Of a stretch of DNA of 64,000 nucleotides, positions 1 to 64,000 are shown one piece after another. Source of the stretch: an uncultured Alphaproteobacteria bacterium (GTDB taxonomy: Bacteria > Pseudomonadota > Alphaproteobacteria > CAAHEQ01 > UBA3637). The position numbers were made by a program, and so were the translations under genes. The DNA is taken from contig CAKQGY010000002.1 in NCBI GenBank assembly GCA_934234055.1, positions 74,427-138,426 on the forward strand. Reading direction: 5' to 3'. The notes beneath the pieces are model-generated. The model saw nothing but the letters and a program-made list of their open reading frames with translations, had not been told where the DNA came from and ran no database searches. The first letter of the stretch is position 1, and each line of letters starts with the position of its first letter.

Positions 1-1
1 A

Positions 2-790
2 ACGGCGCATGAGCCGGCGTTGCATGGCTGGTTTGCCAAAACAGCGCGGGGGGATGTGCTGATCAAAACAGAAGAACGCCAGCGGGAAGGTGAATCTGTC
101 CGAGTGCAAATCACTATTGAAGCGCACGACGAAAAACCCGCGACGGGCATTTTAAGCAATGAACCCGAGCAATGGGGAGATTCATTTGCGGGCCGGGCAA
201 CAGAAGACGCCCCGATAGAAGATATATCCGCGGCCGAGATGGACGACCTGATGGACCGGGCTATGGCGGCAGATTGCGCTTTGGCAGGCGGCGGGGTTCT
301 GCACATCGAGCATACGCGAATCGGATGGGCTATTGATGTGGATACGCGGACAGCGGGGGCGGCGTGGCGGACAATCAATCAAGAAGCTGTGCAAGAAATT
401 GCGCGACAAATTGGCTTGAAAAATATGGGAGGCCTGATCCTGATTGACTTTGCGGGCAGTAAACGCGGGCGCGCGGGACGGGAAATTGGGGCAGCCCTGA
501 AAACGGCTTTGGCAGAAGATGACCTGATCACCGGGGCCGGTTGGACAAAAGCGGGGCTTTACGAATTGATGCGGACACGACGGCGCGCGTCTTTGTGGGA
601 CAATCTGGGGAATGAAAATCGCCTGGCGACCTATTACCGAATCCGGCGGGCGGTGGCGAATTGTCGCCGTGGGTGCGTGCGGGTGCGAGTGGCCCCTGCC
701 CTGATACCGATGTTGACGGCTGTCGGGATTGCGGCAGAACCGGTCTTTGAAAAACCGATGTCCTTTTTTGAAATTGTGGAGAATGAATGA
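2..790 (+). CDS. rng: RNase E/G family ribonuclease, C-terminal part (5' end outside window)
   Basis: The open frame runs from the window edge. The GGLILIDFAG...ITGAGWTKAGLYELMRTRRR stretch matches the conserved RNase G/E catalytic-core C-terminus. It ends in an ATGA overlap with the next gene. Confidence 0.7.
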   Translation, partial: TAHEPALHGWFAKTARGDVLIKTEERQREGESVRVQITIEAHDEKPATGILSNEPEQWGDSFAGRATEDAPIEDISAAEMDDLMDRAMAADCALAGGGVLHIEHTRIGWAIDVDTRTAGAAWRTINQEAVQEIARQIGLKNMGGLILIDFAGSKRGRAGREIGAALKTALAEDDLITGAGWTKAGLYELMRTRRRASLWDNLGNENRLATYYRIRRAVANCRRGCVRVRVAPALIPMLTAVGIAAEPVFEKPMSFFEIVENE

Positions 791-993
791 TGACTGAAAA
801 TACGCCGATTTTGAATACAAAATGCCCGATATGCGGGAAGTTGGCAACCCTGGAATACAAGCCGTTTTGCTCGAAAAAATGCGCGGATATTGACCTGGGG
901 CGATGGCTGAAAGGCAACTATGTCGTGCATACCGACGAGGTGCCCGATGAGGCCGATTTGGCCGAGACAATCGCCGAAATTGAAAAAAAATGA
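787..993 (+). CDS. yacG: DNA gyrase inhibitor YacG (zinc-ribbon protein)
   Basis: 68 aa with the CPICGK...PFCSKKC...DLGRWL motif characteristic of YacG. It is translationally coupled to rng. Confidence 0.75.
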   Translation: MMTENTPILNTKCPICGKLATLEYKPFCSKKCADIDLGRWLKGNYVVHTDEVPDEADLAETIAEIEKK

Positions 994-1055
994 CTTTTTT
1001 ATAAAAAAAGACTGGACTTTTGTTTCATTTTAGGGTATAAGGGGTGTTATGCGAT

Positions 1056-1131
1056 GCCTGGGTAGCTCAGTCGGTAGAGCAAGGGACTGAAAATCCCTGT
1101 GTCGGCGGTTCGATTCCGTCCCCAGGCACCA
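1056..1131 (+). tRNA. tRNA-Phe (anticodon GAA), with encoded CCA
   Basis: 7-bp acceptor stem GCCTGGG/CCCAGGC. D-arm AGCTCAGTCGGTAGAGC. Anticodon loop CTGAAAA. T-arm GGTTCGATTCC. Discriminator A followed by CCA. Confidence 0.9.
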
Positions 1132-1178
1132 TCCATTAAAACCGTCCGAAAGGGCGATTTTTTTTATGGGAAAGAGTT

Positions 1179-1245
1179 GCATTCGTGTTTGGTTGATTCT
1201 TCGGGGGCAAGTCCCCTGCCCCGCTCAGAATGAGGGGAAGAATAA
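1179..1245. repeat. Palindromic interspersed repeat, copy A (subtype 1: GCATTCGTGTT..GATTCTTCGGGG-hairpin-CTCAGAATGA plus purine-rich tail)
   Basis: Near-identical arms are shared with copies at 15016, 26298 and 27246. The internal palindrome is GGGGGCAAGTCCCCTGCCCC. Confidence 0.7.
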
Positions 1246-1287
1246 CGAGGGGTAAGGTGGTTGTGGGGCATTGGGATAAGAAAAAGA

Positions 1288-1316
1288 TTGACGGGGGGAG
1301 GATTATCTGCTATGAT
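1288..1316 (+). promoter_or_regulatory. Sigma70-like promoter (TTGACG-17-TATGAT) for the 1389 gene
   Basis: Hexamers with 17-bp spacing sit immediately downstream of repeat copy A. Confidence 0.45.
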
Positions 1317-1388
1317 ACAAAATAACACAATCTGTAATGAAAAAATGTCATTTGTTATGATGTCAAGAATATAAAAGGATTAAAAAAT

Positions 1389-2207
1389 ATGCAAAAATTA
1401 CCCGTCAGTGTCGGCATACTTTCCTATAAGGCACACAAAACAATTGATCATACTTTGACGCAATACGGCGACTTTTTAACGCATTTTGAAGAAGCAAAAG
1501 TCTTCTTTCAATGCGTGAGTGAAGCCGATCAACGCATCGCCGAAAAACACAAAATCGCTTGGCAAGGAAGGCCGGATAATATCGGCATCCAAAGCGGTAT
1601 GCGGTGGGTGGTGGAAAACCTGAACGGCGAGTATATCCTGTATATGGAAAATGATTTCCAACTGCTGTATGATGTGAAAACGGCCGTGCGGGAAATTGAA
1701 AAAGCCCTGGACTTGGTGCGCACGGGGCGCGCGGATATTGTGCGGCTGCGGTCGCGCTTTAACGCCGGAGAGCCGTTTAACGATGTTCGCAAATATACGC
1801 ACTTGTTTAAGCCGGTGGCTATACACCCGGATTTTCGCGATTTTCACAAAATTCAAAAGACGATGCCGATGTTGAAATACCTGAGGCCGGGAAAAGCCAG
1901 GCGGTTGGCGGCGCGGGCGTTGTATCTGGAAAAAGAACCGGAAAAACTGTTCCCGAAAATCATCAAAAAAGACGGCGATTTTTATTTTGTGGACTCGGCC
2001 TATCTGAATTGGACAAATAACCCGACAATCGTGCGCAAAGACTTGTTCCTGAAACTGCTGGACTATGCCGATGCACACCCGTCGCACCGAACCGTGAACG
2101 GTATGCAAGACTTGGAAAAGCCGTTGAACTGCCGGTGGTGGCAAGAACAACACTTGACAATCGCCATCGGAAACGGAATCTTTATCCACAATCGACTAGA
2201 CCGGTAA
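1389..2207 (+). CDS. Hypothetical protein (possible GT-A-fold glycosyltransferase)
   Basis: 272-aa ORF in an AT-rich context with its own promoter. It lies next to a polysaccharide deacetylase. An ENDF acidic motif is present. No confident family assignment is possible by eye. Confidence 0.45.
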   Translation: MQKLPVSVGILSYKAHKTIDHTLTQYGDFLTHFEEAKVFFQCVSEADQRIAEKHKIAWQGRPDNIGIQSGMRWVVENLNGEYILYMENDFQLLYDVKTAVREIEKALDLVRTGRADIVRLRSRFNAGEPFNDVRKYTHLFKPVAIHPDFRDFHKIQKTMPMLKYLRPGKARRLAARALYLEKEPEKLFPKIIKKDGDFYFVDSAYLNWTNNPTIVRKDLFLKLLDYADAHPSHRTVNGMQDLEKPLNCRWWQEQHLTIAIGNGIFIHNRLDR

Positions 2208-3158
2208 AAGCAAATCGTCAATCGGCGTGTCGGACTCTATGAAAATTCGATGTAGAGCATAGGTATCATCGGCGTCCGTAATATATCGGCGTTTGAGCGC
2301 GGGATCCGCCGGATTGACCAACACGGCACTGTCGTAATGAGCACGAATGATTGCGTCGCTGGCCGAATTATGGTGCCCATACGGATACGAAAAATGGGTG
2401 CAGGAGCGGTTGAGCCATTCAGTCAGCTTGGCTTGGCTGAGGAGAGCCTCGGCCAAAGGATCAGGCACGCGGTCCATATGCACATGGTGATTGGTGTGAG
2501 AGCCGATCTGGCACAAGTCATCGGCTGCCATTTCCTGTAAATCCGCCACAGAGCACGCACCGGCACGGTGATAAGCCGCAAAATCCAGGTGCGAATCGTG
2601 CAGCAAAAACGACATAATTTGATGCCCGGAAAGAAAGGGCAGAACACGTTTGATATATTTGAACCACCACCAAAGACGCTTGAAACGATGCTGTTTTTGG
2701 GGTAGCGTCAGTGGCAGCGCATTGATCTTGTCGCACAGCAACAGCAGGCCGTCCATCTCGGGCAACCGACAATTGTTAAAGCCGTTCTCTATTAAATCGG
2801 TGGCAATATAAAACACAAACGGGACATTGTGCTTTTTGAAAACCGGATAGGCATGGGTGTAGATGTTCTTCCACCCGTCATCAATCGTAATAACGATGTT
2901 TTTATGCTCTTGGTCGTCAGCTTTGTCGCGCAAAAAACGATCCAGGGATACAAAGGTATAACCCCGATCCCGCGCGGCGATAATCAACTGCTCCAATCGG
3001 GCGGGGGTGAGGTTTAGGTAATTAAACATCGGAGAAATATCCCGACGGAACGAATCGGGTTCAACACTGTGCAAACCCCAAATAATTCCTTTTTTCAACA
3101 TTATAGACCGTCCTTTCCAAAACGAAAATACTATACGCTGATTTTTTTCAAAAGACAA
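2196..3158 (-). CDS. Polysaccharide deacetylase (NodB-homology domain) family protein
   Basis: A TIDDG motif and a histidine-rich motif region are typical of the NodB/PgdA family. An alternative start at 3101 (MLKKG..) has better SD spacing. Confidence 0.65.
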   Translation of the reverse strand: MSFEKNQRIVFSFWKGRSIMLKKGIIWGLHSVEPDSFRRDISPMFNYLNLTPARLEQLIIAARDRGYTFVSLDRFLRDKADDQEHKNIVITIDDGWKNIYTHAYPVFKKHNVPFVFYIATDLIENGFNNCRLPEMDGLLLLCDKINALPLTLPQKQHRFKRLWWWFKYIKRVLPFLSGHQIMSFLLHDSHLDFAAYHRAGACSVADLQEMAADDLCQIGSHTNHHVHMDRVPDPLAEALLSQAKLTEWLNRSCTHFSYPYGHHNSASDAIIRAHYDSAVLVNPADPALKRRYITDADDTYALHRIFIESDTPIDDLLLPV

Positions 3159-3316
3159 GTGTTATTTTTCCCTTGCATTTGGAAAAAAAATAAGTAAAAT
3201 AAAACTATTCGTAAAGGAAAGTTTGATGCAAAACAGAGTGCCGACAGTTATCCCAATGGATCGGTTTTTAACCGCCGGGGCGGCTCTCCCCCAAAATCAG
3301 CTTTCACAATATAACC

Positions 3317-3352
3317 GGAACTCCCTGAAAAATCAGGGAGTTCTTTCTTTTA
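3317..3352 (+). promoter_or_regulatory. Hairpin plus U-run (intrinsic terminator-like) inside the pyrG 5' leader; candidate attenuator
   Basis: GGAACTCCCTGA-aaaat-TCAGGGAGTTCT gives a 12-bp stem, followed by TTCTTTCTTTT. It ends 26 nt before the pyrG ATG, leaving no room for a promoter downstream. Confidence 0.5.
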
Positions 3353-3377
3353 ACAATCAGCAGGAAAGTGTTTATCT

Positions 3378-5021
3378 ATGACAAAATATATCTTTATATT
3401 AGGGGGTGTGGTATCCTCGTTAGGCAAGGGAATCGCGTCGGCAGCAACGGGAAGCCTGTTAAAGGCAAGAGGCTATTCGGTGCGAATGCGGAAAATGGAC
3501 CCCTATTTGAACATTGACCCGGGGACAATGTCGCCCTATCAACACGGGGAAGTCTTTGTGACTGACGACGGTGCCGAAACAGATCTGGACCTGGGGCACT
3601 ATGAGCGCTTTACAGGCGTCAATTGCCATAAAACCGACAGCATTTCGGGCGGGCGAATCTATTATAATGTGATCCAAAAAGAACGCCGGGGAAATTACTT
3701 GGGCGCAACGGTGCAGGCTATTCCGCATGTGACAAATGAAATTAAAGACTTTTTGAAGTCCGACCTGCACGGGGAGGATTTCGTCCTGTATGAAGTGGGG
3801 GGAACGGTCGGTGATATTGAGGGGACTTTGTTCCTGGAAGCAATCCGGCAATTCGCCAATGAGGTCGGACGCGAAAATGTGTGCTTTTTGTTCCTGACGC
3901 TGCTGCCGTATATTCCGACAGCGGGAGAATTGAAAACAAAACCCACGCAACACGCGATCAAAACCCTGATGGAAGCGGGGATTCAAGCCGATATTCTGCT
4001 GTGCCGCAGTCAGCAAATGCTGGGGTCGGATGAACGACGGAAGTTGGCTTTGTTCTGTAATGTCGCACCCGACGATGTGATTATGGCGTTGGACGCGGAC
4101 AGCATCTATAAAATCCCCCTCACCTATCACGAGCAAGGATTAGATGTGCAGGTGTTAAAACACTTTGGTATGTTGGCACAATCGCCCGAACCCGATCTGG
4201 ATTCGTGGAAAAAAATTATCTCGGTCATACAAAACTATGAAAAAGAAGTGAAAATTGCCGTGGTGGGGAAATACTGCGGGCTGTTGGAAGCATATAAATC
4301 CCTGCACGAAGCGTTGATACATGCGGGAATTGCCAATAATGCCAAAGTCAAAATTGCTTGGTTGGAAGCCGAACAATTAGAAGGTAAAACACAAGAAGAA
4401 GTCAATCAAACATTAAAACCCTATGCCGGGATTCTCATTCCGGGCGGATTCGGTCAACGCGGTATTGACGGCAAAATTAAAGCGATTCGCTATGCCCGCG
4501 AGCATCAGGTGCCTTTCTTCGGGATTTGCCTGGGAATGCAAATGGCCGTGGTGGAAGCATGCCGGAATATGTTGGGGATTGCACAGGCAGGATCGGCCGA
4601 ATTCGGGGATGATTGTGTGCCGGTGATTTCTAAAATGAAAGTCTGGGAGCAGGACGGGAAAAAGCAAATCCGACCCGATAACGGCGATCTGGGCGGGACA
4701 ATGCGGCTGGGGGCGTATCCGTGCGACCTGAAACCCGGGTCGTTGGCAGCACAAATCTATGGCGGAAAAACCGAAATTCGCGAACGGCATCGCCACCGTT
4801 ATGAAATGGATATTTCGTATGAGGGGCAGTTGGCCGAAAAGGGCATGGTTATCTCGGGCAAATCGCCGGACAAGTTGCTGCCGGAAATTGTGGAAATACC
4901 GACCCATCCGTTCTTTATCGGCGTGCAATTTCACCCGGAATTTACTTCACGACCCAATAACCCCAATCCGATCTTTCGGGCGTTTATAGAAGCCGCCTTG
5001 AAACACGGATACCTGGTTTAG
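3378..5021 (+). CDS. pyrG: CTP synthase
   Basis: 547 aa. The N-terminal [12 protein letters not shown]-loop-like synthase domain and the C-terminal glutamine amidotransferase motifs (GICLGMQ, HPEF) are present. Confidence 0.95.
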
Positions 5022-6433
5022 TCCACGACTGCTATATGTAAGATGTTGGTGTTCCCTTTCTGCGCAAAGGGAATGCCGGCCGTGATGATAATTTCCTGAC
5101 CCTTGGATGCCATTTTGAGCGCTTTGGCCTGATGCACTGCGACAGGAGAAACCTCGGTCATATCGTGCAGCGAATGCGTCCAGGCCGGCGTGACCCCCCA
5201 CACAAGCGCCAAGCGGTTGGCAATCTTTTCATTCGGAGTGAGCCCCAAAATGGGGACAGGAGCACGCTCACGCGAGACGCGCATTGTCGTTTTACCGGAA
5301 ACGGAATAAGTGGCAATGCAGGCAGGCTTGTCCAAAACCTGAACCATATTCTTCATACAGGAGGTAATGGCACTGGCAACCGTCTTGTCGGGCGGAAGGG
5401 TGTGCATCTCCATCGCGCGAACATAATAGCCGTCAACCTGAATCTTGTCAATGATTTGACGCATCATCTTGACCGCCTGAACCGGATATTGCCCAACAGC
5501 CGTCTCGGCCGATAACATCACGCAATCGGCACCCTCGTATACCGCGGTGGCCACATCGGAAACCTCGGCCCGCGTGGGGACAGGTGCGCTGATCATACTT
5601 TCCAACATTTGGGTGGCAACAATCACCGGCTTGCCCGCGCGACGGCAGGTGTCTACAATCTGATGCTGTAAGGCGGGGACGGTCTCTATGGGGCACTCTA
5701 CGCCCAAATCACCACGCGCCACCATCACCCCGTCGGCCAAGTCCACAATCGCGTTTAAGTTCAAAATCGCAGAGGGCTTTTCAATCTTGACAATAATGCC
5801 GGCACGATCGCCGATAATCTGGCGAGCCTGCTTGACATCGGCGGGTTGCTGAACAAATGACAGGCACACCCAATCGACGCCGAGTTTGAGTGCAAAATCC
5901 AGATCCTGTTTGTCCTTGGCCGTCAGTGCGGAAATGGGCAGAACAACATCGGGAAGATTAACCCCCTTGTGGTCCGAAAGCACACCGCCGACCAGGACTT
6001 TTGTCGTGAGTGCCGTGCGTGATACTGCCGTGACGGAAAGCTGAATCTGGCCGTCATTGAGCAGCAGAGTCATCCCTTTTTTGACGGCACGGTAAATCTC
6101 GGGGTGGGGCAAAAGAACACGATCGGGCGTGCCGGGATCCTTATTCATGTCCAGCGTGAAAGTCTGGCCCTTTTTAAGGGTGATTTTACCCTCGGCAAAA
6201 GTGCCGACGCGCAACTTGGGCCCCTGCATATCCGCCAAAATACTGATAAAGCGATTGTGTTTTTTGGCCAGGCGGCGAATCGTCTGATAACGCTGCTTTT
6301 GCTCGGCGGGAGTGCCGTGGCTGAAATTCATACGAAAAACATCTACGCCCGCAAGCATCAGGTCTTCTATTTTGTCAGGGGTGGAGGTGGCCGGCCCCAA
6401 AGTCGCCACTATTTTCGTGAACATTTGTTTCAT
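5018..6433 (-). CDS. pyk: Pyruvate kinase
   Basis: 471 aa with canonical PK N-terminus ([11 protein letters not shown]...FRMNFSHG) and the MVARGDLG motif. Its stop codon overlaps the pyrG stop on the opposite strand. Confidence 0.9.
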
Positions 6434-6436
6434 GGT

Positions 6437-7333
6437 TTATCCTTCTATCTTAAAAGTAATTCGCCCCGTCAGTGATTGCAAGGGACCGATACTGCGAATC
6501 CCTGTGCCAATCACTCCGTCGGCCGCCAAATTAAACGCATTGGAGGCGTTGGTGGTGGGCTCTAAACAAAAGAAATTTTTACCCCGCGGGGCAAATAAGA
6601 CCACATGGTGAAATAACTCGTTCGTCGTGATGTTGATCGTTAAATCACGGCTGGGATAAGTGATGCGGGCTTGTTCCTCAAAACCACCGAAACACGTGTC
6701 AAAAACCGCATTTTTAAGCGGTTGACCGCCCTCAAAGCGCCAAGGGGCCGGAGTGGGATACGGCTCGTCAAAAATCGGATCCGATTCATTGCTCCACACC
6801 AGTTGAGTCTTGAAATCCAGCTCGACATCTTTGTCTTTGATGAAAAACGGGTGGACGCCCAGGCCGCACGGCATCGGCAAAGGCGACGGATTCGTAATCT
6901 TCATCTGAATATCCAAATTGCCGTCAGTGAGCTTGTAAGTCAGCTCGGCCGTATAGGAAAACGGAAAGCCGCTGTCCTTTTTATCATGCGCCAAAAATAA
7001 AGTCAGAGAAGTGTTGGTCCGATTCACGATTCGCCACGCGCTTTTCCAGCCGTCGCCGTGAATGGGATCGGCAATGCCGGCGTGGTTTTTGGGGACTTTG
7101 CGCAAAATCCCCCAGTAGGTGAAACTGCCCCCGCGAATCCGGCCCGCATACGGCAACATCGGAAATAACGCGGCATTGTTGGCGTCCAATTTACGCCCCG
7201 ACAAATCCATAGGACGCAAAATGTCTCGGCTTTGGCCGGCACGCGTATAACGCATAAACGACAAACAAGCACCGATTTCGGGCAGAATACCGACAGATAG
7301 TTTCGGCGTGGATAAGACGATTTCTTGAGTCAT
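6437..7333 (-). CDS. Aldose 1-epimerase (galactose mutarotase-like) family protein
   Basis: 298 aa. Conserved His/Asp/Glu positions fit the mutarotase beta-sandwich fold (HGDGW.., GVHPFF). Confidence 0.6.
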   Translation of the reverse strand: MTQEIVLSTPKLSVGILPEIGACLSFMRYTRAGQSRDILRPMDLSGRKLDANNAALFPMLPYAGRIRGGSFTYWGILRKVPKNHAGIADPIHGDGWKSAWRIVNRTNTSLTLFLAHDKKDSGFPFSYTAELTYKLTDGNLDIQMKITNPSPLPMPCGLGVHPFFIKDKDVELDFKTQLVWSNESDPIFDEPYPTPAPWRFEGGQPLKNAVFDTCFGGFEEQARITYPSRDLTINITTNELFHHVVLFAPRGKNFFCLEPTTNASNAFNLAADGVIGTGIRSIGPLQSLTGRITFKIEG

Positions 7334-7335
7334 AG

Positions 7336-8403
7336 TCAGGTCCTTTTTTTCCGAGCGGCTTTCACGGCGGGTTTAACCGATGTTTTGGCCGGTTGTTCAA
7401 TCGCATTTAAGGCACGCAACAAGATGCTGTCCATCGTGTCGGTCATCGATTCTTTTTCAGAAGCGCCGAATGTGGCTGTGATGAAAAAACCGGTGTTGGC
7501 TTTAAGATTCTGCTCTTGAATACGATCTTTAAGGCGGGCGGCCAGCATCATCGCCTTGGCCACGGAAGTTTCGGGCAGAACAATGGCGAATTCCACATCA
7601 CCGACTCGGCCGATCGAATCCGAATCGCGAATCATCGTCCGGCATATATTAATCACCGAACGAACCAGGTCATCACTGAAACCTTGGCGATTCGTCTCGC
7701 TGTGGAAATAGTCCAGCTTCATCACGAGCACGGACATTTGACGTTTGTATCGAACTGCACGTTTGAGCTCGTGCATACCGGCCTCTAAAAATGCCTGACG
7801 ATTCAAAACGCCGGTCAGCGCATCAGTGGAGGTTAAAAAACGCAATTCTTCTTCCAACTGCTTGCGCTTGGTAATGTCAAAGCCGACAGAGCGCAACTCG
7901 GTCGGTTCGCCCGAATCGTTGTAAATCACACGATTCGTCCATGAAACCCAAAAATGCTCGCCGGATTTTTTGATGTTCTCGGTCTCGTGTTCCAGATACA
8001 ACTTGGGGTTTGCAAAAATACGCGAAATAATATCGGTTTGCGCGTTCAGGCGATGCTGGGCCGGAAAAATAAAACCGACGGCCTGTTGACCGATCATCTC
8101 GGTCTTGGTATAGCCGAACACCTCGGTCGCGTAATCGTTGGTATCCAAAATCTTGCCCTGAGGCGACAAAGACAGAATAATACTGCGGGAGGTTTCGGGT
8201 AAAAACGGAGAGAGCAGATTCTGATTCGCGGCGCGGGCCTCGTCCAACTCTTTATCCTTTTTCCCGAGAGTCTCTATCATATCGGACAATTTATGTTTGA
8301 GGTGACGCGACCGATTGATGAATATCAGCGACACCGTAACAAATAAAATAGCCACTACAACCAAAAATGCGTGAATATACGCAAAACAGTCCATACGAAA
8401 CAT
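7336..8403 (-). CDS. Membrane-anchored PAS-GGDEF domain protein (degenerate GDVEF signature motif)
   Basis: Order is N-terminal TM segment, a PAS-like region, then a GGDEF domain (LTGVLNRQAF ... RVGDVEFAIVLPETS). The signature reads GDVEF rather than GG[DE]EF. Confidence 0.7.
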   Translation of the reverse strand: MFRMDCFAYIHAFLVVVAILFVTVSLIFINRSRHLKHKLSDMIETLGKKDKELDEARAANQNLLSPFLPETSRSIILSLSPQGKILDTNDYATEVFGYTKTEMIGQQAVGFIFPAQHRLNAQTDIISRIFANPKLYLEHETENIKKSGEHFWVSWTNRVIYNDSGEPTELRSVGFDITKRKQLEEELRFLTSTDALTGVLNRQAFLEAGMHELKRAVRYKRQMSVLVMKLDYFHSETNRQGFSDDLVRSVINICRTMIRDSDSIGRVGDVEFAIVLPETSVAKAMMLAARLKDRIQEQNLKANTGFFITATFGASEKESMTDTMDSILLRALNAIEQPAKTSVKPAVKAARKKRT

Positions 8404-8528
8404 CTGTAATAATCTCCTAGCAAGACTAGACTAACTTTTTTTTTAACGAATAACAAGCAAAAAAATGCTTTTTCTTGACTTTTTTTGAAAAATGAGGCAT
8501 ATTACCAACAAATTTGAAAAGGTTTTGA

Positions 8529-9968
8529 ATGACAAATACGAATAAACAGGTTCGGGAAATTGTTGCAGAAAAATATCGCTACGGCTGGGAAACAGAAGTG
8601 GCGGTGGATACGGTGCCCAAAGGATTGAATGAAGACATTATCCGCCGGATCTCGCACAAAAAGAACGAGCCGGGTTGGTTGCTGGACTTTCGAATCCGAG
8701 CCTTTCGGCATTGGCAAACCATGACCGAACCGCATTGGGGGAAGTTTGACTATGCGCCGATAGACTATCAGGACCTGTATTACTATGCCGCACCGCAAAC
8801 CAAAAAAGTCGGGTCGTTGGAAGAAGTGGATCCGGAGATCCTGAAAACCTATGAAAAGCTGGGAATCCCCCTGACGGAGCAAAAAGTGCTGGCGGGAGTG
8901 GCGGTGGACGCTATCTTTGACAGCGTGTCGGTTGCGACAACCTATCGTAAGCAATTGAAAGAAAAAGGAATTATATTTTGTTCTATGTCGGAAGCGGTGC
9001 GCGACTATCCGGAATTGGTGAAAGAATATCTGGGATCGGTGGTGCCCTATACGGATAATTTTTTTGCGTGTTTGAACAGCGCGGTGTTCTCGGACGGGTC
9101 GTTCGTCTATATCCCCAAAGGTGTGCGCGCGCCATTGGAATTGTCCAGCTATTTCCGAATCAATGCCAGAAACAGCGGACAGTTTGAACGCACCCTGATT
9201 ATCGCGGAAGACGATTCATATGTAAGCTATCTGGAAGGGTGCACGGCGCCGCAACGCGACGAAAATCAACTGCACGCCGCAATCGTTGAAATTATCGTCA
9301 AAGACCGCGCGGAAGTCAAATACTCAACCGTGCAAAACTGGTACCCCGGGGACGAAAACGGACGCGGAGGAATCTATAACTTTGTGACGAAACGCGGGCT
9401 GTGTCATAATCACGCAAAGCTGTCGTGGACGCAGGTGGAAACGGGATCGGCCATTACCTGGAAATATCCGAGTTGCATTTTGAAAGGCGACTATGCGGTG
9501 GGGGAATTCTATTCGGTGGCCCTGACCAATCATCACCAGCAGGCCGATACCGGCACAAAAATGATCCACTTGGGGAAGCATACTTCCTCTACCATTATTT
9601 CAAAAGGAATATCGGCGGGGTGCTCGAATAACACCTATCGCGGGCAGGTTAAAATCACAAGCGGGGCAGAAGATGCCCGGAACTTTTCGCGATGCGACAG
9701 CCTGCTGATCGGGGACAAATGCGGCGCGCATACAATCCCGGTGATGTCGTGCGCCAATACCTCGGGCGCCATAGAACACGAGGCGACGACCTCTAAAATA
9801 TCGGAAGAACAACTGTTCTATGCCGAATCGCGCGGATTGTCGGCAGAGCAGGCCGTGGGTCTGATCGTGAACGGCTTTTGCCGGGAAGTCATGCAAAAAT
9901 TGCCGATGGAGTTTGCTATTGAAGCGCAACGCTTGATCGGTATCAACTTGGAAGGAACTGTGGGATGA
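8529..9968 (+). CDS. sufB: Fe-S cluster assembly protein SufB
   Basis: 479-aa SufB/SufD beta-helix protein with the conserved SufB C-terminal region. Confidence 0.9.
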
Positions 9969-10249
9969 AACATCAATATGCACCCGAAAATGTGTGTGAA
10001 AAAGCCCTGAAAACATGGGGCAAAAATGCGCAGATGCTGCAACTGTTGGAAGAGATGAGCGAGTTGCAAAAGGAAGTCATCAAAAATATCAATCGCGGGC
10101 AGGATAATGTCGCGGCCTTGGCCGAAGAAGCCGCCGATGTGATGATTATGATGGAACAACTGATCTATATCTATGGTATTGATGAGCAGGTTCGTCAGCA
10201 GGCGGCATATAAAATCAATCGCCTGAAAAAACACTTGGAGATGCCATAA
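9965..10249 (+). CDS. MazG-like all-alpha nucleotide pyrophosphohydrolase (small NTP-PPase)
   Basis: 94 aa with the two EExxE-type motifs of MazG-like NTP-PPases ([22 protein letters not shown]). ATGA overlap with sufB. Confidence 0.6.
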
Positions 10250-10794
10250 TGCTGGTTGTCAATCTGTTCGCAGGACCGGGAGCCGGAAAATCTACTTTGA
10301 GTGCGTATACTTTCGCACAATTGAAAATGCGAAAAGTCAACTGCGAGTTGGTGACGGAATTCGCAAAAGATAAAGTCTGGGAGCAAAATGCCTGTGCCCT
10401 GAATAACCAGGTCTATGTGTTCGCAAAACAATCCTATCGAATCAGTCGCTGTGCCGACAAAGTTGATGTGGTTATCACCGATTCGCCGATGGTCTTGTCG
10501 GCTTTGTATAACAAAGATCCGATGATTGATAAGCCGCTGCGGGACCTGATAAAAGCGGTGGATAGTAAATACGAGTCGCTGAACTACTTTTTGAAACGAA
10601 AAAAAATCTATAACCCGGTGGGGCGACTGCAAACCGAATCAGAAGCAAAAGAAATTGATCAGGCTGTGAAAAAATTGCTGGCGGACTTCGCCCTGCCCTA
10701 TCGGGAAATTGACGGCGATTTGGCCGCGGCCGATGTGATTGTGCAAGATGTATTATCCAAAATGGAGGCAAAAAATGGCACTGCTGGAAATTAA
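10249..10794 (+). CDS. P-loop NTPase, NadR-type (AAA_28 / ribosylnicotinamide-kinase-like) small kinase
   Basis: Walker A GPGAGKST at the N-terminus. The VTEFAKD...LPYREIDG layout resembles the NadR RNK domain. TAATG overlap with the MazG-like gene, and its 3' end overlaps the sufC start. Confidence 0.55.
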   Translation: MLVVNLFAGPGAGKSTLSAYTFAQLKMRKVNCELVTEFAKDKVWEQNACALNNQVYVFAKQSYRISRCADKVDVVITDSPMVLSALYNKDPMIDKPLRDLIKAVDSKYESLNYFLKRKKIYNPVGRLQTESEAKEIDQAVKKLLADFALPYREIDGDLAAADVIVQDVLSKMEAKNGTAGN

Positions 10795-11518
10795 AAACTT
10801 GTGTGCGCGGGTGGGCGAAAAAGAAATCCTGAAAGACTTTTCATTGACAATCGACGCGGGTGAAGTGCACGCGATTATGGGACCAAACGGCTCGGGCAAA
10901 AGCACTCTGTCTAATGTAATTGCGGGGAATCCCGCCTATACCATTACGGGAGGCAGTATTACCTTTAAGGGGAAAAATGTGCTGGCCATGAAACCGGACG
11001 AACGCGCGAACTGCGGGATCTTTTTGGCCTTTCAAATGCCGACGGAATTGCCGGGCGTGAGTACGGCTTTGTTCCTGAAAAATGCACTGAACGCCAAGCG
11101 GAAATACCTGGGCGAATCGGAATTGGACGCAGTGGGCTTTATGAAGCGCCTGAAACCACGGGCGCAGGCGTTGGGAATCACGGATGAAATGCTGAAACGA
11201 CCGGTCAATGTGGGCTTTTCAGGCGGCGAAAAAAAACGCATGGAGACGTTCCAAATGGCGTTCTTGGAACCGGATTTTTGTATTCTGGACGAAATGGATT
11301 CGGGGCTGGATATTGATGCGCTGCGCACCGTGTCGGACGCCGTGAATGTGATGCGAGAACCGAATCGCGCGTTTTTGTTGATTACACACCATACGGATAT
11401 TTTGGACTATATCAAGCCGGATTTCGTGCATGTCCTGGTCGGCGGGCGAATCGTCAAAACGGGGCCGCGGGAATTGGCGGCTGAATTGGAAAAAACAGGC
11501 TATGATCAATATAAATAA
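10775..11518 (+). CDS. sufC: Fe-S cluster assembly ATPase SufC
   Basis: ABC ATPase with Walker A GPNGSGKST, signature FSGGEKKR and a D-loop. GGAGG SD sits 6 nt upstream of the ATG at 10775. Confidence 0.9.
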   Translation: MALLEIKNLCARVGEKEILKDFSLTIDAGEVHAIMGPNGSGKSTLSNVIAGNPAYTITGGSITFKGKNVLAMKPDERANCGIFLAFQMPTELPGVSTALFLKNALNAKRKYLGESELDAVGFMKRLKPRAQALGITDEMLKRPVNVGFSGGEKKRMETFQMAFLEPDFCILDEMDSGLDIDALRTVSDAVNVMREPNRAFLLITHHTDILDYIKPDFVHVLVGGRIVKTGPRELAAELEKTGYDQYK

Positions 11519-12128
11519 CATCTGTCGGTTGACGCAAGAGGGAAGCGAAACGACCATTCAAGACCTGAAAGAACCGTTGGAAATCCACGCGGGCGCCGGG
11601 GAACGGGTGGAATTGGATATCCTGGCCCTGAGGGGGCGAATCGCGGCGACAATCATGCTGGAAGGCGCGGGGGCCGCGTGCACGGTGAAGTGCGCTTATC
11701 TGGCGGCGGAGCAAGACCGGGTGGATTTAGACCTGCAAATCATTCATCGGGCGGGCGGGACAACGGCCTGTCAGATTGTGAAAGGAATTGCAACCGATTC
11801 GGCGCAGGTCTCTTTTGCCGGGGTGATTCGAATCCCGGCCGATTCGCAAAAATGCGATTCGGCCCAGAACCACCGCGGGATTGTGCTGACACAACAGGCA
11901 CGAATCGCGGCCGTGCCGGAACTGGAAATCTATGCCGATGATGTAAAATGTGCACACGGATCGGCGATCGGACCGCTGGATCAAAAGCAAATCTTTTACC
12001 TGCAAGCACGGGGAATCCCGGAAGAAGAAGCCAAAAGCATCTTGCTGCACGCGTTTGTGAAAGATGCATTGGCGGAATCCTTTGAACAAATAGCCGAAGA
12101 ATGGATGGACAAACATGCTGAGAGATGA
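11502..12128 (+). CDS. sufD: SufD-like protein, unusually short (about 208 aa, C-terminal beta-helix/dimerisation part only)
   Basis: Similar to the SufB/SufD C-terminal region. The start overlaps the sufC end. No reading frame for an N-terminal half exists upstream. Confidence 0.6.
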   Translation: MININNICRLTQEGSETTIQDLKEPLEIHAGAGERVELDILALRGRIAATIMLEGAGAACTVKCAYLAAEQDRVDLDLQIIHRAGGTTACQIVKGIATDSAQVSFAGVIRIPADSQKCDSAQNHRGIVLTQQARIAAVPELEIYADDVKCAHGSAIGPLDQKQIFYLQARGIPEEEAKSILLHAFVKDALAESFEQIAEEWMDKHAER

Positions 12129-13308
12129 TTTTCCCCTGCTGATCGGGACAAAAACGACTTATTTGGATACAGCCGCATCGGCGCAAAAACCGACCGTGGT
12201 ATTGGAGGCAATGGAAACCTTTTACCGCACCGCTTATGCGAATCCGCACCGCGGACAATGCGATATTGCAACCCATGCGACGGCGGCCTATGAGCAGGCT
12301 CGACAGACCGTAGCGGACTTTATTCACGCCGATTCGCACGAAATCATCTTTACCAAAGGCACAACGGAGGGAATCAACCTGCTGGCGAACGGGTATGCCG
12401 AGCGGCTGCACGCGGGGGACGAGGTGCTAGTCTGTATCGCCGAACATCATGCGGACTTTGTGCCGTGGCAACAGGCGTGTCGACGGACGGGAGCAACCTT
12501 TAAGGTCTTTGATATTTTGCCGGACGGACGAATTGATTGGGCGGATTTTGAGGCGAAATTGTCGGAAAAAACACGCTTGGTTGCGGTGGCGCAGGTGTCT
12601 AATGTGCTGGGCCTGGTGAATCCGATTCGCGATATTATTGAACGCGCACACGCCGTCGGGGCCGATGTCTTGATAGACGGGGCGCAATCCATTGCGCATA
12701 TGCCGGTTGATGTGCGGGAATTGGACTGTGATTACTATGCCTTTTCAGGGCACAAAATCTATGGGCCGACGGGAATCGGTGTTCTGTATGGCAAAAAGGA
12801 AAAATTGGAGACCCTGCCCCCCTATCAATTCGGGGGGGATATGATCAAAACGGTGTCGGTGGATCAAACCACTTTCGCCGATGTGCCGGCTCGGTTTGAG
12901 GCCGGAACGACCCCTTTTGTGGAAGCTGTGGGATTGGCGGAAGCGATTCGCTATGTCTCGCGAATCGGTATGGATAAAATCGCGACGCACGAAGAAGCAT
13001 TGACGAAGCGGCTGGTGGCGGAAATTGAACGCCTGCCGGGCGCAAAAATCCTGGGGAGTTGCCCGGATAAGCACGGGCTGTGCGCCTTTAATATCGCGGG
13101 TGTGCACCCGGCGGATTTGGCCTTTGTGCTGTCAAAAGAAAATATCTGTGTGCGGGTGGGACATCACTGTGCGATGCCGATTCATAAGCGTTTGGGCGTG
13201 GAAGTGTCGCTGCGCGCGTCGCTGGGATTATATAATGATATGAGTGATATAGAGGCCTTTATTCAAGGAATACTGAAAGCGTTAGACCTGTTGGGAGTAA
13301 AGTCATGA
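12115..13308 (+). CDS. sufS: Cysteine desulfurase SufS (class V aminotransferase)
   Basis: 397 aa with PLP-lysine region SGHK and the active-site Cys loop (RVGHHCA). Confidence 0.9.
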   Translation: MLRDDFPLLIGTKTTYLDTAASAQKPTVVLEAMETFYRTAYANPHRGQCDIATHATAAYEQARQTVADFIHADSHEIIFTKGTTEGINLLANGYAERLHAGDEVLVCIAEHHADFVPWQQACRRTGATFKVFDILPDGRIDWADFEAKLSEKTRLVAVAQVSNVLGLVNPIRDIIERAHAVGADVLIDGAQSIAHMPVDVRELDCDYYAFSGHKIYGPTGIGVLYGKKEKLETLPPYQFGGDMIKTVSVDQTTFADVPARFEAGTTPFVEAVGLAEAIRYVSRIGMDKIATHEEALTKRLVAEIERLPGAKILGSCPDKHGLCAFNIAGVHPADLAFVLSKENICVRVGHHCAMPIHKRLGVEVSLRASLGLYNDMSDIEAFIQGILKALDLLGVKS

Positions 13309-13700
13309 GCGAACCGATTGTGCCGCCGGTGCCGGATACGCCGGATATGGATTTGGCTTTTAAGGCAACGGCCGGAGAGCCGATGGACCCCGCCACCGTG
13401 CCGGCAACCCATGAGGATATTCTGCGGGCCCTAAAAGCCGTGCAAGATCCCGAATTGATGTTGAGCCTGTATGATTTGGGATTAATCTATAAGGTAGAAC
13501 AACAGGAAAACGGTGATGTGTATGTCCTGATGACCTTGACTTCGCCGACGTGTCCGATGGCCGGGGAAATGCCCGCAATGGTGGCAAATGCCGTGGCGTC
13601 TGTCCCCGGGACGGGTGTGATTACGGTGGAGTTGACCTTTGACCCGCCGTGGAGCCTGGACATGGTGAGTGAGGATATTCGCCTGATGATGGGGATTTAA
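13305..13700 (+). CDS. sufT: DUF59 (MIP18/SufT-like) Fe-S assembly protein
   Basis: 131 aa. The DPELMLSLYDLGLIY...TLTSPTCPMAG motif is typical of DUF59. ATGA-coupled to sufS. Confidence 0.7.
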   Translation: MSEPIVPPVPDTPDMDLAFKATAGEPMDPATVPATHEDILRALKAVQDPELMLSLYDLGLIYKVEQQENGDVYVLMTLTSPTCPMAGEMPAMVANAVASVPGTGVITVELTFDPPWSLDMVSEDIRLMMGI

Positions 13701-13746
13701 GGGCGAGGTGGCCCGTGGGAGGGGGGTAATTCGGAATTATGTGCCT

Positions 13747-13793
13747 GGTGGATTGCCACGGCCTGGCGGCCTTGCAATGACGGGGGAGAGAAG
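13747..13793. repeat. Palindromic interspersed repeat, copy G (subtype 2: GGATTGCCACG-palindrome-TTGCAATGA plus GGGGGAGAGAAG tail)
   Basis: Arms are shared with copies at 29145, 40641 and 40694. It is followed by a conserved promoter-bearing tail, as is copy B. Confidence 0.7.
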
Positions 13794-13821
13794 AAAAAAA
13801 CATCAATGCGCATTTTTCTTA

Positions 13822-13850
13822 TTGCTTTTCAATTTTACTGTTGTTATACT
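13822..13850 (+). promoter_or_regulatory. Sigma70-like promoter TTGCTT-17-TATACT
   Basis: The same module (AAGAAAAAAA-CATCAAT-CGCATTTTT-TTGCTTTT..) recurs at 15071-15131. Confidence 0.5.
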
Positions 13851-13884
13851 CAAAGCGGTTTCATAAAATAGTAGGAGTCAACCA

Positions 13885-15003
13885 ATGGAGTTAAATTTAA
13901 AAAAGAATCTTTTTCGCTATGGAAAAAATGAGCCACTAACATTTGGTGTAATTGTCTCTTTAGTGCTTTTTGATATTTTAGTATGGAGCCTGATATCAAT
14001 GGGCATGATCAGCGTAGACTACCGCTTTTCTGATGAAAACAATTGTCATTCTCAGGTGTATGCTATTTTAAATCGTGATATTCCAAAATTTGAGTATTAT
14101 TCGCCAAAAACAGGAAAATACTGCGCCTTGTTTCAAAAAGAATATGATAAAGTAAGTTCTGATAAATCTGTTGTAAATGCTTTAAACGACATTTATCAAA
14201 CAGAAAAAAGAATCAATCAACTGGCAACAGAAATAGGGACGGCTCGGTATACATTAGAGGAAAATGCAACGGCTTATAACATTGCCATTCAAGAGCAAAA
14301 AGGACTTGATTTATCTTACACGGGAAAAATCAAAGAAATCCAGGAAAATGAGCAAGAACTAGAACAAGTTAAACAACATTTAATTCAACAAAAGCAAAAT
14401 TTTAAATCATTACCCGCAGTTCAACAATTAATACACTATACGCAACAAAATCAAAGCAACATATTTGCCCGGTATACCTTTATGACCAAGGTGGATTTGT
14501 TCTTAACATATGTTTTTGCTATGCTTTTTGTCGCTATTCTGATACCCGCCCTTATGCTGTTGCGCAGAAGTTTAATCCGTAAAGAAAAGTATATTCGCTT
14601 GCTTGTAGTAAATCATATCATTTTGGTTGCTTTTTTGCAGGGAATTTTTATTACGCTTCGCTTTATCTTGCATATTTTACCGGAAACTCTGCTGCGTAAC
14701 CTGATTGATTTCTTTAGATCTTTGCATCTGATGGCTCTATGGTATTATATAGCAATCGGATTATCGTTTTTACTGTTTGCAGGCGTTGTATATTTTCTGC
14801 AAACAAAAGGGCGGCGCCGGAATTTATACAAAAAATTGATCAAAGGAAAGTGCTGGAATTGTGGTGCGCGAGTACTAGATAACGATTTTTGTTTTTCCTG
14901 CGGAGAAAAGCAATTATGCGTATGCCCACATTGTCGTAAAAAAACATATATAAAAATGCCTTATTGTCGTTTTTGCGGTAAAAGCATAGCCAATGAAGAT
15001 TAG
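13885..15003 (+). CDS. Hypothetical membrane protein with coiled-coil region and C-terminal double zinc ribbon (4x CxxC)
   Basis: 372 aa in a low-GC islet. Order is N-terminal TM, Q/E-rich coiled coil, 3 TM helices, then CWNCG..CFSCG..CPHCR..CRFCG. Confidence 0.6.
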   Translation: MELNLKKNLFRYGKNEPLTFGVIVSLVLFDILVWSLISMGMISVDYRFSDENNCHSQVYAILNRDIPKFEYYSPKTGKYCALFQKEYDKVSSDKSVVNALNDIYQTEKRINQLATEIGTARYTLEENATAYNIAIQEQKGLDLSYTGKIKEIQENEQELEQVKQHLIQQKQNFKSLPAVQQLIHYTQQNQSNIFARYTFMTKVDLFLTYVFAMLFVAILIPALMLLRRSLIRKEKYIRLLVVNHIILVAFLQGIFITLRFILHILPETLLRNLIDFFRSLHLMALWYYIAIGLSFLLFAGVVYFLQTKGRRRNLYKKLIKGKCWNCGARVLDNDFCFSCGEKQLCVCPHCRKKTYIKMPYCRFCGKSIANED

Positions 15004-15015
15004 CTAGAATGTGGC

Positions 15016-15070
15016 GCATTCGTGTTCAATGGATTCTTCGGGGCACAAGGTGTGTGCCTCTCAGAATAAT
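15016..15070. repeat. Palindromic interspersed repeat, copy B (subtype 1)
   Basis: GCATTCGTGTTCAATGGATTCTTCGGGGCACAAGGTGTGTGCCTCTCAGAATAAT. Confidence 0.7.
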
Positions 15071-15102
15071 AAGAAAAAAAATCATCAATACGCATTTTTT
15101 TG

Positions 15103-15131
15103 TTGCTTTTTGATTTCGGCAACGATATAAT
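15103..15131 (+). promoter_or_regulatory. Sigma70 promoter TTGCTT-17-TATAAT
   Basis: Perfect -10 hexamer. Drives the long leader of the GT2 gene. Confidence 0.55.
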
Positions 15132-15136
15132 AGAGA

Positions 15137-15346
15137 TGCCTTCAGTGTTTGAAGGCACGGGCATAGAAAACCTGTACAAGATAGAGCCGACGCCGGCTCT
15201 TTAAATATGCTTGGCATTCGCCGTTCGGACGGATGTCGGCTAAATAAGGTTTCGGCCGAATAAGCCGAGCCGTTATCTTGTACGGTTTTCTAACATCCGC
15301 CCACTGTCAAGTGGGCTTTGTTATAGAGAAAGGGAGGCCAAAAAGC
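15137..15346 (+). promoter_or_regulatory. Structured 5' leader of about 210 nt with a long-range inverted repeat (candidate cis-regulatory RNA)
   Basis: GAAAACCTGTACAAGATAGAGCC (15166-15189) pairs with GGCTCGTTATCTTGTACGGTTTTC (15266-15290). Several internal hairpins sit between them: GCCTTCAGTGTTTGAAGGC, GAGCCGACGCCGGCTC and CCGTTCGGACGG. Confidence 0.4.
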
Positions 15347-16354
15347 ATGATAACGCCACGCACAATTTCCATCATTATAACCGCCTATAATTCCGAAAAA
15401 TATATCGGGGATTGTTTGGTGTCCTTGGCAGCACAAACGAATCCGGACTGGATGGCCCTGATCATGGACGACGGATCCAACGATAAAACCGCTGAAATAC
15501 TGAAAACTTGGGCCAAAAAAGATCCGCGAATCCACGTCTTTCAGCAGAAAAATCAAGGATCATCGGCGGCTCGTAATGCCCTGTTGGGCAAGGTGAAGAC
15601 GCCCTATGCGTGCTTTGTGGACAGCGATGATTTGTTGCACCCGCGGGCGCTTGCGGTGGCACTGGACATTATGGAATACAGCGGGGCCGATGTCGTGGAA
15701 TACGGCATTGCACGGGTGGACGAGGCTGCTAAACCCGCTGATGTGGCAACGGAACTGACACGCTTTACCGCCGAATGGGACACCCTGAACGCTCCATATG
15801 TCGCCCGCAAAAAACGGGGTGGAAATTGGATCAATGTTACAAATAAACTGTATCGTGCCGATATCGTCAAAGAAATCCGATTTGACCCGGAATTGGTGTA
15901 TGAAGATGACTTGTGGTTCAGCACCTTGGCACATAATGCGGGGCCAAAAAAAATTGTCATCGGGGTTCCTTTATACTTTTGGCGCAAAAATCCGAACTCT
16001 AAAACTCAAAAAATTGACTTTGACCGCTATGTAGGCAGTGCAATTCGGCGGGTTTTCCTGATGAATACTTACTTTGGAGTCGGGCACCGATTGAATCAAG
16101 CCTGCTGGCAGGACTATGTGCGGGACTTGGCACAAGATGCTTATCGTATGATTTTGCGCAAAAATATCCGACACAACCCCAATTCAGCCGATAAAGAACG
16201 CGTGTTTTGGCGTGCGTCGGCGGCTTTGGAACGGTTGGTGAAAGAACGAGTCTTTTATACCTCTTATTTAAGCACGCCCCAGCGGTTCGCGGTGTGGTTG
16301 TGTCGCAAAAAACACTATCGGCTGTGCCGGTGGCTGGTGGCTTTGGTGGGCTGA
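15347..16354 (+). CDS. Family 2 glycosyltransferase
   Basis: The ISIIITAYNSEKYI ... DDGSND ... VDSDD layout matches the GT-A fold. AGGGAGG SD precedes the ATG. Confidence 0.75.
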   Translation: MITPRTISIIITAYNSEKYIGDCLVSLAAQTNPDWMALIMDDGSNDKTAEILKTWAKKDPRIHVFQQKNQGSSAARNALLGKVKTPYACFVDSDDLLHPRALAVALDIMEYSGADVVEYGIARVDEAAKPADVATELTRFTAEWDTLNAPYVARKKRGGNWINVTNKLYRADIVKEIRFDPELVYEDDLWFSTLAHNAGPKKIVIGVPLYFWRKNPNSKTQKIDFDRYVGSAIRRVFLMNTYFGVGHRLNQACWQDYVRDLAQDAYRMILRKNIRHNPNSADKERVFWRASAALERLVKERVFYTSYLSTPQRFAVWLCRKKHYRLCRWLVALVG

Positions 16355-16367
16355 AAACAAAGGCCGG

Positions 16368-16396
16368 CTTGACAAAAAGCTAATATTGTGATATAA
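16368..16396 (+). promoter_or_regulatory. Sigma70 promoter TTGACA-17-TATAAT
   Basis: Perfect consensus hexamers lie 22 nt upstream of the 16418 ORF. Confidence 0.55.
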
Positions 16397-16417
16397 TGAC
16401 CCCTGTCAGGAAAAAAT

Positions 16418-16642
16418 ATGACCATTCAATTAAAAAATACACACATCCTTGAAAAACGCGGAATCATATTCAGCTTGGAAGAAGAAGCCGAAGTATGGGC
16501 GCGGCGGGCAGCTTGTCGGGAGATTCGAAAAATGCGGAAGCTGGGAAAACCGGTGGAAGCGAAGACTGTTGTCCGGCATTTTCACACGCATGAGGGGCTC
16601 TTTGAACGGCGGACAGCCCTGAAATGGGCGCACGAACGTTAG
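16418..16642 (+). CDS. Hypothetical small basic protein (74 aa)
   Basis: Its own consensus promoter and an AGGAAAA RBS are present. No recognisable family. Confidence 0.4.
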   Translation: MTIQLKNTHILEKRGIIFSLEEEAEVWARRAACREIRKMRKLGKPVEAKTVVRHFHTHEGLFERRTALKWAHER

Positions 16643-16719
16643 TAGGCAATGTTAAAAAACGAGCGAAAAAGAGGGAACAACGGCAAAAAAATGAAAAAAC
16701 ACATAAAGATGTAAAAAAA

Positions 16720-16735
16720 TTTGCATATATGCAAA
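16720..16735. promoter_or_regulatory. Perfect 16-bp palindrome TTTGCATATATGCAAA (putative operator)
   Basis: It lies 10 bp upstream of the -35 of the sRNA promoter. Confidence 0.4.
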
Positions 16736-16779
16736 AATAATGTATTGACAAACGCAAAAATATATGGTAGATTGCTTTT

Positions 16780-16909
16780 GTCGTTGAAAGACGATCCGGA
16801 CCTTTTGTATATTTAGTCTTCCTATGTCTCATCAAATGTCCGGAGGGGGGCATTTCCCTCTTTATTATGCTCTCCATGGCTCTTTACCTTTGGTAAGGAG
16901 CCTTTTTTT
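16780..16909 (+). ncRNA. Candidate small RNA (about 130 nt) with its own promoter and intrinsic terminator
   Basis: Promoter TTGACA(16745)-17-TAGATT(16768). Terminator GGCTCTTTACC-TTT-GGTAAGGAGCC plus T7 at 16878-16909. No convincing ORF or RBS is inside. No + strand gene lies downstream. Confidence 0.45.
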
Positions 16910-16957
16910 ATGGTGATGCGGAGGGGCGGATTCGTGAGGCGGAGGGAATTATTGGAA

Positions 16958-16990
16958 ATAAAAAACAAGGTCCGGTGAATATCGGACCTT
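16958..16990 (-). terminator. Intrinsic terminator downstream of rpmB
   Basis: GGTCCGGTGAATATCGGACC hairpin with a U-run on the minus strand. Confidence 0.5.
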
Positions 16991-17025
16991 GAGAATTGGA
17001 TCTAACTTTGTAAAGAAGGCCGGGA

Positions 17026-17319
17026 TTATAAACCCTTGGCAGCCTTGGCACCCGCGATGCGAGCACGCAACTTCTTGGACTCGGCCGTCAACTTGGACAC
17101 CGGAGTATTCAATAAATACAAATCCAAACCGCCGTTCTTTTCAATCGTGCGCAGGCCATTGTTCGTTAAACGCAGTGTGACAGGCGCTTCCAAAATCTCG
17201 CTGTAAATTGCAACTTCTTGCAAATTCGGCATAAAGCGACGACGGGTCTTACGGTTTGAGTGGCTGACGTTATTGCCGGTTTGAACGCCTTTGCCTGTAA
17301 TGCTACATTTTTTTGTCAT
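17026..17319 (-). CDS. rpmB: 50S ribosomal protein L28
   Basis: 97 aa with the conserved [26 protein letters not shown]-terminus. Confidence 0.9.
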
Positions 17320-17400
17320 AACATGTCCTTTCTTAAAAATAACTGTTGTGTAGTTTTACCCTATTTTTCGGGAAAAGTCAAGAACTTTTTTCGTTTATTT

Positions 17401-18825
17401 TCAAAAAGGATATAAATCCGGCAGACCCTTTTTCCGACGCGGACGAGCGGGGGAGACGGACTTGGGCAGAATATAATTGCGTTTTCTTTTATATATCAGT
17501 AAGATAGTTGCGACCATAACGGCCAAAGCAACCCCAAAAAATACCACTCCCCAAATCCACAGCATCCGAGACGGGGGCGGGGGGGGTGCAGGAGAAACGG
17601 GTGGTGCGGGTTGAATCCCAGACGGTTTCGGAGTCGGAAGCGGTTGGGCACGGGCGGGCTTGGGTGTCGGTTGAATCCCGGAAATTTCAATACTTTGCGC
17701 CGGCAGGACGGCGTCTTGCCACCTGTGGGTGCGGGTGTGATACCAGGGCAAATGAATTTCGGGCGTTTGAAGCATACCCGAGCGCAACGGCACGAACACA
17801 AATGTGCGACGGACGAGGCCTTGGATATCGCCGGTGGAAAGCGTGATGTTTTGGCGCGACTCGGCATCGGGATAAATCTGAAAATCCGAGGACTGCGGAA
17901 AAGTAATGGCGGGAAGTTGCTCGGCAGCAAGGCCGGTGGCGGCAACGGTAATTTGGCGGGTCAAAGTCTGATCATTGGCAAGCGGATCGGGGTGCTTGTC
18001 TTGGGCGGTGATGGTAATGTCCTCGGCCGGGAGCCACCACCCCTGCCCTGCTCCCGTCGGTGCAGATGAGACCGCTATGGTCAGCGGATCCGTGGTCAGA
18101 CGAATAGAATTATGGCCACCGCCCAGGCCGTCAAACAATTTACCCTCGGCATACAAAGCACCGGGTGTTTTGGGATAAAGGCCATAGACCTCGAAAGCCG
18201 GAATGGTGAGTGTGCCGGCGCGATTCGGAATAACAGCGTAAGTGCGCTCAAAAATACGGGCGGTGCGCTTGTCCAATGAGCCGAGATAGGAAGTATCACG
18301 ATCCAGCGGTATCAGGCGCGCGCCGTCAATATGCGGTGTGGTCATTTGGGCATTCATCAGACCCACGCCGTCCGAAAGGCGAATCGTGAGGAAGAAGCGC
18401 TGCTGCTCGTAAACGGTATCGACAGAAGTAAAGGCGGACAAGGCAACGGGGATATACTGGGCCTCGGGGGCGGGGGAAACTGTCAATGTGGCCGCGGGAA
18501 CCGTCAAGTCGCCCAACCGTAAATCACCGGTGCTCAGGGTGCCGGCTTGGCGCGGGTAAACATTATAAGTCAGCGTGTAATGGCTGCGATACGAAAGGCC
18601 CGAAGGAAGGGTGCTGTCGGATTTGTCAACGCCGGCAACCAAAAACGAACCGGCAAGCGGCGTCAAATCGGGCTCGGCCGAAAAAGGCTTGTCCGACTGA
18701 AAAACCAGGCGGGTGCTGTCACCCAGGGTAATCGCGGCCGGATCAAAAGAAGCCGCTAATCCTGCCTGTGCCAACGCACTGTGTCCACACAAAAAAACAA
18801 TCAGAAGCAAAAGATGAAACTTCAT
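17401..18825 (-). CDS. batD: BatD-like aerotolerance/oxygen-tolerance protein
   Basis: Signal peptide, a large periplasmic domain, then a Pro-rich region and a C-terminal TM anchor. It is the last gene of the batA-batB/C-batD arrangement. Confidence 0.6.
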   Translation of the reverse strand: MKFHLLLLIVFLCGHSALAQAGLAASFDPAAITLGDSTRLVFQSDKPFSAEPDLTPLAGSFLVAGVDKSDSTLPSGLSYRSHYTLTYNVYPRQAGTLSTGDLRLGDLTVPAATLTVSPAPEAQYIPVALSAFTSVDTVYEQQRFFLTIRLSDGVGLMNAQMTTPHIDGARLIPLDRDTSYLGSLDKRTARIFERTYAVIPNRAGTLTIPAFEVYGLYPKTPGALYAEGKLFDGLGGGHNSIRLTTDPLTIAVSSAPTGAGQGWWLPAEDITITAQDKHPDPLANDQTLTRQITVAATGLAAEQLPAITFPQSSDFQIYPDAESRQNITLSTGDIQGLVRRTFVFVPLRSGMLQTPEIHLPWYHTRTHRWQDAVLPAQSIEISGIQPTPKPARAQPLPTPKPSGIQPAPPVSPAPPPPPSRMLWIWGVVFFGVALAVMVATILLIYKRKRNYILPKSVSPARPRRKKGLPDLYPF

Positions 18826-20435
18826 TTTCCCTCCGTGTGGCGGATATATTGCCGCCGAATACGATAACGCAACAGGCCGTCCGTATCGGTCTGAATCTGG
18901 TTAAACAAACGCGCACTGACAGGGTCGGAAGACTGCGGCTCGGTCTGACCCGTGGGTTGGGGTGTGTCGCCACTTTCCGGGGCGGAATCCGGCTGTTCGG
19001 GGGATGGGGGCGGTGGTTCGGATTGCCGATCGCCTTGGGACTGAGGGGAAGAAGAATCGGAGGCGGAATCGGGTGCATTGTTCGCGGACGCAGGCGGAGA
19101 CGGTTCGGGCGAATCGTCGGGGTCGGTTTGGTCTGTGTCAGATTTCTCCGGTTCGGGCGGTGGGGGTTGCAGTTGCCGTTCCAGATATTCTTTATTATAC
19201 AAAGCATCGGCATGGTCGGGAACAACCTGCAACACACGGGCATAGGTGTCAATAGCCTCTTGAATCCGATTTTGGTGCGCCAACGCATTACCCAGATTAT
19301 ACAAATCATCCGGATTAAAGCCGGTCTGGAAAAGGTCGGCAGCGGCCTTGTAATGGCCGGCGCGATAGGCTTGAACACCGCGCAATTGCCGGGCATAGGA
19401 CTCTTGATCCGGACGATGCCAGAGGTCGGCATGCGCCTGAAACGACAAGCATAGCAGCAACGCAAACAACACATTCTTGCGGAACAGGTAAAGCATCAAC
19501 GGCAGGCTTAATAATACCAGAAAAACACCCATATCCTGCGGATAGGTCAATTGGCCGGCAGAAGCGGTGGTATCAGTCTCGGCCGTGGGATCGGTGCGAG
19601 AGAGAAGATCCTGTAAATCACCGGGGTCGGGAGTGGCCGCTCGGTAAGTGCCCAAACGACTGAGGCGATCGGAATCCAGGCGCGTCATCAGCACCTGTCC
19701 GGTCGGGGTCTTGGCAAAACCACCGTCTGGGAGTGAAACAGGATGCAACTCGGGCGAGCCGATTCCCAAAACACCGACTTTGTAAGGATATTTTTGAATG
19801 GTGGTGATGTCTTGCTCGGAGACAAAGGTGCCACCGGTCAGAAAAAGAATACGCCCCCGGCGCAGATGGGCTTGTTGGAAGAGTTTGCGAGCCTGCTGAA
19901 ATCCGGCAAGCACATCGGATTCGGAAGGTTCAGGCAACAGGTTATGACGCAGGGAGGGAAGCATCTGACGCAACAGGTTTTTATCATAGGTCAAGGGTGA
20001 GACAGTGTATCCGTATTTATCATAAATAACAATCCCAACCTGATCATCGGGCAGTAAGGTCAGCAAATCATAGACCTTTTGACGGACTTGGCGAATGTCG
20101 GAATCACTCATACCGGGGCCCAGGTCGGCCACCACCACCGTAGCGGGATAGGCGGCGCGAGTCGGAACAGAAATATCATACCACGCCGGCCCCGCAAGTG
20201 CCACGCACAAAAGACTCCATAACATCAGACGCAAATAATTAAAAATGCGGGTGCTTTTGTTTGCCGAACCGGTCAGCAGATACGGCAGTAGTTTCGGATC
20301 AATATGTGTGCGCCAAGGGGAGGATCCGGGACGCAGGCGATCCCGAATCCGGAAAAACACGGGAACCAATAAAAGCAATAAAAACCAAGGTCGCAAGAAC
20401 ATCATTGTTTCCGCCTTCCAAGCAAGGTGCTCCAT
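18822..20435 (-). CDS. batB: BatB/BatC-like vWA-domain plus TPR fusion protein
   Basis: N-terminal TM, a vWA domain and C-terminal TPR repeats with an acidic/Pro-rich tail. Overlaps batA and batD. Confidence 0.6.
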   Translation of the reverse strand: MEHLAWKAETMMFLRPWFLLLLLVPVFFRIRDRLRPGSSPWRTHIDPKLLPYLLTGSANKSTRIFNYLRLMLWSLLCVALAGPAWYDISVPTRAAYPATVVVADLGPGMSDSDIRQVRQKVYDLLTLLPDDQVGIVIYDKYGYTVSPLTYDKNLLRQMLPSLRHNLLPEPSESDVLAGFQQARKLFQQAHLRRGRILFLTGGTFVSEQDITTIQKYPYKVGVLGIGSPELHPVSLPDGGFAKTPTGQVLMTRLDSDRLSRLGTYRAATPDPGDLQDLLSRTDPTAETDTTASAGQLTYPQDMGVFLVLLSLPLMLYLFRKNVLFALLLCLSFQAHADLWHRPDQESYARQLRGVQAYRAGHYKAAADLFQTGFNPDDLYNLGNALAHQNRIQEAIDTYARVLQVVPDHADALYNKEYLERQLQPPPPEPEKSDTDQTDPDDSPEPSPPASANNAPDSASDSSSPQSQGDRQSEPPPPSPEQPDSAPESGDTPQPTGQTEPQSSDPVSARLFNQIQTDTDGLLRYRIRRQYIRHTEGK

Positions 20436-21436
20436 AAAACAAAGGCAGCAATCAGGGGATAAAAGAATAACTCACGCCGCGGGCGGACGGGACGGTCGGC
20501 GTCCGAGTCGGTTTCCAGTTCGTCAATCCGGTGATAGACCGAAATTAAATCGGCCGTTGTATCCACCCGAAAATAAATCCCGCCGGTTTGCTTGGCAATA
20601 TCGGCAAGGGCTTGCTCGTTCCAGCCGTAGGCCGATTCGCCACCGATAAAACGCCATAAAGCCGGCGTGTCCCCCTGCCCGGTTTTGAGGCCGATGGTGT
20701 AAACACGCACCCCTTGATCCCGGGCGAGATCCGTGGCTTGTTTTAAGGTGAGTTGACCGGCATTATTACCACCGTCCGACAGCAATACAATGACTTTCTT
20801 GTCCGCCGGGACAGAGGCACTGTTTTGCACACCCATGGCGAGCGCGTCACCGATAGCGGTCTTTTTACCCGTTAAATCCGTCACATCAGAAGCAATCTCG
20901 GAAAGCAATTCCTTAATCGTGCGGCCGTCGTGCGAGAGCGGAGCCAGGGTGTAGGCCTGTTTGCCGAAAATGACAATGCCCAGCTTGTCGCCCGAGCGCT
21001 TGTCAATAAAATCGTTGGCCACCAGTTTTACCACATCGGTGCGCGATAAAACACGATTCTGAACGACAAAATCACGCTGAGCCATGGAAGACGAAAAATC
21101 CAGCGCCAAAATTATGTTACGGGATTCTTGAGGTAAAATGCGGTTGCCCAGATACATCACAGGACGCATGGCCGCCACCACCAGGCAAAGCCAGATCAAA
21201 CCCCAAATCCAATCCGTGCGGGAGGTGCGGGCTGACTTGTCCAAATAGCCCAGAATCTCTAAACGTCGGTAAAACGGTGCACGCAAGAAACCGGCGGTAT
21301 CCGAATCAGCCTGTTTACAGGCCGGCGGCAGCAACCGGCGCACCACCCACGGCGTCGGCAATAACAGCAGCAAATACGGCCAAATAAAACTGAACATGCT
21401 TTCAATATAACCAAGCAACCGTCGAAAAGCAAACAT
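20402..21436 (-). CDS. batA: BatA-like vWA-domain membrane protein
   Basis: vWA domain with MIDAS (DFSSSM ... LLSDGGNNAG). The start is uncertain: TTG at 21445, ATG at 21436 or ATG at 21397 (MFSFIWPYLLL). Confidence 0.65.
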   Translation of the reverse strand: MFAFRRLLGYIESMFSFIWPYLLLLLPTPWVVRRLLPPACKQADSDTAGFLRAPFYRRLEILGYLDKSARTSRTDWIWGLIWLCLVVAAMRPVMYLGNRILPQESRNIILALDFSSSMAQRDFVVQNRVLSRTDVVKLVANDFIDKRSGDKLGIVIFGKQAYTLAPLSHDGRTIKELLSEIASDVTDLTGKKTAIGDALAMGVQNSASVPADKKVIVLLSDGGNNAGQLTLKQATDLARDQGVRVYTIGLKTGQGDTPALWRFIGGESAYGWNEQALADIAKQTGGIYFRVDTTADLISVYHRIDELETDSDADRPVRPRRELFFYPLIAAFVLWSTLLGRRKQ

Positions 21437-21537
21437 TTTTTTCAAAAACCGTTCCGAAAAGATAAACTCTTTCCTTGACTTGTGCGGATAAGTCGGTTAT
21501 ACTGCGCTGAAAACAACTTGCATTCCGATGAGGTCTT

Positions 21538-23313
21538 ATGCGTAAAGAAGAACGAAAAAGAATCAAAGAACAATTCAAAGAAATCAATATGGTGCGCAAC
21601 TATCGCCGGATGTGGCCGTATATTAAACCCTATTTGTTTCGGGCAATCCTGGCGGTGGTGATCACGATTCCCATCGGGTCTATGGACGCGGTGACGGCGT
21701 GGATCTTGAAGCCCTATATGGATACGGTTTTGATTGAAAAAAATATCGCGGCGGGTGCCTATATCCCGATCCTGATTATCGTATTTGCCTTGGTGCAAAG
21801 TTTGCTGAACTATGCGTCGTCTTACCTGAACAGCTGGGTCGGAAATAAAATTACGATGGATTTGAAGTTTGATCTGTTCAAAAAACTGATCCATAATGAT
21901 CCGGCGTTCTTTGACACCCGAACATCGGGCGAAATTCAAATGCGCTTTAACGGCGACGCGGATACGGCGTGTGTGGGCCTATTGAATAATATCAAGACTT
22001 TTATGATGCGCTTTTTCTCGTCGGTGGCATTGATCGTGGTGCTGTTTATCAATTCGTGGTTATTGTCCATCGTGGCGGTGGTGGCGTTGGGGCTGTCGCT
22101 GTATCCCCTGACACGCGTGCGTAAACGCATTAAAGGCATTGTGGAGCAGACCGTCTTTACCAGCTCACAAGTTATGACGCAATATAATGAGGCCTTTGTC
22201 GGAAACCGGGTGATTATGTCCTATAACCTGCAAAAAAGTCGAATTGCGACCTTTAAGCAAACGCTACGCGATATTTTCAAACTGGGAATGAAAATGGTCA
22301 AGCGGACGGCCTTTGTGACGCCGATGATGCACTTTTTAATCGCGGTCGGAATTGCGGGCGTGATTTGGCTGGGGAGTTATCTGATCGTCAACGGACATTT
22401 GTCGCCGGGGGGATTCGTGTCGTTTATTACGGCGCTGTTGATGCTGTATCACCCGATTAAATCTATCGGCAATGCCTATACCAGCGTGCAGACCTCGTTC
22501 CTGGCGATTGAACGGGTGTTTGAATTGCTGGAATGCAAGCCGACAATTAAAAGCAAACCCGGGGCGATGCAACTGACAAAAATCAAGCACGGGATTGAAT
22601 ATCGCAATGTTCAGTTTGAATATGTCGCGGGGCGGCCGATCCTGAAAGGCGTGAACCTGACGGTGCCGACGGGGCATTCTGTTGCCTTTGTGGGAAACTC
22701 GGGCGGCGGAAAAACCACTTTTGTGAACCTGCTGCCGCGCTTTTATGATGTGACGGGCGGAGCGGTTATGATTGACGGCACAGATGTGCGGGATATTGAC
22801 CTGTATTCGCTGCGCGATAAAATCGCCGTCGTGTTTCAAGATAATATCCTGTTTGACGGGACAATTCGGCAAAATATCCTGCTGGGGCGGGAAAATGCCG
22901 ATGATGCCGATGTCAAGAAAGCCGTGCATAACGCGTGCTTGGACGAATTTATAGATACTCTGCCGGCGGGGTTGGATACCGAAATCGGCGAACGCGGGGT
23001 GCTGCTCTCAGGGGGACAGCGGCAACGAATCGCAATTGCGCGGGCTTTCCTGAAAAATGCGCCGATCGTTATCTTGGATGAAGCCACATCGGCTTTGGAC
23101 AACAAGTCCGAACAGATCGTGCAACAGGCAATTTATAACCTGATGGCGGACAGAACCGTGTTTATCGTGGCACACCGCCTGTCAACCGTGCGCAATGCCG
23201 ATAAAATCGTGGTGATTGATCACGGAAAAATTGCCGAAACGGGATCGCATGATGAATTGATGAGTCGGCCGGATTCAATCTATGCATCGCTGTATCGCAC
23301 GCAATTGAAATAA
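21538..23313 (+). CDS. ABC transporter, fused permease/ATPase (MsbA/lipid A exporter family)
   Basis: Six-TM domain followed by an ABC ATPase (GNSGGGKTT, LSGGQRQRIAIARA, ILDEATSALD). Confidence 0.85.
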   Translation: MRKEERKRIKEQFKEINMVRNYRRMWPYIKPYLFRAILAVVITIPIGSMDAVTAWILKPYMDTVLIEKNIAAGAYIPILIIVFALVQSLLNYASSYLNSWVGNKITMDLKFDLFKKLIHNDPAFFDTRTSGEIQMRFNGDADTACVGLLNNIKTFMMRFFSSVALIVVLFINSWLLSIVAVVALGLSLYPLTRVRKRIKGIVEQTVFTSSQVMTQYNEAFVGNRVIMSYNLQKSRIATFKQTLRDIFKLGMKMVKRTAFVTPMMHFLIAVGIAGVIWLGSYLIVNGHLSPGGFVSFITALLMLYHPIKSIGNAYTSVQTSFLAIERVFELLECKPTIKSKPGAMQLTKIKHGIEYRNVQFEYVAGRPILKGVNLTVPTGHSVAFVGNSGGGKTTFVNLLPRFYDVTGGAVMIDGTDVRDIDLYSLRDKIAVVFQDNILFDGTIRQNILLGRENADDADVKKAVHNACLDEFIDTLPAGLDTEIGERGVLLSGGQRQRIAIARAFLKNAPIVILDEATSALDNKSEQIVQQAIYNLMADRTVFIVAHRLSTVRNADKIVVIDHGKIAETGSHDELMSRPDSIYASLYRTQLK

Positions 23314-23445
23314 ATCTGAAAAAAGACTTGATTTTTCGGGAAAAATAGTGTATAAAATATCCCGCCGGTCATCGGGACGGGCTGCGAATGCTATTCACCC
23401 CTGGAGGATTTCGTTCGTATCACTTTGTTATTTAAGGATAAAATT

Positions 23446-24120
23446 ATGAAAGCGACTTTATTAAACGCAACAAAACGTGAAAAAGCTGGTAAGGGGGCCT
23501 CTCGGGCAAATCGTCGGGCCGGTCTGATTCCTGCTGTTATTTATGGAGATAAAAAGGCACCTGTGATGATTTCTTTGGAAGAAAAAGTTTTGGTTGCCGA
23601 AATGGCGAAAAAAGGTCTGTGGACCCGCCAGTTTGAAATCACAGCCGATGGCAACAGTTTCCATGCGCTGTGTCAAGATATTCAAAAACACCCGGTCTCG
23701 GGTCGGCCGATTCATGCGGACTTCTTGCGGATTTCCAAGAACTCGCTGTTGACGCTGGACATTCCGTTGGAATTTATCAACGAAGCAACTGCTCCGGGTA
23801 TCAAGAAAGGCGGCGTGCTGAACATCGTGCACCGGACCGTGGAAGTGAAATGTACACCGGACAATATCCCCGAATCCTTTACCGTGGACTTGGGTGCGGC
23901 CGAAATCGGCGATTCCTTTACGGCTTTTGCCCTGCAAATGCCCAAGGGTGTGTCTTTGACAGCCGAAGAAGACTTTACGGTTGCCACAATCGTGACTCCG
24001 ACACAAGAGGATGATACAACAACAGCGGCCGCGGCAACAACCGATACGGCTGCGGCAACAGCGGCTCCGGCGGCAGCGGCAACAGCGGCAGCTCCGGCGG
24101 CTGATGCAGCGAAGAAGTAG
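23446..24120 (+). CDS. rplY: 50S ribosomal protein L25 / general stress protein Ctc, with Ala/Thr-rich C-terminal tail
   Basis: The N-terminal REKAGKGASRANRRAGLIPAVIYG motif is typical of L25. The start was moved to MKATL, after an AAGGA SD. Confidence 0.85.
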   Translation: MKATLLNATKREKAGKGASRANRRAGLIPAVIYGDKKAPVMISLEEKVLVAEMAKKGLWTRQFEITADGNSFHALCQDIQKHPVSGRPIHADFLRISKNSLLTLDIPLEFINEATAPGIKKGGVLNIVHRTVEVKCTPDNIPESFTVDLGAAEIGDSFTAFALQMPKGVSLTAEEDFTVATIVTPTQEDDTTTAAAATTDTAAATAAPAAAATAAAPAADAAKK

Positions 24121-24126
24121 GCAAGC

Positions 24127-24687
24127 ATGCATTTGTTGGTGGGACTGGGAAATCCGGGAACGGAATATGCCAAGACACGCCACAATGTCGGTTTTATGGC
24201 GGTGGACGAAATTGCCCACCGCTATTCTTTTGCCCCGTTTAAGGATAAGTTAAAAGGCCAAATCAGTCGCGGCGAAATTGACGGCAAGTCGGTGCTGCTG
24301 TTGAAACCGCAAACTTTTATGAACCTGTCTGGCGAATCAGTGGCGGCGGTATGTGCCTTTTATAAAATCAAACCCGAAGAAATCATCGTTTTTCACGACG
24401 ATATGGACCTGAAAGTCGGGAAAGTCAAGGTTAAATACGGAGGATCTGCCGGCGGGCATAATGGCCTGAAAAGCATTGATGCGCACATCGGGCAGGCCTA
24501 TGGGCGTGTGCGAATCGGGACGGATAAACCGCTACTGAAAGCGCAAGTGGTGGATTGGGTCTTGCACCCGTTCGGGCCGGAAGATCGGGCACAAATTGAT
24601 GCTTTAATCACTAAAATCGTCGACTATCTGCCGTTGCTGTTGGACAAGAATGAGCAAACCTTTATGAACAGATTGAACGGGCAATAA
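24127..24687 (+). CDS. pth: Peptidyl-tRNA hydrolase
   Basis: LLVGLGNPG..YAKTRHNVGF N-terminus and the HNGLKS motif. Confidence 0.9.
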   Translation: MHLLVGLGNPGTEYAKTRHNVGFMAVDEIAHRYSFAPFKDKLKGQISRGEIDGKSVLLLKPQTFMNLSGESVAAVCAFYKIKPEEIIVFHDDMDLKVGKVKVKYGGSAGGHNGLKSIDAHIGQAYGRVRIGTDKPLLKAQVVDWVLHPFGPEDRAQIDALITKIVDYLPLLLDKNEQTFMNRLNGQ

Positions 24688-25769
24688 TGACAGACGCGGA
24701 ATTGATTAAAGCGGCGGCCTATCTGATGGAGCGCATCGGCGATCGCGCAACGCCCGCCAACGATATTATCGGGGACTATGTGCGGACACACCGATACCTG
24801 ACGGCGGAAGAACGGGCGAAATTACTGGACATGGTGTGGACGGCAATTCGAGCAACAGCACGCCTGAAATATGCCTATCCCGAATGCTCTTGGGTGGAAC
24901 GATTGCAGCACCTGAGCCACACGGGTGTGCCGGATTGCGCCGATGCACCGAATTGGGTGCGGTGGGAAGTGCCGGAATGGTTCCCGGCTCATGTGCCGGA
25001 GGCCGAATTAGAATTACCGCAAATGCTGGGGAATGCACCGATTATCCTGCGCGCAAACGGGAATCGGGATAAGGTGATCGCCGCTTTGGCCGAGGAAGGT
25101 GTGGCGGTTGAACCCTGCGCACAATCGCCGTTCGGATTGATTTTGCCGAAATTTCAGGATCTGACGGGGACAAAGGTCTATAAAAAAGGCCTGCTGGAAA
25201 TACAAGATGAAGGAGCGCAGTTGGTGGCCCTGGACATCGGGGTTAAACCCAAGCAAGATGTGTTTGACTTTTGCGCCGGTGTGGGCGGAAAGTCCTTAAT
25301 CTTTGCACAAATGATGGAAAATCGCGGCCTGATACAAGCATACGATATTATGCCGAAACGCTTGTTTGAACTGACAAAACGGGCGGCGCGGGCCCATGTC
25401 AGCATTATTAAAATCGTGCCGAAACTGCCCGAACCGCACAAAAAGTTTGATCATGTGGTGGTTGATGCACCGTGCTCGGGGACGGGAACGTGGCGACGCA
25501 TGCCGGATATGCGGTGGAAATTTTCGGAAAAACAACTGGCAAATATCATCAAGACGCAAGCGGAAATCCTGAACCGCGCGGAACGATATGTCAAAAACGG
25601 GCACTATCTGTCGTATATTACCTGCTCGCTGACGCAGGACGAAAACGAGGCGCAAGTGGCGGCCTTTTTGAAAACACACCCGAACTATGCCGTGTTAAAG
25701 CAAAAACGCTATTCCCCGTGGCGGACAAAGACCGACGGGTTTTTCCTGTGCCTGATGCAAAAACGATAG
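24687..25769 (+). CDS. RsmB/RsmF (NOL1/NOP2/Sun) family rRNA m5C methyltransferase
   Basis: SAM motif DFCAGVGGKS and catalytic DAPCSGTGT. TAATG overlap with pth. Confidence 0.75.
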   Translation: MTDAELIKAAAYLMERIGDRATPANDIIGDYVRTHRYLTAEERAKLLDMVWTAIRATARLKYAYPECSWVERLQHLSHTGVPDCADAPNWVRWEVPEWFPAHVPEAELELPQMLGNAPIILRANGNRDKVIAALAEEGVAVEPCAQSPFGLILPKFQDLTGTKVYKKGLLEIQDEGAQLVALDIGVKPKQDVFDFCAGVGGKSLIFAQMMENRGLIQAYDIMPKRLFELTKRAARAHVSIIKIVPKLPEPHKKFDHVVVDAPCSGTGTWRRMPDMRWKFSEKQLANIIKTQAEILNRAERYVKNGHYLSYITCSLTQDENEAQVAAFLKTHPNYAVLKQKRYSPWRTKTDGFFLCLMQKR

Positions 25770-25963
25770 GCCTAGAACACGCGCTCTTTTTGCTTTATGT
25801 GCGCGTAAAGTTGCCAGCCGTTGGCTTGTTTGGAAACAACTTTACAGGGTTGGGAGCGCGGAACCGGCAAAATCGGCGACCGGGACAGTCCGGGGGTCGG
25901 TTTAGACACTTTACGGGCGGCGCTGGCCGTGATTAAATGACTGTATTGCATAAAGCCCCTGCC

Positions 25964-26155
25964 CTAGTGCCGAATATACGACCGAAGGCGCGCATTGACA
26001 TGCAGGTTGCGCTTGATGATGTCTTGGCGACTGATGGATTGCTTTTTGGGCGTTTTTTTGTCCCGGGGGCACTCCCAAGAAGGGACATCACTCAGAGCGC
26101 GAAAGCTGACATTATAAATAAAATGTAATTCGTTTAATAAAATCTTTTTGTTCAT
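25964..26155 (-). CDS. Hypothetical small basic protein (63 aa)
   Basis: Minus-strand promoter TTGCCA-17-TATAAT (26175-26203) and a GGAGA SD are present. AT-rich, no family assignable. Confidence 0.4.
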   Translation of the reverse strand: MNKKILLNELHFIYNVSFRALSDVPSWECPRDKKTPKKQSISRQDIIKRNLHVNARLRSYIRH

Positions 26156-26297
26156 GGTTATTCTCCAAGGGAAAATTATATCACTTTTTGGGAATTTTGG
26201 CAAGAAGAAAAGAAAAACGGAGAGAGAAATGTTACATTCGTGATTTGGGCATTGCCGTGGCAACAGGGGGGGGGACAATAATAAGTTGACTCTTTGA

Positions 26298-26342
26298 TTA
26301 TGGATTCTTCGGAGCAGAATTCCCCTGTTTGCCCAGAATGAC
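26298..26342. repeat. Palindromic interspersed repeat, copy C (subtype 1)
   Basis: ATTATGGATTCTTCGGAGCAGAATTCCCCTGTTTGCCCAGAATGA. Confidence 0.65.
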
Positions 26343-26373
26343 GGCAAAGTAGAATTTGCGTGTTAAAAAAAAT

Positions 26374-26402
26374 TTGACACAAATAAATTATTGTGGTATA
26401 AT
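26374..26402 (+). promoter_or_regulatory. Sigma70 promoter TTGACA-17-TATAAT
   Basis: Consensus hexamers upstream of the 26439 gene. Confidence 0.55.
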
Positions 26403-26438
26403 AATGGTATAAAGTTTAATTTACAAGGAGGTTATACA

Positions 26439-27161
26439 ATGACTTTTAAGAAAACACTGACTGGGATTGCTTTGGCTGCGGGAGCCATGGTGGCACCGAT
26501 GACCAAAGCCGAGACAAAACCGGCGGATACACCGGCAAAAACTCAGGAAGCCGCGCAAGGTGAAAAAATCACGATGCCGGATTGGATCCCGACAACTGCC
26601 GACGGTAAGTTTGATGAGAAAAAAGCCCATGAACAAGCCGATATGCTGTGGCAAGAAAATGGCGATGCTATTCAGAAATATGCCGATGATGTGGCTGCCG
26701 GTGTGCCGGAAGAAATTGCCTTTACCAAGTTTGCTCACAATTTGGCAAAAGGTGATAAAGAACAAGAAAAACAAATCCTGTCTCTGTATGATGCCGTCAA
26801 AAAAACACGCGAGCAACGCCAAGGGAATATGACAGATGATTCGTTTTTCAAAGCGTGTAATGCAGGAGGGTTGTTTTTTGCATTTTTGGTTTTTTCTTCT
26901 TCTTTGTTAGGAGGAATGAACGATAAAAAAGTGGGGCGCTACTTGAGCATTGCTAATGTTACCGCATTGGCGGTATTCACTCTATCAAAATGGGTAAATC
27001 CAAATCAAGTTACAAAAAACACATTTGTTGACTTTCAAAAACAAATGCATCAAGCCTATACGCAACAAATAAATGGCGATAAGAACTATACGATAACCGA
27101 CATGGCAACGGCCCGGAAGATGATCCAAATGGCGCAAGGCGTCAAAGGAGCAGAAAGATAG
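26439..27161 (+). CDS. Hypothetical secreted protein (signal peptide, Lys/Glu-rich, C-terminal hydrophobic segment)
   Basis: AGGAGG SD 7 nt upstream. The N-terminus MTFKKTLTGIALAAGAMVAPMTKA has a signal-peptide-like profile. Low-GC islet. Confidence 0.55.
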   Translation: MTFKKTLTGIALAAGAMVAPMTKAETKPADTPAKTQEAAQGEKITMPDWIPTTADGKFDEKKAHEQADMLWQENGDAIQKYADDVAAGVPEEIAFTKFAHNLAKGDKEQEKQILSLYDAVKKTREQRQGNMTDDSFFKACNAGGLFFAFLVFSSSLLGGMNDKKVGRYLSIANVTALAVFTLSKWVNPNQVTKNTFVDFQKQMHQAYTQQINGDKNYTITDMATARKMIQMAQGVKGAER

Positions 27162-27245
27162 GTCGTTTGGGTGTTATGTCTGCGAAAGGCCTGCCGGTAA
27201 AAACCGGTGGGCTTTTTCTTTTTTTAGGGGGGAAAATAAAGAATT

Positions 27246-27304
27246 GGTGTTCAATGGATTCTTCGGGGGCAGGTCCCCTTGCCTCTCGCAATGACAGCGG
27301 GGGT
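27246..27304. repeat. Palindromic interspersed repeat, copy D (subtype 1). A second left-arm-less copy lies at 27357-27419
   Basis: GTTCAATGGATTCTTCGGGGGCAGGTCCCCTTGCCTCTCGCAATGA. Downstream, GGCAGGTCCTCG...CTCAGAATGATGGGAGAGAGAGGAGAATGACGGGAGGGAAG. Confidence 0.7.
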
Positions 27305-27513
27305 GGACTGGTTCAAGGCAAAGGTTCATTGCTTTGCGCACCCCACCCGGCCACCGGCAGGTCCTCGCTTACGCAGTGCTCAGAATGATGGGAGAGAGAG
27401 GAGAATGACGGGAGGGAAGCAGCGGTAGGGAAAGGACGAGGCTAAAAAATAAAGAAATAAAAGTTGTGAAGAAAGAAAAAATATGATATCCTGCTGGGAA
27501 AGGAGAATGTGCT

Positions 27514-28038
27514 ATGGTCGTAAAAAGTGCGTTTCACTATAACGGAAAATTGAAAGAAGCGTATATCGTTGATGAACAAGGGCGGAAAAACGGGCCCTAT
27601 GAGTCCTTTCACGAAAGCGGAAAACCGAATGTCAAATGCACCTATAAAAACGATGTCTATGACGGAGTGTTTGAAAAATACTATGAGGACGGGCTGTTGC
27701 AGCTGAAATGTCGGTATCAAAACGGAAAAGAAAACGGGCCCTTTGAAGAATACTACCGAGACGGATCGCTGTATAAAAAAGGCTCTTTCGTGAACGGGGT
27801 CTATGCGGGACCCTATGTCGTGTATAGCGTCAACGGACAAATCGTGGAAAAAGGAGTCTTTGTCAACGGGGAGTTCGTGTCCGATGATATGGAAAAAATT
27901 TGGCAAGAGAAAGCCTTGCCTCGGCAAGAATTAAATGCCAAGTTGGCGGCTGTTTCTGTCCAGATGGCTCCGACCGATTTACGACAGGCGGTAAAACGGG
28001 CTTTGGTGGCCGAATATCACCAAAATGGCGGAAGATAA
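27514..28038 (+). CDS. MORN-variant (MORN_2) repeat protein, YwqK-like
   Basis: 174 aa of tandem 23-24 aa units with the YxxNGKxxGPYExYYxxGxL pattern. Confidence 0.7.
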   Translation: MVVKSAFHYNGKLKEAYIVDEQGRKNGPYESFHESGKPNVKCTYKNDVYDGVFEKYYEDGLLQLKCRYQNGKENGPFEEYYRDGSLYKKGSFVNGVYAGPYVVYSVNGQIVEKGVFVNGEFVSDDMEKIWQEKALPRQELNAKLAAVSVQMAPTDLRQAVKRALVAEYHQNGGR

Positions 28039-28062
28039 GGAAAATAAAAAAGGATTATTCAA

Positions 28063-29100
28063 ATGATTTCTTGTATGGAATTTATCTCAAAAGCAGAACA
28101 ATTAAAACCGACGGTTATTAAAGAAAAAAAGAAGCAGGTGAAGTTGTCCGGTCTGCAAGTCTTGGGACTGATTATCCTGAGTTTTTTTACTTTTTCCTGT
28201 TTGGTATTGATTGCAGCCGGAATAGATTTAATAGCTATTATTATCATGGTGTTGGTATTGACCGCGGGGTGGTTTGGTTTTTTTGCCTCAATCAATTATA
28301 TCAAAAATGAACGACGGGAAGAATATCAGGTCAAATACCTGACCCTTAAAAAAGATATTCTGGTGTGCCTGGGGCTTGGGGGATTGTGGGTTGTTGCCAT
28401 AATACCACCAAGTTGTTGGTCCGGAACAACAAATCATTTTATCAATTCTTTGTTGAGTATTATTACCACTCTTTCCGTTCTTGGCGTCACGACAATTTAT
28501 GGTATAAAATATTTTTCAGGCGAAAAACGAACCGATCTTTATGAGAAGAGCAAGCTGTCCGCTCCGCTGTTTCGGTTGTTGAACCTGTTGAACATCAAGC
28601 AAGAAGAACACAAACCTTACTTTTTATTTTTGGATTCCTTTGGGGAGGATATTCGTTTTGGCGCCGGCGATTTGAGTATCAAAATCGCACAGTTGGAAGG
28701 AAAAATTGATCCGTCTCTTAAAGAAGAAGACTTTGATCCCTTTGTTGATAAGCAGGGTAATAACCGGCACAAACTAAAACAAATAGACTTGGTAAGCGGT
28801 TTCTGTTTTGACATTCCAATGAAAAATTGGGATACGCCAACAATTGAACGCATCAAGGAAAATCTGGCGCAATTTGTCTTGTCAAAAACAGGGAAAGATT
28901 TGTTTTGCCACCCTTCAAAAATTGTGGAGATTAAAACTCAAATACAAGACAGGCACTTGATAGTTTATGTGATAACCTTTCGGGGGAATACATTTACTCT
29001 TCCGAATCTGTATGTGGGACGGTATTTTTTCTATGCACGGGAAGATTTGCCCGAGATATATAAAGATGTAAAACTGCTGTATGATATTCTGAATTTTTAA
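28063..29100 (+). CDS. Hypothetical polytopic membrane protein with C-terminal soluble domain
   Basis: 345 aa with 4-5 predicted TM helices then a roughly 170-aa hydrophilic domain. It lies 24 nt downstream of the MORN gene, so they are probably co-transcribed. Confidence 0.5.
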   Translation: MISCMEFISKAEQLKPTVIKEKKKQVKLSGLQVLGLIILSFFTFSCLVLIAAGIDLIAIIIMVLVLTAGWFGFFASINYIKNERREEYQVKYLTLKKDILVCLGLGGLWVVAIIPPSCWSGTTNHFINSLLSIITTLSVLGVTTIYGIKYFSGEKRTDLYEKSKLSAPLFRLLNLLNIKQEEHKPYFLFLDSFGEDIRFGAGDLSIKIAQLEGKIDPSLKEEDFDPFVDKQGNNRHKLKQIDLVSGFCFDIPMKNWDTPTIERIKENLAQFVLSKTGKDLFCHPSKIVEIKTQIQDRHLIVYVITFRGNTFTLPNLYVGRYFFYAREDLPEIYKDVKLLYDILNF

Positions 29101-29116
29101 TATCCCGAATTGGTTC

Positions 29117-29278
29117 GACCCTGCCCCGAGTATATGGCCTTGTTGTTTAATGGATTGCCGCGGGACAGACTGGTCTGTCCCTCGCAATGACAAAATGCAG
29201 ATCAGAATGTCTGGGAGGCTGATGGTCGGTGATAGAACCAAGAGAATGCAACTCAGAATGGCAGGAGAGAGAACAAAA
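29117..29278. repeat. Repeat cluster: subtype-2 palindromic copy E (core 29145-29190) plus a CCCTGCCCC motif and two extra CAGAATG half-arms
   Basis: GTTTAATGGATTGCCGCGGGACAGACTGGTCTGTCCCTCGCAATGA is a near-perfect 17-bp-arm palindrome. Followed by ..ATCAGAATGTCTGGGAGG.. and CAACTCAGAATGGCAGGAGAGAGAAC. Confidence 0.7.
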
Positions 29279-29286
29279 GTCAGTGG

Positions 29287-32200
29287 TTAAGCGGAGGTGG
29301 CAATGGCAGCCAGTTTCTTGATGATATTACGCACGCCGTCCAAGCGGTTGGCCGGTGTTGGCCACGGGCGCATCACAACCAACTTTTGATCCGGGCGAAT
29401 CCGAATCGTTCCCATTTGCTGATTGATGTAGGCGACCAGGCCGGCGGGATTGGGGAATGTGTTGTTTCGGAATGCAATACCAGCCCCCTTGGGACCGGCG
29501 TCCAGGCGTTCTATGTTCACGGACTTGGCCAATATTTTAAGCTCTATCGTCTGCAACAGATTTTCAACCTCAACCGGGAAAGCACCAAAGCGATCCGTCA
29601 ACTCGGCACGCAGGGAATCGACCTCGACCAGGTCGGTTATCTCGCTGAGGCGATGGTAAAGGCTCATACGCACATCTAAATCGGCAATATAACTTTCGGG
29701 GATTAAAACCGGCAAACCGATGGAAATTTGCGGCGAAAAATCTTCGGCAACCGGTTGCGTATCGGCAGAACCCCGGCGGCGGAGAGTCTGAATAGCCTCG
29801 GCCAACATTTTTTGATACAAGGCAACTCCGACTTCGCGAATATGGCCGGATTGCTCTTGACCCAGCAAATTACCGGCACCGCGAATGTCCAAATCATGGC
29901 TGGCCAACATAAAGCCTGCCCCCAGGCTATCCAGGCTTTGCATAACCGTTAAACGCTTGGTCGCGGTATCGGAAAGACGTTGATTGGGCGGAGTCATCAA
30001 ATACGCATAAGCACGCAATTTGCCCCGTCCCACACGGCCGCGCAACTGGTAAAGTGCCGCCAAGCCGAACATATCCGCCCGATATACAATAATCGTATTG
30101 ACAGACGGCATATCCAAGCCCGATTCTATAATACTGGTAGCCAACAGAACATCATACTTCTTATCCGCAAAAGCCGTCATAATGCTTTCCAGTTTGCCGG
30201 CGGGCATTTGTCCGTGTGCCTCTATTACTCGAATGTCGGGGACAATCTTTTTCAAAATAGCGGAAAGCTCGGCCATATCGGAAATGCGCGGGCAAACCAC
30301 AAATGTTTGGCCGCCGCGGAAATGCTCACGCAAGATGGCCTCTTTGACAATGACGGGATCAAAGGGAGAGACAAAAGTCTTGACCGCCAAACGATCCACC
30401 GGCGGCGTGGCAATGACCGACAACTCACGCACACCGGCCAAAGATAACTGCAAAGTCCGGGGAATCGGCGTCGCCGTCAGGGTGAGGACATGAACTCCCT
30501 GTTTTAATTCTTTAAGGCGCTCTTTGTGGGCGACGCCGAAGTGCTGTTCCTCGTCCACAATAACCAAGCCCAGGTTTTTGAACTGAGTCCCCCGGGCCAG
30601 CAAGGCATGCGTGCCGATAACAATATCAACCGTGCCTTGTTTCATCTCGGCGTGAATCTTTTGCGCGTCGGCATGCGAAACCAGGCGCGACAGACCCGCA
30701 ATCCGAATGGGGAAGCCCTGAAAACGCTCGGTGAAATTATGTGTGTGTTGGCGAGCCAGCAAGGTGGTCGGGACAATCACAGCAACCTGAAACCCCGCCA
30801 TGGTGGCTAAAAAAGCCGCACGCATGGCAACCTCGGTCTTGCCAAAGCCGACATCACCGCAAACCAGGCGATCCATAGGCTTGCCGGCGGCCAGGTCGCT
30901 TTCAATTTCGGAGATCGTGCGCAGTTGGTCATCGGTCTCGGAATACGGAAAATGCGCACAAAACTCTTGATACAGGCCGTGGGGAGCCAAAATGCGCTCC
31001 ATCTGATTTAAGGCTCGGTGAGAAGCCGTTTGCATCAATTGCTCGGCCATTTTGAAAAGGTCTTTTTTAACGCGCTCTTTACGCGTGGCGAATGCCGTGC
31101 CGCCCAGACGATCCAGCGCGGTATGCTCGGCATTGCCATAACGCGACAGCACATCGGCATTTTCAACCGGCACAAACAGCTTATCTCCGCCGTCATACTC
31201 CAAGCACAAGCAATCATGCGCCGCACCCGCAATTTGCAGAGGAACAAGGCCTTGAAACCGGCCGACACCGTGTGTCTGGTGAACCACCAAATCCCCGACA
31301 TTCAGGGTTGTAATATCCGCTATAAAATCCGGATTGGAGCGCTTTTTCACCGGGCGAATAATGCGCGTGCCCAGTATGTCCGTTTCGGTAATCACAATCC
31401 ACTTGTCCGTGGAAAAACCCTTTTCAAACGGCGCAACCAGAGCCGCCGGGGCGTGCGTCAGAGCGGACTTCCAAGTTTCGGCCGGGGTTAAATGAACACC
31501 CCGATCCCGAAGTAAGCCCGATAACCTTTGGCAGGAGCCGTCTGTGGCCGCGGTTAAAATAACAGCGCGGGACTCGGCACGAATAAAATCAGCAACCACA
31601 TCAAAGACATCTTGGCGATCTTGAACCCGGGTATCCACAAAATCATGGCCGGCACGTCCCCCCATATCCCGGGCATCGGCCTCTATAAATGGCGACAAGG
31701 CAAAGGTGGAATGTGTGGCATACAGTTCGTCCAGCACCGCGGGGGGCGCAAAGAAAAGATCAGGCGGAATGGGGTGATAAACCGTGCCGATTGTCGTGCC
31801 GTCGCTCAGAGCTTGGAGACGAGCCTGATAATACTCGTGAATCTGCTCGGTGCGGGAAGCAAACGCATCACGGGCCTGATAATCCAGCACCACGGGGGCA
31901 GTCGGCATATACGACCAAATCGGAACCATCTTCGGGTGAAAGAGGGGTAAAAAATGCTCTATTCCCTGAACATAACGGCCGGCAGAGACAGCCTCGTAAA
32001 ACGCATCATCGGCCGTCTTGTCAAATAACTCACGATAGCGTTGGCGGAACAGCGAAATGCTGTCGGGGGTAAGGACAAACTCGCTCATCGGCTTTAAGGT
32101 GAACTCGGGAACAGATCGGGTGCTGCGCTGAGTCATCGGATCAAATAAGCGAATCGAATCCACCTCGTCGCCAAAAAAATCCACGCGAACAGGCTGAGCC

Positions 32201-32700
32201 TCGCCCGCGGGGAAGATGTCTATCAACCCGCCTCGTACGGCAAAATCACCGGCTTCCATCACTGTATCGCTCGTATGATAGCCGTTGCGAATCAAAAATG
32301 ATTTAAGGCTTTCAAAAGAGACTGTTTGGCCGGTCTTTAAGGTCAGAGCCGAATCGCGAAAAAAAGTGGGGGGCGGAACATATTGCAGGGCTGCGGATGC
32401 TGTTGTCAACAAAATAAACGGCGATTGCGGGTTTTGAGCCAAGCGCACCAGGGTATCAATGCGCGCACCGACAATTTCAGGCGCCGGGGCCGTTCGGTCA
32501 TAGGGCACTGTATCCCAGGTTTGAAACGCCAAAACGGGAATGTTCGGAGTCATCAGATTCAGGGCTTGGCGCACGGCGGCTAATTTCGTCTCGCTCGGGA
32601 CAATGTAAATCAAAGCCCCGTGGCGGGCAACCAAGCGTTCTAAAACAAGGGGCTCAAACCCCGTCGGCACACCACACAGTTGTTTAATCGATTCCGGCAT
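29287..32700 (-). CDS. mfd: Transcription-repair coupling factor Mfd
   Basis: 1137 aa. Superfamily-2 helicase motifs (GDVGFGKTEVA, DEEQHFGV) and a UvrB-homology region. Confidence 0.95.
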   Translation of the reverse strand: MPESIKQLCGVPTGFEPLVLERLVARHGALIYIVPSETKLAAVRQALNLMTPNIPVLAFQTWDTVPYDRTAPAPEIVGARIDTLVRLAQNPQSPFILLTTASAALQYVPPPTFFRDSALTLKTGQTVSFESLKSFLIRNGYHTSDTVMEAGDFAVRGGLIDIFPAGEAQPVRVDFFGDEVDSIRLFDPMTQRSTRSVPEFTLKPMSEFVLTPDSISLFRQRYRELFDKTADDAFYEAVSAGRYVQGIEHFLPLFHPKMVPIWSYMPTAPVVLDYQARDAFASRTEQIHEYYQARLQALSDGTTIGTVYHPIPPDLFFAPPAVLDELYATHSTFALSPFIEADARDMGGRAGHDFVDTRVQDRQDVFDVVADFIRAESRAVILTAATDGSCQRLSGLLRDRGVHLTPAETWKSALTHAPAALVAPFEKGFSTDKWIVITETDILGTRIIRPVKKRSNPDFIADITTLNVGDLVVHQTHGVGRFQGLVPLQIAGAAHDCLCLEYDGGDKLFVPVENADVLSRYGNAEHTALDRLGGTAFATRKERVKKDLFKMAEQLMQTASHRALNQMERILAPHGLYQEFCAHFPYSETDDQLRTISEIESDLAAGKPMDRLVCGDVGFGKTEVAMRAAFLATMAGFQVAVIVPTTLLARQHTHNFTERFQGFPIRIAGLSRLVSHADAQKIHAEMKQGTVDIVIGTHALLARGTQFKNLGLVIVDEEQHFGVAHKERLKELKQGVHVLTLTATPIPRTLQLSLAGVRELSVIATPPVDRLAVKTFVSPFDPVIVKEAILREHFRGGQTFVVCPRISDMAELSAILKKIVPDIRVIEAHGQMPAGKLESIMTAFADKKYDVLLATSIIESGLDMPSVNTIIVYRADMFGLAALYQLRGRVGRGKLRAYAYLMTPPNQRLSDTATKRLTVMQSLDSLGAGFMLASHDLDIRGAGNLLGQEQSGHIREVGVALYQKMLAEAIQTLRRRGSADTQPVAEDFSPQISIGLPVLIPESYIADLDVRMSLYHRLSEITDLVEVDSLRAELTDRFGAFPVEVENLLQTIELKILAKSVNIERLDAGPKGAGIAFRNNTFPNPAGLVAYINQQMGTIRIRPDQKLVVMRPWPTPANRLDGVRNIIKKLAAIATSA

Positions 32701-32711
32701 TTAAGAGATCC

Positions 32712-34079
32712 CTAGAAAAAATTGATTCCGACGGAAAAAAGTTTTTCGGCGTCTTGAACATGGCCTTTTTCAACGAACAGGAAAACACGGTCTTTTTCCT
32801 GAACAATCAAATCCTTTTGCGGGAGCATAAACAAATCACCACGCAAAATACCCGCAATCACAATGCCGTCGGGCACAGAAATCTTGCCCAGGTTGTTTTT
32901 GGTAATCTTGGCCGTTTTAAGAGCTTCAAACTCCAACACCTCGCCAATGCCGGATTGAATGAAATAGTCGTCTTTGACACGGCCTTTACGCAGATACTGC
33001 AAAATGGACGAAACCATCACGGCATTCGGATCAATGGTGGTATCTATGCCCAGACCCGACAGCAAATTATCATACAGCGGATTGTGAATTAAAGCACAGA
33101 CACGCTCTATCCCTGCCCTTTTGGAAATCATCGCCAGCAGGATATTGTTTTCGTCCGAATTCGTCGTTGCTATGGCGATTTTGTAATTTTTTAAATTCAA
33201 CTCGTCCATCAGGTTTTCATCCAGCGCGTCGCCCTCAATCACCAGCGTATTTTCCAACTTTTCACCCAGGAAATGCGCGCGGGTTTCATCCTTTTCAACC
33301 AAAGTCATATCCTTGCTGAGGGAACTGTCCTCCAATTGTTTGGCCAGCTGAAAGCCGACTTTGCCACCACCGTAAATCATAATATAACGCGCCGGAATTT
33401 CGGCATACCCGAATATGTCCAGAACATGTGTTAAATGCGCTTTGTCCACGATAAAATAAACTTCGTCGCCGGCCTTGATCGTGACGGAATCCAACGGCAT
33501 CAGTTGAAAACGGCGTTTGATCGCCACAATTTGAGCATTTTGGGATTGCAACATTTTTTTAACATCGGCGATCGTCTTACCGACCAAAGTGGCGGTCTTG
33601 CGGCATTTAAGGCCGATGAACTTGACCATCCCGTCGCCCATATCCGTCATATCCACCGAGCCCGATACGGACAGATTGTTGATGATGTGCGTGGCGGTTT
33701 CAACCTCGGGCGACAAAACAACATCTATGTTTAATGACTGCAAAAACGATTTATACTTGGCCGACAAATACTCGGGCGACGAAATACGCGCGATCCGTTG
33801 GGGGATATGAAAGACGGATCCGGCCACGCTGCACGACACGATGTTCGTCTCATCACTGCCCGTGACGGCCAGAAAAATATCGGCATGTTGTGCACCGGCA
33901 CGTTCTAAAACAGACGGATAAGAAACACAGCCTGTAATGGTTTGAATGTCCAACTGCTCGCTGAGGTTGCCGAGAGCGTCCTCGTTGCTGTCAATCAGAA
34001 CAATCTCGTCATTCTCGGCACGCAAATAACGCGCCAACGCAACACCGATCTCACCGGCTCCGGCAATAATAACTTTCAT
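32712..34079 (-). CDS. trkA: Trk potassium uptake system protein TrkA
   Basis: 455 aa with two NAD-binding Rossmann motifs (IIAGAGEIG, IMIYGGGKVG) and TrkA-C domains. Confidence 0.9.
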   Translation of the reverse strand: MKVIIAGAGEIGVALARYLRAENDEIVLIDSNEDALGNLSEQLDIQTITGCVSYPSVLERAGAQHADIFLAVTGSDETNIVSCSVAGSVFHIPQRIARISSPEYLSAKYKSFLQSLNIDVVLSPEVETATHIINNLSVSGSVDMTDMGDGMVKFIGLKCRKTATLVGKTIADVKKMLQSQNAQIVAIKRRFQLMPLDSVTIKAGDEVYFIVDKAHLTHVLDIFGYAEIPARYIMIYGGGKVGFQLAKQLEDSSLSKDMTLVEKDETRAHFLGEKLENTLVIEGDALDENLMDELNLKNYKIAIATTNSDENNILLAMISKRAGIERVCALIHNPLYDNLLSGLGIDTTIDPNAVMVSSILQYLRKGRVKDDYFIQSGIGEVLEFEALKTAKITKNNLGKISVPDGIVIAGILRGDLFMLPQKDLIVQEKDRVFLFVEKGHVQDAEKLFSVGINFF

Positions 34080-34987
34080 AATGTCTCCTTAAAAAATAAA
34101 TGGATCATTTCTTTTATCTTTTCAATATCGGTTTGAGCATACACTTTTTGGCAAAATTGTGCAACATTTTTTTGACCCCGGGCATACCAAGCCAGATGCT
34201 TACGCGCAACATAAACACCGTGCGGGCCATAATAATCCAGCAATAAATCCAGATGACGACAGGCCAGATCCGCCCGGGATACAACGGGTATTTTACCGGT
34301 TTCGATTTGGGATAAAAGCCACGGTTTGCCCAAGGCACCGCGTCCGATCATCACGCCGTCGGCACCGGTTTCTGAAAGGGCTTGATCCGCGGTTTGCTGG
34401 TCAACGATATCACCGTTGACGAAAACGGGAATTCCGATGTTTTCTTTGACTTGGCGCACAATATCCCAGCAGGAACGGCCACTGTATCCTTGAGCCCGGG
34501 TGCGGGCGTGAATCGTGATTCGGTCGACTCCGGCGGCGACCAGGGCTTGGGCAAAGGGAACGGCAACAATGTGATTCGAATCCCAGCCGATTCGCATTTT
34601 AACCGATACGGGGATTGAAACGGATTCCCGAACCGCGCGCACCAGATCGGCAGCCACCGCGGGCGTCTTTAACAAAGCCGCGCCGCTGCCGTTGCTGATT
34701 AACTTTTTCACCGGACAGCCCATATTGATGTCCACCCCCACCGCGCCATACGATTCGGCCAGGCGTGCGGCCGAGGCCATCGCGTCCGGATTGATTCCGA
34801 CCAATTGAACGATGATGTTATGCTCGTCACGGATATCCATCATCTTGCGCGTCAGGGGATGATTGCGAGCCAGCGATTCAACGCCAATCATTTCGGTATA
34901 AAGGGTTTGATCACCGAATAAACGCACCATTTGGCGAAAAGGTTTGTCCGTGACACCCGCCATGGGAGCCAATACAACCTGTCTCAT
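34076..34987 (-). CDS. dusB: tRNA-dihydrouridine synthase (DusB-like)
   Basis: LAPMAGVTD and INMGCPV motifs. The start was set at MRQVVLAPMAG after an AAGGAG SD. The longer ORF-track start overlaps the upstream gene. Confidence 0.85.
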   Translation of the reverse strand: MRQVVLAPMAGVTDKPFRQMVRLFGDQTLYTEMIGVESLARNHPLTRKMMDIRDEHNIIVQLVGINPDAMASAARLAESYGAVGVDINMGCPVKKLISNGSGAALLKTPAVAADLVRAVRESVSIPVSVKMRIGWDSNHIVAVPFAQALVAAGVDRITIHARTRAQGYSGRSCWDIVRQVKENIGIPVFVNGDIVDQQTADQALSETGADGVMIGRGALGKPWLLSQIETGKIPVVSRADLACRHLDLLLDYYGPHGVYVARKHLAWYARGQKNVAQFCQKVYAQTDIEKIKEMIHLFFKETL

Positions 34988-35514
34988 AGGCGCTCCTTTA
35001 ACTGTTTTAATTCGGGGGAAACGGTCGTTAAATCGGCCGTTGTCGGGAACATTTGGCGCAAAGCCTTTTCCAGCCAAAAAGCCTGTCGGGGCAGGTCGTT
35101 ATGCTCGGCATAATATTGAGCCAGCCGAAGTTGCGCCTGAGCATCACCGGAATTGCCGCCCGTAATGAGCCAATGCAGAGCACGGGCAGGATCGGTATCT
35201 TCCAACACATGATACAAACGCATACACGATTCGGCGTGGCCTTGGGCAGCGGCTTTCTCATAAAATTCTATCGCGCGCGACAAATTACGAGGAACCAGAC
35301 GACCTTGGTCAAAAACTTGGGCGACAAAAAACTGGCTGTCGGGATCGCCCAGCGTCGCCATACGGCCGTGCCACGCCAGATTCCAATCCGAATCCGCCTC
35401 TTCATCTGCACTGAGTGCCGGAATACTCCGAAACATCGGAGTCGAACCGGTTATGACCTGAGCCGATGCGGAAAAAGCCAAAAATAAAATCAAATAAAAA
35501 ACTTTCATTTTCAT
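34984..35514 (-). CDS. Sel1-like repeat protein with signal peptide
   Basis: Signal peptide MKVFYLILFLAFSASAQ, then Sel1/TPR-like motifs (AQVFDQGRLVPRNLSRAIEFYEKAAAQGHAESC..). Stop overlaps the dus start. Confidence 0.6.
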   Translation of the reverse strand: MKMKVFYLILFLAFSASAQVITGSTPMFRSIPALSADEEADSDWNLAWHGRMATLGDPDSQFFVAQVFDQGRLVPRNLSRAIEFYEKAAAQGHAESCMRLYHVLEDTDPARALHWLITGGNSGDAQAQLRLAQYYAEHNDLPRQAFWLEKALRQMFPTTADLTTVSPELKQLKERL

Positions 35515-35558
35515 CAAAAATATGGTATAGCATTTTTTATCCGAAAAGGAAAGATAAA

Positions 35559-36893
35559 ATGACAAAACAGGTAATAATTATCGGTGCGGGGTTGGCCGGA
35601 AGTGAAGCAGCCTATCAATTATTAAAACGCGGGATCGCCGTTAAAATGGTGGAAATGCGGCCGGATAAATCAACGCCGGCGCATACGACCGCTTTGTTCG
35701 GGGAACTGGTGTGTTCTAATTCGCTGCGGTCTGATGATGCCGAGACAAATGCCGTGGGCTTGATGCACCGGGAAATGCGGCGGTGCGACTCGCTGATTAT
35801 GAAGTGCGCCGACAAACACGCTGTGCCGGCGGGAGGGGCGTTGGCCGTCAACCGGGTGGCCTTTGCCCAAGAAATCACCGATACTTTGCGATCCTTTCCG
35901 AACTTTACATTGGAAGTGCGGGAAGCCGGTTTTCCGGCCGATACAGCCGATCCCGTCATTATCGCCACGGGGCCGTTGACCTCGGACACAATGGCCAAGC
36001 AACTGCAAGGCATAACACATACCGATTCGCTGCACTTCTTTGACGCGATTGCACCGATTGTCTATACCGACAGCGTGGATATGAGCAAGGCCTGGTATCA
36101 ATCACGCTATGACAAGGGAGACGGGACGGACTATTTGAACTGCCCGCTGTCAAAGCAGGAATATAACGATTTCATAGACGCTCTGTTGGTCGGGGAAAAA
36201 GTGCAATTTCATGAGTGGGAGCAAAAAACACCCTATTTTGAGGGGTGCCTGCCCGTGGAAGTTATGGCCGAACGCGGACGACAAACTTTACTGTTCGGAC
36301 CGATGAAACCGGTGGGCCTGACGAATCCGCACGAAGACGGACGGCGTCCCTTTGCCGTGGTGCAACTGCGCAAAGAAAACAAGCAAGGGACTTTGATGAA
36401 CCTGGTCGGATTTCAAACAAAACTGACCTATGGTGCACAAAAAGAAATTTTTCGTCTGATCCCGGCACTGAAAAATGCTGAGTTCGCACGGCTGGGCGGG
36501 ATTCACAGAAATACATTTGTATGCGGGCCGAAAGTGCTGAACGGTGATTTGACCTTAAAGGGGTGGCCGAACATTCGACTGGCCGGGCAGTTGACAGGGT
36601 GCGAGGGCTATATTGAAAGCGCGTCAATCGGGTTGCTGGCGGGCCTGATGACGGCGATGCCGGGATTGCCTTTACCGCCGGCAGAAACGGCGTTGGGGGC
36701 AATGCTGCGGCACATCACGGTGGAAGCGCAGGCGGAAACCTTTCAGCCGATGAATATCAATTTCGGCCTGTTCCCCGAAGTCAACGCCGTGGACGCGCGC
36801 GGAAAAAAGATCAAAGGCACCGATCGCAAACGTCTGTATACCGCGCGGGCCGAACCGGCTTTGGACGGGTGGTTGAAAGAAGCGGGACTCTAA
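35559..36893 (+). CDS. trmFO: Methylenetetrahydrofolate--tRNA-(uracil54-C5)-methyltransferase TrmFO
   Basis: FAD motif IIGAGLAGSEAA and a conserved Cys. The start was moved to MTKQV after an AAGGA SD. Confidence 0.9.
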   Translation: MTKQVIIIGAGLAGSEAAYQLLKRGIAVKMVEMRPDKSTPAHTTALFGELVCSNSLRSDDAETNAVGLMHREMRRCDSLIMKCADKHAVPAGGALAVNRVAFAQEITDTLRSFPNFTLEVREAGFPADTADPVIIATGPLTSDTMAKQLQGITHTDSLHFFDAIAPIVYTDSVDMSKAWYQSRYDKGDGTDYLNCPLSKQEYNDFIDALLVGEKVQFHEWEQKTPYFEGCLPVEVMAERGRQTLLFGPMKPVGLTNPHEDGRRPFAVVQLRKENKQGTLMNLVGFQTKLTYGAQKEIFRLIPALKNAEFARLGGIHRNTFVCGPKVLNGDLTLKGWPNIRLAGQLTGCEGYIESASIGLLAGLMTAMPGLPLPPAETALGAMLRHITVEAQAETFQPMNINFGLFPEVNAVDARGKKIKGTDRKRLYTARAEPALDGWLKEAGL

Positions 36894-36917
36894 AACCGCT
36901 TTTTATAAAACAAATGC

Positions 36918-36947
36918 TTGACTTTTGCGGGCTTTTGGGAGTATAGT
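36918..36947 (+). promoter_or_regulatory. Sigma70-like promoter TTGACT-18-TATAGT upstream of aspS
   Basis: Hexamer match only. Confidence 0.35.
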
Positions 36948-36976
36948 AGCAGACAGTTTTATTTATAGGAGTTTTT

Positions 36977-38746
36977 ATGAATCAATATCGTTCACACACT
37001 TGCGGAGCTTTGCGGACGGAAAATGCCGGCCAAACTGTCACTTTATCGGGCTGGGTCCACCGGAAACGCGACCATGGGAATTTGCTGTTCGTGGATTTGC
37101 GCGATAACTATGGAATCACGCAATGCGTCTTGGATATGACCAGTCCGACGGTCTTTAAAATCTTGGAAAAAATTCGCCCTGAATCCGTTATTACCGTGAC
37201 CGGGCAAGTGCTGAAACGCGACGCCTCTACCATCAACCCGAAAATGCCGACCGGCGAAATTGAAATCGGGGTGGAAGATGTTAAAATCCAATCCGAAGCG
37301 TCGGTGCTGCCTCTGCAAATCGTCGGCGATGAAGATGACCTGTCGGAAGAACGGCGATTGACCTATCGGTTCTTGGATTTGCGCCGGGATAAGCCGCATG
37401 AAAATATCCTGTTGCGGAATAAAATGGCGCGATTCGTGCGCGAAAAAATGTGGTCCTTGGGCTTTCCGGAATTTCAAACACCGATTCTGACATCGTCCAG
37501 CCCGGAAGGAGCGCGGGATTATCTGGTCCCCAGTCGGGTGCATAAGGGCGAATTTTATGCGCTGCCGCAATCACCGCAACAATTTAAGCAATTATTGATG
37601 GTGGCGGGGTTTGATCGCTATTTTCAACTGGCTCCTTGCTTCCGTGATGAAGATAGCCGCGCTGATCGCTCGCCGGGCGAATTCTATCAGATTGACTTTG
37701 AAATGTCGTTCGTAACGCAAGAGGAAATCTTTGCGGTCGGGGAAACCCTGATGACGGATTTGTTCCACGAATTCGCACCCAAGGCGACTGTCTCAGACGC
37801 GCCGTTTGTCCATATTCCGTTTAACGAATCAATGTTGACTTTCGGGACGGACAAGCCGGATTTGCGCAATCCGCTGCGCATCAAAGAGGTCTCCGATGTG
37901 TTTGCGGGCTCGGAATTCGGGTTGTTTGCAAATACTGTGGCCGACGGCGGATTCGTTCGCGCGATTCGCACGCCGCAAACGGCCTCTAAACCGCGCAGCT
38001 GGTTTGATAAAATGAACGGCTTTGCCGTGGAGCAAGGCATGGGCGGACTGGGTTATATTACTTTTGCTGCCGAAGGTCCCAAGGGACCGATCGCCAAGAA
38101 ATTGGACGAAGAACGCCTGAAACGCTTGCAAGAAATGACCGGCGCCGAAACGGGCGATAGCGTCTTCTTTGTGTGCGGAAAGGGCGATCCGGTGGTCAAA
38201 TTTGCCGGCACCGTGCGCACTTTGCTGGGACAGGAATTGGGCTTGATTGAAGAAAATGCGTTCCGATTCTGTTGGATTACGGACTTCCCGTTCTATGAAA
38301 AGAACGAGGAAACCGGCGCCCCCGAGTTCTCGCACAATCCGTTCTCTATGCCGCAGGGCGAAATGGACGCTTTGATAAACCAAAATCCGTTTGAAATTAA
38401 AGCCTATCAGTTTGATATGGTATGCAACGGGTATGAAATCTTGTCCGGCGCAATCCGGAATCATCGGCCTGATGTGATGTTTAAGGCCTTTGAAATTGCG
38501 GGCTATGGGCCGGAAGTCGTTAAGGAAAAATTTGCGGGATTGCTGAACGCGTTCCAGTATGGAGCCCCTCCGCACGGGGGTGCTGCGTTCGGGTTTGACC
38601 GGTTGGTGATGTTGCTGACAGATGAAAGTTATATCCGCGAAGTGATTGCTTTCCCGTTCAATCAACAGGCTCAGGATTTACTGATGCATGCGCCGTCGCC
38701 GGTGACCGAAAAACAATTGCGAGAAGTCCATATTAAATTGCGATAA
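36977..38746 (+). CDS. aspS: Aspartate--tRNA ligase
   Basis: 589-aa class II aaRS. N-terminal OB anticodon-binding domain. Motifs [13 protein letters not shown] and GGAAFGFDR. Confidence 0.95.
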
Positions 38747-38792
38747 ACAGGAGGTTCAATTATGCGCATTTATAAGAAATTTACAAGCAATA

Positions 38793-38804
38793 CCCCCCCC
38801 CCCC
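38793..38804. repeat. Homopolymeric C12 tract (candidate slipped-strand phase-variation switch)
   Basis: Twelve consecutive C. It sits between a strong RBS plus ATG (38749-38764) and the pilin-like ORF, which is in the +1 frame relative to that ATG. Confidence 0.8.
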
Positions 38805-38810
38805 GTATGT

Positions 38811-40574
38811 GTGAATAATTCTTGTTTTTCAAGTGGTTATAATGCGTTATTAAAGTATTTTCGTATGAACTTCGGCCGGCGCTCCGGGGCGCGGGGTGCA
38901 AAGGCATGTTCCGAATCGGGTCGCAGTATGGTAGAGATGCTGGGTGTATTGGCGATTATCGGCGTGTTGACCGTCGGTGGGGTTGCCGGGTATAACTTTG
39001 CGATGACGCGGTATCGGGCCAACGAGATTATAGAAAGCGTTAAACAACGCGCCACCGTCGGTAGCGGGCAATACCTGCAAGGTATGGAAGCGATCAACTT
39101 GTCCGAGTTCCCGAACACAATCCTGGAATATGAGACCGAATGGTTTGACGAGGGCTTGAATGGTGAGAAAGACTTGTTCTCTATTGATGTGAAAGAGGTG
39201 CCGCAGGCGGTGTGTCAGGATATCTTGGATCGGAACTGGACTTGGCCGGCGGGGATTTTTGTGAACGAGCGGGCTATTCCCTGCCCCGAGGGGAACAGCA
39301 AGATGACCTTTGTGTTCGCGGGGGACTTGAACGAGCGCACCGACGCGGAGGCGTATGATCCGTGTTGGGGCAAAACCTGCTGCCGCGTAACGGACACAGA
39401 CACTTTGGCGTTTGAAGAAGGCCAAGACCTATCTAATAAAGAATGTAAGAAAACAGCCGCCAACAATTTAACTTGCTGCACCACGGCGGATACGCGGCAG
39501 TGCTATTTTGATCAGGCTTCAATTGACAGGTATGGGCCTCACCAGAACACAATTGCGGACTGCACCAATGACGGACGGCACCGGTGCGACGACAATTTGA
39601 ACTGCGGCTGCACCACGGGGTGCACGAACCCGGACAAGGTGCAGAATCCGAACACCTGTGTGTGCACTTGCCCGACGGGGGTGCCAAACGCCAATGACAA
39701 CGCGTGTGTGGAATGTCTGGCCGATACAGACTGCACCGGCGGCAAAGTATGCAATATGGCAGATAATACCTGTAAGTGTCCGGAGTCGGGCACAGCACCC
39801 ACGAACGCCTGCTATACGGCCACCGAGCACGCAGCGACGGAAGCATGTTCGGCCTATACAACTTACGAGCCCTTGACCTGCACCGAGCCCAAGACCGAAT
39901 GCGACCTTGCCAACAACGTCTGCAAATGCCCGGCGTGCACGGCTGCCGGTATGACCCAAAACGCCGATACCTGTGAATGCACCTGCCCGGGTGGAAAAGT
40001 GTTTAACTCAATAACCCGAAAATGTGTGGAGTGCGTGAATAATACGGACTGCGCCGGGGATAAAGTTTGTAACACGGCAAACAACACGTGCAAATGTCCG
40101 GCGTGCGCGGCTGCCGGTATGACACAAAATGCCGATACCTGCGAATGCAACTGTCCGACAGGTGAGCGCTTTAATAACGAAACGCAACAATGCGAAACGG
40201 ATTGTGCCACAGCAGCAATCCCGACAATACCGGCAGGTTCAGACGTTTTAGGGGTGAAAATTGATAATGGCCGAAAATATGCTGAAGGGAAATGGGTAGC
40301 TGAACTTGGCCCGTTTGAGTGCCCGTATGTGGTTAGTGGTTGTTTATGGCATACCACTAACGAAGTTGTTTATTACATAGATGATGTAGCGGTATATTCA
40401 ATGATGGCTTGTCATGTTGATGAGGGTTGTTACAGCGATACTTGTGCTGCCGCCGGAAATCGGTGCTGGTCAGCCGAGTTACCTGCGGGTAGTCAACTGC
40501 GCGTAAAGTTATGGAAAGGTAAGAAAAATTGGTATGCGCAGTTTAAAGGAAGTCTATACCTGAATAGACCATAG
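38811..40574 (+). CDS. Cysteine-rich tandem-repeat protein with type IV pilin-like N-terminal domain (in OFF frame relative to the upstream ATG at 38762)
   Basis: 587-aa ORF (GTG start). G-RSMVEMLGVLAIIGVLTVGGVAGY matches the prepilin N-methylation/TM consensus (Glu at +5, AIIG, Tyr). It then carries more than 60 Cys. The unit [DTCxCxCPxG..CVEC..TDC..KVCN..NTCKCP] recurs about 3.5 times, including a near-identical 168-bp tandem duplication at 39921 and 40089. Confidence 0.6.
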   Translation: MNNSCFSSGYNALLKYFRMNFGRRSGARGAKACSESGRSMVEMLGVLAIIGVLTVGGVAGYNFAMTRYRANEIIESVKQRATVGSGQYLQGMEAINLSEFPNTILEYETEWFDEGLNGEKDLFSIDVKEVPQAVCQDILDRNWTWPAGIFVNERAIPCPEGNSKMTFVFAGDLNERTDAEAYDPCWGKTCCRVTDTDTLAFEEGQDLSNKECKKTAANNLTCCTTADTRQCYFDQASIDRYGPHQNTIADCTNDGRHRCDDNLNCGCTTGCTNPDKVQNPNTCVCTCPTGVPNANDNACVECLADTDCTGGKVCNMADNTCKCPESGTAPTNACYTATEHAATEACSAYTTYEPLTCTEPKTECDLANNVCKCPACTAAGMTQNADTCECTCPGGKVFNSITRKCVECVNNTDCAGDKVCNTANNTCKCPACAAAGMTQNADTCECNCPTGERFNNETQQCETDCATAAIPTIPAGSDVLGVKIDNGRKYAEGKWVAELGPFECPYVVSGCLWHTTNEVVYYIDDVAVYSMMACHVDEGCYSDTCAAAGNRCWSAELPAGSQLRVKLWKGKKNWYAQFKGSLYLNRP

Positions 40575-40640
40575 GTGATTGTGAGACGGCAAGTGGTAGA
40601 ACAAGATTTTACCACTTGTGAGGTATGGTGAGGATATAAT

Positions 40641-40750
40641 GTTTTGTGGATTGCCGCGGCCTGACGGCCTCGCAATGACAGAAGGACTTCATTGCTTAAT
40701 GGATTGCCACGAGACGCAAAGCGTCTCTCGCAATGATGGGAGGGAGGAGG
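40641..40750. repeat. Two tandem subtype-2 palindromic repeat copies (F1 40641-40678, F2 40694-40750)
   Basis: GTTTTGTGGATTGCCGCGGCCTGACGGCCTCGCAATGA and GCTTAATGGATTGCCACGAGACGCAAAGCGTCTCTCGCAATGATGGGAGGGAGG. Confidence 0.7.
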
Positions 40751-40789
40751 CGTTGGCGGATCAAAGATTGCGCAGTTCGTCAGAATGGC

Positions 40790-40826
40790 AACAGATAATA
40801 AAAAAGGGAGGGGTGCAAGGCCCCTC
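40790..40826 (-). terminator. Intrinsic terminator for ssb (hairpin GGAGGGG-N7-CCCCTCC followed by a U-run on the minus strand)
   Basis: On the + strand an A-run precedes the 7-bp GC-rich stem. Confidence 0.5.
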
Positions 40827-40897
40827 CTTGGTAAAGTTAAAATCAGCGACAGGCAAGCCCCAAAAAAAACGGGCTGAGGCCTTGTGCCGGTCTGAAA

Positions 40898-41368
40898 CTA
40901 GAACGGGATTTCGTCATCAAATCCACCGGCCGTCGGAGCCGAATCCCAGCCGTTTGCTGCCGATGAATCCGATGCCGGTGTGCTGTCCATCGCCGGAGCC
41001 GAATCACCCGATTGCGCGCCACGGCTGTCCAACATCACCAGTTCGCCCCGATAAGCACCCAAGACAATCTCGGTTGAAAACTTGTCCTGGCCGGAAGCAT
41101 CGGTGAACTTGCGCGTTTGAAGTGCGCCCTCTACATACACCTTGGAACCTTTTTTCAAGAAACGCTCGGCAAAGTCCGCCAAGTTCGTGTTAAACACAAC
41201 CACGCGGTGCCATTCGGTTTTTTCCTGGCGCTCGCCACTTTTATCTTTCCAACTGTCAGAAGTGGCGACAGATAAATGAACAATTTTTTGCCCCGCATTC
41301 GTATGCCGAATCTCGGGATCGCGACCCAAATTACCCACCAAAATCACTTTGTTAATACTACCAGCCAT
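40898..41368 (-). CDS. ssb: Single-stranded DNA-binding protein
   Basis: OB-fold N-terminus (NKVILVGNLGRDPEIR) and an acidic C-terminal tail ending DDEIPF. Confidence 0.95.
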   Translation of the reverse strand: MAGSINKVILVGNLGRDPEIRHTNAGQKIVHLSVATSDSWKDKSGERQEKTEWHRVVVFNTNLADFAERFLKKGSKVYVEGALQTRKFTDASGQDKFSTEIVLGAYRGELVMLDSRGAQSGDSAPAMDSTPASDSSAANGWDSAPTAGGFDDEIPF

Positions 41369-41443
41369 AATTTTATCCTTTCGTAAAAATGTAATTATCC
41401 GATATAGAATACCCTATTTTTGCCAAAAATGCAAACTTTTTTA

Positions 41444-42136
41444 TCAGGCGCGCATCAATTCTCCGTATAAACGCAAAACCTCGGGGGTGCTGATGAACTT
41501 GGCGCGCCAGGCGTCCAGCCCCTTTTGCCAATCGGCTCGCGGCAGGTCGGGATCGGATTTGGCTTGCTCTAAAAACTGATAAATCGTTTGGTGAATATCT
41601 GACGGCGAATCGGGCAACCCCGCCACCGCCATATAGGTATCCAGTGCGACTCCGAAATCATTCAGACCCGCCGCCATATTCGCAACCGTCAGCCCCAGTT
41701 CGGCATTATCGGGTTCCAGGGTGAAGGCCTGACGCAAGGCATAAACAGCTTCGTCATCGTGATTTAAAGCCGACAAGCAATGCGCCGCATTCACATACGA
41801 GGGCGCAAAATTTTCGTCCGTTAAAATCGCGGCATCACAGGCATTGAGCGCGTCTACATACCGCCCCAGCGTCAGCAATGTGGATCCGTAATTACAACGC
41901 GCCTGGACATTAAAGGTGTCCAGCTCTATAGCCTTGGCATAGGATTGCGTGGCTTCCTCAAATCGGCCGAGACCATAAAGCGCATTTCCACGCAGCACAT
42001 ATAAAGCCGATAAATCATCGTTATCGGAAACACTGTGCCGATCCAGAACGGTGCTTACCTCGGCCAACACTTCGCCAAAACGATTTTGCGCGTTCCAGTC
42101 GTTCAATTGATCTATAAATTGTGTTAAATCTTGCAT
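41444..42136 (-). CDS. TPR repeat protein
   Basis: 230 aa with repeated 34-aa TPR-like units (YVLRGNALYGLGRFEEATQSYAKAIEL..). Confidence 0.6.
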   Translation of the reverse strand: MQDLTQFIDQLNDWNAQNRFGEVLAEVSTVLDRHSVSDNDDLSALYVLRGNALYGLGRFEEATQSYAKAIELDTFNVQARCNYGSTLLTLGRYVDALNACDAAILTDENFAPSYVNAAHCLSALNHDDEAVYALRQAFTLEPDNAELGLTVANMAAGLNDFGVALDTYMAVAGLPDSPSDIHQTIYQFLEQAKSDPDLPRADWQKGLDAWRAKFISTPEVLRLYGELMRA

Positions 42137-42148
42137 ATCATCATTCTC

Positions 42149-44671
42149 CTAGGCTAAAATACGTTCAATCATTTCACGCGCGTTGACGGACAAAGTCGGA
42201 ATTGTCAATAACTCGCGCAAGGCGGATTCGGCATGGGCTTGGCGATTTGCATCATACTTTTTATAACGCGCAAAGGCCGCCAGCAAATTCGCCGTAATCT
42301 TGGGGTTGATGCGATCCAACAGCGCGCACTGTCCCGCGAAAAAGCGATACCCGGCGCCGTCCGGGCGATTAAAGGCAATCAAATTACCGCCAAACGCTCC
42401 GATCACAGCACGAACTTTGTTCGGATTCTTGTAATCAAACACCGGGTGATTGATCAACGCACGGACTGTATCCAGTGCGGATTCTTTGGGCGCACGGGCC
42501 TGCAACAAAAACCATTTGTTCAGGACAAGATCATCGTCCTGATACCGGTGAGCAAAATCGGCCAGAGCATCATCCCGGTGCGGCATATCGTTGTGAATCA
42601 AAATACTGAGTGCCGTAAGGCGGTCGGTCAGGTTATCGGATTGTTGATACTGCTGCCAGACCAAATCGCGGTGAGGCGTGAGAGCCAAATAGCCCAGCGC
42701 AACATTCTTTAAGGCCCGTTTGGCGGCAGGTTCCGTCTCGGGCGAATAGGCACCGGGGGTTTGATTATCGTAATACAATTGCAGCAGCTTGTCCGCGTAT
42801 TGATCGGCAAAGGCTTGACGCATCGCGCGACGGACCGACACGACGGTATCAATATCCACTGTGTCCAGACGGCCGATAATATCGCTTTCAACCGGCAGCA
42901 CGATCGCACGCGCCAAAAAGGCTTTGTCCAGATTCGGCGTGTCCAAATACGAACCCAGCGCCCGAATCACATCGGCGTTCGGTGTCAGATCGTGATTTTG
43001 GGTCATCCGGGTCATCACGTCCAACGCGTATTGCTGGCCCACATCATACCGATTAAACAAGTCCGAATCATAGGTCATTAAATGCAATCGCTCGGCCGAG
43101 GTGTAAGTTATCTCTATATCCACGGGAGCCGTCAGGGCACGGTTGATGGACAAGACCGGTTTTTCCTTTAATTTCGGGAATGTAAAGGTCTGTTCCCGTT
43201 CACGCAAAATCAATGTGCCGGATTTCAAATCGCGGCCGTTTTTCCCCACCAGTCCGTAATGAAGCGGAATAACAAACGGCTTGTCGCAAGTTCTGTGCGA
43301 TTGGGCAAGCGTGACAGAAAAAGTGCCTTTGTCCCAGTGGGTTTTAACCGCCACACGCGGCCGACCCGCAACGGAATACCATTGTTTGAACTGAGTCAAA
43401 TCGGTGCCGGAGGCGTCCTCTATGGCACGGACAAAGTCGTCAATCGTGACGGCCTGGCCATCGTGGCGCTTGAAATACAGGTCGCACCCTTTGCGGAAAG
43501 CCGCGTCACCGACGATGGCTTGTTGCATACGAATAACTTCGGCCCCTTTTTCATAAATCGTGGTGGTGTAAAAATTGTCAATCTCTTGATACGAATCGGG
43601 ACGCACCGGATGAGCCAGCGGGCCGTCGTCTTCGGGATACTGAAAGGTGCGCAAAGTAATGGCGTCATCAATCCGACCGACCGCACGCGAACGCACATCA
43701 TAGCCGAATTCTTCGTCCCGATAGACGGTAAAACCCTCTTTGAGCGAAAGTTCAAACCAGCTGCGCAAAGTGACGCGATCGCCGCTGTAATTATGGAAAT
43801 ATTCGTGTCCGACAACATGTTCTATATACTCAAAAGTGGCGTCGGTTGCTGTATCCTTGGAAGCAAGCAGGGCTGCGTCATTGTAAATGTTGAGCGACTT
43901 GTTCTCCATGGCACCGGCATTAAAGTGCGAAACAGCGACAATGTTAAAAGATTTCAGGTCATATTCCAAACCGAATCGCTTTTCGTCCCAAGCCATCGCT
44001 TTTTTAAGAGCCTCCATCGCCCAATAGAGGCGATCTTTTTTGCCCGTCTCGCAATAGAGCCCCAGTTGGACAACTTTACCGGATTTGGTCGTGAAGGTGT
44101 CGTGAATGGAATCTAAATCCCCAGCGACCAAGGCAAACAAATAACTGGGCTTGGCAAACGGATCTTCAAAGACGACCGTGTCGCCGGTATCTTTAATCTT
44201 GTTCCCGTTGGACAGCACAATCGGGTATTGTTTGCGATCGGCGTGAATGGTGACGGTCCAATGGCTGAGCACATCGGAATGGTCGGGATAATAGGTAATA
44301 CTGCGGAAGCCCTCGGGCTCGTTTTGGGTGCACAGCATACCGTCGGACGCATACAGGCCGAACAAGCGCGTGTTTTCGGTCGGATTGATGTGAACGGTGG
44401 TTTCTAAAACAAACTTTTTATGCTGCGGATGAATCGTCAGCGTGTGTTCGGTGAGCTCGTAATCCCGAGCAGAAAGCAAACGCCCATCCAATACGATTCG
44501 CGTCAGGCGCATATACTCGCCGTTCAGAACCAACGGTTTGCCGACTTGGTAATCCGTAAAAGTCAAACGCGCCGAAACAACCGTGTCAGTCGGATCCAGC
44601 GTGAAATCCAACTCGGTCTTGGGCAGATGATAATGCGGTGCTACGTAATCTTTTCTGTATTTTAATGTCAT
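42149..44671 (-). CDS. pepN: Aminopeptidase N (M1 family)
   Basis: 840 aa with GAMEN and HEYFHNYSG ... E zinc-binding motifs. Confidence 0.9.
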   Translation of the reverse strand: MTLKYRKDYVAPHYHLPKTELDFTLDPTDTVVSARLTFTDYQVGKPLVLNGEYMRLTRIVLDGRLLSARDYELTEHTLTIHPQHKKFVLETTVHINPTENTRLFGLYASDGMLCTQNEPEGFRSITYYPDHSDVLSHWTVTIHADRKQYPIVLSNGNKIKDTGDTVVFEDPFAKPSYLFALVAGDLDSIHDTFTTKSGKVVQLGLYCETGKKDRLYWAMEALKKAMAWDEKRFGLEYDLKSFNIVAVSHFNAGAMENKSLNIYNDAALLASKDTATDATFEYIEHVVGHEYFHNYSGDRVTLRSWFELSLKEGFTVYRDEEFGYDVRSRAVGRIDDAITLRTFQYPEDDGPLAHPVRPDSYQEIDNFYTTTIYEKGAEVIRMQQAIVGDAAFRKGCDLYFKRHDGQAVTIDDFVRAIEDASGTDLTQFKQWYSVAGRPRVAVKTHWDKGTFSVTLAQSHRTCDKPFVIPLHYGLVGKNGRDLKSGTLILREREQTFTFPKLKEKPVLSINRALTAPVDIEITYTSAERLHLMTYDSDLFNRYDVGQQYALDVMTRMTQNHDLTPNADVIRALGSYLDTPNLDKAFLARAIVLPVESDIIGRLDTVDIDTVVSVRRAMRQAFADQYADKLLQLYYDNQTPGAYSPETEPAAKRALKNVALGYLALTPHRDLVWQQYQQSDNLTDRLTALSILIHNDMPHRDDALADFAHRYQDDDLVLNKWFLLQARAPKESALDTVRALINHPVFDYKNPNKVRAVIGAFGGNLIAFNRPDGAGYRFFAGQCALLDRINPKITANLLAAFARYKKYDANRQAHAESALRELLTIPTLSVNAREMIERILA

Positions 44672-45174
44672 TTTTTTATCCTTTCTTGTAATTGATTAAG
44701 CCAATACTGCTGCCGAACGGGGTCGCCTTCAAGCCGAACAGCCAAACTTGTCATCGCACCGGTGTGGCCAAGGGTAGCGGCACGCCTGAAATAATCCAGC
44801 GAATCGCCGGAAACGGGATAGCCGCGTTCTTGCCAAACGGCAAGGGCATACAGAGCCTCGGGGAGATTAGAATCGGCGGCCTGTTGCATCAGGGAAACGG
44901 CACGTTCGCGATTCTCGGGAATTTTGTCGCCGACATCATACATCAGGGCCAATCGGTATTGTGCCTGCGTGTGGCCCGATTCGGCCGCACGGGTTAAATA
45001 GCGCAGAGCCAGGGGATAGTTGTGTTGCTGCACCGCCGTAAAACCCAAGCGTGCATAATCGTCGGGGGTGCGCAGAGCCTCGCGCCCGATCAGGCACGCA
45101 ACCGACACCAGCGATACCGCCAAAAGCGTCGCCACAACCGTGGTCGGTTTGAAATAAGATAAAGCCTTTTTCAT
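44668..45174 (-). CDS. Sel1-like repeat protein, probably secreted or lipoprotein
   Basis: N-terminal hydrophobic segment ending in a Cys, then Sel1-type repeats (AQYRLALMYDVGDKIPENRERAVSLMQQAADSNLPEALYALAVW). Confidence 0.55.
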   Translation of the reverse strand: MKKALSYFKPTTVVATLLAVSLVSVACLIGREALRTPDDYARLGFTAVQQHNYPLALRYLTRAAESGHTQAQYRLALMYDVGDKIPENRERAVSLMQQAADSNLPEALYALAVWQERGYPVSGDSLDYFRRAATLGHTGAMTSLAVRLEGDPVRQQYWLNQLQERIKK

Positions 45175-45183
45175 ACATTCTCC

Positions 45184-46566
45184 TTGCAAAATGGGAAAAA
45201 CATGTGTAAAATACCCCTTAATTTTGTTATTGTAAAAGGAAATTTTGTTTTGTGCAAGGCTTTTTATTATAAAAATGTCAATTTTTCACCCGAAAGTGGG
45301 GTTTTGACCCTGAATTATGGGGTTGATGCGCGAGAGCAATTTACGGAAACTTTCACTTTTCCGGGGGCACCGTTCGCCGTGTCAGCACGCAAAAAACAGG
45401 CGTTGGATCAGATTTTCAGGCTGCTGCATATTGCAGCAGGAATCAGTTATTACAAGGCTTTTCTGCCCGAGAAAATGATTTTGAAAAATGGAGGTCTGAC
45501 GCCCGAGGAAGCGGCTTTCTTTGAACGGTTTTATGTGAATGGGCTGGGCGAATTTGCCGTGCGCAATCACCTGAACCTGCAAGGCAAGATTCACTTCCCG
45601 TGCGACAAAAAAGTGCGGCGAATCGCAATAGATTTACGACTACCGTATAATGCCCTGATTCCCATAGGGGGCGGGAAAGATTCGTGCGTGGTAACGGAGT
45701 TGATTAAAATGACGGATCTGCCGGCGATGACGGTGGCTGTGGGTGCACCGCGCCCGATTCGCGAGTGTATGGCCGTGGCGGGGCTGCCCAGTGTGGTTTT
45801 GACACGGCAGATTGACCCGCACCTGTTGGAACTGAACCAAGCGGGAAAAACTCTGAACGGGCATGTGCCGATTACGGGAATCTTGGCCTTTGTGCTGTGG
45901 GCGGCGGCGATTCTGTATGATAAAAAATATGTCGTGATGTCGTGCGAACGATCGGCAAACAGCGGCAATATGAAGCAAGGGGAGTTGGAAGTTAATCATC
46001 AATACAGTAAATCCTTGACCTTTGAACAGGATTTTTATCAAATAACACAAACTATCACACCGGATTTTCGGTATTTTTCACTGCTACGACCACTGTCGGA
46101 AGCGCATATCGCAAAATTGTTTTCCCGGCTGTGCCCGGCCTATTTCAACGTTTTTACCAGCTGTAATCGGGCCTTTCGATTAGACGAATCCAAACGATTG
46201 GATCGGTGGTGCGGGGATTGTGATAAATGTCGATTCGTGTTTTTAATTCTGGCGCCGTTTATGAATCGGGAAACTTTAATCCGGTTGGTGGGAAAGAATC
46301 CCTTGGATGATGAATCGCAAATGAATGGGTGGCGCGAATTGCTGGGGCTGGCGGGACATAAGCCCTTTGAATGCGTGGGAGAAATTGCCGAATCGCGCTG
46401 GGCTTTGGCGCAATTAGCGAATCGGACAGAATGGCAAAATGACGCCGTTGTGCGGCAGTTGTCTCCTGCGATTACAGGCTGTGAGGCAGGCTTGATTTTC
46501 ACGCCGGCAACTGCCCATTTAATTCCGGAGGAGTTATCAAATGTATTGGAACAATTTAAACGGTAA
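45184..46566 (+). CDS. PP-loop (SGGKDS-type) ATP pyrophosphatase-family protein with C-terminal CxxC; possible MurL-like partner of the adjacent MurD-like ligase
   Basis: 460 aa. The IGGGKDSC motif matches the adenine-nucleotide alpha-hydrolase PP-loop. RWCGDCDKCR lies near the C-terminus. Its 3' end overlaps the murD-like gene by 26 nt. Confidence 0.5.
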   Translation: MQNGKNMCKIPLNFVIVKGNFVLCKAFYYKNVNFSPESGVLTLNYGVDAREQFTETFTFPGAPFAVSARKKQALDQIFRLLHIAAGISYYKAFLPEKMILKNGGLTPEEAAFFERFYVNGLGEFAVRNHLNLQGKIHFPCDKKVRRIAIDLRLPYNALIPIGGGKDSCVVTELIKMTDLPAMTVAVGAPRPIRECMAVAGLPSVVLTRQIDPHLLELNQAGKTLNGHVPITGILAFVLWAAAILYDKKYVVMSCERSANSGNMKQGELEVNHQYSKSLTFEQDFYQITQTITPDFRYFSLLRPLSEAHIAKLFSRLCPAYFNVFTSCNRAFRLDESKRLDRWCGDCDKCRFVFLILAPFMNRETLIRLVGKNPLDDESQMNGWRELLGLAGHKPFECVGEIAESRWALAQLANRTEWQNDAVVRQLSPAITGCEAGLIFTPATAHLIPEELSNVLEQFKR

Positions 46567-47803
46567 GCGTATCGGCATTTGGGGTATGGGGCGCGAAGGC
46601 ATGGCGGCCAAAGCTATGCTGGAAAAGCACTGCCCGAATGCGGTTATCACAGAAATCGGAGAAGAAAATACCGAAGAAATCCTGAAATGTGACATCCTAA
46701 TCAAATCGCCGGGAATCAGCCTGTATCGACCGGAAATTCAACAAGCGGCCCAACACGGCGTTATCATCACATCCGGAACAAATCTGTTTTTGGCAAACAA
46801 AAAGCGCGGTATCCCCGTGATTGCCGTGACCGGGACAAAAGGGAAAAGCACAACAGCCAGCTTGCTGGCACATACTTTGGAAGCATTGAACAAAAAAGTA
46901 ATCTTGGGCGGAAATATCGGAAAGCCTTTGGTTGCGTTTACCGATGAAACAGCGGACTTTTTTGTGGCGGAACTGTCCAGCTATCAATGTGCAGACCTGG
47001 GGGGGCGGCCGGATATTGCCGTGCTGACAAACCTGTATCCCGAGCATCTGCAATGGCATGGATCACATGGACAATACTATGCCGACAAAATGCATATGAT
47101 ACGGCAGGCGAAACGGTGTATCCTGAACGGGACAAATCCCGAAACACAACGACAGGCAGCGGGGTTGGATCCGATCTGGTTTAACAGGCCGGACGGAATT
47201 CACATCAGCCAAAATACTTTTTATGACCAAAATCAGCCGTTGTTTTCGTGCGATTCGTTGCACTTGATCGGGGAACATAATGCCGAAAATGCCTGTGCGG
47301 TATTGGCGGTGGTAAAGCTGTTGGGGTTTGATACAAAACGGTGTGAGGCGGCATTTGCCGACTTTGAGCCCCTGCCCCACCGGTTGCAAACAATCGGCGT
47401 ACAAGACGGGATTACCTATGTGGACGATAGCATTTCAACCACGCCCGAAACGGCGATTGCGGCCCTGAAAGCACTGGATCGGGGACAGGATATAACTTTG
47501 ATCGCGGGGGGTATGGATCGCGGGCAAGATTATGGCGAATTGGTGCGCTATATCGCACAAAAACAAGACCGAATCCGGTTGGTAACCCTGCCCGATACCG
47601 GATCACGATTGGCAGCAATGGCACAATCAGCCGGAATTGAAACCAGTCTGACCTCGGATATGCCGACAGCCGTCAATATGGCTCAGCACCTGACACCCGC
47701 GGGCGGATTGATTTTATTATCGCCGGCGGCTCCGAGTTATAACCTGTATCACAACTTTGAAGAACGCGGTGATGACTTCAAAAAATGGATTCATTTTAAG
47801 TAG
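46541..47803 (+). CDS. murD: UDP-N-acetylmuramoyl-L-alanine--glutamate ligase, MurD family (located outside a dcw cluster; possibly MurD2 type)
   Basis: Mur ligase motifs (AVTGTKGKSTT, LAGGNIG, DDS..T, GGxDRGQD). The flanking genes are not mraY/ftsW. Confidence 0.75.
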   Translation: MYWNNLNGKRIGIWGMGREGMAAKAMLEKHCPNAVITEIGEENTEEILKCDILIKSPGISLYRPEIQQAAQHGVIITSGTNLFLANKKRGIPVIAVTGTKGKSTTASLLAHTLEALNKKVILGGNIGKPLVAFTDETADFFVAELSSYQCADLGGRPDIAVLTNLYPEHLQWHGSHGQYYADKMHMIRQAKRCILNGTNPETQRQAAGLDPIWFNRPDGIHISQNTFYDQNQPLFSCDSLHLIGEHNAENACAVLAVVKLLGFDTKRCEAAFADFEPLPHRLQTIGVQDGITYVDDSISTTPETAIAALKALDRGQDITLIAGGMDRGQDYGELVRYIAQKQDRIRLVTLPDTGSRLAAMAQSAGIETSLTSDMPTAVNMAQHLTPAGGLILLSPAAPSYNLYHNFEERGDDFKKWIHFK

Positions 47804-47868
47804 TTCTTTGGGGCAGATTTCTTGCTTTTCAGACAAAAACAAACCTATTTTAATTCGGGAGGAACAGC

Positions 47869-48882
47869 ATGACACAAATTATCTTTTTTGATACAGATCA
47901 ACTATTGCGCACTTTTTGGGAGACGCATGGCTTGGCCGATGTGCCGGCGACTTTCTTTAACGAAAGCCTGAACACAATCGCGCATGAAAAATTAGAGCCG
48001 GTGCGAGAAGCAGAAATTATTTCATGCTTTACACACTCGGAGGTGCTGGGAAAAGAACAATTGGACGCTTTGCCGAATTTGAAACTGATTGCAACACGGT
48101 CAACAGGCTTTAACCATATTGATTTAGCTTACTGTAAAAAGCGCGGAATTGTGGTGGCAAATGTGCCGGCCTATGGCGCAACGACGGTGGCCGAGTTTGC
48201 CTTTGCCCTGTTGCTGGCGTTGGCACGGAAAGTTATTCGGGCCAAAAATGATATGGCGCACAATCGAATTGATATGCAGCACTATATGGGGTTTGACCTG
48301 TTCGGAAAAACGCTGGGAGTGATCGGAACGGGATCTATCGGGCGGCATATGATTCAGCTGGCGCAAGGATTCGGTATGAACATTATGGCCTATGACCCCT
48401 ATCAGACACCGGCATTGAAAGACCTGTATGTGCCGAATTTGGAGACAATTTATGAAAACTGTGATGTGATTTCATTGCATGTGCCGTCAACACCGGAAAA
48501 TCACCATATGTTGAACCTGAGGGCGTTTCAATTGATGAAAAAAGGTGTGATTATCATCAATACGGCACGGGGCGACTTGATTGATACGCAAGCCCTGTAT
48601 ACCGCATTGCGCACCGGGATTGTCGGCGGAGCGGGGCTGGATGTCCTGGAAAATGAGGACTTTTTGCTGCACGATGAAATTGTGGTGGATCCGCATACTC
48701 ATGACAGCGACTTTTTGCTGGATTCGGCAATGAACCTGAAACTGATGCAATTCCGAAATGTGATTGCAACACCGCATATCGCGTTTAACTCAATAGATGC
48801 GATCACACGCATCAACGAGACAACACGTGAAAATATCCGCTCGTTTTTGGACGGAAAGCCGATCAATAATGTGATACGCTAG
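47869..48882 (+). CDS. D-isomer-specific 2-hydroxyacid dehydrogenase (D-lactate dehydrogenase-like)
   Basis: NAD-binding GVIGTGSIGRH motif and catalytic Arg/Glu/His positions of the 2-Hacid_dh family. Confidence 0.75.
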   Translation: MTQIIFFDTDQLLRTFWETHGLADVPATFFNESLNTIAHEKLEPVREAEIISCFTHSEVLGKEQLDALPNLKLIATRSTGFNHIDLAYCKKRGIVVANVPAYGATTVAEFAFALLLALARKVIRAKNDMAHNRIDMQHYMGFDLFGKTLGVIGTGSIGRHMIQLAQGFGMNIMAYDPYQTPALKDLYVPNLETIYENCDVISLHVPSTPENHHMLNLRAFQLMKKGVIIINTARGDLIDTQALYTALRTGIVGGAGLDVLENEDFLLHDEIVVDPHTHDSDFLLDSAMNLKLMQFRNVIATPHIAFNSIDAITRINETTRENIRSFLDGKPINNVIR

Positions 48883-48889
48883 GGTACCC

Positions 48890-50074
48890 TTAACGATACG
48901 CAATCGTGCCGAATGCATTGCAGTGTGGGCACAAGGCATCCCACGATTCGGTCGCACGGCCACAGGTGGCACAACCCCAACCGCTGTCGGGAGCGGCGGT
49001 TTGAGCCTTGGCCTCCCACTCACGCGCGCCCTCTTCATGGTGCCAACCTTGACGCTCTAAAGTAGCCATCATCAGAGCCACCCGCGCCGTCAACGGATAA
49101 GCATTGATGTAAGCGGTCAGATACTCTTTGGCTAAACCCCACAGATCATTATCCATAGCCGTTTGAGCCAAAGCAATCAACGACAGGCGCGCCGTCGGAT
49201 TATGTCGCACCAATTTTTCAGTCAGCTTCATTTGCTTGGCCGATTTTTCACCGGCAATCACCTGCTTGAACAGGGCATAAGCCTCGTCGCAAGGGGATTT
49301 TTCCCACAAATCCATCACAATGGAAAGAGCCTTTTTCGGCTCGGCCGTCGCATAAGCACACGCAATCGCCGGATGGTCAGGGTTAAGTTTATAGGCTTCC
49401 TTCACACGACCGAGTTTCAACAAAACCAAAGATTGACGGAAATAATAATCAGCTTTGGACAAAACACCTTTTTTCTTTAAGATGTCCAGTGTTTGAAGCG
49501 CATCGGACCAATCGGACTGATGGGTTTGAACAGTCCAACGCGCCTGATGAATCCAGATTTCATCCGGGTGCTTGGCCGCGGCCTTGACCAATAAGCGAGC
49601 CATTTCTTCGTAATCACCCTGCTTTTCGGCATAGGAAAGCAAGCCGCGAATACCCGCCAATTCCGTATTCTCGCGATGTATCAACTGCTCAAAAGCGTGG
49701 GTGGAGGGTGCAAATAATGCCTCTAAAATATAATTCTCGTCAGACTTGGCGTCAAAAAAGGATTTCTTTTGTTTCAAAAGATCGCGGATGGCTTGGCTGT
49801 CTTGATCCAACACGGTGCGCAAAGCTAAAAGCAGATAGGCCTCTTTTCGGGTTTGTTTGCGCTTGGTAAGCCAATCACGGCAACCGCCCAGCCAACAAAA
49901 CGGCTTTTTAAGCAGACGCCACACATACCACATAAGCCCCAGCGCCAAAATCACCGTCAGAAGAGAAGTTGTAATTTCAAATCCGAACGCCGTGATACCG
50001 ATCATCCAAGTATCATGCACCATAAAAAAGCCGACAATAAAAAGACTGGCCAATATAAAAAGAAATTTCAACAT
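48890..50074 (-). CDS. hemY: HemY-like TPR membrane protein (heme biosynthesis-associated) with C-terminal zinc ribbon
   Basis: Two N-terminal TM helices, a HemY_N-like region, TPR repeats and a C-terminal CATCG..CPHCN. Confidence 0.65.
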   Translation of the reverse strand: MLKFLFILASLFIVGFFMVHDTWMIGITAFGFEITTSLLTVILALGLMWYVWRLLKKPFCWLGGCRDWLTKRKQTRKEAYLLLALRTVLDQDSQAIRDLLKQKKSFFDAKSDENYILEALFAPSTHAFEQLIHRENTELAGIRGLLSYAEKQGDYEEMARLLVKAAAKHPDEIWIHQARWTVQTHQSDWSDALQTLDILKKKGVLSKADYYFRQSLVLLKLGRVKEAYKLNPDHPAIACAYATAEPKKALSIVMDLWEKSPCDEAYALFKQVIAGEKSAKQMKLTEKLVRHNPTARLSLIALAQTAMDNDLWGLAKEYLTAYINAYPLTARVALMMATLERQGWHHEEGAREWEAKAQTAAPDSGWGCATCGRATESWDALCPHCNAFGTIAYR

Positions 50075-50077
50075 AGC

Positions 50078-51013
50078 TTATTTTCCTTTCTTTTCAAATG
50101 TATAAATCAACTCGTCCACATCAGAGAGCGCTTGGATATAAGCGCGAACCTGGGTAAGGAACGGTGCAAAATCTTCTTGGAGGCGTGGCGGCAGTTTCTC
50201 TAATTGCGCAACACATGTGGTAAAATGACGCTCAGCCAACGCATTTTGAGCGGAAGAAATAATGTCCTTGGGGCTTTGTTTGCGCGGGTGGAGGCGACGC
50301 ACATCAACAACCGCCGAACCCAACGCTTTGGCATAGGCCAGCCAACGCGGATTCTTCATCTGGTAATATGACATCAGAGCATAACGCTTGTCCGCACGAA
50401 AAGCGGTAGTCATATTGTGATACGATTGCCCGTCGGGGGTGCAAATCATCATCAGATGAGCGGATTTTTCCTCATCATTTAAGAGGCGAATCACTTGCTT
50501 CATTTCGTCAAAGCAAGGTTGGCCGTCGTCCAATTTGTCCCGCAACTTTAACAAATCCGACAAAGTAAGCACCGGCGTGTCAATCCGGGTGGGCGCAGAA
50601 TCCGGGTCAATCTTGATTGGCACAGAGGTCTGTTCAGGCTCCGGGGTCTGAATTGCAACAGGCGGCAGATCCATCATCGGCTCGTCCGTGGGTGCCTTGA
50701 CCACCACAGGATCCTGTAATTCCGGTTCAGCGACGGACTTAGCAGCTGTTTGAGCTGATTCCAAAGTCGGTAAAGTCGGCAATGTTGTCGGCAGCGGCGT
50801 TGTTATCCGGCGGCGCGGAGACGATTGAAACACGGGGTGGAAATTATCCAGCGGGGAATGCAGCTGGTAAATCAGCACGCCCACCAGCATACAGCCCGCC
50901 GACAGCAGGACGACGGCCACGGATTTAATAAACCGTTTGACCGATACGGTTGATGTGGGCTTGATTTCCTGAACGGGAACGGAGTTCTCGGATACGGGTT
51001 CTTTTTCTGACAT
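50078..51013 (-). CDS. hemX: HemX-like proline-rich membrane-anchored protein
   Basis: Single TM helix and Pro-rich linker. It sits immediately upstream of hemY, as in hemXY pairs. Confidence 0.4.
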   Translation of the reverse strand: MSEKEPVSENSVPVQEIKPTSTVSVKRFIKSVAVVLLSAGCMLVGVLIYQLHSPLDNFHPVFQSSPRRRITTPLPTTLPTLPTLESAQTAAKSVAEPELQDPVVVKAPTDEPMMDLPPVAIQTPEPEQTSVPIKIDPDSAPTRIDTPVLTLSDLLKLRDKLDDGQPCFDEMKQVIRLLNDEEKSAHLMMICTPDGQSYHNMTTAFRADKRYALMSYYQMKNPRWLAYAKALGSAVVDVRRLHPRKQSPKDIISSAQNALAERHFTTCVAQLEKLPPRLQEDFAPFLTQVRAYIQALSDVDELIYTFEKKGK

Positions 51014-51102
51014 AATAAGACCTCCCTTTGTGGTTATATCCTATTATAGACCTAAAAAAAACAGAAAAGCAAGTATTTATTTAGCCACAACCTGAAATAT
51101 TA

Positions 51103-51131
51103 TTGACATTAAAAAACAGCCATGATATAAT
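51103..51131 (+). promoter_or_regulatory. Sigma70 promoter TTGACA-17-TATAAT
   Basis: Perfect consensus upstream of two small membrane-protein genes in an AT-rich islet. Confidence 0.55.
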
Positions 51132-51152
51132 CAAAAATACGAGAGGTTATAA

Positions 51153-51461
51153 ATGAAGAAAAAACAAATAAAGCCATCATCACTGGAAAACAAAACATTA
51201 TCCAATACAGTTGCATCATTTTGGATTACAATAGCTGGTTTCTTTTTATTTTTTGAAATACTGGCATTGTGTATTAGAGAAGAATCATCCGGATATTTAG
51301 GAACAGATGACAGAACAGAAGGTATTATATGGGCTTTATTATTTGCATGCCCGATAGTTTTGCTGGATTGCTCCAAAGAAGTATCCGCATTAATGAAGTA
51401 TGTATCTGTAATACCGTTATTTATAAGCTTTTTACTTGTTATAAAACTGATTTTCTTTTAA
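51153..51461 (+). CDS. Hypothetical small membrane protein (102 aa, 3 TM)
   Basis: GAGAGG SD. Low-GC islet, no homology assignable. Confidence 0.45.
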   Translation: MKKKQIKPSSLENKTLSNTVASFWITIAGFFLFFEILALCIREESSGYLGTDDRTEGIIWALLFACPIVLLDCSKEVSALMKYVSVIPLFISFLLVIKLIFF

Positions 51462-51496
51462 GAGAAAATTAAAAAAAATGCTATTGGAGGTTATAA

Positions 51497-51850
51497 ATGG
51501 ACAAGGATGAATCAACAAAACAACTCAAAATACATAGTATTGCTACATATCTTCTAATTTACCCCACAATTTGTTATTTCACGGCTGCCCTTGCCGGATT
51601 ATCTTCAAATATTAGTATAAAATTAATTATACCAATCCTATTTTTAGGGTATTCATTGGGATTGATACCCAGTATTGTTTTGTTCATAAAAGACCAAAAG
51701 AAAATCCGCCAATTCAAAAAAGATACTAATGATTCATCAATCAGTCCTATTCTTAGGTTACTTCAATTTTTGATTGGTTATTCTCTGGTTGTTTTATTTA
51801 TGTGGAATTGTATCTATATGATGTATGAGTTCATACAATCTCCAAAATAA
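51497..51850 (+). CDS. Hypothetical small membrane protein (117 aa, 3 TM)
   Basis: GGAGG SD. It shares the start context GAGGTTATAAATG with the preceding gene. Confidence 0.45.
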   Translation: MDKDESTKQLKIHSIATYLLIYPTICYFTAALAGLSSNISIKLIIPILFLGYSLGLIPSIVLFIKDQKKIRQFKKDTNDSSISPILRLLQFLIGYSLVVLFMWNCIYMMYEFIQSPK

Positions 51851-51854
51851 TTTT

Positions 51855-52703
51855 TTATTTCGCCTTCAAATTAAGAGCCACGGAATTGATACAATACCTG
51901 AGGCCGGTGGGGGTGGGACCGTCGCTGAACACATGGCCCAGGTGTGAGCCGCAGCGGCGACATAACACTTCATCGCGAATCATAAAATGACTGAGGTCTT
52001 TGCGAATAATGACCGAATCGGGCAAACTGGCGTCAAAGGACGGCCAACCGCAACCGGATTGAAACTTGGCCGACGAATCAAATAACTTTTGACCGCACGC
52101 CGCGCACCGATATACGCCCCGATCATCGGTGTAAAGATACGCACCCGAAAAAGGCGGCTCGGTCCCCTTGCCCCGCATAACCCAATACTGTTCGGGAGAC
52201 AGTTTTTTTTGCAAAAGCGATTCTTTGTTGACTTCTATGGTTTTGCAACTTTTCTTGCCATGCTTATCATAATACTTTTGATGATAATCTTCGGCCAAAT
52301 AAAATTGCTTGGCCGGTAAGATCTGCGTAACGATTTTTTCTTTGAAATAACTTTGATACTCTTTTAATTTCTTTTCCATCAGGCGCTGCTCGGATTTGGT
52401 GCGATAGAATAAAACAGAACGATACTGGGTGCCGCGGTCGGGCCCTTGTTGATCCGGAGTTGTTGGATTATGAATCATAAAGAAAATATCCAGCAACTCG
52501 ACCAATGTAATTTGACGCGTGTCATACATTACACGAACGGTTTCGGCATGGCCGCTTTTATCACCGCAAACTTGCTTGTAAGTCGGATTTCTGGTATGGC
52601 CGCCCATATAGCCGGCGGTGGTCTCCAAAACACCGGGAACTTTATCAAAGGCCGATTGAACACCCCAAAAGCAACCGGCCGCAAAAAAAGTGCATTTGAT
52701 CAT
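51855..52703 (-). CDS. msrAB: Bifunctional peptide methionine sulfoxide reductase MsrA/MsrB
   Basis: N-terminal MsrA motif (FAAGCFWG) and C-terminal MsrB (CAACGQ..GWPSF..RYCINS). The start was set at MIKCTFF after a GGAGGG SD. Confidence 0.85.
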
Positions 52704-52866
52704 CTGTTTTTCCCTCCTACCCTGGAATATAGGTCGCAAATCGGATAAAACAACGCCCGCACAAAAAAACCGAGAGTCCAAACAGAAAAAGATAAATAAA
52801 AGTATTGACTTTTTTATTCTTTCCTTTCATAATACAAGAAAACAGGTTAGTATAAAGGATATCACT

Positions 52867-53970
52867 ATGGGATTTAATTGTGGAATTGTCGGGCTTCCGA
52901 ATGTCGGAAAATCTACTTTGTTTAACGCGCTGACGGCGACGGTCAATGCACAAGCGGCAAACTATCCGTTCTGCACGATTGAGCCGAATGTCGGGCGCGT
53001 GGCTGTGCCCGACGCGCGGCTGGATAAACTGCAACAGATTGACAAGGCTGAAAAAATTGTGCCGACTCAGTTGGAATTTGTGGATATCGCGGGACTGGTC
53101 AAAGGGGCGTCCAAGGGAGAAGGCTTGGGTAATCAGTTCTTGGCCAACATTCGCGAAGTGGACGCGATTATCCATGTGCTGCGCTGCTTTGATGATACCG
53201 ATGTGGTGCATGTGGAGGGTTCGGTAGATCCGATCCGCGATGCCGAAACCGTGGAAACGGAATTAATGCTGGCGGATTTGGAATCCTTGGAAAAACGAAT
53301 TGTCGGTGTGCAAAAGAAAGCACAGGCCGGTGATAAAGAATCCAAGCAATTACTGGATGTGATGAAGCCGGCGTTGGATGCGCTGCAAAACGGAAAGCCG
53401 GCTCGATTGGCACGCCCAGATGAACCGGATAAAGCGCGGCTGTTTGACGGTATGTACTTGCTGACAGGTAAGCCGGTTTTATATGTGTGTAATGTGGATG
53501 AAGGATCGGCTGCGACGGGCAATACTTATTCTGCCAAAGTTCAAACCATGGCCGAAGAACAAGGCAACAAATCTGTCGTTATCTCGGCCGCAATTGAAGC
53601 GGAAGTTGCTCAATTAAATGACCCGGCGGAGCAAAAAGAATTCTTGGATGCCCTGGGACTGACGGAAACGGGGCTGAGCCGGATTATCAAAGCGGGCTAT
53701 GCGTTGTTGGGATTGGAAACATTCTTTACCAGCGGGCCCAAGGAATCGCATGCGTGGACAATGCGTAAAGGCTGTTTGGCACCGCAGGCTGCGGGCATTA
53801 TTCATACGGATTTTGAAAAAGGCTTTATTCGGGCGGAAGTCGTGTCGTATCAGGACTATGTGACCTATAACGGTGAAGTCGGTGCACGCGAAAACGGAAA
53901 ACTCCGCCAAGAGGGAAAGGGCTATACCATGCAAGACGGTGATGTAGTCCACTTCCTGTTTAATGTTTAG
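52867..53970 (+). CDS. ychF: Ribosome-binding ATPase YchF (Obg-like)
   Basis: G1 motif GIVGLPNVGKSTLFNALT, plus TGS and C-terminal domains. The start was set at MGFNCG. Confidence 0.9.
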   Translation: MGFNCGIVGLPNVGKSTLFNALTATVNAQAANYPFCTIEPNVGRVAVPDARLDKLQQIDKAEKIVPTQLEFVDIAGLVKGASKGEGLGNQFLANIREVDAIIHVLRCFDDTDVVHVEGSVDPIRDAETVETELMLADLESLEKRIVGVQKKAQAGDKESKQLLDVMKPALDALQNGKPARLARPDEPDKARLFDGMYLLTGKPVLYVCNVDEGSAATGNTYSAKVQTMAEEQGNKSVVISAAIEAEVAQLNDPAEQKEFLDALGLTETGLSRIIKAGYALLGLETFFTSGPKESHAWTMRKGCLAPQAAGIIHTDFEKGFIRAEVVSYQDYVTYNGEVGARENGKLRQEGKGYTMQDGDVVHFLFNV

Positions 53971-53997
53971 GGAGACATAGAGAGGGGAAAAAGAATT

Positions 53998-54444
53998 ATG
54001 GCAGCAATGATCTGGCGCGAACAAATGAGTTTGAATTACCTGCCCTTGGATCAAGAACACCAAGACTTTCTGGCCGTGATCAATCGAGCGTTGGTATTCT
54101 CGCAAATCGCCGATTTTAAGGGTATGGACTGGGTCTTTGATAAATGCTATGACTATGTGCGCGATCACTTTTCGCACGAAGAGGATCTGATGGAGCGAAT
54201 CCAATTCCCCGGTATCGAAGAACATATCCACGCACATCGCACTTTTATTCAAAATATCGCCGAATTTCGGACAATTTACGAACAGGCCTCCTCGCCACAA
54301 GCAAAAAAAGATGCTGCGATCAAAGCGACGGACTTTTTAAGCCTGTGGTTCGTGGGTCATGTGTTGAGCCGCGATAAATTGTTCAAACCGTATCTGGTGC
54401 GGTTAAGAAACCTGCCGCCTCGGATGAACTATGACAACCCGTAA
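53998..54444 (+). CDS. Bacteriohemerythrin-like (HHE cation-binding) protein
   Basis: Conserved His/Glu/Asp ligand spacing (LDQEHQDFL, HFSHEEDLM, HIHAHRTF, WFVGHVLSRD). Confidence 0.7.
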   Translation: MAAMIWREQMSLNYLPLDQEHQDFLAVINRALVFSQIADFKGMDWVFDKCYDYVRDHFSHEEDLMERIQFPGIEEHIHAHRTFIQNIAEFRTIYEQASSPQAKKDAAIKATDFLSLWFVGHVLSRDKLFKPYLVRLRNLPPRMNYDNP

Positions 54445-54459
54445 CTGAAAGGAAAAAAA

Positions 54460-55386
54460 ATGACATTTGGGATTGTTTTACTTGTTTTGGCTTTGATTGT
54501 TGTATTGAAATCAATCATTATCGTGCGCCAAGGACACGAATACACGATTGAAAACTTTGGGCGATTTACACGCGTGCTGCGCCCGGGGTTGCACTTTATT
54601 ATGCCGGTCGTGGAATCGGTGGGGGCAAAACTGAATATGATGGAGCAAGTGCTGGATGTGCCGTCCCAAGAAGCGATTACAAAAGATAACGCGATGGTGC
54701 GGGTTGACGGGGTGCTCTTTTTCCAAATCCAAGATGCGGTCAATGCAGCGTATCAGGTGCGGGATTTGCACATGGCAATCTTGAACTTGATTATGACGAA
54801 TATCCGGACCGTGATCGGTAGTATGGAAATTGATGAGCTGCTGTCGCAACGGGATATTATCAACCATAAACTGCTGTCAGTGGTGGATGAAGCGACTGTG
54901 CCCTGGGGAATCAAGGTAACACGGGTGGAGATCCGTGATATTACACCGCCGCGGGACTTGATTGACGCAATGGCCAGACAAATGAAAGCCGAACGCGACA
55001 AGCGGGCAACTATTTTGGATGCGGAAGGTGTGCGACAAGCGGAAATCCTGCGCGCGGAAGGGGAAAAGCAATCGGCTATTCTGTCTGCGGAAGGGGAAAA
55101 GATGTCGGCTTTCCTGGCGGCAGAAGCTCGGGAACGGTCGGCAGAAGCGGAAGCCAATGCCACCAAAATGGTGTCGGAAGCTATTGCCAAAGGAAATATG
55201 AATGCCTTGAACTACTTTTTGGGGCAGAAATATATTGAAGCTTTGCAAGGTATCGTCACCTCGCCGAATCAAAAATTGCTGATGCTACCGATGGATGTAT
55301 CCAATGTGGCAGGATCTTTGGCCGGAATTGCCGAAGTCGCCAAAGAAGTCCTGAAACCCACAGAAACAAAAGCACATAAAAAATAG
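54460..55386 (+). CDS. SPFH/band-7 (stomatin/HflC-like) membrane protein
   Basis: N-terminal TM, an SPFH domain and an EA-rich coiled-coil C-terminal region. Confidence 0.85.
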   Translation: MTFGIVLLVLALIVVLKSIIIVRQGHEYTIENFGRFTRVLRPGLHFIMPVVESVGAKLNMMEQVLDVPSQEAITKDNAMVRVDGVLFFQIQDAVNAAYQVRDLHMAILNLIMTNIRTVIGSMEIDELLSQRDIINHKLLSVVDEATVPWGIKVTRVEIRDITPPRDLIDAMARQMKAERDKRATILDAEGVRQAEILRAEGEKQSAILSAEGEKMSAFLAAEARERSAEAEANATKMVSEAIAKGNMNALNYFLGQKYIEALQGIVTSPNQKLLMLPMDVSNVAGSLAGIAEVAKEVLKPTETKAHKK

Positions 55387-55395
55387 GAGGATATA

Positions 55396-55851
55396 ATGTC
55401 TTTGTATCTGGAATGGTTGATCATCGGAGTCGTTTTGGCGATTTTGGAACTGATCGTGCCGGGAACCTATCTGATCTGGTTCGGATTCGCGGCTATCGTG
55501 ATGGGTGGAATCACCTACTTTGTGCCGGATTTAAGCGTGATGTGGCAGCTGATCTGGCTGGCGGCTTTATCGCTGGGGTTCGCAGTTATCGGCTGGAAAA
55601 TCTATGGCAAAACGATTTTTAAGGCAATTGTGCCGGAAAAATATCGGGACTTGAACAACCCGATCGCGCAATTGACGGGAAAAATCGTCCAAGTTGTAGC
55701 CGTCAAAGAAGGGAAATATCAGGTATCTGTGGGGGATACTGTGTGGACTGCAACCTCGGAAGACGATTTGAAAGTTGGTGAAAAAGCCGTTATTTCAGGT
55801 AGTTATAATAATGTTGAGTTAAAAATAAAAAAATATCTTGACAAAAAATAA
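55396..55851 (+). CDS. NfeD-like membrane protein (partner of the SPFH protein)
   Basis: Two or three TM helices plus a C-terminal OB-like soluble domain. Typical operon partner. Confidence 0.75.
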   Translation: MSLYLEWLIIGVVLAILELIVPGTYLIWFGFAAIVMGGITYFVPDLSVMWQLIWLAALSLGFAVIGWKIYGKTIFKAIVPEKYRDLNNPIAQLTGKIVQVVAVKEGKYQVSVGDTVWTATSEDDLKVGEKAVISGSYNNVELKIKKYLDKK

Positions 55852-56118
55852 AAAAAGGAGTAAAATGGGTTTCAAGAACGAGAAATGCTTGTTATGGTAA
55901 TACCCCTCATAATCTCATTTCAAAATAACCTTCATGCTTTTTCGTTCTTAACTTCTTTTAATATTAACAAGAAAACGCTCTGATTTCGTCGGGGCGTTTT
56001 TTGTATTGCACGCGTGATTGGGGCGGACGGTATTGCAAGATTATGAAGTGCCACAGGGTGGTTTGTCCCCTGCCCTGCTGTATGGTTGGCGCGGGCGGAT
56101 CCGAAAAAAATAAAAAAG

Positions 56119-56147
56119 TTGTGCAAAACGGGAAAATGTGATATAAT
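56119..56147 (+). promoter_or_regulatory. Sigma70-like promoter TTGTGC-17-TATAAT
   Basis: It follows a degenerate repeat copy (about 56020-56090, GTCCCCTGCCC core). Confidence 0.45.
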
Positions 56148-56193
56148 ATAAATAGAGTGTAAGGAATAACCACCAGAAGAAGGAGAAAATACC

Positions 56194-56835
56194 ATGCAAA
56201 CAAAAACAAAATTTTATAGCAACGGAAAGGTTAGCGAGGTTTATACCGTTGATGATAAGGGGCAGAAGAATGGGGAATTTCAATCCTATTATGATGATGG
56301 GCAATTGAATGAGAAATGGACGTATAAGGATGGTAAGAAAGATGGTCCTTATGAATTGTATTATAGCAATGGGCACTTGAGAAAAAAGTGCACGTTTAAG
56401 GATGATCAGCTAGATGGGCCGTATGAACTATATTATGGTTATGGTAACAGGCAGTTAGATACAAAGTGCACGTTTAAGGATGGTGAGTATGATGGTCTGT
56501 ATGAAGAGTATTATGTGAATGGACAGTTGAAGAAAAAGTGCACGTTTAAGGATGGTAAGGAAGATGGCCTGTCTGAAGCATATTATAATAACGGACAGTT
56601 GAAGGAAAGGTGCACGTATAAGGACGGTAAGTTAGATGGGGCGTATGAGAGGTATGAAGAAAATGGAGAACTTGTCAAAAAAGGAGCTTATGTCAATGGG
56701 AAGTTTGTGCAGGAAAAGAAAGGGCTGTTCGGGTTGAAAGCTAAATTGGCGGCGGCACAGACAAAGACGGAGCCGGCGAAACAATCTTTGATTGGCAAGT
56801 GCTTCAAGATGTTCCGGGGAAATAGCGGGCGGTAA
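56194..56835 (+). CDS. MORN-variant (MORN_2) repeat protein, YwqK-like; paralog of the 27514 gene
   Basis: 213 aa with 7-8 tandem 23-24-aa units (KCTFKDGxxDGxYEEYYxNGQLKKK). The DNA shows a periodicity of about 72 bp. Confidence 0.7.
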   Translation: MQTKTKFYSNGKVSEVYTVDDKGQKNGEFQSYYDDGQLNEKWTYKDGKKDGPYELYYSNGHLRKKCTFKDDQLDGPYELYYGYGNRQLDTKCTFKDGEYDGLYEEYYVNGQLKKKCTFKDGKEDGLSEAYYNNGQLKERCTYKDGKLDGAYERYEENGELVKKGAYVNGKFVQEKKGLFGLKAKLAAAQTKTEPAKQSLIGKCFKMFRGNSGR

Positions 56836-56860
56836 AGATCCCAAAAGTTAGGAAGAAAGG

Positions 56861-56892
56861 CACCCCCGGCCGATTGGTCGGGGTGTTTTTTA
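56861..56892 (+). terminator. Intrinsic terminator
   Basis: CACCCCG-GCCGATTGGT-CGGGGTG followed by TTTTTT. Confidence 0.6.
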
Positions 56893-57022
56893 TAAGCGGA
56901 TAACAACGGAAAGGGTAATCAGCAGGGAGGTCCTGGCGGTGTAAAAATGGTGGGAAAAACAATAAAACTTGACAAAAGAGAAGAAATCGTGTATAATGGG
57001 TTTTATATGGAGGAGCACTGCT

Positions 57023-57397
57023 ATGGCTAGAAAACAACAAGAAACAATTACAAAGATCCAAACGGATTGGGCAAACAATGATGTGATTCAAGTCCCGACA
57101 AAAACACACTCGTTGGGGGCGCTATCCAAAACCTTGGAGGAAGTGGCGGCGCTGAAAGGCGTGGATAAAATGCTGTTGGACTTTCCGCTGATCAATACGC
57201 GCGTTCTGTTCTCGGCGGAAGAATGTGCCAAAACCGACCTGGTGCGCAAAATCCTGTTCCTGAACGCGACTTTGGGTGCCATGCACAGTCAGATGATTGT
57301 CGCCAAAAAAAATGCCAAGGTGGATGATCAAACTGCCGTGCCGTTGCAAGATGTCTTGAACGCAATGCGGGACAAAGGAATCTTGTTCAATGACTGA
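57023..57397 (+). CDS. Hypothetical protein (124 aa)
   Basis: GGAGGA SD precedes the MARKQQ start. No family recognisable. Confidence 0.45.
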   Translation: MARKQQETITKIQTDWANNDVIQVPTKTHSLGALSKTLEEVAALKGVDKMLLDFPLINTRVLFSAEECAKTDLVRKILFLNATLGAMHSQMIVAKKNAKVDDQTAVPLQDVLNAMRDKGILFND

Positions 57398-57412
57398 TAA
57401 AAATAAAAGCCC

Positions 57413-57441
57413 TTGACTTTTCGGGGGCTTTTTGCTATACT
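57413..57441 (+). promoter_or_regulatory. Sigma70 promoter TTGACT-17-TATACT for rnpB
   Basis: The -35 lies within the loop of the hairpin terminating the upstream gene. The TSS is predicted near 57448. Confidence 0.5.
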
Positions 57442-57447
57442 AATGCA

Positions 57448-57817
57448 GTCAGATAATCGGATAATCGCTGGCATATTAAAGGGTCAGAGGAAAGTCCGGG
57501 CTTCACAGAAACGCGATACCGGATAACGTCCGGGCGGGGCGACCCGACGGAAAGCGTCACAGAAAACAAACCACCGCAGCATGCTGCGGAACGGATGAAA
57601 AGGCGGGGTAAAAGCCCACCGCGCCGGTGGTAACACAGGTGGCAGGACAAACCCTATCGGAAGCAAGACTAAATAACAGAACACACGCGGAACTTCCGCT
57701 GTTAAAATGAGCGTTTCTGCTCTGGTTCAAGCAGGTAAGTCGCTAGAAGCAAGTAGTAATACTTGCCCCAGATGAATGATTATCAATTACAAAACCCGGC
57801 TTATAGATTATCTGACT
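57448..57817 (+). ncRNA. rnpB: RNase P RNA, bacterial type A
   Basis: Contains AGAGGAAAGTCCGGGCT (P4 5' strand) and ACAAAACCCGGCTTATAG (P4 3' strand). The 3' portion is near-identical to E. coli (CCAGATGAATGA..ACAAAACCCGGCTTAT). The P1 stem pairs GCAGTCAGATAATC with GATTATCTGACT and is followed by a U-run. Confidence 0.9.
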
Positions 57818-57948
57818 TTTTTTTACATCTGATTGTATTCTTTTGATTTTTTTTTACAAATAAAGGTTGACTTCCGGGCAAAATGACACAATATGCCATA
57901 TGTCGGGAGATGGATTGGGGAAGCTGTCCCTGACAGAGAAAGACGGCA

Positions 57949-57984
57949 AAGCGGAAGGAGTGAGTCCTTCCGCTTTGTTTTTTT
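57949..57984 (+). terminator. Intrinsic terminator (perfect 11-bp stem AAGCGGAAGGA/TCCTTCCGCTT plus TGTTTTTTT)
   Basis: It sits just 3' of the minus-strand valS stop. It closes a short + strand unit containing a degenerate repeat copy. Confidence 0.6.
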
Positions 57985-57991
57985 CGGAATT

Positions 57992-60640
57992 TTAATGCTG
58001 TTGCGTCGATAAATCGCGCAGACGCTCTTGGGTAGAAGTCAGCAATTTCTGATAGTCCAAACGCTTTTGACGCTCGGCCTCCACTTTTTCCCGAGGCGCA
58101 CGCGTGATGAACTGCTGATTGGCCAGCTGGCGATCCACACGTTCAATCATAGCCGTGTATTTTTCCTGTTCGGCGGTCAGACGCTCTATTTCGGCCGCAA
58201 CGTCCACTAAATCCTCAAACGGAATATACACCTGCGCCGCCAACGATTCAATGCAAATGGCGTTCAGCGGAATACCGTCCTTGGTCGGCTGAATCAACAC
58301 ATCTTTGGCAAAAGCCAACTTCTTTAAAATCGGGGTCGCCGTGCGGATAAAATCAGCCTTGGTCGTCGTGACGAAAATCAGGTTCGTCTTGCGGTTCGGT
58401 TGAATGTTCATATTCACGCGAACATTCCGAATACTGGTGATAAAGTATTTCAGAAGTTCAATATTCTCAAACTCGGCCGGATACTTGTCCGTGCCGGCAA
58501 CCGGCCACGGTGCCGCAATCAAAGGCGTTGTGTGGCCGTCGTCAATCTTGGAATACAGCTCTTCCGTCACAAACGGCAAGAAGGGATGCAACAACTTTAA
58601 CACCGCGACCAGGGCTGTGTAAAGGGTGTGTGCCGCCTCGATCCGCGTGGTGCAAGATTCTTCCATCAGGCGGGGCTTGACCATTTCAATGTATGTGCTG
58701 CAAAAATCGTTCCAGAAGAAATCATATAACTTTTGCAACGCCAGACCGAATTCAAATGTATCCAGTTCGGTCGTGACAGATTCAATCACCGCGTTTAATT
58801 TGGTGATAAACCATTTGTCTTCGGGTTGCAAACGATCAGCCTGATACCCGGCCAAATCAATCCCGTTTAAGGCACCCAACACGAACTTGGCCGAGTTCCA
58901 TAACTTGTTGATAAAGGCCTTGGCCGTCGTGAGCTTGTCAACAGAATACTTGATATCGGTTTCCAGAGAAAGCCCCTGCACCAACGAAAAACGCAGGGCA
59001 TCAGCACCATACTCGTCAATCGCGGTCAGCGGATCAATCCCGTTATTAAGGCTTTTGGACATTTTGCGCCCCTGGGCATCACGCACCAAGCCGTGCAAGA
59101 CAACCTTGCGGAAAGGCACTTTGCCCGTTTGTTTAAGCGCCGAGAAAATCATACGCGCCACCCAGAAGAAAATAATATCGTTGCCGGTAATCAGCGTGGA
59201 AGTCGGATAAAAATACTTGTAATCCGGGGTTTCTTGGGGCCAGCCCAATGTGGAAAACGGCCACAGAGCCGAACTGAACCAAGTATCCAGTGTATCCTCA
59301 TCCTGAGTCCAATGCGTGCCACCGCAAGAACAAGCGTGCGTCGGTGCGTGCTCGCCAACATAAACGGCATGGCATTTATCGCAATAATACGCCGGAATCC
59401 GGTGTCCCCACCACAATTGACGGGAAATACACCAATCCTGAATATTCTCCATCCAGTGGAAATAAACCTTTTCATATCGTTCGGGATACATGGTAATTTC
59501 TTTATTCCGAACAGCCTCAATCGCCGGTTTGGCCAGCGGTTCCATTTTGACAAACCATTGCTTGGACAACATCGGCTCAACCGTGTGGTGACAGCGATAA
59601 CACTTGCCAACCTTGTGCATATAGGGTTCAATCTTGGTTAAATTACCCAGTTCTTTTAATTCCTGAACTATCAGATCCCGCGCCTGCATCAACGGCATAC
59701 CCGCGTATTTATCCACCAGCGGCAACATATTCCCGTTTTCGTCAATCACGCGAATGATCTCCAAACCGAACTTTTTACCGGCGGCAAAATCGTTAAAGTC
59801 ATGAGCCGGAGTAATTTTAACCACGCCCGTGCCGAACTCCATCTCCACAAACGGATCAGCAATGACCGGAATTTCGCGATTGACAATGGGGACAACAACT
59901 GTTTTGCCGATCATATGAGCATACCGTTCGTCCGATGGATTGACGGCCACTGCCGTATCGCCCAACATCGTCTCGGGGCGGGTGGTGGCCACTTCAACCG
60001 AATATGATTTGTCCGGCGCATCATAGCGAATATACCACAGTGATCCGGGTTCTTCTTCGTATTCCACCTCGGCATCGGAAATAGAAGTCTGGCAACACGG
60101 GCACCAGTTCACCAAGCGCTCACCACGGTAAATCAAACCCTCGTTATACATATCAATAAAGACCTTTTGCACCGCATGGCTGAGGCCGTCGTCCAGCGTA
60201 AACCGCTCGCGCGACCAATCACAAGAGGCTCCCAGCTTTTTTAACTGCTTGACAATGGTGCCACCGTATTCCCTTTTCCAATTCCAGGCGTGCTCTAAAA
60301 AGCCCTGACGCCCCAGGGAAGTTTTGGACAGTCCTTGCTTTTTAATGTGTTCAACCACTTTGGCCTCGGTTGCAATACTGGCGTGGTCAGTGCCGGGCAA
60401 CCACAGGGCACTGAAACCCTGCATACGCTTCATACGAATGACGATGTCTTGGAGGGTCATCACCAACGCGTGGCCGATGTGCAATTTACCCGTAATGTTC
60501 GGGGGCGGAATCATAATGGTATAGGGTTTTTTATTCGGATCCCGATCGGCATGGAAATAGTTGCCCTGCTCCCAAAACCGATACCATTTATCCTCGGCCT
60601 GTTGCGGATTAAAATATTTATCTAGTTCAACACTGTTCAT
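57992..60640 (-). CDS. valS: Valine--tRNA ligase
   Basis: 882 aa with HIGH (PNITGKLHIGHA) and KMSKS motifs and a C-terminal coiled coil. Confidence 0.95.
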   Translation of the reverse strand: MNSVELDKYFNPQQAEDKWYRFWEQGNYFHADRDPNKKPYTIMIPPPNITGKLHIGHALVMTLQDIVIRMKRMQGFSALWLPGTDHASIATEAKVVEHIKKQGLSKTSLGRQGFLEHAWNWKREYGGTIVKQLKKLGASCDWSRERFTLDDGLSHAVQKVFIDMYNEGLIYRGERLVNWCPCCQTSISDAEVEYEEEPGSLWYIRYDAPDKSYSVEVATTRPETMLGDTAVAVNPSDERYAHMIGKTVVVPIVNREIPVIADPFVEMEFGTGVVKITPAHDFNDFAAGKKFGLEIIRVIDENGNMLPLVDKYAGMPLMQARDLIVQELKELGNLTKIEPYMHKVGKCYRCHHTVEPMLSKQWFVKMEPLAKPAIEAVRNKEITMYPERYEKVYFHWMENIQDWCISRQLWWGHRIPAYYCDKCHAVYVGEHAPTHACSCGGTHWTQDEDTLDTWFSSALWPFSTLGWPQETPDYKYFYPTSTLITGNDIIFFWVARMIFSALKQTGKVPFRKVVLHGLVRDAQGRKMSKSLNNGIDPLTAIDEYGADALRFSLVQGLSLETDIKYSVDKLTTAKAFINKLWNSAKFVLGALNGIDLAGYQADRLQPEDKWFITKLNAVIESVTTELDTFEFGLALQKLYDFFWNDFCSTYIEMVKPRLMEESCTTRIEAAHTLYTALVAVLKLLHPFLPFVTEELYSKIDDGHTTPLIAAPWPVAGTDKYPAEFENIELLKYFITSIRNVRVNMNIQPNRKTNLIFVTTTKADFIRTATPILKKLAFAKDVLIQPTKDGIPLNAICIESLAAQVYIPFEDLVDVAAEIERLTAEQEKYTAMIERVDRQLANQQFITRAPREKVEAERQKRLDYQKLLTSTQERLRDLSTQQH

Positions 60641-60712
60641 AAAACCTCCAAAACAATAATGGAAAGGAGTATACCCGTTCAGGCCGAAAAAGTCAATGTT
60701 TTTTTTATGTTT

Positions 60713-62044
60713 TTACACACGCCGCTTGACAAAATAATCGGCAACCAGATTCGGATGGCACTGACGCCCGCAAAAACGCACACCCTCTAAACACTTGCCC
60801 CGATAGCACGGCGGCGCCAGGCGGTCGGCCAATGCGGGATAGCGCTCTTTCAATGATGAACGCAGTTGACGCGCCAAGTCGGATATCTCCTCTTGCGCAC
60901 ACCAGCAAAGGCGTTTGCCCTGCTCGTGAATCAGGGCGTTCAGGTTCGCGCTTTTTTGATACATCACCATCGCACCATAAGGCGCAATCGTTGTGGTTAA
61001 AGCCGGCGACAATTCACGGGATAAATTGATGTAATCCTGCATATAGTCCTTGGCCGTTTGGGTCAGACCCGCTTCACCAAGCAAGGGCGGAACATAAAAT
61101 GAGCCCACAAAAATCGGAGGGGTTCGACTGATACTCCGGTGGCGTTGATCCTGTCCCAATGTTGCGCAAGAAACAGAAACTTCGGTTTTAATACGGGTGG
61201 TATTATTCGCCATAGAAAATGGCGAAAACGGCAAAATATCAACCGAATCCATGGCGGACGGTTCGACCTGCGAATTCAGATCTATGTCTTGGACGATGCT
61301 CATCGGCATGGTATGAATGCGGGCTTCGGTAAAGTGCATCTTGGGTGTCCAATCTCGATTTTGTCGCTTGGTCGAATCAAACATATACGCCAAATCCGGC
61401 TGCACAGCCAGCACAGCATCGCGCATCTGATCCGTGATTTCACGCATTTCGGGCGACCAGGCCACCCGCCACAAGGCCGCCAGGGCCGAAGTATTGATCG
61501 TCATATCCAACGCAGTGGGTGTGGCCTGAGAAATAAACATACGCAGTTGTTCTTGGGCGAACTTGGGCGCATTTTGTTCAATATACTTATCAGTGGCCAA
61601 AGGGCGATCCTCGCGAATGACACGGGCAGCCAGCTCGGTCAGGCGGGCAATATTGTCCTGATAAATACGCGTGCCTTTTTCAATAAATGCAACAGCTTTG
61701 TCCGTGGGCTCGGCAGGGTAAAAATGCCTTAAATACGCGGCAATTTCGTCAAAATCCGGATTGCTATACATCTTGGAAAAACGGCCGGAGCGCTGATCCG
61801 AATTATAATACGGCGTGTTCATATGCAGGCCGAACACAACCGAAGAAACCGAAAGTCCCTCTAGCGCAAAAGTGAAATAATTATGCTCAATCGTCGTATG
61901 ATGACCCGTTGCAAACAGGCGAGATTTAACGTCAATCAGATTGCCCAGTTCCGGCATCGTTGAAGTATAACAGACTTTGGCTGCATGCGAAGACAAAGTG
62001 TTTACAGGTTGATCGGTGGTGGCAATCAGTTTGACTTGAATCAT
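60713..62044 (-). CDS. thyX: FAD-dependent thymidylate synthase ThyX, long tandem-domain form
   Basis: 443 aa. The C-terminal half carries the RHRxxxxxxS signature (QDQRHRSISRT). The N-terminal half is a degenerate ThyX-like domain (GHHTTIEHNYFTF.. with no RHR). Confidence 0.75.
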   Translation of the reverse strand: MIQVKLIATTDQPVNTLSSHAAKVCYTSTMPELGNLIDVKSRLFATGHHTTIEHNYFTFALEGLSVSSVVFGLHMNTPYYNSDQRSGRFSKMYSNPDFDEIAAYLRHFYPAEPTDKAVAFIEKGTRIYQDNIARLTELAARVIREDRPLATDKYIEQNAPKFAQEQLRMFISQATPTALDMTINTSALAALWRVAWSPEMREITDQMRDAVLAVQPDLAYMFDSTKRQNRDWTPKMHFTEARIHTMPMSIVQDIDLNSQVEPSAMDSVDILPFSPFSMANNTTRIKTEVSVSCATLGQDQRHRSISRTPPIFVGSFYVPPLLGEAGLTQTAKDYMQDYINLSRELSPALTTTIAPYGAMVMYQKSANLNALIHEQGKRLCWCAQEEISDLARQLRSSLKERYPALADRLAPPCYRGKCLEGVRFCGRQCHPNLVADYFVKRRV

Positions 62045-62103
62045 AAAATACTCCTTAAAAATAATGAAGACATTATATCACGGCGTTCAGAACGAGTCAA
62101 GAG

Positions 62104-62772
62104 CTAAAACAGGGCGAAAAGCAGACGGGTTTGATCGCATAAAATTCCGAAATACATCGGCCAGCCCGCAAAACCATAGCACGCATACGCGAATAAAAGA
62201 CCGTATATTAAAAGGTTGGCTCCCGGTAAAAAAAGTAGTGTGAACAGAAAACCGGCGGCTTGGAAATCAGGTTGGCCGATGTGAATTTCATCCAAAGTGG
62301 AAATCAGGTGAAAGCCGGTCATAGCTCCGAAAATCAGCCAATAAACCGCGGGTGGAGCCTGATCCATTGCTGCGTAAAAAACACCGGCCAATATCACTAA
62401 AAACGCCGATGTCGGAAAAAAATACGGGGCAATGGAAATCAGCCAATTCCCCCTGCCCCAATACGAAAAATTACCCCCAATGCCGCGTTGAATGGTAATG
62501 CTTTGCGGTTTATGCGCCGTTAAAAGGGCAAATATCATATGTGTGGATTCGTGCTCTAAAATAGACAAAAAAGAGCCCCCTATGCCCGGAATGAGCAACC
62601 AAAGCAGAATCATCGCCACCATCGGCAGGCATACCCATCCCAAAACCGAAAGCGTGAGGCCGTCGCTTAAAATGATCAGGTCTGTCTTTATGGCCGGCAA
62701 AATCAGCGCTATCATCAAAAGGGCAACAGGCCACTTGATCACCGCCAAAAGAAAATTAAAAATTTGTTGCAC
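62104..62772 (-). CDS. Polytopic membrane protein with HExxH motif (putative M50-like / DUF3267 zinc metallopeptidase)
   Basis: 222 aa with 5-6 TM helices. HESTH is embedded at a TM boundary. Confidence 0.5.
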   Translation of the reverse strand: MQQIFNFLLAVIKWPVALLMIALILPAIKTDLIILSDGLTLSVLGWVCLPMVAMILLWLLIPGIGGSFLSILEHESTHMIFALLTAHKPQSITIQRGIGGNFSYWGRGNWLISIAPYFFPTSAFLVILAGVFYAAMDQAPPAVYWLIFGAMTGFHLISTLDEIHIGQPDFQAAGFLFTLLFLPGANLLIYGLLFAYACYGFAGWPMYFGILCDQTRLLFALF

Positions 62773-62861
62773 TTTTTATCCCGTTTCATCAAAAAAAGGT
62801 TTTCATTTCATTCATCTTCTGCTACACTAGCGCAAAATAAATAAAAATGAAAGGATTTTTT

Positions 62862-64000
62862 ATGGGTGATGTGATTATTTTGGTGCTGATGCTAATTCTA
62901 CTGGGACTGGTTTTGGTGATGTTGGTGCGGATATGCCTGTTGGAACGCAAGACAGGTATGGCCGACGACCTGGAACGCTTGGAGCGCATGATGCACGCTG
63001 ATACGAAAGACTTGCGGCAGGAACTGGGGCAATCGCTGTTGCAATTCAACGATTCTATCCGGCGGACGGTGGAGGATCGTTTGGATCGGTTGCGCGCGGA
63101 GAATGCCGAAAAGTTGGAGCAAATGCGGGCAACCGTTGATGAAAAGTTGCACTCCACTTTGGAAAAACGGCTGGGAGAATCGTTTGCTTTGGTTTCAGAA
63201 CGGCTGGAAAAAGTGCACCAGGGCTTGGGCGAAATGCAAACACTGGCCAATGATGTGGGCGGCCTGAAGCGCGTGCTGACGAATGTCAAAACGCGAGGAA
63301 CATGGGGCGAAGTGCAGTTAGGAGCTCTGTTAGAACAAATGCTGGCTCCGGATCAATTCGTTAAAAATGCTCATATTGATGGCGCGCCCGAAGTAGTGGA
63401 ATATGCTGTCAAACTGCCGGATGGTGATGTGCTGATCCCGATTGACTCCAAGTTTCCGATTGAGGATTATGATCGCCTGATCCAAGCCGGTGAACAAGGC
63501 AATCCGGCGGCTGTGGAATCGGCGGCGGAAGCTTTGGAAAAGCGAATCAAATTGGAAGCCAAACGAATCGCGGATAAGTATGTCCTGCCCCCGAAAACAA
63601 CGGATTTCGGGATTATGTTCCTGCCGACAGAGGGGCTGTATGCCGAAGTGATGCGACGCACGGGACTGGCGGCCGAAATGCAAAACAAACACCGGATCTG
63701 TATCGCGGGGCCCAGCACTTTGGGGGCTTTTTTAAACTCGCTGCAAATGGGATTCAAAACGTTGGCCATTCAAAAACGTTCGGGCGAAGTGTGGCAGGTC
63801 TTGAACGAAGCAAAAACAGAGTTTGAAAAATATGCGGCTTGGGTGGAAAAAGTCAAGAAAAACATTGAGCAAGCCCACAAAGTTCTGGATGAAGCCGAAA
63901 CCAGGACACGGGCTGTCAACAGGAGATTACGCTCGGTTGAAAGCAATATCGTGGCCGAAAAAACGCCGCTGGATCATGTCCAAACGGCGCTGTTGGATCA
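62862..64000 (+). CDS. rmuC: DNA recombination protein RmuC (3' end outside window)
   Basis: N-terminal TM, a long coiled coil, and the conserved RmuC nuclease-like region (TRGTWGEVQL...IMFLPTEGLY). The ORF runs off the window end and is absent from the ORF track. Confidence 0.8.
   Translation, partial: MGDVIILVLMLILLGLVLVMLVRICLLERKTGMADDLERLERMMHADTKDLRQELGQSLLQFNDSIRRTVEDRLDRLRAENAEKLEQMRATVDEKLHSTLEKRLGESFALVSERLEKVHQGLGEMQTLANDVGGLKRVLTNVKTRGTWGEVQLGALLEQMLAPDQFVKNAHIDGAPEVVEYAVKLPDGDVLIPIDSKFPIEDYDRLIQAGEQGNPAAVESAAEALEKRIKLEAKRIADKYVLPPKTTDFGIMFLPTEGLYAEVMRRTGLAAEMQNKHRICIAGPSTLGAFLNSLQMGFKTLAIQKRSGEVWQVLNEAKTEFEKYAAWVEKVKKNIEQAHKVLDEAETRTRAVNRRLRSVESNIVAEKTPLDHVQTALLD

Follow-up and report, generated by a model that had tools for sequence, protein, structure and literature searches.

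Bulged CGTC-tagged REP hairpins in strain-variable intergenic DNA of an uncultured Alphaproteobacteria bacterium

Repeat units and their sites

The window analysed here is a stretch of 64 kb of DNA that includes genes for tRNA-Phe, a zinc-ribbon protein, a GT2 glycosyltransferase, a protein with a pilin-like N-terminus and Mfd. Between its genes lie eight hairpin units and one half unit, distributed over seven intergenic sites and falling into two sequence classes. The copies begin at 1179, 13747, 15016, 26298, 27246, 27357 (the half copy), 29145, 40641 and 40694, and every one of them is on the + strand. Class 1 repeats have the form TGGATTCTTCGG...CTCAGAATGA and class 2 repeats the form TGGATTGCCRCG...CTYGCAATGA. 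The outer arms are complementary in both classes (ATTCT/AGAAT in class 1, ATTGC/GCAAT in class 2) and enclose a second hairpin, with unit sizes of 34-48 nt in the window.

Both subtypes had been recognised in an initial annotation, and their sequences are present at all nine positions, in numbers that exceed chance: GGATTSYYVCGR is matched four times in the window where 0.65 would be expected, and YTCRSAATGA six times where 1.7 would be expected. Comparison with the called genes confirmed that every copy is intergenic; the conserved intergenic regions of the window are without units. The purine-rich tail that had been ascribed to most copies is present at five of the nine. Degenerate remnants proposed at about 29120, 56055 and 57911 were not detected by the model and proved unconvincing by eye. 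The features are listed below, where model matches refer to a covariance model of 40 elements, all taken from foreign genomes.

1179-1236, + strand: class 1 unit with leader GCATTCGTGTTTGG and variant TTG tail; hairpin at 1195-1233
13746-13784, + strand: class 2 unit, TGGATTGCCACG-GGCC TGGC GGCC-TTGCAATGACG; model match E 9e-10
13785-13862, + strand: tail also present at 15070-15135; extends as far as a TATACT -10 box ahead of the zinc-ribbon (DZR) gene
15016-15069, + strand: class 1 unit with degenerate 3' end CTCAGAATAA; fold z = -3.9
26298-26345, + strand: class 1 unit; model match E 0.04; within 26211-27451, which is absent in strain L002
27246-27396, + strand: composite element; model match E 0.007
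29145-29194, + strand: class 2 unit, distal stem of 9 bp; z = -3.3; model match E 1.4e-10
29250-29272, + strand: solo 3' arm CTCAGAATGG with purine-rich tail, at which the strain replacement 28038-29257 has its right-hand junction
40641-40740, + strand: head-to-tail dimer of class 2 units at 40644-40682 and 40697-40740, with linker CAGAAGGACTTCATTGCTTAA; model matches E 1.5e-10 and 4e-09
13713-16335, no strand: strain-variable islet with zinc-ribbon/DZR and GT2 glycosyltransferase genes and copies 13747 and 15016; GGTGGC at both junctions
26211-29257, no strand: strain-variable region, 26211-27451 being present or absent and 28038-29257 replaced; copies 26298, 27246/27357 and 29145
38861-40897, no strand: strain-variable segment with a 569-aa Cys-rich gene, pilin-like at its N-terminus, and the element dimer

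The unit at 1179 starts 23 nt beyond the tRNA-Phe terminator, and the unit at 29145-29194 occupies the gap between a convergent 345-aa gene and mfd. The segment 13713-16335, within which the unit at 13746-13784 sits, is missing from three sister strains. The class 2 covariance model gave no match to the unit at 15016. In the element at 27246-27396 a 5' arm of class 1 is fused to a 3' arm of class 2 (27252-27298); after about 85 nt of further sequence come a 3' arm of class 1 (CTCAGAATGA at 27379) and a purine-rich tail. The copy at 27246 and the half copy at 27357 had been taken for separate units; their sequences are indeed present, but they are pieces of this one composite, which has a long-form homologue in a sister strain (87% identity to L132 4512-4610). 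The long form of L132 folds (z = -3.2), whereas the composite of the window does not fold as a whole.

Family membership and structural constraint

Read on the opposite strand, the units take the form CGTC/TGTC-AT...AT-CCA, which is the signature of the CGTC-tagged REPs, a superfamily comprising the families CGTC-1 to CGTC-4 (Di Nocera, De Gregorio & Rocco 2013, BMC Genomics 14:522, PMC3733652). Its members are defined by a CGTC or TGTC tag, A-T followed by T-A as the first pairs of the stem, and a CCA tail (PMC3733652). In the window the tag, the reverse complement of the 3' end, reads CGTC at 13747 and 26298, TGTC at 27246, 29145 and 40641, CCTC at 1179 and CATC at 40694 and 27357, and is degenerate at 15016. 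All units read GG-AT-T...A-AT-GA, with A-T then T-A at the start of the first stem, and these columns are invariant across the 40 foreign elements. TGG, the complement of the CCA tail, precedes the stem in seven of the eight full units and is replaced by TTG in copy 1179. The repeats are a bulged variant of the CGTC-tagged REP superfamily. The earlier description of a REP/BIME-like family of small palindromes is thereby supported, and its "apparently undescribed" has to be withdrawn: these are the published defining marks, both classes are pan-bacterial, and the repeats belong not to an undescribed lineage-specific family but to a known superfamily of many bacterial phyla. The survey itself remarks that bulged CGTC forms may have been missed (PMC3733652).

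The repeats are under structural constraint. For seven of the eight window units the MFE or centroid structure shows a basal stem that closes a distal one, and four units have z <= -2, in keeping with the earlier proposal that the arms are inverted and the units fold. A basal stem of 5 bp leads into an internal loop that is conserved and asymmetric (5' CRC or TCG, 3' TC or CTC); the hypervariable distal hairpin beyond it has a stem of 4-9 bp and a loop of 2-7 nt. The model built from foreign genomes matches 29148, 40644, 13746 and 40697 at E values of 1e-9 to 1e-10 and, more weakly, 27252 (E 0.007) and 26298 (E 0.04). In the alignment of foreign elements the pairing fraction is 87.5% of cells, a value that drops to 24-46% once partner columns are shifted; two-sided changes occur in six of ten pairs, and the covariation score lies above all 500 shuffles. 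Across classes the basal stem covaries as ATTGC/GCAAT, ATCGC/GCGAT, ATTCT/AGAAT and ATTAC/GTAAT. The 22-nt flanks are identical across loci of 25-75% GC, and the GC content of the inner hairpin follows that of the host (rho 0.58-0.60, p about 1e-14). Of 120 triloops, 41 are TNC, which is GNA on the CGTC strand, and none is GNA on the TGGATT strand; the T.C/C.T mismatches of the commonest foreign class, read on the CGTC strand, correspond to tandem G.A pairs. It is probably the CGTC-tagged strand that folds.

Both classes, with identical 22-nt flanks, occur in over 120 genome stretches that represent at least 10 phyla, as well as on more than 120 metagenome contigs and 68 contigs of the IMG/VR viral collection. 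They also recur in the flanking DNA of sister strains, outside the window, and do not represent insertion-sequence ends, so that a single IS terminal inverted repeat does not account for them. Opposite-strand pairs of units do occur in foreign loci. A search for a mobilising enzyme revealed no transposase among the called genes of nearly the whole window (about 24.0-25.7 kb being without a Pfam table) and of 10 kb of upstream flank. A RAYT or IS200-like transposase, which the initial annotation had suggested looking for, was not found: the roughly 75 kb of genome examined contains no RAYT gene (Y1 HUH transposase). No gene family, transposases included, is enriched near the 120 foreign loci.

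Neighbouring signals and strain variation

The claim that the repeats deliver promoters is weak. Of the near-consensus promoters reported behind several copies, strong matches stand behind two, a sigma-70-like match of 12/12 at 26374-26402 after copy 26298 and a match of 10/12 after copy 1179. Copies 13747 and 15016 do share a tail, their alignment being nearly identical over about 50 nt, as far as the -10 box; its -35 boxes are weak, and the promoter tool flags neither tail's proposed pair of TTGCTT -35 and TATACT-TATAAT -10 boxes. Being common to these two copies only, it looks like a local module duplication. The promoters vary from copy to copy, lie 33-55 nt beyond the unit and are not part of it. 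Intrinsic terminators, which are hairpins separate from the units, lie upstream of copies 1179 and 27246 (at 27184-27217 for the latter), so the copies occupy the gap between the terminator of one gene and the promoter of the next.

Comparison with sister strains about 98% identical to the window demonstrated that all canonical copies fall in DNA that differs among these strains, the copies being internal to the variable segments and not placed at each of their two borders. The arrays themselves change from strain to strain. The tRNA-Phe site has one unit in the window against a head-to-tail array of four in L135, and at 38861-40897 L126 has a 376-aa gene and a different array of four units in place of the two found here. 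The empty site in L132, L133 and L135 is without an element, and its junction is a 6-bp GGTGGC microhomology unrelated to the units. The variable islets at 51087-51852 and 56116-56819 have no canonical copy; with them and the empty site in view, the statement that the repeats bracket every accessory islet was overstated. An association of the repeats with sites of gene-content change between strains is supported, which bears out the earlier claim that they mark recombination sites only as far as co-location; a causal reading is opposed by the copies inside segments and by the empty site.

Origin and possible role

We think it fairly probable that the repeats are selfish CGTC-REP hairpins that act at the DNA level and not at the RNA level, are non-coding and non-autonomous, form arrays like those of Neisseria and probably serve as recombination substrates. 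Each unit consists of an unpaired tag, a 5-bp basal stem beginning with A-T and T-A, a conserved internal loop that is pyrimidine-rich (purine-rich on the CGTC strand), a distal hairpin that evolves freely and an unpaired CCA/TGG tail. The hairpin would form in single-stranded DNA of the CGTC-tag strand, where a putative trans-acting enzyme would read the tags and the internal loop and copy the units; these would persist where they do little harm, either in the space separating a terminator from the next promoter or between two convergent genes. Units of this gut lineage, which looks alphaproteobacterial, are joined head to tail into co-oriented arrays by a conserved linker some 16-20 nt long, and the identical 12-nt and 10-nt flanks of many co-oriented copies could act as short-homology substrates, exchange at which would reshuffle the arrays and swap adjoining accessory genes. 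We infer both that such an enzyme, acting in trans, exists and that the repeats play a causal part in recombination; we know of no enzyme that acts on CGTC hairpins. Counting against the proposal, the single orientation of all copies here places the CGTC strand on the leading-strand template, where the greatest exposure of single-stranded DNA would not be expected. Foreign loci have no orientation bias relative to local GC skew (26 vs 19).

An appreciable but clearly smaller probability attaches to the units being inert, having hitchhiked from repeat-rich donors or built up at harmless sites, with no part in the gain and loss of islets. Because the copies lie inside the indel segments and the empty site has no unit and a junction made of unrelated microhomology, the elements may be passengers and not a cause. 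Variation of the islets at 51 kb and 56 kb, neither of which has a unit, fits this account, as does the presence of units on the IMG/VR contigs, which indicates that they can travel with mobile DNA. It is harder to reconcile with arrays that, at otherwise conserved sites, differ in unit number and content among strains of about 98% identity, with a replacement junction lying exactly at a unit 3' arm (29250-29272), or with the chimeric class 1/class 2 unit at 27252-27298.

REP/BIME elements of E. coli bind gyrase, IHF and Pol I, and the flanks and loop of the present units might bind a housekeeping DNA-binding protein, serving chromosome organisation and not mobility or recombination. Flanks conserved in at least 10 phyla, with no dedicated transposase, would fit such a universal host partner. 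We nevertheless regard this as unlikely: copy number varies widely among taxa and strains, units are absent from the window's conserved intergenic regions, and the published survey speaks against any general role (PMC3733652).

Somewhat less likely again is a cis-acting element in RNA, a transcript hairpin serving as 3'-end stabiliser, processing site or attenuator for the adjoining gene. The published family does lie mostly downstream of coding regions (PMC3733652), the contexts in the window and in foreign loci are mostly unidirectional or convergent, and structured RNAs, too, typically have purine-rich mismatches and loops of GNA/GNRA type. However, intrinsic terminators stand upstream of two copies, the sense transcript would carry the weaker strand at all five unidirectional window sites, and foreign singletons have no orientation preference relative to the transcription of unidirectional genes (36 vs 30). 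No unit is followed by a T-run, purine-rich sequence standing there instead, so the units do not look like intrinsic terminators themselves. Rfam gave no match to the repeats, either at the gathering score, where only tRNA-Phe and RNase P were matched in the window, or at E values up to 10, where nothing meaningful was obtained for 40600-40800.

Least probable of all is that the hairpins are attC-like sites of a cassette system using folded single strands: an imperfect hairpin with conserved basal stem, unpaired centre and variable end, alternating with single accessory genes, recalls the integron attC, but the attC cores RYYYAAC/GTTRRRY are absent from the units, whose core sequences are different, there is no integrase in or near the window and no attI site here, the unit is missing from the empty site, and exact copies of the islet proteins occur in the same context only.

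An extension of the preferred reading, that of selfish DNA-level hairpins, deserves mention as a long shot. The bulged CGTC hairpins might be substrates of an unrecognised, very widespread enzyme for hairpins in single-stranded DNA, which in this lineage, together with the co-oriented arrays, would form an exchange system for accessory cassettes. Recognition by such an enzyme would depend on the CGTC tag, the CCA tail, the A-T/T-A pairs and the purine-rich internal loop, with the distal stem disregarded.

Comparison with known systems

Like the units described here, the GTAG REP/REPIN elements of E. coli and Pseudomonas are small extragenic palindromes, often paired, with an unpaired tetranucleotide tag and, it is believed, folding in single-stranded DNA. 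Their tag is GTAG and not CGTC, and GTAG is found at neither end of any window unit, read from the sequences. That system is defined by a dedicated RAYT gene flanked by repeats; we know of no RAYT-like gene for CGTC elements. Correia and Rickettsia palindromic elements are likewise small and non-autonomous, but they measure 100-150 bp and have long inverted ends, against intergenic hairpins of 34-48 nt here. Correia elements have a TA target duplication, and Rickettsia elements lie in frame inside genes. The likeness to Correia elements suggested earlier does not hold, the present repeats having neither long terminal inverted repeats nor a duplicated target site. The termini of Rickettsia palindromic elements carry CGTC tags (PMC3733652).

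With the published CGTC-REPs the window units have in common the unpaired CGTC/TGTC/CCTC tag, the A-T/T-A start of the stem, the 3-nt CCA tail, the intergenic location and the absence of an adjoining transposase; the published elements have no dedicated transposase and no known mobilising enzyme (PMC3733652). They lie mostly between unidirectional or convergent genes and are commonest in Alphaproteobacteria (PMC3733652). Published stems are uninterrupted, of 8-9 bp with loops of 4-5 nt, whereas the window units have a 5-bp stem, an internal loop and a distal stem; published elements are mostly inverted dimers with negligible head-to-tail arrangement, whereas co-oriented head-to-tail arrays are found here, in the window and in sister strains; and the spread over at least 10 phyla compares with five in the survey (PMC3733652).

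The intergenic mosaic elements of Neisseria contain arrays of dRS3 hairpins (ATTCCC-N8-GGGAAT) separated by RS sequences; these arrays vary between strains, are linked to variable surface genes and have been proposed as recombination substrates (Bentley et al. 2007, PMC1797815). Neisseria elements clustered in mosaic intergenic regions were classed as CGTC-1 (PMC3733652) and, judged by sequence, are probably the dRS3 hairpins. The dRS3 stem differs from the window stems, ATTCT/AGAAT and ATTGC/GCAAT, the hairpins here are longer, the linkers are only about 16-20 nt, the host is not Neisseria, and DNA uptake sequences are absent. Neither a filamentous phage nor an IS110-type recombinase was seen in the window. 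What the two systems share are hairpin arrays with short linkers, of a length and content that vary between strains, adjoining variable genes that are often surface- or pilin-related. If the exchange system outlined above were real, cassettes would be exchanged by means of hairpins without a known integrase, in a functional analogue of integrons or of the recombinase proposed for dRS3.

Hairpin units and the CGTC-tagged REP superfamily

The repeat family reported in the initial annotation is real and was correctly described in outline, with the quoted repeat sequences present at the coordinates given. Two simple patterns occur in the window 4 and 6 times, against shuffled expectations of 0.65 and 1.7, respectively. 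The elements, as read in the sequence, comprise two classes of unit and one composite.

Hairpin units of the window (coordinates, strand, description)
1179-1236, + strand, class 1 unit (TGGATTCTTCGG...CTCAGAATGA)
15016-15069, + strand, class 1 unit
26298-26345, + strand, class 1 unit
13746-13784, + strand, class 2 unit (TGGATTGCCRCG...CTYGCAATGA)
29145-29194, + strand, class 2 unit
40644-40682, + strand, class 2 unit
40697-40740, + strand, class 2 unit
27246-27396, + strand, composite element (unit 27246 plus half copy 27357)

Folding into hairpins was borne out: 7 of 8 window units adopt a 5-bp basal stem, an asymmetric internal loop and a distal hairpin (MFE or centroid), with ATTCT/AGAAT or ATTGC/GCAAT as the basal pairs and a fold z <= -2 in 4 of the window units. 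In the window and in the foreign elements recovered, the distal hairpin differs in almost every copy (GGCC-TGGC-GGCC, GAGACGC-AAA-GCGTCTC, GGGACAGAC-TG-GTCTGTCCC, CCCC-ACAAG-GGGG). As had been noted, all units lie between called genes; the purine-rich tail said to follow most copies was found after 5 of 9. The sequences at 27246 and 27357, previously counted as a copy and a half copy, are present but are parts of one composite rather than separate copies. Over 100 nt this composite shares 87% identity with a long-form element of the sister-strain stretch L132 (4468-4612), in which class 1 arms surround about 110 nt (fold z = -3.2); unlike the L132 long form, the window composite does not fold as one element.

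The family had been taken as apparently undescribed, but its kind is known. On the opposite strand the unit reads CGTC(or TGTC)-AT-TGCGAG...CGYGGCA-AT-CCA, which matches the signature of the CGTC-tagged REP superfamily (Di Nocera, De Gregorio and Rocco, BMC Genomics 2013; PMC3733652): an unpaired CGTC tag, often TGTC or CCTC, a stem that opens with an A-T and then a T-A pair, and a CCA tail. Most CGTC REPs are in Alphaproteobacteria, and they lack a dedicated transposase (PMC3733652). Furthermore, the supplementary peptides VIPAKAGI/DSRFRGND of that survey (PMC3733652) back-translate to TGGATTCCCGC-N4-GCGGGAATGACG, and VIAGLDPAIH to CGTCATTGCCGGGCTTGACCCGGCAATCCA, sequences with flanks in common with the window units. 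The units are also a source of spurious small ORFs. Literature searches with conserved 10-mers of the units returned primer coincidences only, those with peptides encodable by the repeat gave no match, and Rfam holds no family matching the units at gathering or permissive thresholds.

The window repeats are a bulged, array-forming variant of this superfamily. Whereas the published families have uninterrupted stems of 8-9 bp and loops of 4-5 nt (PMC3733652), the window units and the foreign elements recovered here have a bipartite stem with a basal part of 5 bp and a retained internal loop (5' CRC or TCG, 3' TC or CTC). Published families also occur mostly as inverted dimers, with head-to-tail dimers negligible (PMC3733652), whereas in this lineage the units are all co-oriented, in head-to-tail arrays with a conserved linker, roughly ACA-KAARGACYT-YATTGYTTWA. 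According to its authors, the 2013 survey may have missed bulged forms (PMC3733652). The classes are linked by basal-stem covariation (ATTGC/GCAAT, ATCGC/GCGAT, ATTCT/AGAAT, ATTAC/GTAAT).

Distribution, constraint and folding strand

Recurrence beyond the window was confirmed at two further sites in the flanking DNA of sister strains and in many other genomes. A scan of one genome per species with the class 2 pattern matched at least 120 stretches, against about 5 expected by chance on our own calculation from information content. Hosts among the matches listed include Alpha-, Beta- and Gammaproteobacteria, Campylobacterota (with the Helicobacter canis type strain), Desulfovibrionaceae, Gastranaerophilales, Patescibacteria, Clostridia, Bacteroidales, Fibrobacterota, Treponema and Opitutaceae. 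The class 1 pattern was found on at least 120 metagenome contigs, and class 2 also on 68 contigs of the IMG/VR viral collection. Given this wide recurrence of both classes, the family is pan-bacterial and not lineage-specific. Four of the IMG/VR contigs (L283, L286, L295, L310) carry 3-5 class 2 units each within 5-13 kb; carriage of the repeats by phages or prophages therefore occurs and is a possible route of their spread between phyla.

Homology was assessed with 40 foreign class 2 elements of equal length. When these were aligned on the proposed structure, 87.5% of cells pair, compared with 24-46% in slid controls; 6 of 10 pairs have changed in both partners and none of 500 shuffles reaches the observed covariation score, the basal helix being partly selected by the detection rule and the distal helix not. 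A covariance model was built from this alignment, which contains no window-lineage sequence. The model matches the class 2 units of the window, all four at E 1e-9 to 1e-10, as well as the composite (E 0.007) and copy 26298 (E 0.04), and has no significant match on the - strand of the window. It detects none of the "remnants" proposed near 29120, 56055 and 57911. The last of these lies just downstream of a bacterial class A RNase P RNA (57449-57819; 281 bits). Applied to 705 kb of foreign sequence (100 loci), the model gives 275 units, which often form pairs on opposite strands at a spacing of 50-60 nt. Dense regular arrays with alternating strands and periods of 67-135 nt occur in some Betaproteobacteria and other MAGs (L030 540-980, L102 1-440, L096 1855-2190), some alternating the basal stems ATTGC and ATCGC.

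The 22-nt flanks are identical across loci of 25% to 75% GC. Flanks and internal loop are constant across at least 10 phyla and the IMG/VR contigs, the distal hairpin drifts with host composition, and inner hairpin GC follows host GC (Spearman 0.58 and 0.60, p ~1e-14). Identical flanks around an inner hairpin that tracks its host show the units to be long-term residents with flanks under constraint, not contaminants.

The folding strand was judged from loop and mismatch composition in place of stem G.T and A.C mismatches, which are few (3 vs 9). Among 120 triloops, 41 read TNC on the TGGATT strand, equivalent to GNA on the opposite, CGTC-tagged strand; the TGGATT strand itself has no GNA triloop. 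In the most frequent foreign class, ..GCG-TC-GC-TTC-GC-TCC-TCGC.., columns 16:26 and 17:25 are T.C and C.T mismatches, which on the CGTC strand are tandem G.A pairs beside a GC-GNA-GC mini-hairpin. Mini-hairpins of the d(GCGAAGC) type and tandem sheared G.A pairs are unusually stable, and from this stability together with the triloop and mismatch asymmetry we infer that it is the CGTC strand that folds. On inspection, the G.A pairs have the wrong strand order for the GGAT/ATGA flanks to be read as a k-turn or C/D box.

Units 1179 and 27246 are each closely preceded by an intrinsic terminator-like hairpin with a T-run, and no T-run follows the 3' side of any unit. Where units lie between unidirectional genes (five sites), it is the weaker strand that the sense transcript would contain in every case. 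By crude ORF-based gene calls, foreign singletons beside unidirectional genes favour neither orientation (36 vs 30), and foreign contexts are convergent in 37 cases and divergent in 18; an excess of convergent contexts was also seen in the 2013 survey (PMC3733652). The upstream terminators, the lack of T-runs and of orientation preference, the weaker sense strand and the absence of an Rfam family together make a DNA-level role more likely than a strand-specific RNA role.

Strain-variable DNA, promoters and orientation

Sister strains about 98% identical to the window (L002 and the L125-L138 stretches cited here) were aligned to it.

Variable segments (window coordinates, content, state in sister strains)
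tRNA-Phe site: 1 unit in the window; 4 head-to-tail units in L135 (class 1, 2, 2, 1)
13713-16335: units 13747 and 15016, zinc-ribbon and glycosyltransferase genes; absent in L132, L133, L135
26211-27451: units 26298 and 27246/27357, 256-aa gene; absent in L002, part replaced in L126, L127
28038-29257: 345-aa gene, unit 29145; 105 bp instead in L002, L126, L129
38861-40897: 569-aa Cys-rich protein with pilin-like N-terminus, two-unit array; in L126, a 376-aa gene and a different four-unit array

The outer two units of the L135 tRNA-Phe array are duplicates of each other. GGTGGC stands at both junctions of 13713-16335, and no unit is found at the empty site in L132, L133 or L135. The 105-bp replacement of 28038-29257 has a different class 1-like unit, and its right junction lies at a solo 3' arm, CTCAGAATG|GCAGGAGAGAG. 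[quoted passage not shown] The stronger claim, that the repeats bracket every accessory islet, fails: the variable islets 51087-51852 and 56116-56819 have no canonical unit, and units lie inside the variable segments, not at both borders. As for marking recombination sites, the association with variable DNA is clear but causation is not. The main rival, that the units are passengers merely carried along by variable DNA, seems to us less probable than the reading preferred below. Exact look-ups of the 372-aa zinc-ribbon and 345-aa proteins match the same genomic context only, so movement of islet cassettes is unsupported.

Several features of the variable DNA deserve record. Cys-rich paralogues of 376-607 aa, with an N-terminus like a type IV pilin leader (GRSMVEMLGVLAIIGVL), differ between strains (window 38865-40574; L132 2537-4360; L136 19456 onward; L126 11786-12916), and units adjoin each inspected locus, 3' of the gene in the window, L126 and L132 and just 5' in L136. 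Inside the window gene, a 168-bp direct repeat is present (39909-39989 and 40077-40157, 86% identical). Islet 51087-51852, of low GC (30-31%), has genes for two small proteins, of 102 and 117 aa, both predicted to be membrane proteins, and is absent in L136 and L138. Strain-variable islet 56116-56819, absent in the same two, holds the gene for a 213-aa protein (56194-56835) that by eye resembles the MORN-repeat 174-aa protein at 27514-28038 and has internal direct repeats of about 150 nt (56289-56658, 73-76% identical). Additionally, in L132, L133 and L134 tRNA-Phe (window 1056-1131) is directly followed by a 710-bp insertion (L132 7032-7742) that encodes a GNAT acetyltransferase on the opposite strand. 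A 15-bp direct repeat of the tRNA 3' end (window 1126-1140) delimits this insertion, which resembles a small islet targeted to the tRNA and has no relation to the hairpin units. The L125 contig ends (5340) about 190 bp past the unit corresponding to window 13747, consistent with such repeats breaking short-read assemblies.

Promoters had been seen after several copies. A 12/12 sigma-70-like match lies 33 nt past 26298 and a 10/12 match 55 nt past 1179, but both are outside the repeat, are unlike each other and form no part of it. The tail common to two copies does exist, as about 50 nt with a good -10 box but a weak -35 box after 13747 and 15016, and resembles a "unit plus promoter" module that was duplicated inside one islet. 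The tail is common to these two only, and promoter delivery as a general property is unsupported. Promoter-like blocks of the form CTTGACAAAA-N17-TAAAAT/TATAAT-GGGTTT, 76% identical, lie upstream of small genes at 55824-55872 and 56955-57003, with a weaker one at 16731-16779, which suggests promoter modules that have been duplicated and do not depend on the hairpin units.

At the 7 window sites and the 2 in sister-strain flanks, all units are on the + strand (two-sided binomial p ~0.004 on our calculation, the sites all lying on one stretch of about 75 kb). GC skew of the + strand is positive throughout the window, and no - orientation unit follows any of the many - strand genes, which suggests a chromosome-strand bias in this lineage that is not transcription-linked. 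Foreign loci show no bias of orientation relative to local GC skew (26 vs 19).

The window comes from an uncultured gut bacterium (ENA and Logan assemblies, GCA_977942485.1). The AspRS of this host shares 57.6% identity with that of a Rickettsiales MAG and 41.7% with that of a betaproteobacterium, and its SufB shares 67% with that of an alphaproteobacterial MAG; we therefore treat it as alphaproteobacterium-like. A Neisseria-type host was rejected, as DNA uptake sequences are absent. Adjacent MurL-like epimerase and MurD-like ligase genes (45184-47803; Pfam MurL_N/MurL_epimerase_C and Mur_ligase) point to the alternative L-Glu to D-Glu route of peptidoglycan synthesis in this bacterium.

Mobilisation and the neisserial parallel

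No transposase or recombinase gene is found among the called genes, which cover nearly all of the window and the 10 kb upstream, and near 120 foreign loci the only recurring protein families are ABC transporters and the like, with no transposase. This is in line with the absence of a dedicated transposase concluded for CGTC REPs in 2013 (PMC3733652). A CRISPR-like array was dismissed, because the "spacers" are palindromes and cas genes are absent. A search of later literature for the mobilising enzyme of CGTC REPs gave no resolution. We know of no report since the family's 2013 description that identifies the enzyme spreading them.

Our preferred reading, held with moderate confidence, is that the units are selfish DNA hairpin repeats. 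A putative trans-acting factor would copy them, they would accumulate in harmless gaps, in this lineage as mosaic arrays of the neisserial type, and beside accessory genes they would probably act as substrates for short-homology recombination. The constant flanks and internal loop and the CGTC-strand asymmetry define what a trans-acting partner must recognise, and make a search for it by phylogenetic profiling or biochemistry practical. The breadth of flank conservation, the strand asymmetry and the link to strain-variable DNA sharpen the question of what acts on CGTC elements. Also, the co-oriented arrays beside pilin-like variable proteins offer a natural system for asking whether hairpins promote gene exchange, which to our knowledge has been proposed for neisserial arrays and never proven.

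The closest described parallel is indeed the neisserial intergenic mosaic element, whose dRS3 hairpin arrays differ from strain to strain, adjoin variable surface and pilin genes and have been proposed as recombinase or recombination substrates (PMC1797815). Neisseria elements clustered in mosaic regions have been classed as CGTC-1 (PMC3733652), and these are probably the dRS3 hairpins themselves.

Follow-up and report, generated by a model that had tools for sequence, protein, structure and literature searches.

The suf operon in the window (the whole 64,000-nucleotide stretch of DNA analysed here) carries two small genes, termed X and Y in what follows, between sufB and sufC. On balance, these appear to be two phage-derived nucleotide-metabolism genes that reached the sufB|sufC junction in separate capture events and are now members of the operon, with X plausibly acting to clean the nucleotide pool under the stresses that induce Suf. 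Their link to Fe–S assembly is probably one of shared regulation, not shared chemistry. The resulting sufB-X-(Y)-sufC arrangement departs from the usual operon in an uncommon but modest way.

Organisation of the locus

The order of the genes and their overlaps were re-derived from the open reading frames of the window, giving the features below.

8475..8503, + strand: candidate promoter-like site upstream of sufB, TTGACT-17-CATATT (from a consensus scan and the sequence only)
8529..9968, + strand: sufB, 479 aa (Pfam SUFBD_core, 2.5e-78, and SufBD_N)
9965..10249, + strand: X, 94 aa, single-domain, all-alpha, NTP pyrophosphohydrolase-like protein of the MazG superfamily (PHROG 2245, AF2 fold, acidic motif)
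10249..10794, + strand: Y, 181 aa, P-loop kinase-like protein with a thymidylate-kinase-like fold (Pfam AAA_28, PHROG 2107, AF2/Foldseek)
10775..11518, + strand: sufC, 247 aa, ABC ATPase (Pfam ABC_tran, 5.7e-20; gene call in the identical contig L001)
11502..12128, + strand: short sufD, 208 aa (Pfam SUFBD_core, 2.3e-44, profile positions 94–232, the C-terminal part only; also called at 208 aa in L001)
12115..13308, + strand: sufS, cysteine desulfurase, 397 aa (Pfam Aminotran_5, 6.7e-142)
13305..13700, + strand: sufT, DUF59-type Fe–S assembly protein, 131 aa (Pfam FeS_assembly_P, 2.3e-19)

With sufB, sufC, sufD, sufS and sufT all co-oriented, overlapping or abutting, and each matched by Pfam, the unit is a SUF operon. 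It resembles canonical sufBCDS(T) operons in its complete set of core genes, their order and their overlapping junctions, and differs from them in the two extra genes between sufB and sufC and in a SufD truncated to 208 aa. The encoded SufB is 76–88% identical to those of related MAGs.

The interruption of the sufBCDS order by two small open reading frames, as set out in the original prediction, is confirmed to the coordinate, and the three junctions are exactly as described there. The sufB/X junction is ATGA, in which the ATG of X overlaps the TGA of sufB. The X/Y junction is TAATG, the last A of the X stop codon TAA being shared with the ATG of Y. At the third, Y and sufC overlap by 20 nt (sufC ATG at 10775, Y stop at 10792–10794), such that the C-terminal tail of Y, ..KNGTAGN, is encoded by the 5' end of sufC. 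Each start has a Shine–Dalgarno-like motif lying inside the preceding gene: GGAAGGAA at 9950–9957 in sufB for X, GGAGA at 10237–10241 in X for Y, and GGAGG at 10764–10768 in Y for sufC. The protein motifs originally quoted for X and Y are likewise all present in the sequences.

Upstream of sufB lies an AT-rich intergenic region (8404–8528) which contains the candidate promoter, where a consensus scan found no enrichment of promoter-like sites over shuffled sequence. Within the operon, matches to promoters and terminators are at consensus level only and not clearly above shuffles.

The same gene arrangement, with an identical X protein, occurs on seven independent metagenome contigs, and this excludes an assembly artefact. 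Both are, moreover, real genes: homologues of X number in the thousands and its dN/dS is 0.05–0.25, and those of Y exceed 4300 and are mostly from phage. In public MAGs, both proteins are annotated merely as ‘hypothetical protein’.

X as a MazG-type protein

The view of X as MazG-like stands. X matches PHROG 2245, ‘nucleoside triphosphate pyrophosphohydrolase’, with E=6.8e-24 and, more weakly, PHROGs 4856, 1247, 715 and 229. The profile search first proposed for it, with PF03819, returns nothing; indeed, none of the curated MazG models (Pfam PF03819 and PF12643, NCBIfam) matches X at E<=1. Pfam and NCBIfam matches to RolB/RolC, DUF5798 and CheY were rejected as noise.

The AF2 model of X (pLDDT 95.6) has an all-alpha core of four helices, at residues 8–18, 20–44, 49–70 and 73–90. 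When this model is compared with the PDB by Foldseek, 19 of the 20 best matches belong to the MazG superfamily (probability 0.6–0.98, TM 0.45–0.61), among them at the top DCTPP1, iMazG, Sulfolobus solfataricus MazG, HisE, RS21-C6, DR2231 and Escherichia coli MazG. The individual E-values are weak (0.2–3), as is expected for a helical protein of 94 aa. Profile matches to the PDB MazG sequences 5ie9, 2gta, 2q73 and 1vmg are also weak but consistent (E=0.02–1.5). WD40 repeat proteins, which head the PDB sequence search with X, were set aside as a repeat-summing artefact arising from the short repeated word ‘KTVKLWNRNGQLLQ’.

Residues E29, E30, E33, E55 and D58 of X are invariant across 33 homologues, those of phage included, and the acidic metal-binding motif that they form, E30-x-x-E33 followed after 21 residues by E55-x-x-D58, is invariant across 33–39 homologues. 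A Mg-binding Glu/Glu/Glu/Asp set and an EEXX(E/D) motif have been described for MazG of Mycobacterium tuberculosis (PMC10014863), and E30, E33, E55 and D58 of X correspond to that set. With this fold and an intact metal-binding motif, X looks like an active single-domain (d)NTP pyrophosphohydrolase of the MazG type.

In this regard, X closely resembles the known single-domain enzymes of the family (integron iMazG, 2Q73/2Q5Z; DCTPP1/RS21-C6; Bacillus YpjD/BcMazG; the phage proteins of PHROG 2245), which share its size of ~90–110 aa, four helices and ExxE...ExxD motif, are often carried on mobile elements and provide its best fold matches. X differs from them in escaping the Pfam and NCBIfam MazG models and in its situation inside a suf operon, translationally coupled and vertically conserved in a bacterial clade. 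Free-standing phage enzymes are 43–50% identical to X, and on viral or prophage contigs its phage relatives adjoin genes for RusA, SSB, a MazF-like protein and an HD phosphohydrolase; Pfam searches on the neighbours of two non-suf X loci (L044 and L046) gave nothing informative. PADLOC defence models gave a match to X at chance level only (13.7 bits) and none to Y, and neither gene was assigned to a defence system.

Oxidative stress is the condition in which Suf is normally needed. One MazG-family enzyme has a physiological role tied to the same stress: mycobacterial MazG removes 5-OH-dCTP and performs housecleaning under oxidative stress (PMC3855555). The M. tuberculosis enzyme is a larger protein with the catalytic EEXX(E/D) motif in its N-terminal domain (PMC10014863), and it shares with X no more than the fold and motif of the superfamily. 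The literature search found no paper that links MazG to a suf operon. To our knowledge, M. tuberculosis MazG is not encoded within suf.

Y as a phage kinase-like protein

Y was originally described as a NadR-type kinase of the AAA_28 family, of which the family survives and the specific likeness to NadR does not. Pfam AAA_28 (PF13521) matches Y at 39.5 bits against a cutoff of 27, aligning residues 6–159 to profile positions 4–162 of 164, and the Walker A P-loop GPGAGKST occupies residues 9–16. In common with the ribosylnicotinamide-kinase domain of NadR, Y thus scores above the gathering threshold of AAA_28, with an alignment that spans almost the entire model; it differs from NadR in having neither NMNAT nor HTH domains and in a genomic and phage context of deoxynucleotide, not NAD, metabolism.

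Y also matches PHROG 2107, ‘thymidylate kinase’ (6.3e-13). The best Foldseek matches of its AF2 model (pLDDT 88.8) are the thymidylate kinases 4gmd, 4esh and 4edh (E=6e-6 to 1e-5, TM 0.59–0.66, 16–17% identity), and the best 50 are mostly thymidylate kinases together with APS kinases, adenylate kinases and a GPN-loop GTPase, with no NadR structure among them. Homologues of Y that are ~60% identical to it sit in phage dNTP-synthesis modules, such as NrdD-NrdG-Y-FolD, dCMP deaminase-Y-ThyA and deoxyribosyltransferase-HD-Y. Given that thymidylate kinases dominate its 50 best structural matches, from which NadR is absent, and given these phage neighbours, Y is best assigned, as far as models and sequence indicate, to a phage dNMP-kinase-like family and not specifically to a NadR-like one.

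This assignment is to a family in the broad sense. Y shares with thymidylate kinases and phage dNMP kinases (Pseudomonas aeruginosa TMPK, 4GMD/4EDH; PHROG 2107) the P-loop NMP-kinase fold, at a TM of ~0.6, and the company in phage of ThyA, dCMP deaminase, NrdDG and FolD. It is, however, only ~16% identical to them; neither Pfam Thymidylate_kin (PF02223) nor the NCBIfam tmk equivalog matches Y at E<=1, and a PDB sequence search gave no meaningful match, and none to any TMPK. The DR(Y/H/F) motif is typical of TMPKs, and in its place Y has ITDSP. A literature search on AAA_28 together with phage found nothing specific.

Conservation of X and the sufB|sufC junction

X stands between sufB and sufC in ~30 lineages of uncultured Alphaproteobacteria from the gut, among which are 21 GTDB species representatives and other contigs, with the surrounding suf synteny kept in more than 25 related loci. 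The X reading frame is intact in all of them, its dN/dS indicates strong purifying selection, and a comparison of strains shows zero nonsynonymous differences. The suf-linked copies are deeply diverged, with ~60% amino-acid identity and saturated synonymous sites. Conservation of the pair as sufB-X-Y-sufC across a clade, which it was suggested to check, holds for X, with Y confined to ~5 lineages. Likewise, absence of the pair from close relatives, once offered as the mark of a recent neutral insertion, is true of Y and not of X: no member of the clade among those found is without X, and for X a recent neutral insertion is thus excluded.

The junction itself is less exclusive. Among 72 other SufB-selected loci with a sufC match downstream, 60 have contiguous sufBC and 12 have an extra open reading frame at this position, nine of which are unrelated cargo; the genes concerned include those for an FMN reductase, a HicAB toxin–antitoxin, a 23S-rRNA-IVS protein and a tautomerase. 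Across diverse bacteria, then, accessory genes have landed repeatedly at the sufB|sufC junction and, since other taxa have unrelated cargo there, position alone implies no functional tie to Suf. X, and Y with it, could be incidental cargo, for which the junction offers a permissive site within a highly expressed operon and which is kept for general housekeeping or by hitch-hiking, with no adaptive connection to Suf or Fe–S clusters. HicAB and the 23S-rRNA-IVS protein are both typical mobile cargo, and the patchy occurrence and weak within-species constraint of Y would also fit. We regard this as a real but rather unlikely alternative to co-regulation with Suf, as it leaves unexplained why X should hold the exact position in ~30 lineages with saturated synonymous sites under such low dN/dS, with no X-less clade member found, and why in one split locus (L012) X should adjoin sufB though no sufC follows.

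The same strict position and translational coupling, together with the attachment of X to sufB in L012, could instead be taken to mean that X is a new accessory subunit of Suf, a MazG-fold protein that binds SufB and/or SufC and which might tune the ATPase cycle of SufC through nucleotide sensing or hydrolysis, or else compensate for the truncated SufD. Suf-linked X does conserve features, W18 and the KNINRG loop among them, that differ in the phage homologues, and SufD is short (~205–260 aa) in 25 of the 27 X-bearing loci. The other two have full-length SufD (409 and 443 aa), however, and short SufD also occurs in 14 of 46 loci without X, and compensation for SufD finds no support as a strict rule. 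The complete catalytic acidic motif of X and its closeness to free-standing phage enzymes further weigh against the subunit reading, which is improbable. Its most specific form, in which the phage-recruited protein would bind a scaffold of SufB/SufC with short SufD and couple nucleotide hydrolysis or sensing to Fe–S cluster assembly throughout the clade, is a conjecture of slightly lower standing still.

Distribution of Y and its relation to X

Y is present in only ~5 of the X-bearing lineages, that of the window included, and more than 25 have X without Y between sufB and sufC. The suf-linked Y sequences form one small clade of a neighbour-joining tree, and the sufC-encoded tail is found in only 6 of the 120 closest Y protein clusters. 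Monophyly of the Y-bearing lineages themselves was rejected, as it was recovered in none of the 60 bootstrap replicates of a neighbour-joining tree of SufB (C-terminal part), SufC and SufD. Between lineages the dN/dS of Y is ~0.11–0.16; within the species its nonsynonymous differences are as many as its synonymous ones and one strain may have a split Y, which suggests that it is weakly constrained at this level.

In the original prediction, X and Y were a pair typical of phage nucleotide-metabolism modules. For these two families, their surroundings lend this no support: in 85 viral Y loci, an HMM of X detected no X-like reading frame (E<=1) in the 5 kb around Y, and a tblastn search of 15 non-suf loci of X gave no Y. 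With the two never adjacent there, X alone in more than 25 lineages and Y in ~5, X and Y did not come in together as a single pair or fragment; of the suggestion of a domesticated phage fragment, the phage affinity of both genes remains. It is thus very improbable that a pyrophosphatase–kinase pair arrived as one phage fragment, perhaps recently and neutrally, or that a NadR-type NR kinase or cofactor step is coupled to Fe–S biogenesis, since, for all that Y passes the AAA_28 threshold and that GC3 is slightly lower in X and Y (0.52–0.54) than in the suf genes (0.585–0.66), this GC difference is small, the suf-linked copies are deeply diverged, the distribution already speaks against a pair and the relatives of Y point to dNTP synthesis and not to NAD metabolism. 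No evidence was found for a nucleotide-derived signal or cofactor step in Fe–S biogenesis.

A proposed history and role

Under the preferred reading of separate capture and co-regulation, X would have entered the sufB|sufC junction in an ancestor of the clade of uncultured gut Alphaproteobacteria described above, and strong purifying selection has since kept it there. Y would have been added once, downstream of X, from a large phage family, with its frame running 20 nt into sufC, and would have persisted in few lineages only, that of the window among them. Transcribed and translationally coupled with sufBCDS, X would be made when oxidative stress or iron limitation induces Suf, and may then hydrolyse (d)NTPs that are oxidised or non-canonical, giving (d)NMP and PPi. 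Its link to Fe–S clusters would lie in co-regulation, with no common chemical step. Y may be an optional addition for salvage that phosphorylates a dNMP anew, dTMP being the most plausible substrate.

There are points that weigh against this explanation. A pyrophosphatase followed by a kinase on one nucleotide would be a futile cycle. The failure of curated MazG models to find X, the weak Foldseek E-values, the unrelated cargo at the junction in other taxa and the weak constraint on Y also count on this side.

Significance

As a recurrent landing site, the sufB|sufC junction is relevant to the annotation of operons and to the hunt for new partners of Suf, for which the FMN reductases found at this position may be a more promising lead. 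If the co-regulation reading is true, then nucleotide-pool sanitation would be wired directly into the Fe–S stress operon of this clade, a compact case of phage genes domesticated into a core housekeeping operon. Moreover, because Fe–S shortage also disables Fe–S-dependent DNA-repair glycosylases, for example MutY and Nth, the operon would constitute a natural experiment tying Fe–S limitation to protection of the dNTP pool.

Organisation of the suf operon

Two open reading frames, X and Y, lie between sufB and sufC in the window; the proteins of both are annotated 'hypothetical' in public records. The Fe-S cluster assembly operon in which they are found is arranged as follows.

Genes of the suf operon in the window
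8529-9968, + strand: sufB
9965-10249, + strand: X, 94-aa ORF
10249-10794, + strand: Y, 181-aa ORF
10775 (ATG) to 11518 (end), + strand: sufC
11502-12128, + strand: sufD, short, 208 aa
12115-13308, + strand: sufS
13305-13700, + strand: DUF59/SufT gene

The junctions given in the original prediction (ATGA for sufB/X, TAATG for X/Y and a 20-nt overlap for Y/sufC) all match the window sequence exactly, and at the suf junctions a Shine-Dalgarno-like motif lies within the preceding gene upstream of every start. An identical X protein in the same gene arrangement occurs on seven independent metagenome contigs, which excludes an assembly artefact. A consensus scan found one promoter-like site upstream of sufB and no convincing promoter or terminator signal inside the cluster. 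Terminator-like sites are modestly commoner than in shuffles (11 versus 6.0 +/- 1.9); one at 10485-10502 (+ strand), within the Y coding region, is a hairpin followed by a weak T-run and is a consensus match only.

After sufT, at 13885-15003, there is a 372-aa ORF without a Pfam match, with several Cys-x-x-Cys pairs close to its C-terminus. Its GC content is 0.346 and its GC3 0.32, for a window GC of 0.49, and it is missing from the strain contig L003, where different genes follow sufT; it looks like a strain-variable, low-GC gene of recent acquisition. Rfam and tRNA searches of the window matched only a class A bacterial RNase P RNA (57449-57819, 281 bits) and a tRNA-Phe (1056-1131).

Identity of X and Y

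X is not recognised by Pfam or NCBIfam models. In the PHROG phage library, it matches PHROG 2245, 'nucleoside triphosphate pyrophosphohydrolase' (E = 6.8e-24) and, more weakly, four other MazG-like families. The AF2 model, computed with 39 homologues and very confident (pLDDT 95.6), has four helices, and its top matches by fold in the PDB nearly all belong to the all-alpha NTP pyrophosphohydrolases, among them DCTPP1, integron iMazG, S. solfataricus MazG, HisE, RS21-C6, DR2231, E. coli MazG, Bacillus MazG and YpjD. Single E-values are weak (0.2-3), which is normal for a helical protein of only 94 aa, and the weight of evidence from the predicted fold lies instead in the consistency among matches. 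The same families are returned by a profile search of PDB sequences with X (E = 0.02-1.5). Moreover, the acidic residues E29, E30, E33, E55 and D58, invariant in suf-linked and phage homologues, make up the ExxE...ExxD motif, which is the metal site of MazG enzymes (PMC10014863). From these several lines, X belongs to the MazG superfamily as a single-domain protein whose catalytic motif is intact, in a sub-family as yet outside curated libraries.

For Y, the proposed assignment to Pfam AAA_28 holds (39.5 bits against a threshold of 27). The more specific suggestion of a NadR-type kinase gives way to a thymidylate-kinase-like fold, a PHROG match and phage dNTP-gene neighbours. In detail, the nearest folds to the AF2 model (pLDDT 88.8) are thymidylate kinases (E = 6e-6, TM about 0.6), with NadR absent from the 50 best fold matches, and PHROG 2107, 'thymidylate kinase', matches Y with E = 6e-13. 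Homologues number more than 4300, at about 60% identity, and 101 deposited phage genomes, a good many from jumbo phages, also contain Y. Its neighbours in the phage loci examined are deoxynucleotide-synthesis genes: near a T4-type portal gene, Y follows DNA polymerase B, IMPDH-like, nucleoside deoxyribosyltransferase and HD nucleotidase genes; a second locus has the order dCMP deaminase, DNA methylase, Y, ThyA; and a third NrdD, NrdG, Y, FolD. Y is best described as belonging to a family of phage proteins resembling dNMP kinases, and is plausibly an analogue of thymidylate kinase. Overlapping frames within sufBCDS encode the two proteins, an enzyme of MazG fold whose active-site motif is intact and a protein of kinase fold.

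Distribution and history within suf

A scan with an X profile over one genome per GTDB species gave 29 loci, in 21 of which X adjoins suf genes, sitting between sufB and sufC wherever the contig holds both flanks. Nearly all of these 21 come from MAGs of the human or ruminant gut labelled 'uncultured Alphaproteobacteria bacterium', and upstream they share with the window the genes for pyruvate kinase, aldose epimerase and PAS-GGDEF in conserved synteny. X and Y do not form a single unit: Y is absent from all 21, and additional metagenome contigs repeat the pattern of X at the junction without Y; at one locus X follows sufB although sufC is not adjacent. In the Y-less relatives L020 and L023 (both 5998-6297), the X frame extends into sufC and ends ..SGN, paralleling the ..GN tail of Y, which indicates that the overlapping tail results from out-of-frame reading of the conserved 5' end of sufC.

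No X ORF is disrupted. Pairwise dN/dS is 0.05-0.10 in the least saturated pairs and averages about 0.19 overall, and strains of the window's species have zero nonsynonymous changes in X. X is confined to one clade and universal among the members found, and selection has long maintained it within suf.

Y has a more sporadic history. Within suf operons it is limited to the window lineage and to loci L017, L054 and L055/L056, making up six of the 120 closest protein clusters. Each of the six has a ..KNGxx[G/R]N tail encoded by the sufC 5' end, and those suf-linked sequences that were placed in a neighbour-joining tree form one small clade among phage homologues; the single clade and the common junction argue for a single capture of Y into suf. 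In a tree of SufB (C-terminal), SufC and SufD, the Y-bearing lineages are monophyletic in 0/60 bootstraps, the window grouping with L055 (53/60) and L017 with the Y-less L034 (60/60). Y would therefore either have been cleanly lost several times or have moved among related suf operons by homologous recombination. X likewise has at least one discordance with that tree: the X proteins of the sister loci L017 and L034 are only 52% identical, that of L017 being 71% identical to that of L019. SufC identities, too, are bimodal relative to SufB, all of which hints at recombination inside the operon among clade members.

Between lineages, Y has a dN/dS of about 0.11-0.16 with saturated dS, signifying purifying selection; within the window's species there are 2-3 nonsynonymous and 0-3 synonymous differences. 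Constraint on Y looks weaker than on X. Two fragments from the Y protein cluster, P0250 and P0254 (62 and 101 aa), lie on one 1587-nt ENA contig, which points either to one strain having a Y that is split or frameshifted or to a misassembly.

Probable phage origin

Homologues of X outside suf (43-50% identity) occur on viral contigs and in prophage-like regions of Oscillospiraceae, with RusA, SSB, HD phosphohydrolase and MazF-like genes as neighbours, some of them making up the C-terminal half of a larger ORF. One such case is L042 (5779-6912, Oscillospiraceae prophage-like), in which the ORF is of 160 aa, an HD phosphohydrolase gene lies upstream and a MazF-like gene two genes downstream, reminiscent of the E. 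coli mazEFG arrangement. A search of 85 viral loci found no X-like ORF closer than 5 kb to Y, and none of 15 non-suf X loci had a Y nearby. X and Y were therefore acquired separately. Their GC3 values (0.54 and 0.52) are slightly below those of the suf genes (0.585-0.66), which fits old, ameliorated acquisitions.

Proposed function and alternatives

Suf usually serves to assemble Fe-S clusters when iron is limiting or oxidative stress occurs. X would be produced together with Suf and hydrolyse aberrant (d)NTPs, and Y would be an optional addition, a dNMP kinase probably acting on dTMP. The precedent for this is the MazG of mycobacteria, an enzyme that clears 5-OH-dCTP and gives protection from oxidative stress (PMC3855555). 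We consider this overall picture of nucleotide sanitation alongside Suf somewhat probable, the physiological link to Suf being its main source of uncertainty.

The first alternative is that X and Y are purely incidental cargo at a permissive site. As a control free of ascertainment bias, 80 metagenome loci were picked solely by similarity to the SufB C-terminus, and X, Y and SufC were mapped onto them. Among the 72 with a downstream sufC match, sufB and sufC are contiguous (gap <=188 nt) in 60; X is at the junction in the two loci most closely related (SufB identity 85-86%) and in one remoter locus (73%); and nine hold another insert. The inserts with a family assignment comprise FMN_red flavoproteins of two unrelated forms, a HicA/HicB pair, a tautomerase and a 23S-rRNA-IVS protein; two of the nine contain only ORFs without such an assignment.

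Inserts between sufB and sufC in other taxa
L071/L073/L076, about 3587-4181
L127, 3590-4087
L124, 3652-4065
L134, 3603-4062
L086, 3641-4018

The FMN_red inserts are NADPH-dependent FMN reductase-type flavoproteins, and these may be true partners of Suf. Besides the restriction of X to one clade, the control shows that cargo has landed at this junction repeatedly, so that position alone is no proof of a role in Fe-S assembly. Purely incidental carriage is a less likely reading than nucleotide sanitation alongside Suf.

That X is a true Suf accessory subunit is improbable. Its strict position speaks for such a role, as does SufD, which in 25 of 27 X-bearing loci (window 11502-12128; L011-L038) is about 205-260 aa and retains only the C-terminal part of SUFBD_core, the length in most control loci being about 390-475 aa. 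Against it, SufD is full-length at two X-bearing loci and short at 14 of the 46 that lack X. The original proposal of a single inserted fragment, or of a NadR cofactor step, is very improbable, since 21 GTDB suf loci carry X without Y and no X-like ORF accompanies Y in the 85 viral loci.

Nothing in these results points to new chemistry, and the sufB/sufC junction is demonstrably promiscuous. What is new is a suf operon in which a MazG-type gene derived from phage has become fixed and a phage kinase occurs sporadically; a literature search for MazG linked to a suf operon found no such paper. X in suf is a clean domestication across a whole clade, and offers a testable link from nucleotide-pool hygiene to Fe-S stress.

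Follow-up and report, generated by a model that had tools for sequence, protein, structure and literature searches.

Phase variation of adhesins through homopolymeric tracts is textbook knowledge for mucosal pathogens such as Neisseria, Haemophilus, Campylobacter, Helicobacter, and Bordetella. Few examples are, to our knowledge, documented from uncultured commensals of the gut, for which invertible promoters are the more familiar mechanism. Phase variation through the promoter spacer is exemplified by the fim genes of Bordetella and hif of H. influenzae. The closest analogue of the locus described here is the pilC1/pilC2 pair of N. gonorrhoeae and N. meningitidis, in which a G/C homopolymer in the 5' coding region of a pilus-associated adhesin gene varies in length between strains and turns the gene ON or OFF by frameshifting; this tract reportedly lies in the part of the gene that encodes the signal peptide. 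The passages on pilC in PMC5953494, which cite Jonsson 1991, describe a G tract of 9-20 nt within the reading frame. The opa genes of Neisseria carry CTCTT/CTTCT repeats in the region coding for the leader peptide (PMC5953494). In Bordetella pertussis, a C-stretch of 10-19 nt in the promoters of fim2, fim3, and fimX is polymorphic between strains, and changes of a single C alter expression (PMC1891110, PMC10172299).

The locus analyzed here shares features with each of these systems. It differs from pilC in that PilC, with its ordinary signal peptide, is no pilin, whereas the tract described here lies in a prepilin leader that, at about 55 aa, is unusually long and belongs to a modular pilin-like protein; in addition, the host is an uncultured gut alphaproteobacterium and the switch module is fused to several gene bodies. 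As in opa, a repeat in the leader-coding region would set the frame of an adhesin that belongs to a paralog family with variable bodies, but opa relies on a pentamer repeat and its product is an outer-membrane beta-barrel. The fim genes likewise combine a length-polymorphic poly-C with fimbrial or pilus-type genes. Their tract, however, is a promoter element that acts transcriptionally on chaperone-usher fimbriae, while the tract described here follows the start codon and would act on the reading frame.

Judged from sequence comparison, the C tract is probably a simple-sequence contingency switch within the leader-coding region of a type IV pilin-like adhesin gene, with the C12 form in the window (the entire 64-kb stretch of DNA that was analyzed) representing the OFF phase. 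Translation would start at the ATG at 38762, using the AGGAGG just past aspS and probably on transcripts reading through from aspS. The ribosome would then pass through the tract, read as a proline run, and through the conserved leader VCVNN... to the prepilin cleavage site ESG/RS (the slash marks the cleavage position). Slipped-strand mispairing at replication would alter the number of C. Where the pre-tract stretch and the tract together make a multiple of 3 (here with C11 or C14), the full precursor would be produced and the gene would be ON; at other tract lengths, including the C12 of the window, translation would stop after 17-18 codons. The ON phase encodes PPP(P), which is a stalling motif dependent on EF-P. 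Switching is presumed to be frequent and reversible within a clone, and the OFF phase presumably yields little or no protein. The features of the locus are as follows.

36977-38746, + strand: aspS, aspartate--tRNA ligase (NCBIfam NF001750 at 7e-241; Pfam tRNA-synt_2)
38749-38754, + strand: Shine-Dalgarno sequence AGGAGG, 7 nt 5' of the ATG
38762-38792, + strand: start codon and pre-tract leader codons (MRIYKKFTSN T..), homologous to the N-termini of paralogs
38793-38804, + strand: C12 homopolymer, the proposed hypermutable element; at C12 the ATG is out of frame
38805-38864, + strand: post-tract part of the leader module (VCVNNSCFSSGYNALLKYFR in the pilin frame), kept in all alleles
38816-38818, + strand: TAA ending the 18-codon ORF in the OFF phase
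38862-40896, + strand: strain-variable cassette (blastn of the window against L022, L028, and L030)
38865-38867, + strand: internal ATG, annotated start of the 569-aa protein P0001; lacks a Shine-Dalgarno sequence
38913-38942, + strand: prepilin-type processing motif ESG/RSMVEML (alignments of homologs)
38922-40574, + strand: mature pilin-like adhesin, predicted (AF2 model, Foldseek)
40898-41368, - strand: ssb, convergent and downstream, at which the variable cassette ends on its 3' side (Pfam SSB)

The stop codon of aspS (TAA, 38744-46) lies only 2 nt ahead of the Shine-Dalgarno sequence of the switch and, as a result, the pilin-like gene is probably co-transcribed with aspS. The frame opened by the ATG at 38762 reads ATG CGC ATT TAT AAG AAA TTT ACA AGC AAT ACC CCC CCC CCC CGT ATG TGT GAA TAA, which translates to MRIYKKFTSNTPPPRMCE and ends at 38816-18. 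The long ORF extends from a GTG at 38811 to 40574 (587 aa) and is in the +1 frame relative to this ATG (38811-38762 = 49). Removing one C or adding two (C11 or C14) fuses the two frames, so that the ATG continues into VCVNNSCFSS... and the remainder of the long ORF. A first-pass annotation of this DNA had described just such an arrangement, namely an AGGAGG 7 nt before the ATG, a frame crossing the C12 and stopping shortly after it, a 587-aa ORF in the +1 frame, and restoration of the frame by C11 or C14. Direct reading of the sequence, the ORF coordinates, and the translations agree with it on all of these points.

The tract is not a chance run. G/C tracts of about 8-9 nt or more were regarded as prone to slippage, and the C12 is the sole G/C run longer than 9 in the 64 kb; one run of the C12 type was found, compared with 0.01 expected from 100 dinucleotide-preserving shuffles. 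It sits 31 nt after the ATG preceded by the Shine-Dalgarno sequence, inside the translated 5' region. Beyond it, 60 AT-rich nucleotides are open in the pilin frame alone, and this is true of every allele.

By homology, the upstream ATG is a real gene start. The window sequence MRIYKKFTSN matches the starts of paralogs P0006 and P0015 (MRIFSKFSGN) and P0007 (MCIFNKFSKY), the last two of which, P0015 and P0007, are encoded on the same 139-kb MAG contig as P0001. The leaders of these paralogs, each followed by the RS of the cleavage site, are MRIFSKFSGNAGESG in P0006 and P0015 and MCIFNKFSKYTAESG in P0007. At the paralogous locus L003, the DNA reads TTGACA-16-TATAAT, then AGGAGG, then ATGCGTATTTTTAGTAAGTTT; its start region aligns with AGGAGG...ATGCGCATTTATAAGAAATTT of the window, and the Shine-Dalgarno motif is the same in both.

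A more distant relative, P0138, is encoded in another genomic context at locus L033. There, the order is TTGACA-17-TATAAG, a Shine-Dalgarno sequence, ATG, 21 nt, C12, and GTATGTGTGAATAAT... (VCVNN...), leading to ESG/RSLTEML. No further ATG occurs ahead of the cleavage site, which leaves a single possible leader ORF, and the tract is inside it; an internal Met is also lacking from P0019. The module M..(P)n-VCVNN-x15-20 is found in frame in P0009, P0138, P0136, P0019, and P0011, of which P0011 lacks the proline run. At the DNA level, the switch module was written as the pattern ATG-N20-31-C9+-GTATGTGTGAATAA. The post-tract codons of the window and L033 differ mostly at non-synonymous positions, which suggests that the sequence of the leader peptide is weakly constrained.

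An alternative is a transcriptional switch, in which the gene would start at the ATG at 38865 and the C tract would alter promoter spacing or phasing as in Bordetella fim. A perfect TATAAT is present at 38838-43, 21 nt ahead of this ATG, the motif AAGTGG(G/T)TATAAT recurs at the promoter of the L003 paralog, and every variable body supplies an ATG exactly at the junction. However, the TATAAT has no -35 at 16-18 nt, and a promoter scan between 38300 and 39000 found neither a + strand promoter nor a terminator. The tract would fall at about -46 to -57, outside the spacer, while switches of the promoter-spacer kind have their repeat between or just upstream of the -35 and -10, an arrangement not found at this locus. 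At L033, the promoter and Shine-Dalgarno sequence are both upstream of the ATG-tract module, the TATAAT is replaced by TATAAA, and the internal ATG is absent. Nor does 38805-38864 have blastn homology to the promoters of other paralogs. The first-pass annotation had also raised the possibility that TTTACA (38780-85) is a -35 whose spacing the tract adjusts. This proposal found no support: the hexamer differs among alleles (CTCACA, CTTACA), it is separated by 28 nt or more from any -10-like hexamer, and no + strand promoter was found. Translation from the ATG at 38762 is the best model given the layout of L033, the lack of a Shine-Dalgarno sequence at the internal ATG, the promoter scan, and the poor conservation of TTTACA, and a transcriptional switch appears unlikely. 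The TATAAT and the junctional ATG could nevertheless allow for some expression that is independent of the tract.

The segment 38805-38864 was separately considered as a promoter captured from a paralog, and this idea was rejected. A blastn-short search with 38747-38935 matched only the ESGRSMVEML-coding part of paralog loci, and support for capture extends no further than a 13-nt motif.

The first-pass annotation had suggested comparing orthologous loci for the tract. These were reached through AspRS and the members of its 90% cluster, and 14 further copies of the junction between aspS and the pilin-like gene were recovered (15 counting the window). Based on aspS SNPs (0-31 differences in 1770 nt; at least 98.2% identical), the copies represent eight lineages, which carry seven tract configurations in all three frames. 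They are listed below as pre-tract stretch, tract, and predicted phase.

Window, L005, and L007: 31 nt + C12, OFF
L031: 31 nt + C13, OFF (the other out-of-frame phase)
L023: 31 nt + C14 + TT, OFF
L030 and L032: CAC10 (33 nt + C10), OFF
L006: 31 nt + C14, ON
L022 (GCA_977942485.1): 31 nt + C14, ON
L028 and L029: 31 nt + C13 + T, ON
L024: 30 nt + C9, ON

In the remaining three copies, the contig ends within the tract: L025 has at least C13, L027 has at least C12, and L026 ends at the first C. By their aspS SNPs, L025 belongs with L022, and L026 and L027 belong with L023.

The comparison yielded tracts of C9, C10, C12, C13, and C14 rather than an invariant C12. The upstream ribosome-binding site and ATG are conserved across the related strains, every orthologous allele having AGGAGG or AGGGGG as its Shine-Dalgarno sequence. 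The earlier ON/OFF reading, with the window as OFF, gains from the C14, C13 + T, and 30 nt + C9 alleles, all of which join the ATG preceded by the Shine-Dalgarno sequence to the pilin ORF. L024 is in frame although the lengths of both its pre-tract stretch and its tract differ. In L022 and L028, the annotated gene is a 376-aa ORF that begins at the upstream ATG, and the partial genes of L024 and L029 are likewise called from this codon. The OFF alleles terminate after 17-18 codons.

Pairs of lineages that differ at 0.2-1.7% of flanking sites also differ in the tract, with the exception of L006 and L022 (both C14). Since near-identical lineages differ in this way, the tract is, on the allele comparison, hypermutable and changes far faster than its flanks. 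We regard it as very improbable that the length differences are instead sequencing or assembly errors at the homopolymer. Errors are frequent in Illumina reads behind long runs of C or G, and the tract is where many contigs end. Yet the length is the same within each lineage across assemblers and pipelines (the window, L005, and L007; L028 and L029; L030 and L032), and linked substitutions (C to A, C to T, and changes ahead of the tract) are incompatible with slippage noise. Among the Logan contigs, six of nine stop in the tract or at most 21 nt past it; such breaks would be expected if the reads differed in tract length, but Illumina error at poly-C would also account for them.

The tract could also be a neutral or decaying hypermutable relic. 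The OFF forms would then be pseudogenes or have constitutive expression from the internal ATG, and the alleles that are in frame would be so by coincidence. The share of ON lineages (4/8) is compatible with this proposal, as it does not differ significantly from the 1/3 expected of a neutral tract. The interrupted tracts (CAC10, C13T, C14TT) resemble tract decay. Furthermore, assemblies with identical aspS always share one tract, showing no variation within a strain, though they may derive from the same samples. In contrast, those OFF alleles that could be read still have a long pilin ORF (569 or 545 aa) that is intact and free of further lesions. Every lineage keeps at least 9 C, as does L033, which belongs to another species and another locus; the module is open throughout in the pilin frame in all cases; and some relatives have no alternative start. 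A relic is therefore an improbable explanation, and a switch in the leader-coding region remains the reading that we prefer.

The 569-aa product counted from the ATG at 38865 is identical to the database protein P0001 from the 139-kb MAG contig. Its named relatives come from 'Alphaproteobacteria bacterium' MAGs, including the human-gut isolate HGM16760. The cleavage region reads ESG followed by RSMVEMLGVLAIIGVL, in which G at -1, R at +1, and E at +5 (G19, R20, E24) are invariant in 63 homologs. The N-terminus thus has the leader ending in Gly, the Glu at +5, and the hydrophobic helix of about 20 residues by which type IV pilins are recognized. The curated model for prepilin N-termini, TIGR02532, scored below threshold (10.2 bits against a cutoff of 16.3, E 0.55), Pfam detected no domain in the pilin-like protein, and the Cys-rich repeat TIGR04201 came just under its cutoff of 25 with 24.6 bits. 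JGI and NCBI label short homologs that share this N-terminus as PilE or as type II secretion system protein.

The AF2 model of the protein has a mean pLDDT of 78, with values >90 over residues 41-130 and mostly 84-95 on to about 160. It contains an N-terminal helix (residues 22-71, 50 residues) followed by a beta-sheet head, giving the long alpha-1 helix on an antiparallel beta-sheet that characterizes the pilin fold. Beyond the head are a Cys-rich repeat stalk and a C-terminal jelly-roll, the C-terminus resembling C1q/TNF/CBM folds in Foldseek. The best PDB matches were full-length TcpA and an ETEC type IVb pilin, with a probability of 0.99-1.0 and an E of only about 0.01. When superposed, the first 190 aa of the model match the type IVb pilins of V. 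cholerae (TcpA) and ETEC (CFA/III-type), with which the protein also shares G at -1, E at +5, and a long leader. The protein differs from these pilins in having Arg at +1, in scoring below threshold with sequence models, and in carrying about 400 extra residues (Cys-rich stalk and jelly-roll). On the basis of this model, we read it as a modular type IV pilin-like adhesin, which in its predicted structure resembles a modular or tip pilin-adhesin more closely than a major subunit. It is presumably borne on a surface pilus. Neither a prepilin peptidase nor pilus assembly machinery was found within the 64-kb window, which contains housekeeping genes only.

The gene at the aspS locus is 569, 376, or 545 aa in length depending on the strain. 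Up to 38861, the window shares about 99% identity with L022/L028; the whole pilin-like body is unrelated, and homology returns at ssb (about 40897); the internal ATG at 38865 marks the 5' junction of this variable body. Thus, between strains of the same species, the cassette flanks are about 97-99% identical while the body is swapped for unrelated pilin-like genes. L030 carries a third body (545 aa). Related bodies also occur elsewhere. That of P0136 is at least 90% identical to P0003, but stands behind the switch module, whereas the leader of P0003 is MITSQQ.... In ERZ15610549, the aspS locus holds the 376-aa gene, and the bodies of P0005 and P0004, at other loci and with other leaders, are 78-89% identical to P0001 in their best local alignments. 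Most assemblies break inside the pilin-like gene. The body swaps, the presence of bodies at other loci, and these breaks point to frequent recombination among paralogs. A second type of simple sequence repeat, (AC)11-15, is present upstream of other paralogs.

Searches for further copies had a limited yield. Exact look-ups of P0001 and P0007 returned no record, and in JGI metagenome contigs both a scan for the tract with its flanks and a scan for the family were empty. Only four loci (Alphaproteobacteria bacterium HGM16760, UBA3637) were found among the GTDB species representatives, none of them with the module. Approaching the locus from ssb downstream, in 10 places, gave no new tract allele; these contigs break before the tract, mostly in the 3' half of the pilin gene, with the exception of the ERZ28613987 scaffold (L012, the same contig as L005).

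We tentatively suggest, as a possibility somewhat short of even, that the SD-ATG-polyC-VCVNN leader is a portable module that has been recombined onto many modular pilin-adhesin genes, with the aspS locus resembling an expression site and phase variation being combined with antigenic variation. The logic of such a system would be comparable to that of pilE/pilS plus pilC in Neisseria, although its construction is different.

The mechanism proposed here is already known. Novelty lies in the lineage (uncultured gut Alphaproteobacteria), in a family of modular Cys-rich pilin-like adhesins whose leader spans about 55 aa, and in a module that seems to be portable; a search of the literature on pili of gut Alphaproteobacteria found nothing relevant. 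The locus provides a clean case that can be read from metagenomes, in which one species with eight lineages displays ON and OFF alleles, all three frames, and interchangeable bodies. It also exposes an annotation problem, as OFF alleles are silently called from the internal ATG and the protein sequences then give no sign of the switch. In human gut metagenome time series, the locus would serve as a practical marker for the on/off states of a surface structure. If the portable module is real, it would represent combined phase and antigenic variation of pilus-tip adhesins in an uncultured human-gut alphaproteobacterium.

The entire pilin-like body, spanning window positions 38862-40896, is swapped for unrelated pilin-like genes at the same aspS-to-pilin locus of three other strains of the species (L022, L028, L030). 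The replacing genes encode products of 376 aa and 545 aa. The flanks of the exchanged body are ~97-99% identical between the window and these strains. Of the two breakpoints, the 5' one coincides exactly with the internal ATG 38865, and the 3' one lies at ssb, the convergent downstream gene. Variation is also seen between otherwise similar alleles, as the C-terminal domain of the 569-aa product (P0001) differs from that of the database proteins P0003 and P0005.

40287-40571: C-terminal domain of P0001 (residues ~475-569), predicted jelly-roll

Foldseek matches this domain to C1q/TNF-like and CBM35/CBM6 folds. The predicted structure would be consistent with a tip that binds a ligand or a carbohydrate.

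Six independent Logan contigs carrying the aspS-pilin junction terminate inside the upstream poly-C tract or within 21 nt past it.

Contig ends at the tract: L006, 4844; L007, 4831; L024, 4345; L025, 4329; L026, 3869; L027, 1866

These ends could arise if the samples contained a mixture of tract lengths or of strains; poor read quality over the homopolymer could also produce them.

Two further homopolymeric runs were considered in the window.

26266-26274: G9 tract, within a 284-nt divergent intergenic region
26155 (start), minus strand: flanking ORF, MNKKILL...
26440, plus strand: gene on the other flank, MTFKKTLTGIALAAG..., signal-peptide-like
17579-17586: G8 run, within the 3' portion of a minus-strand BatD-like gene (17401-18825)

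The G9 tract may be a second contingency tract, situated close to a promoter, with the TTGACA-17-TATAAT element of the plus-strand gene lying ~100 nt downstream, but ~0.4 G9/C9 runs are expected by chance per 64 kb. Neither flanking frame has a Pfam match. The G8 run, whose host gene belongs to a BatA-D/VWA/TPR cluster, is probably a mere chance occurrence.

Repeats of other kinds accompany members of the pilin-like family at other database loci.

L002 412-450; L004 165-205; L011 2290-2460: leader palindromes
L002 257-286; L004 12-33: (AC) repeat region, upstream of the paralogous pilin-like gene (P0004 and P0002)

Many members of the family carry imperfect palindromes of the 'cattgcgag...gcaatc' type in the DNA that codes for their leaders; these palindromes are REP-like hairpin repeats translated within long leaders (e.g. 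...ICHCERPFWTRGNP...). The (AC) repeat follows a TTGACA...TATAGT-like element, ~100 nt ahead of the SD and ATG, and numbers 15 versus 11 units in two assemblies that have a common upstream region (P0004, P0002). It is a second type of variable simple repeat linked to the pilin-like gene family.
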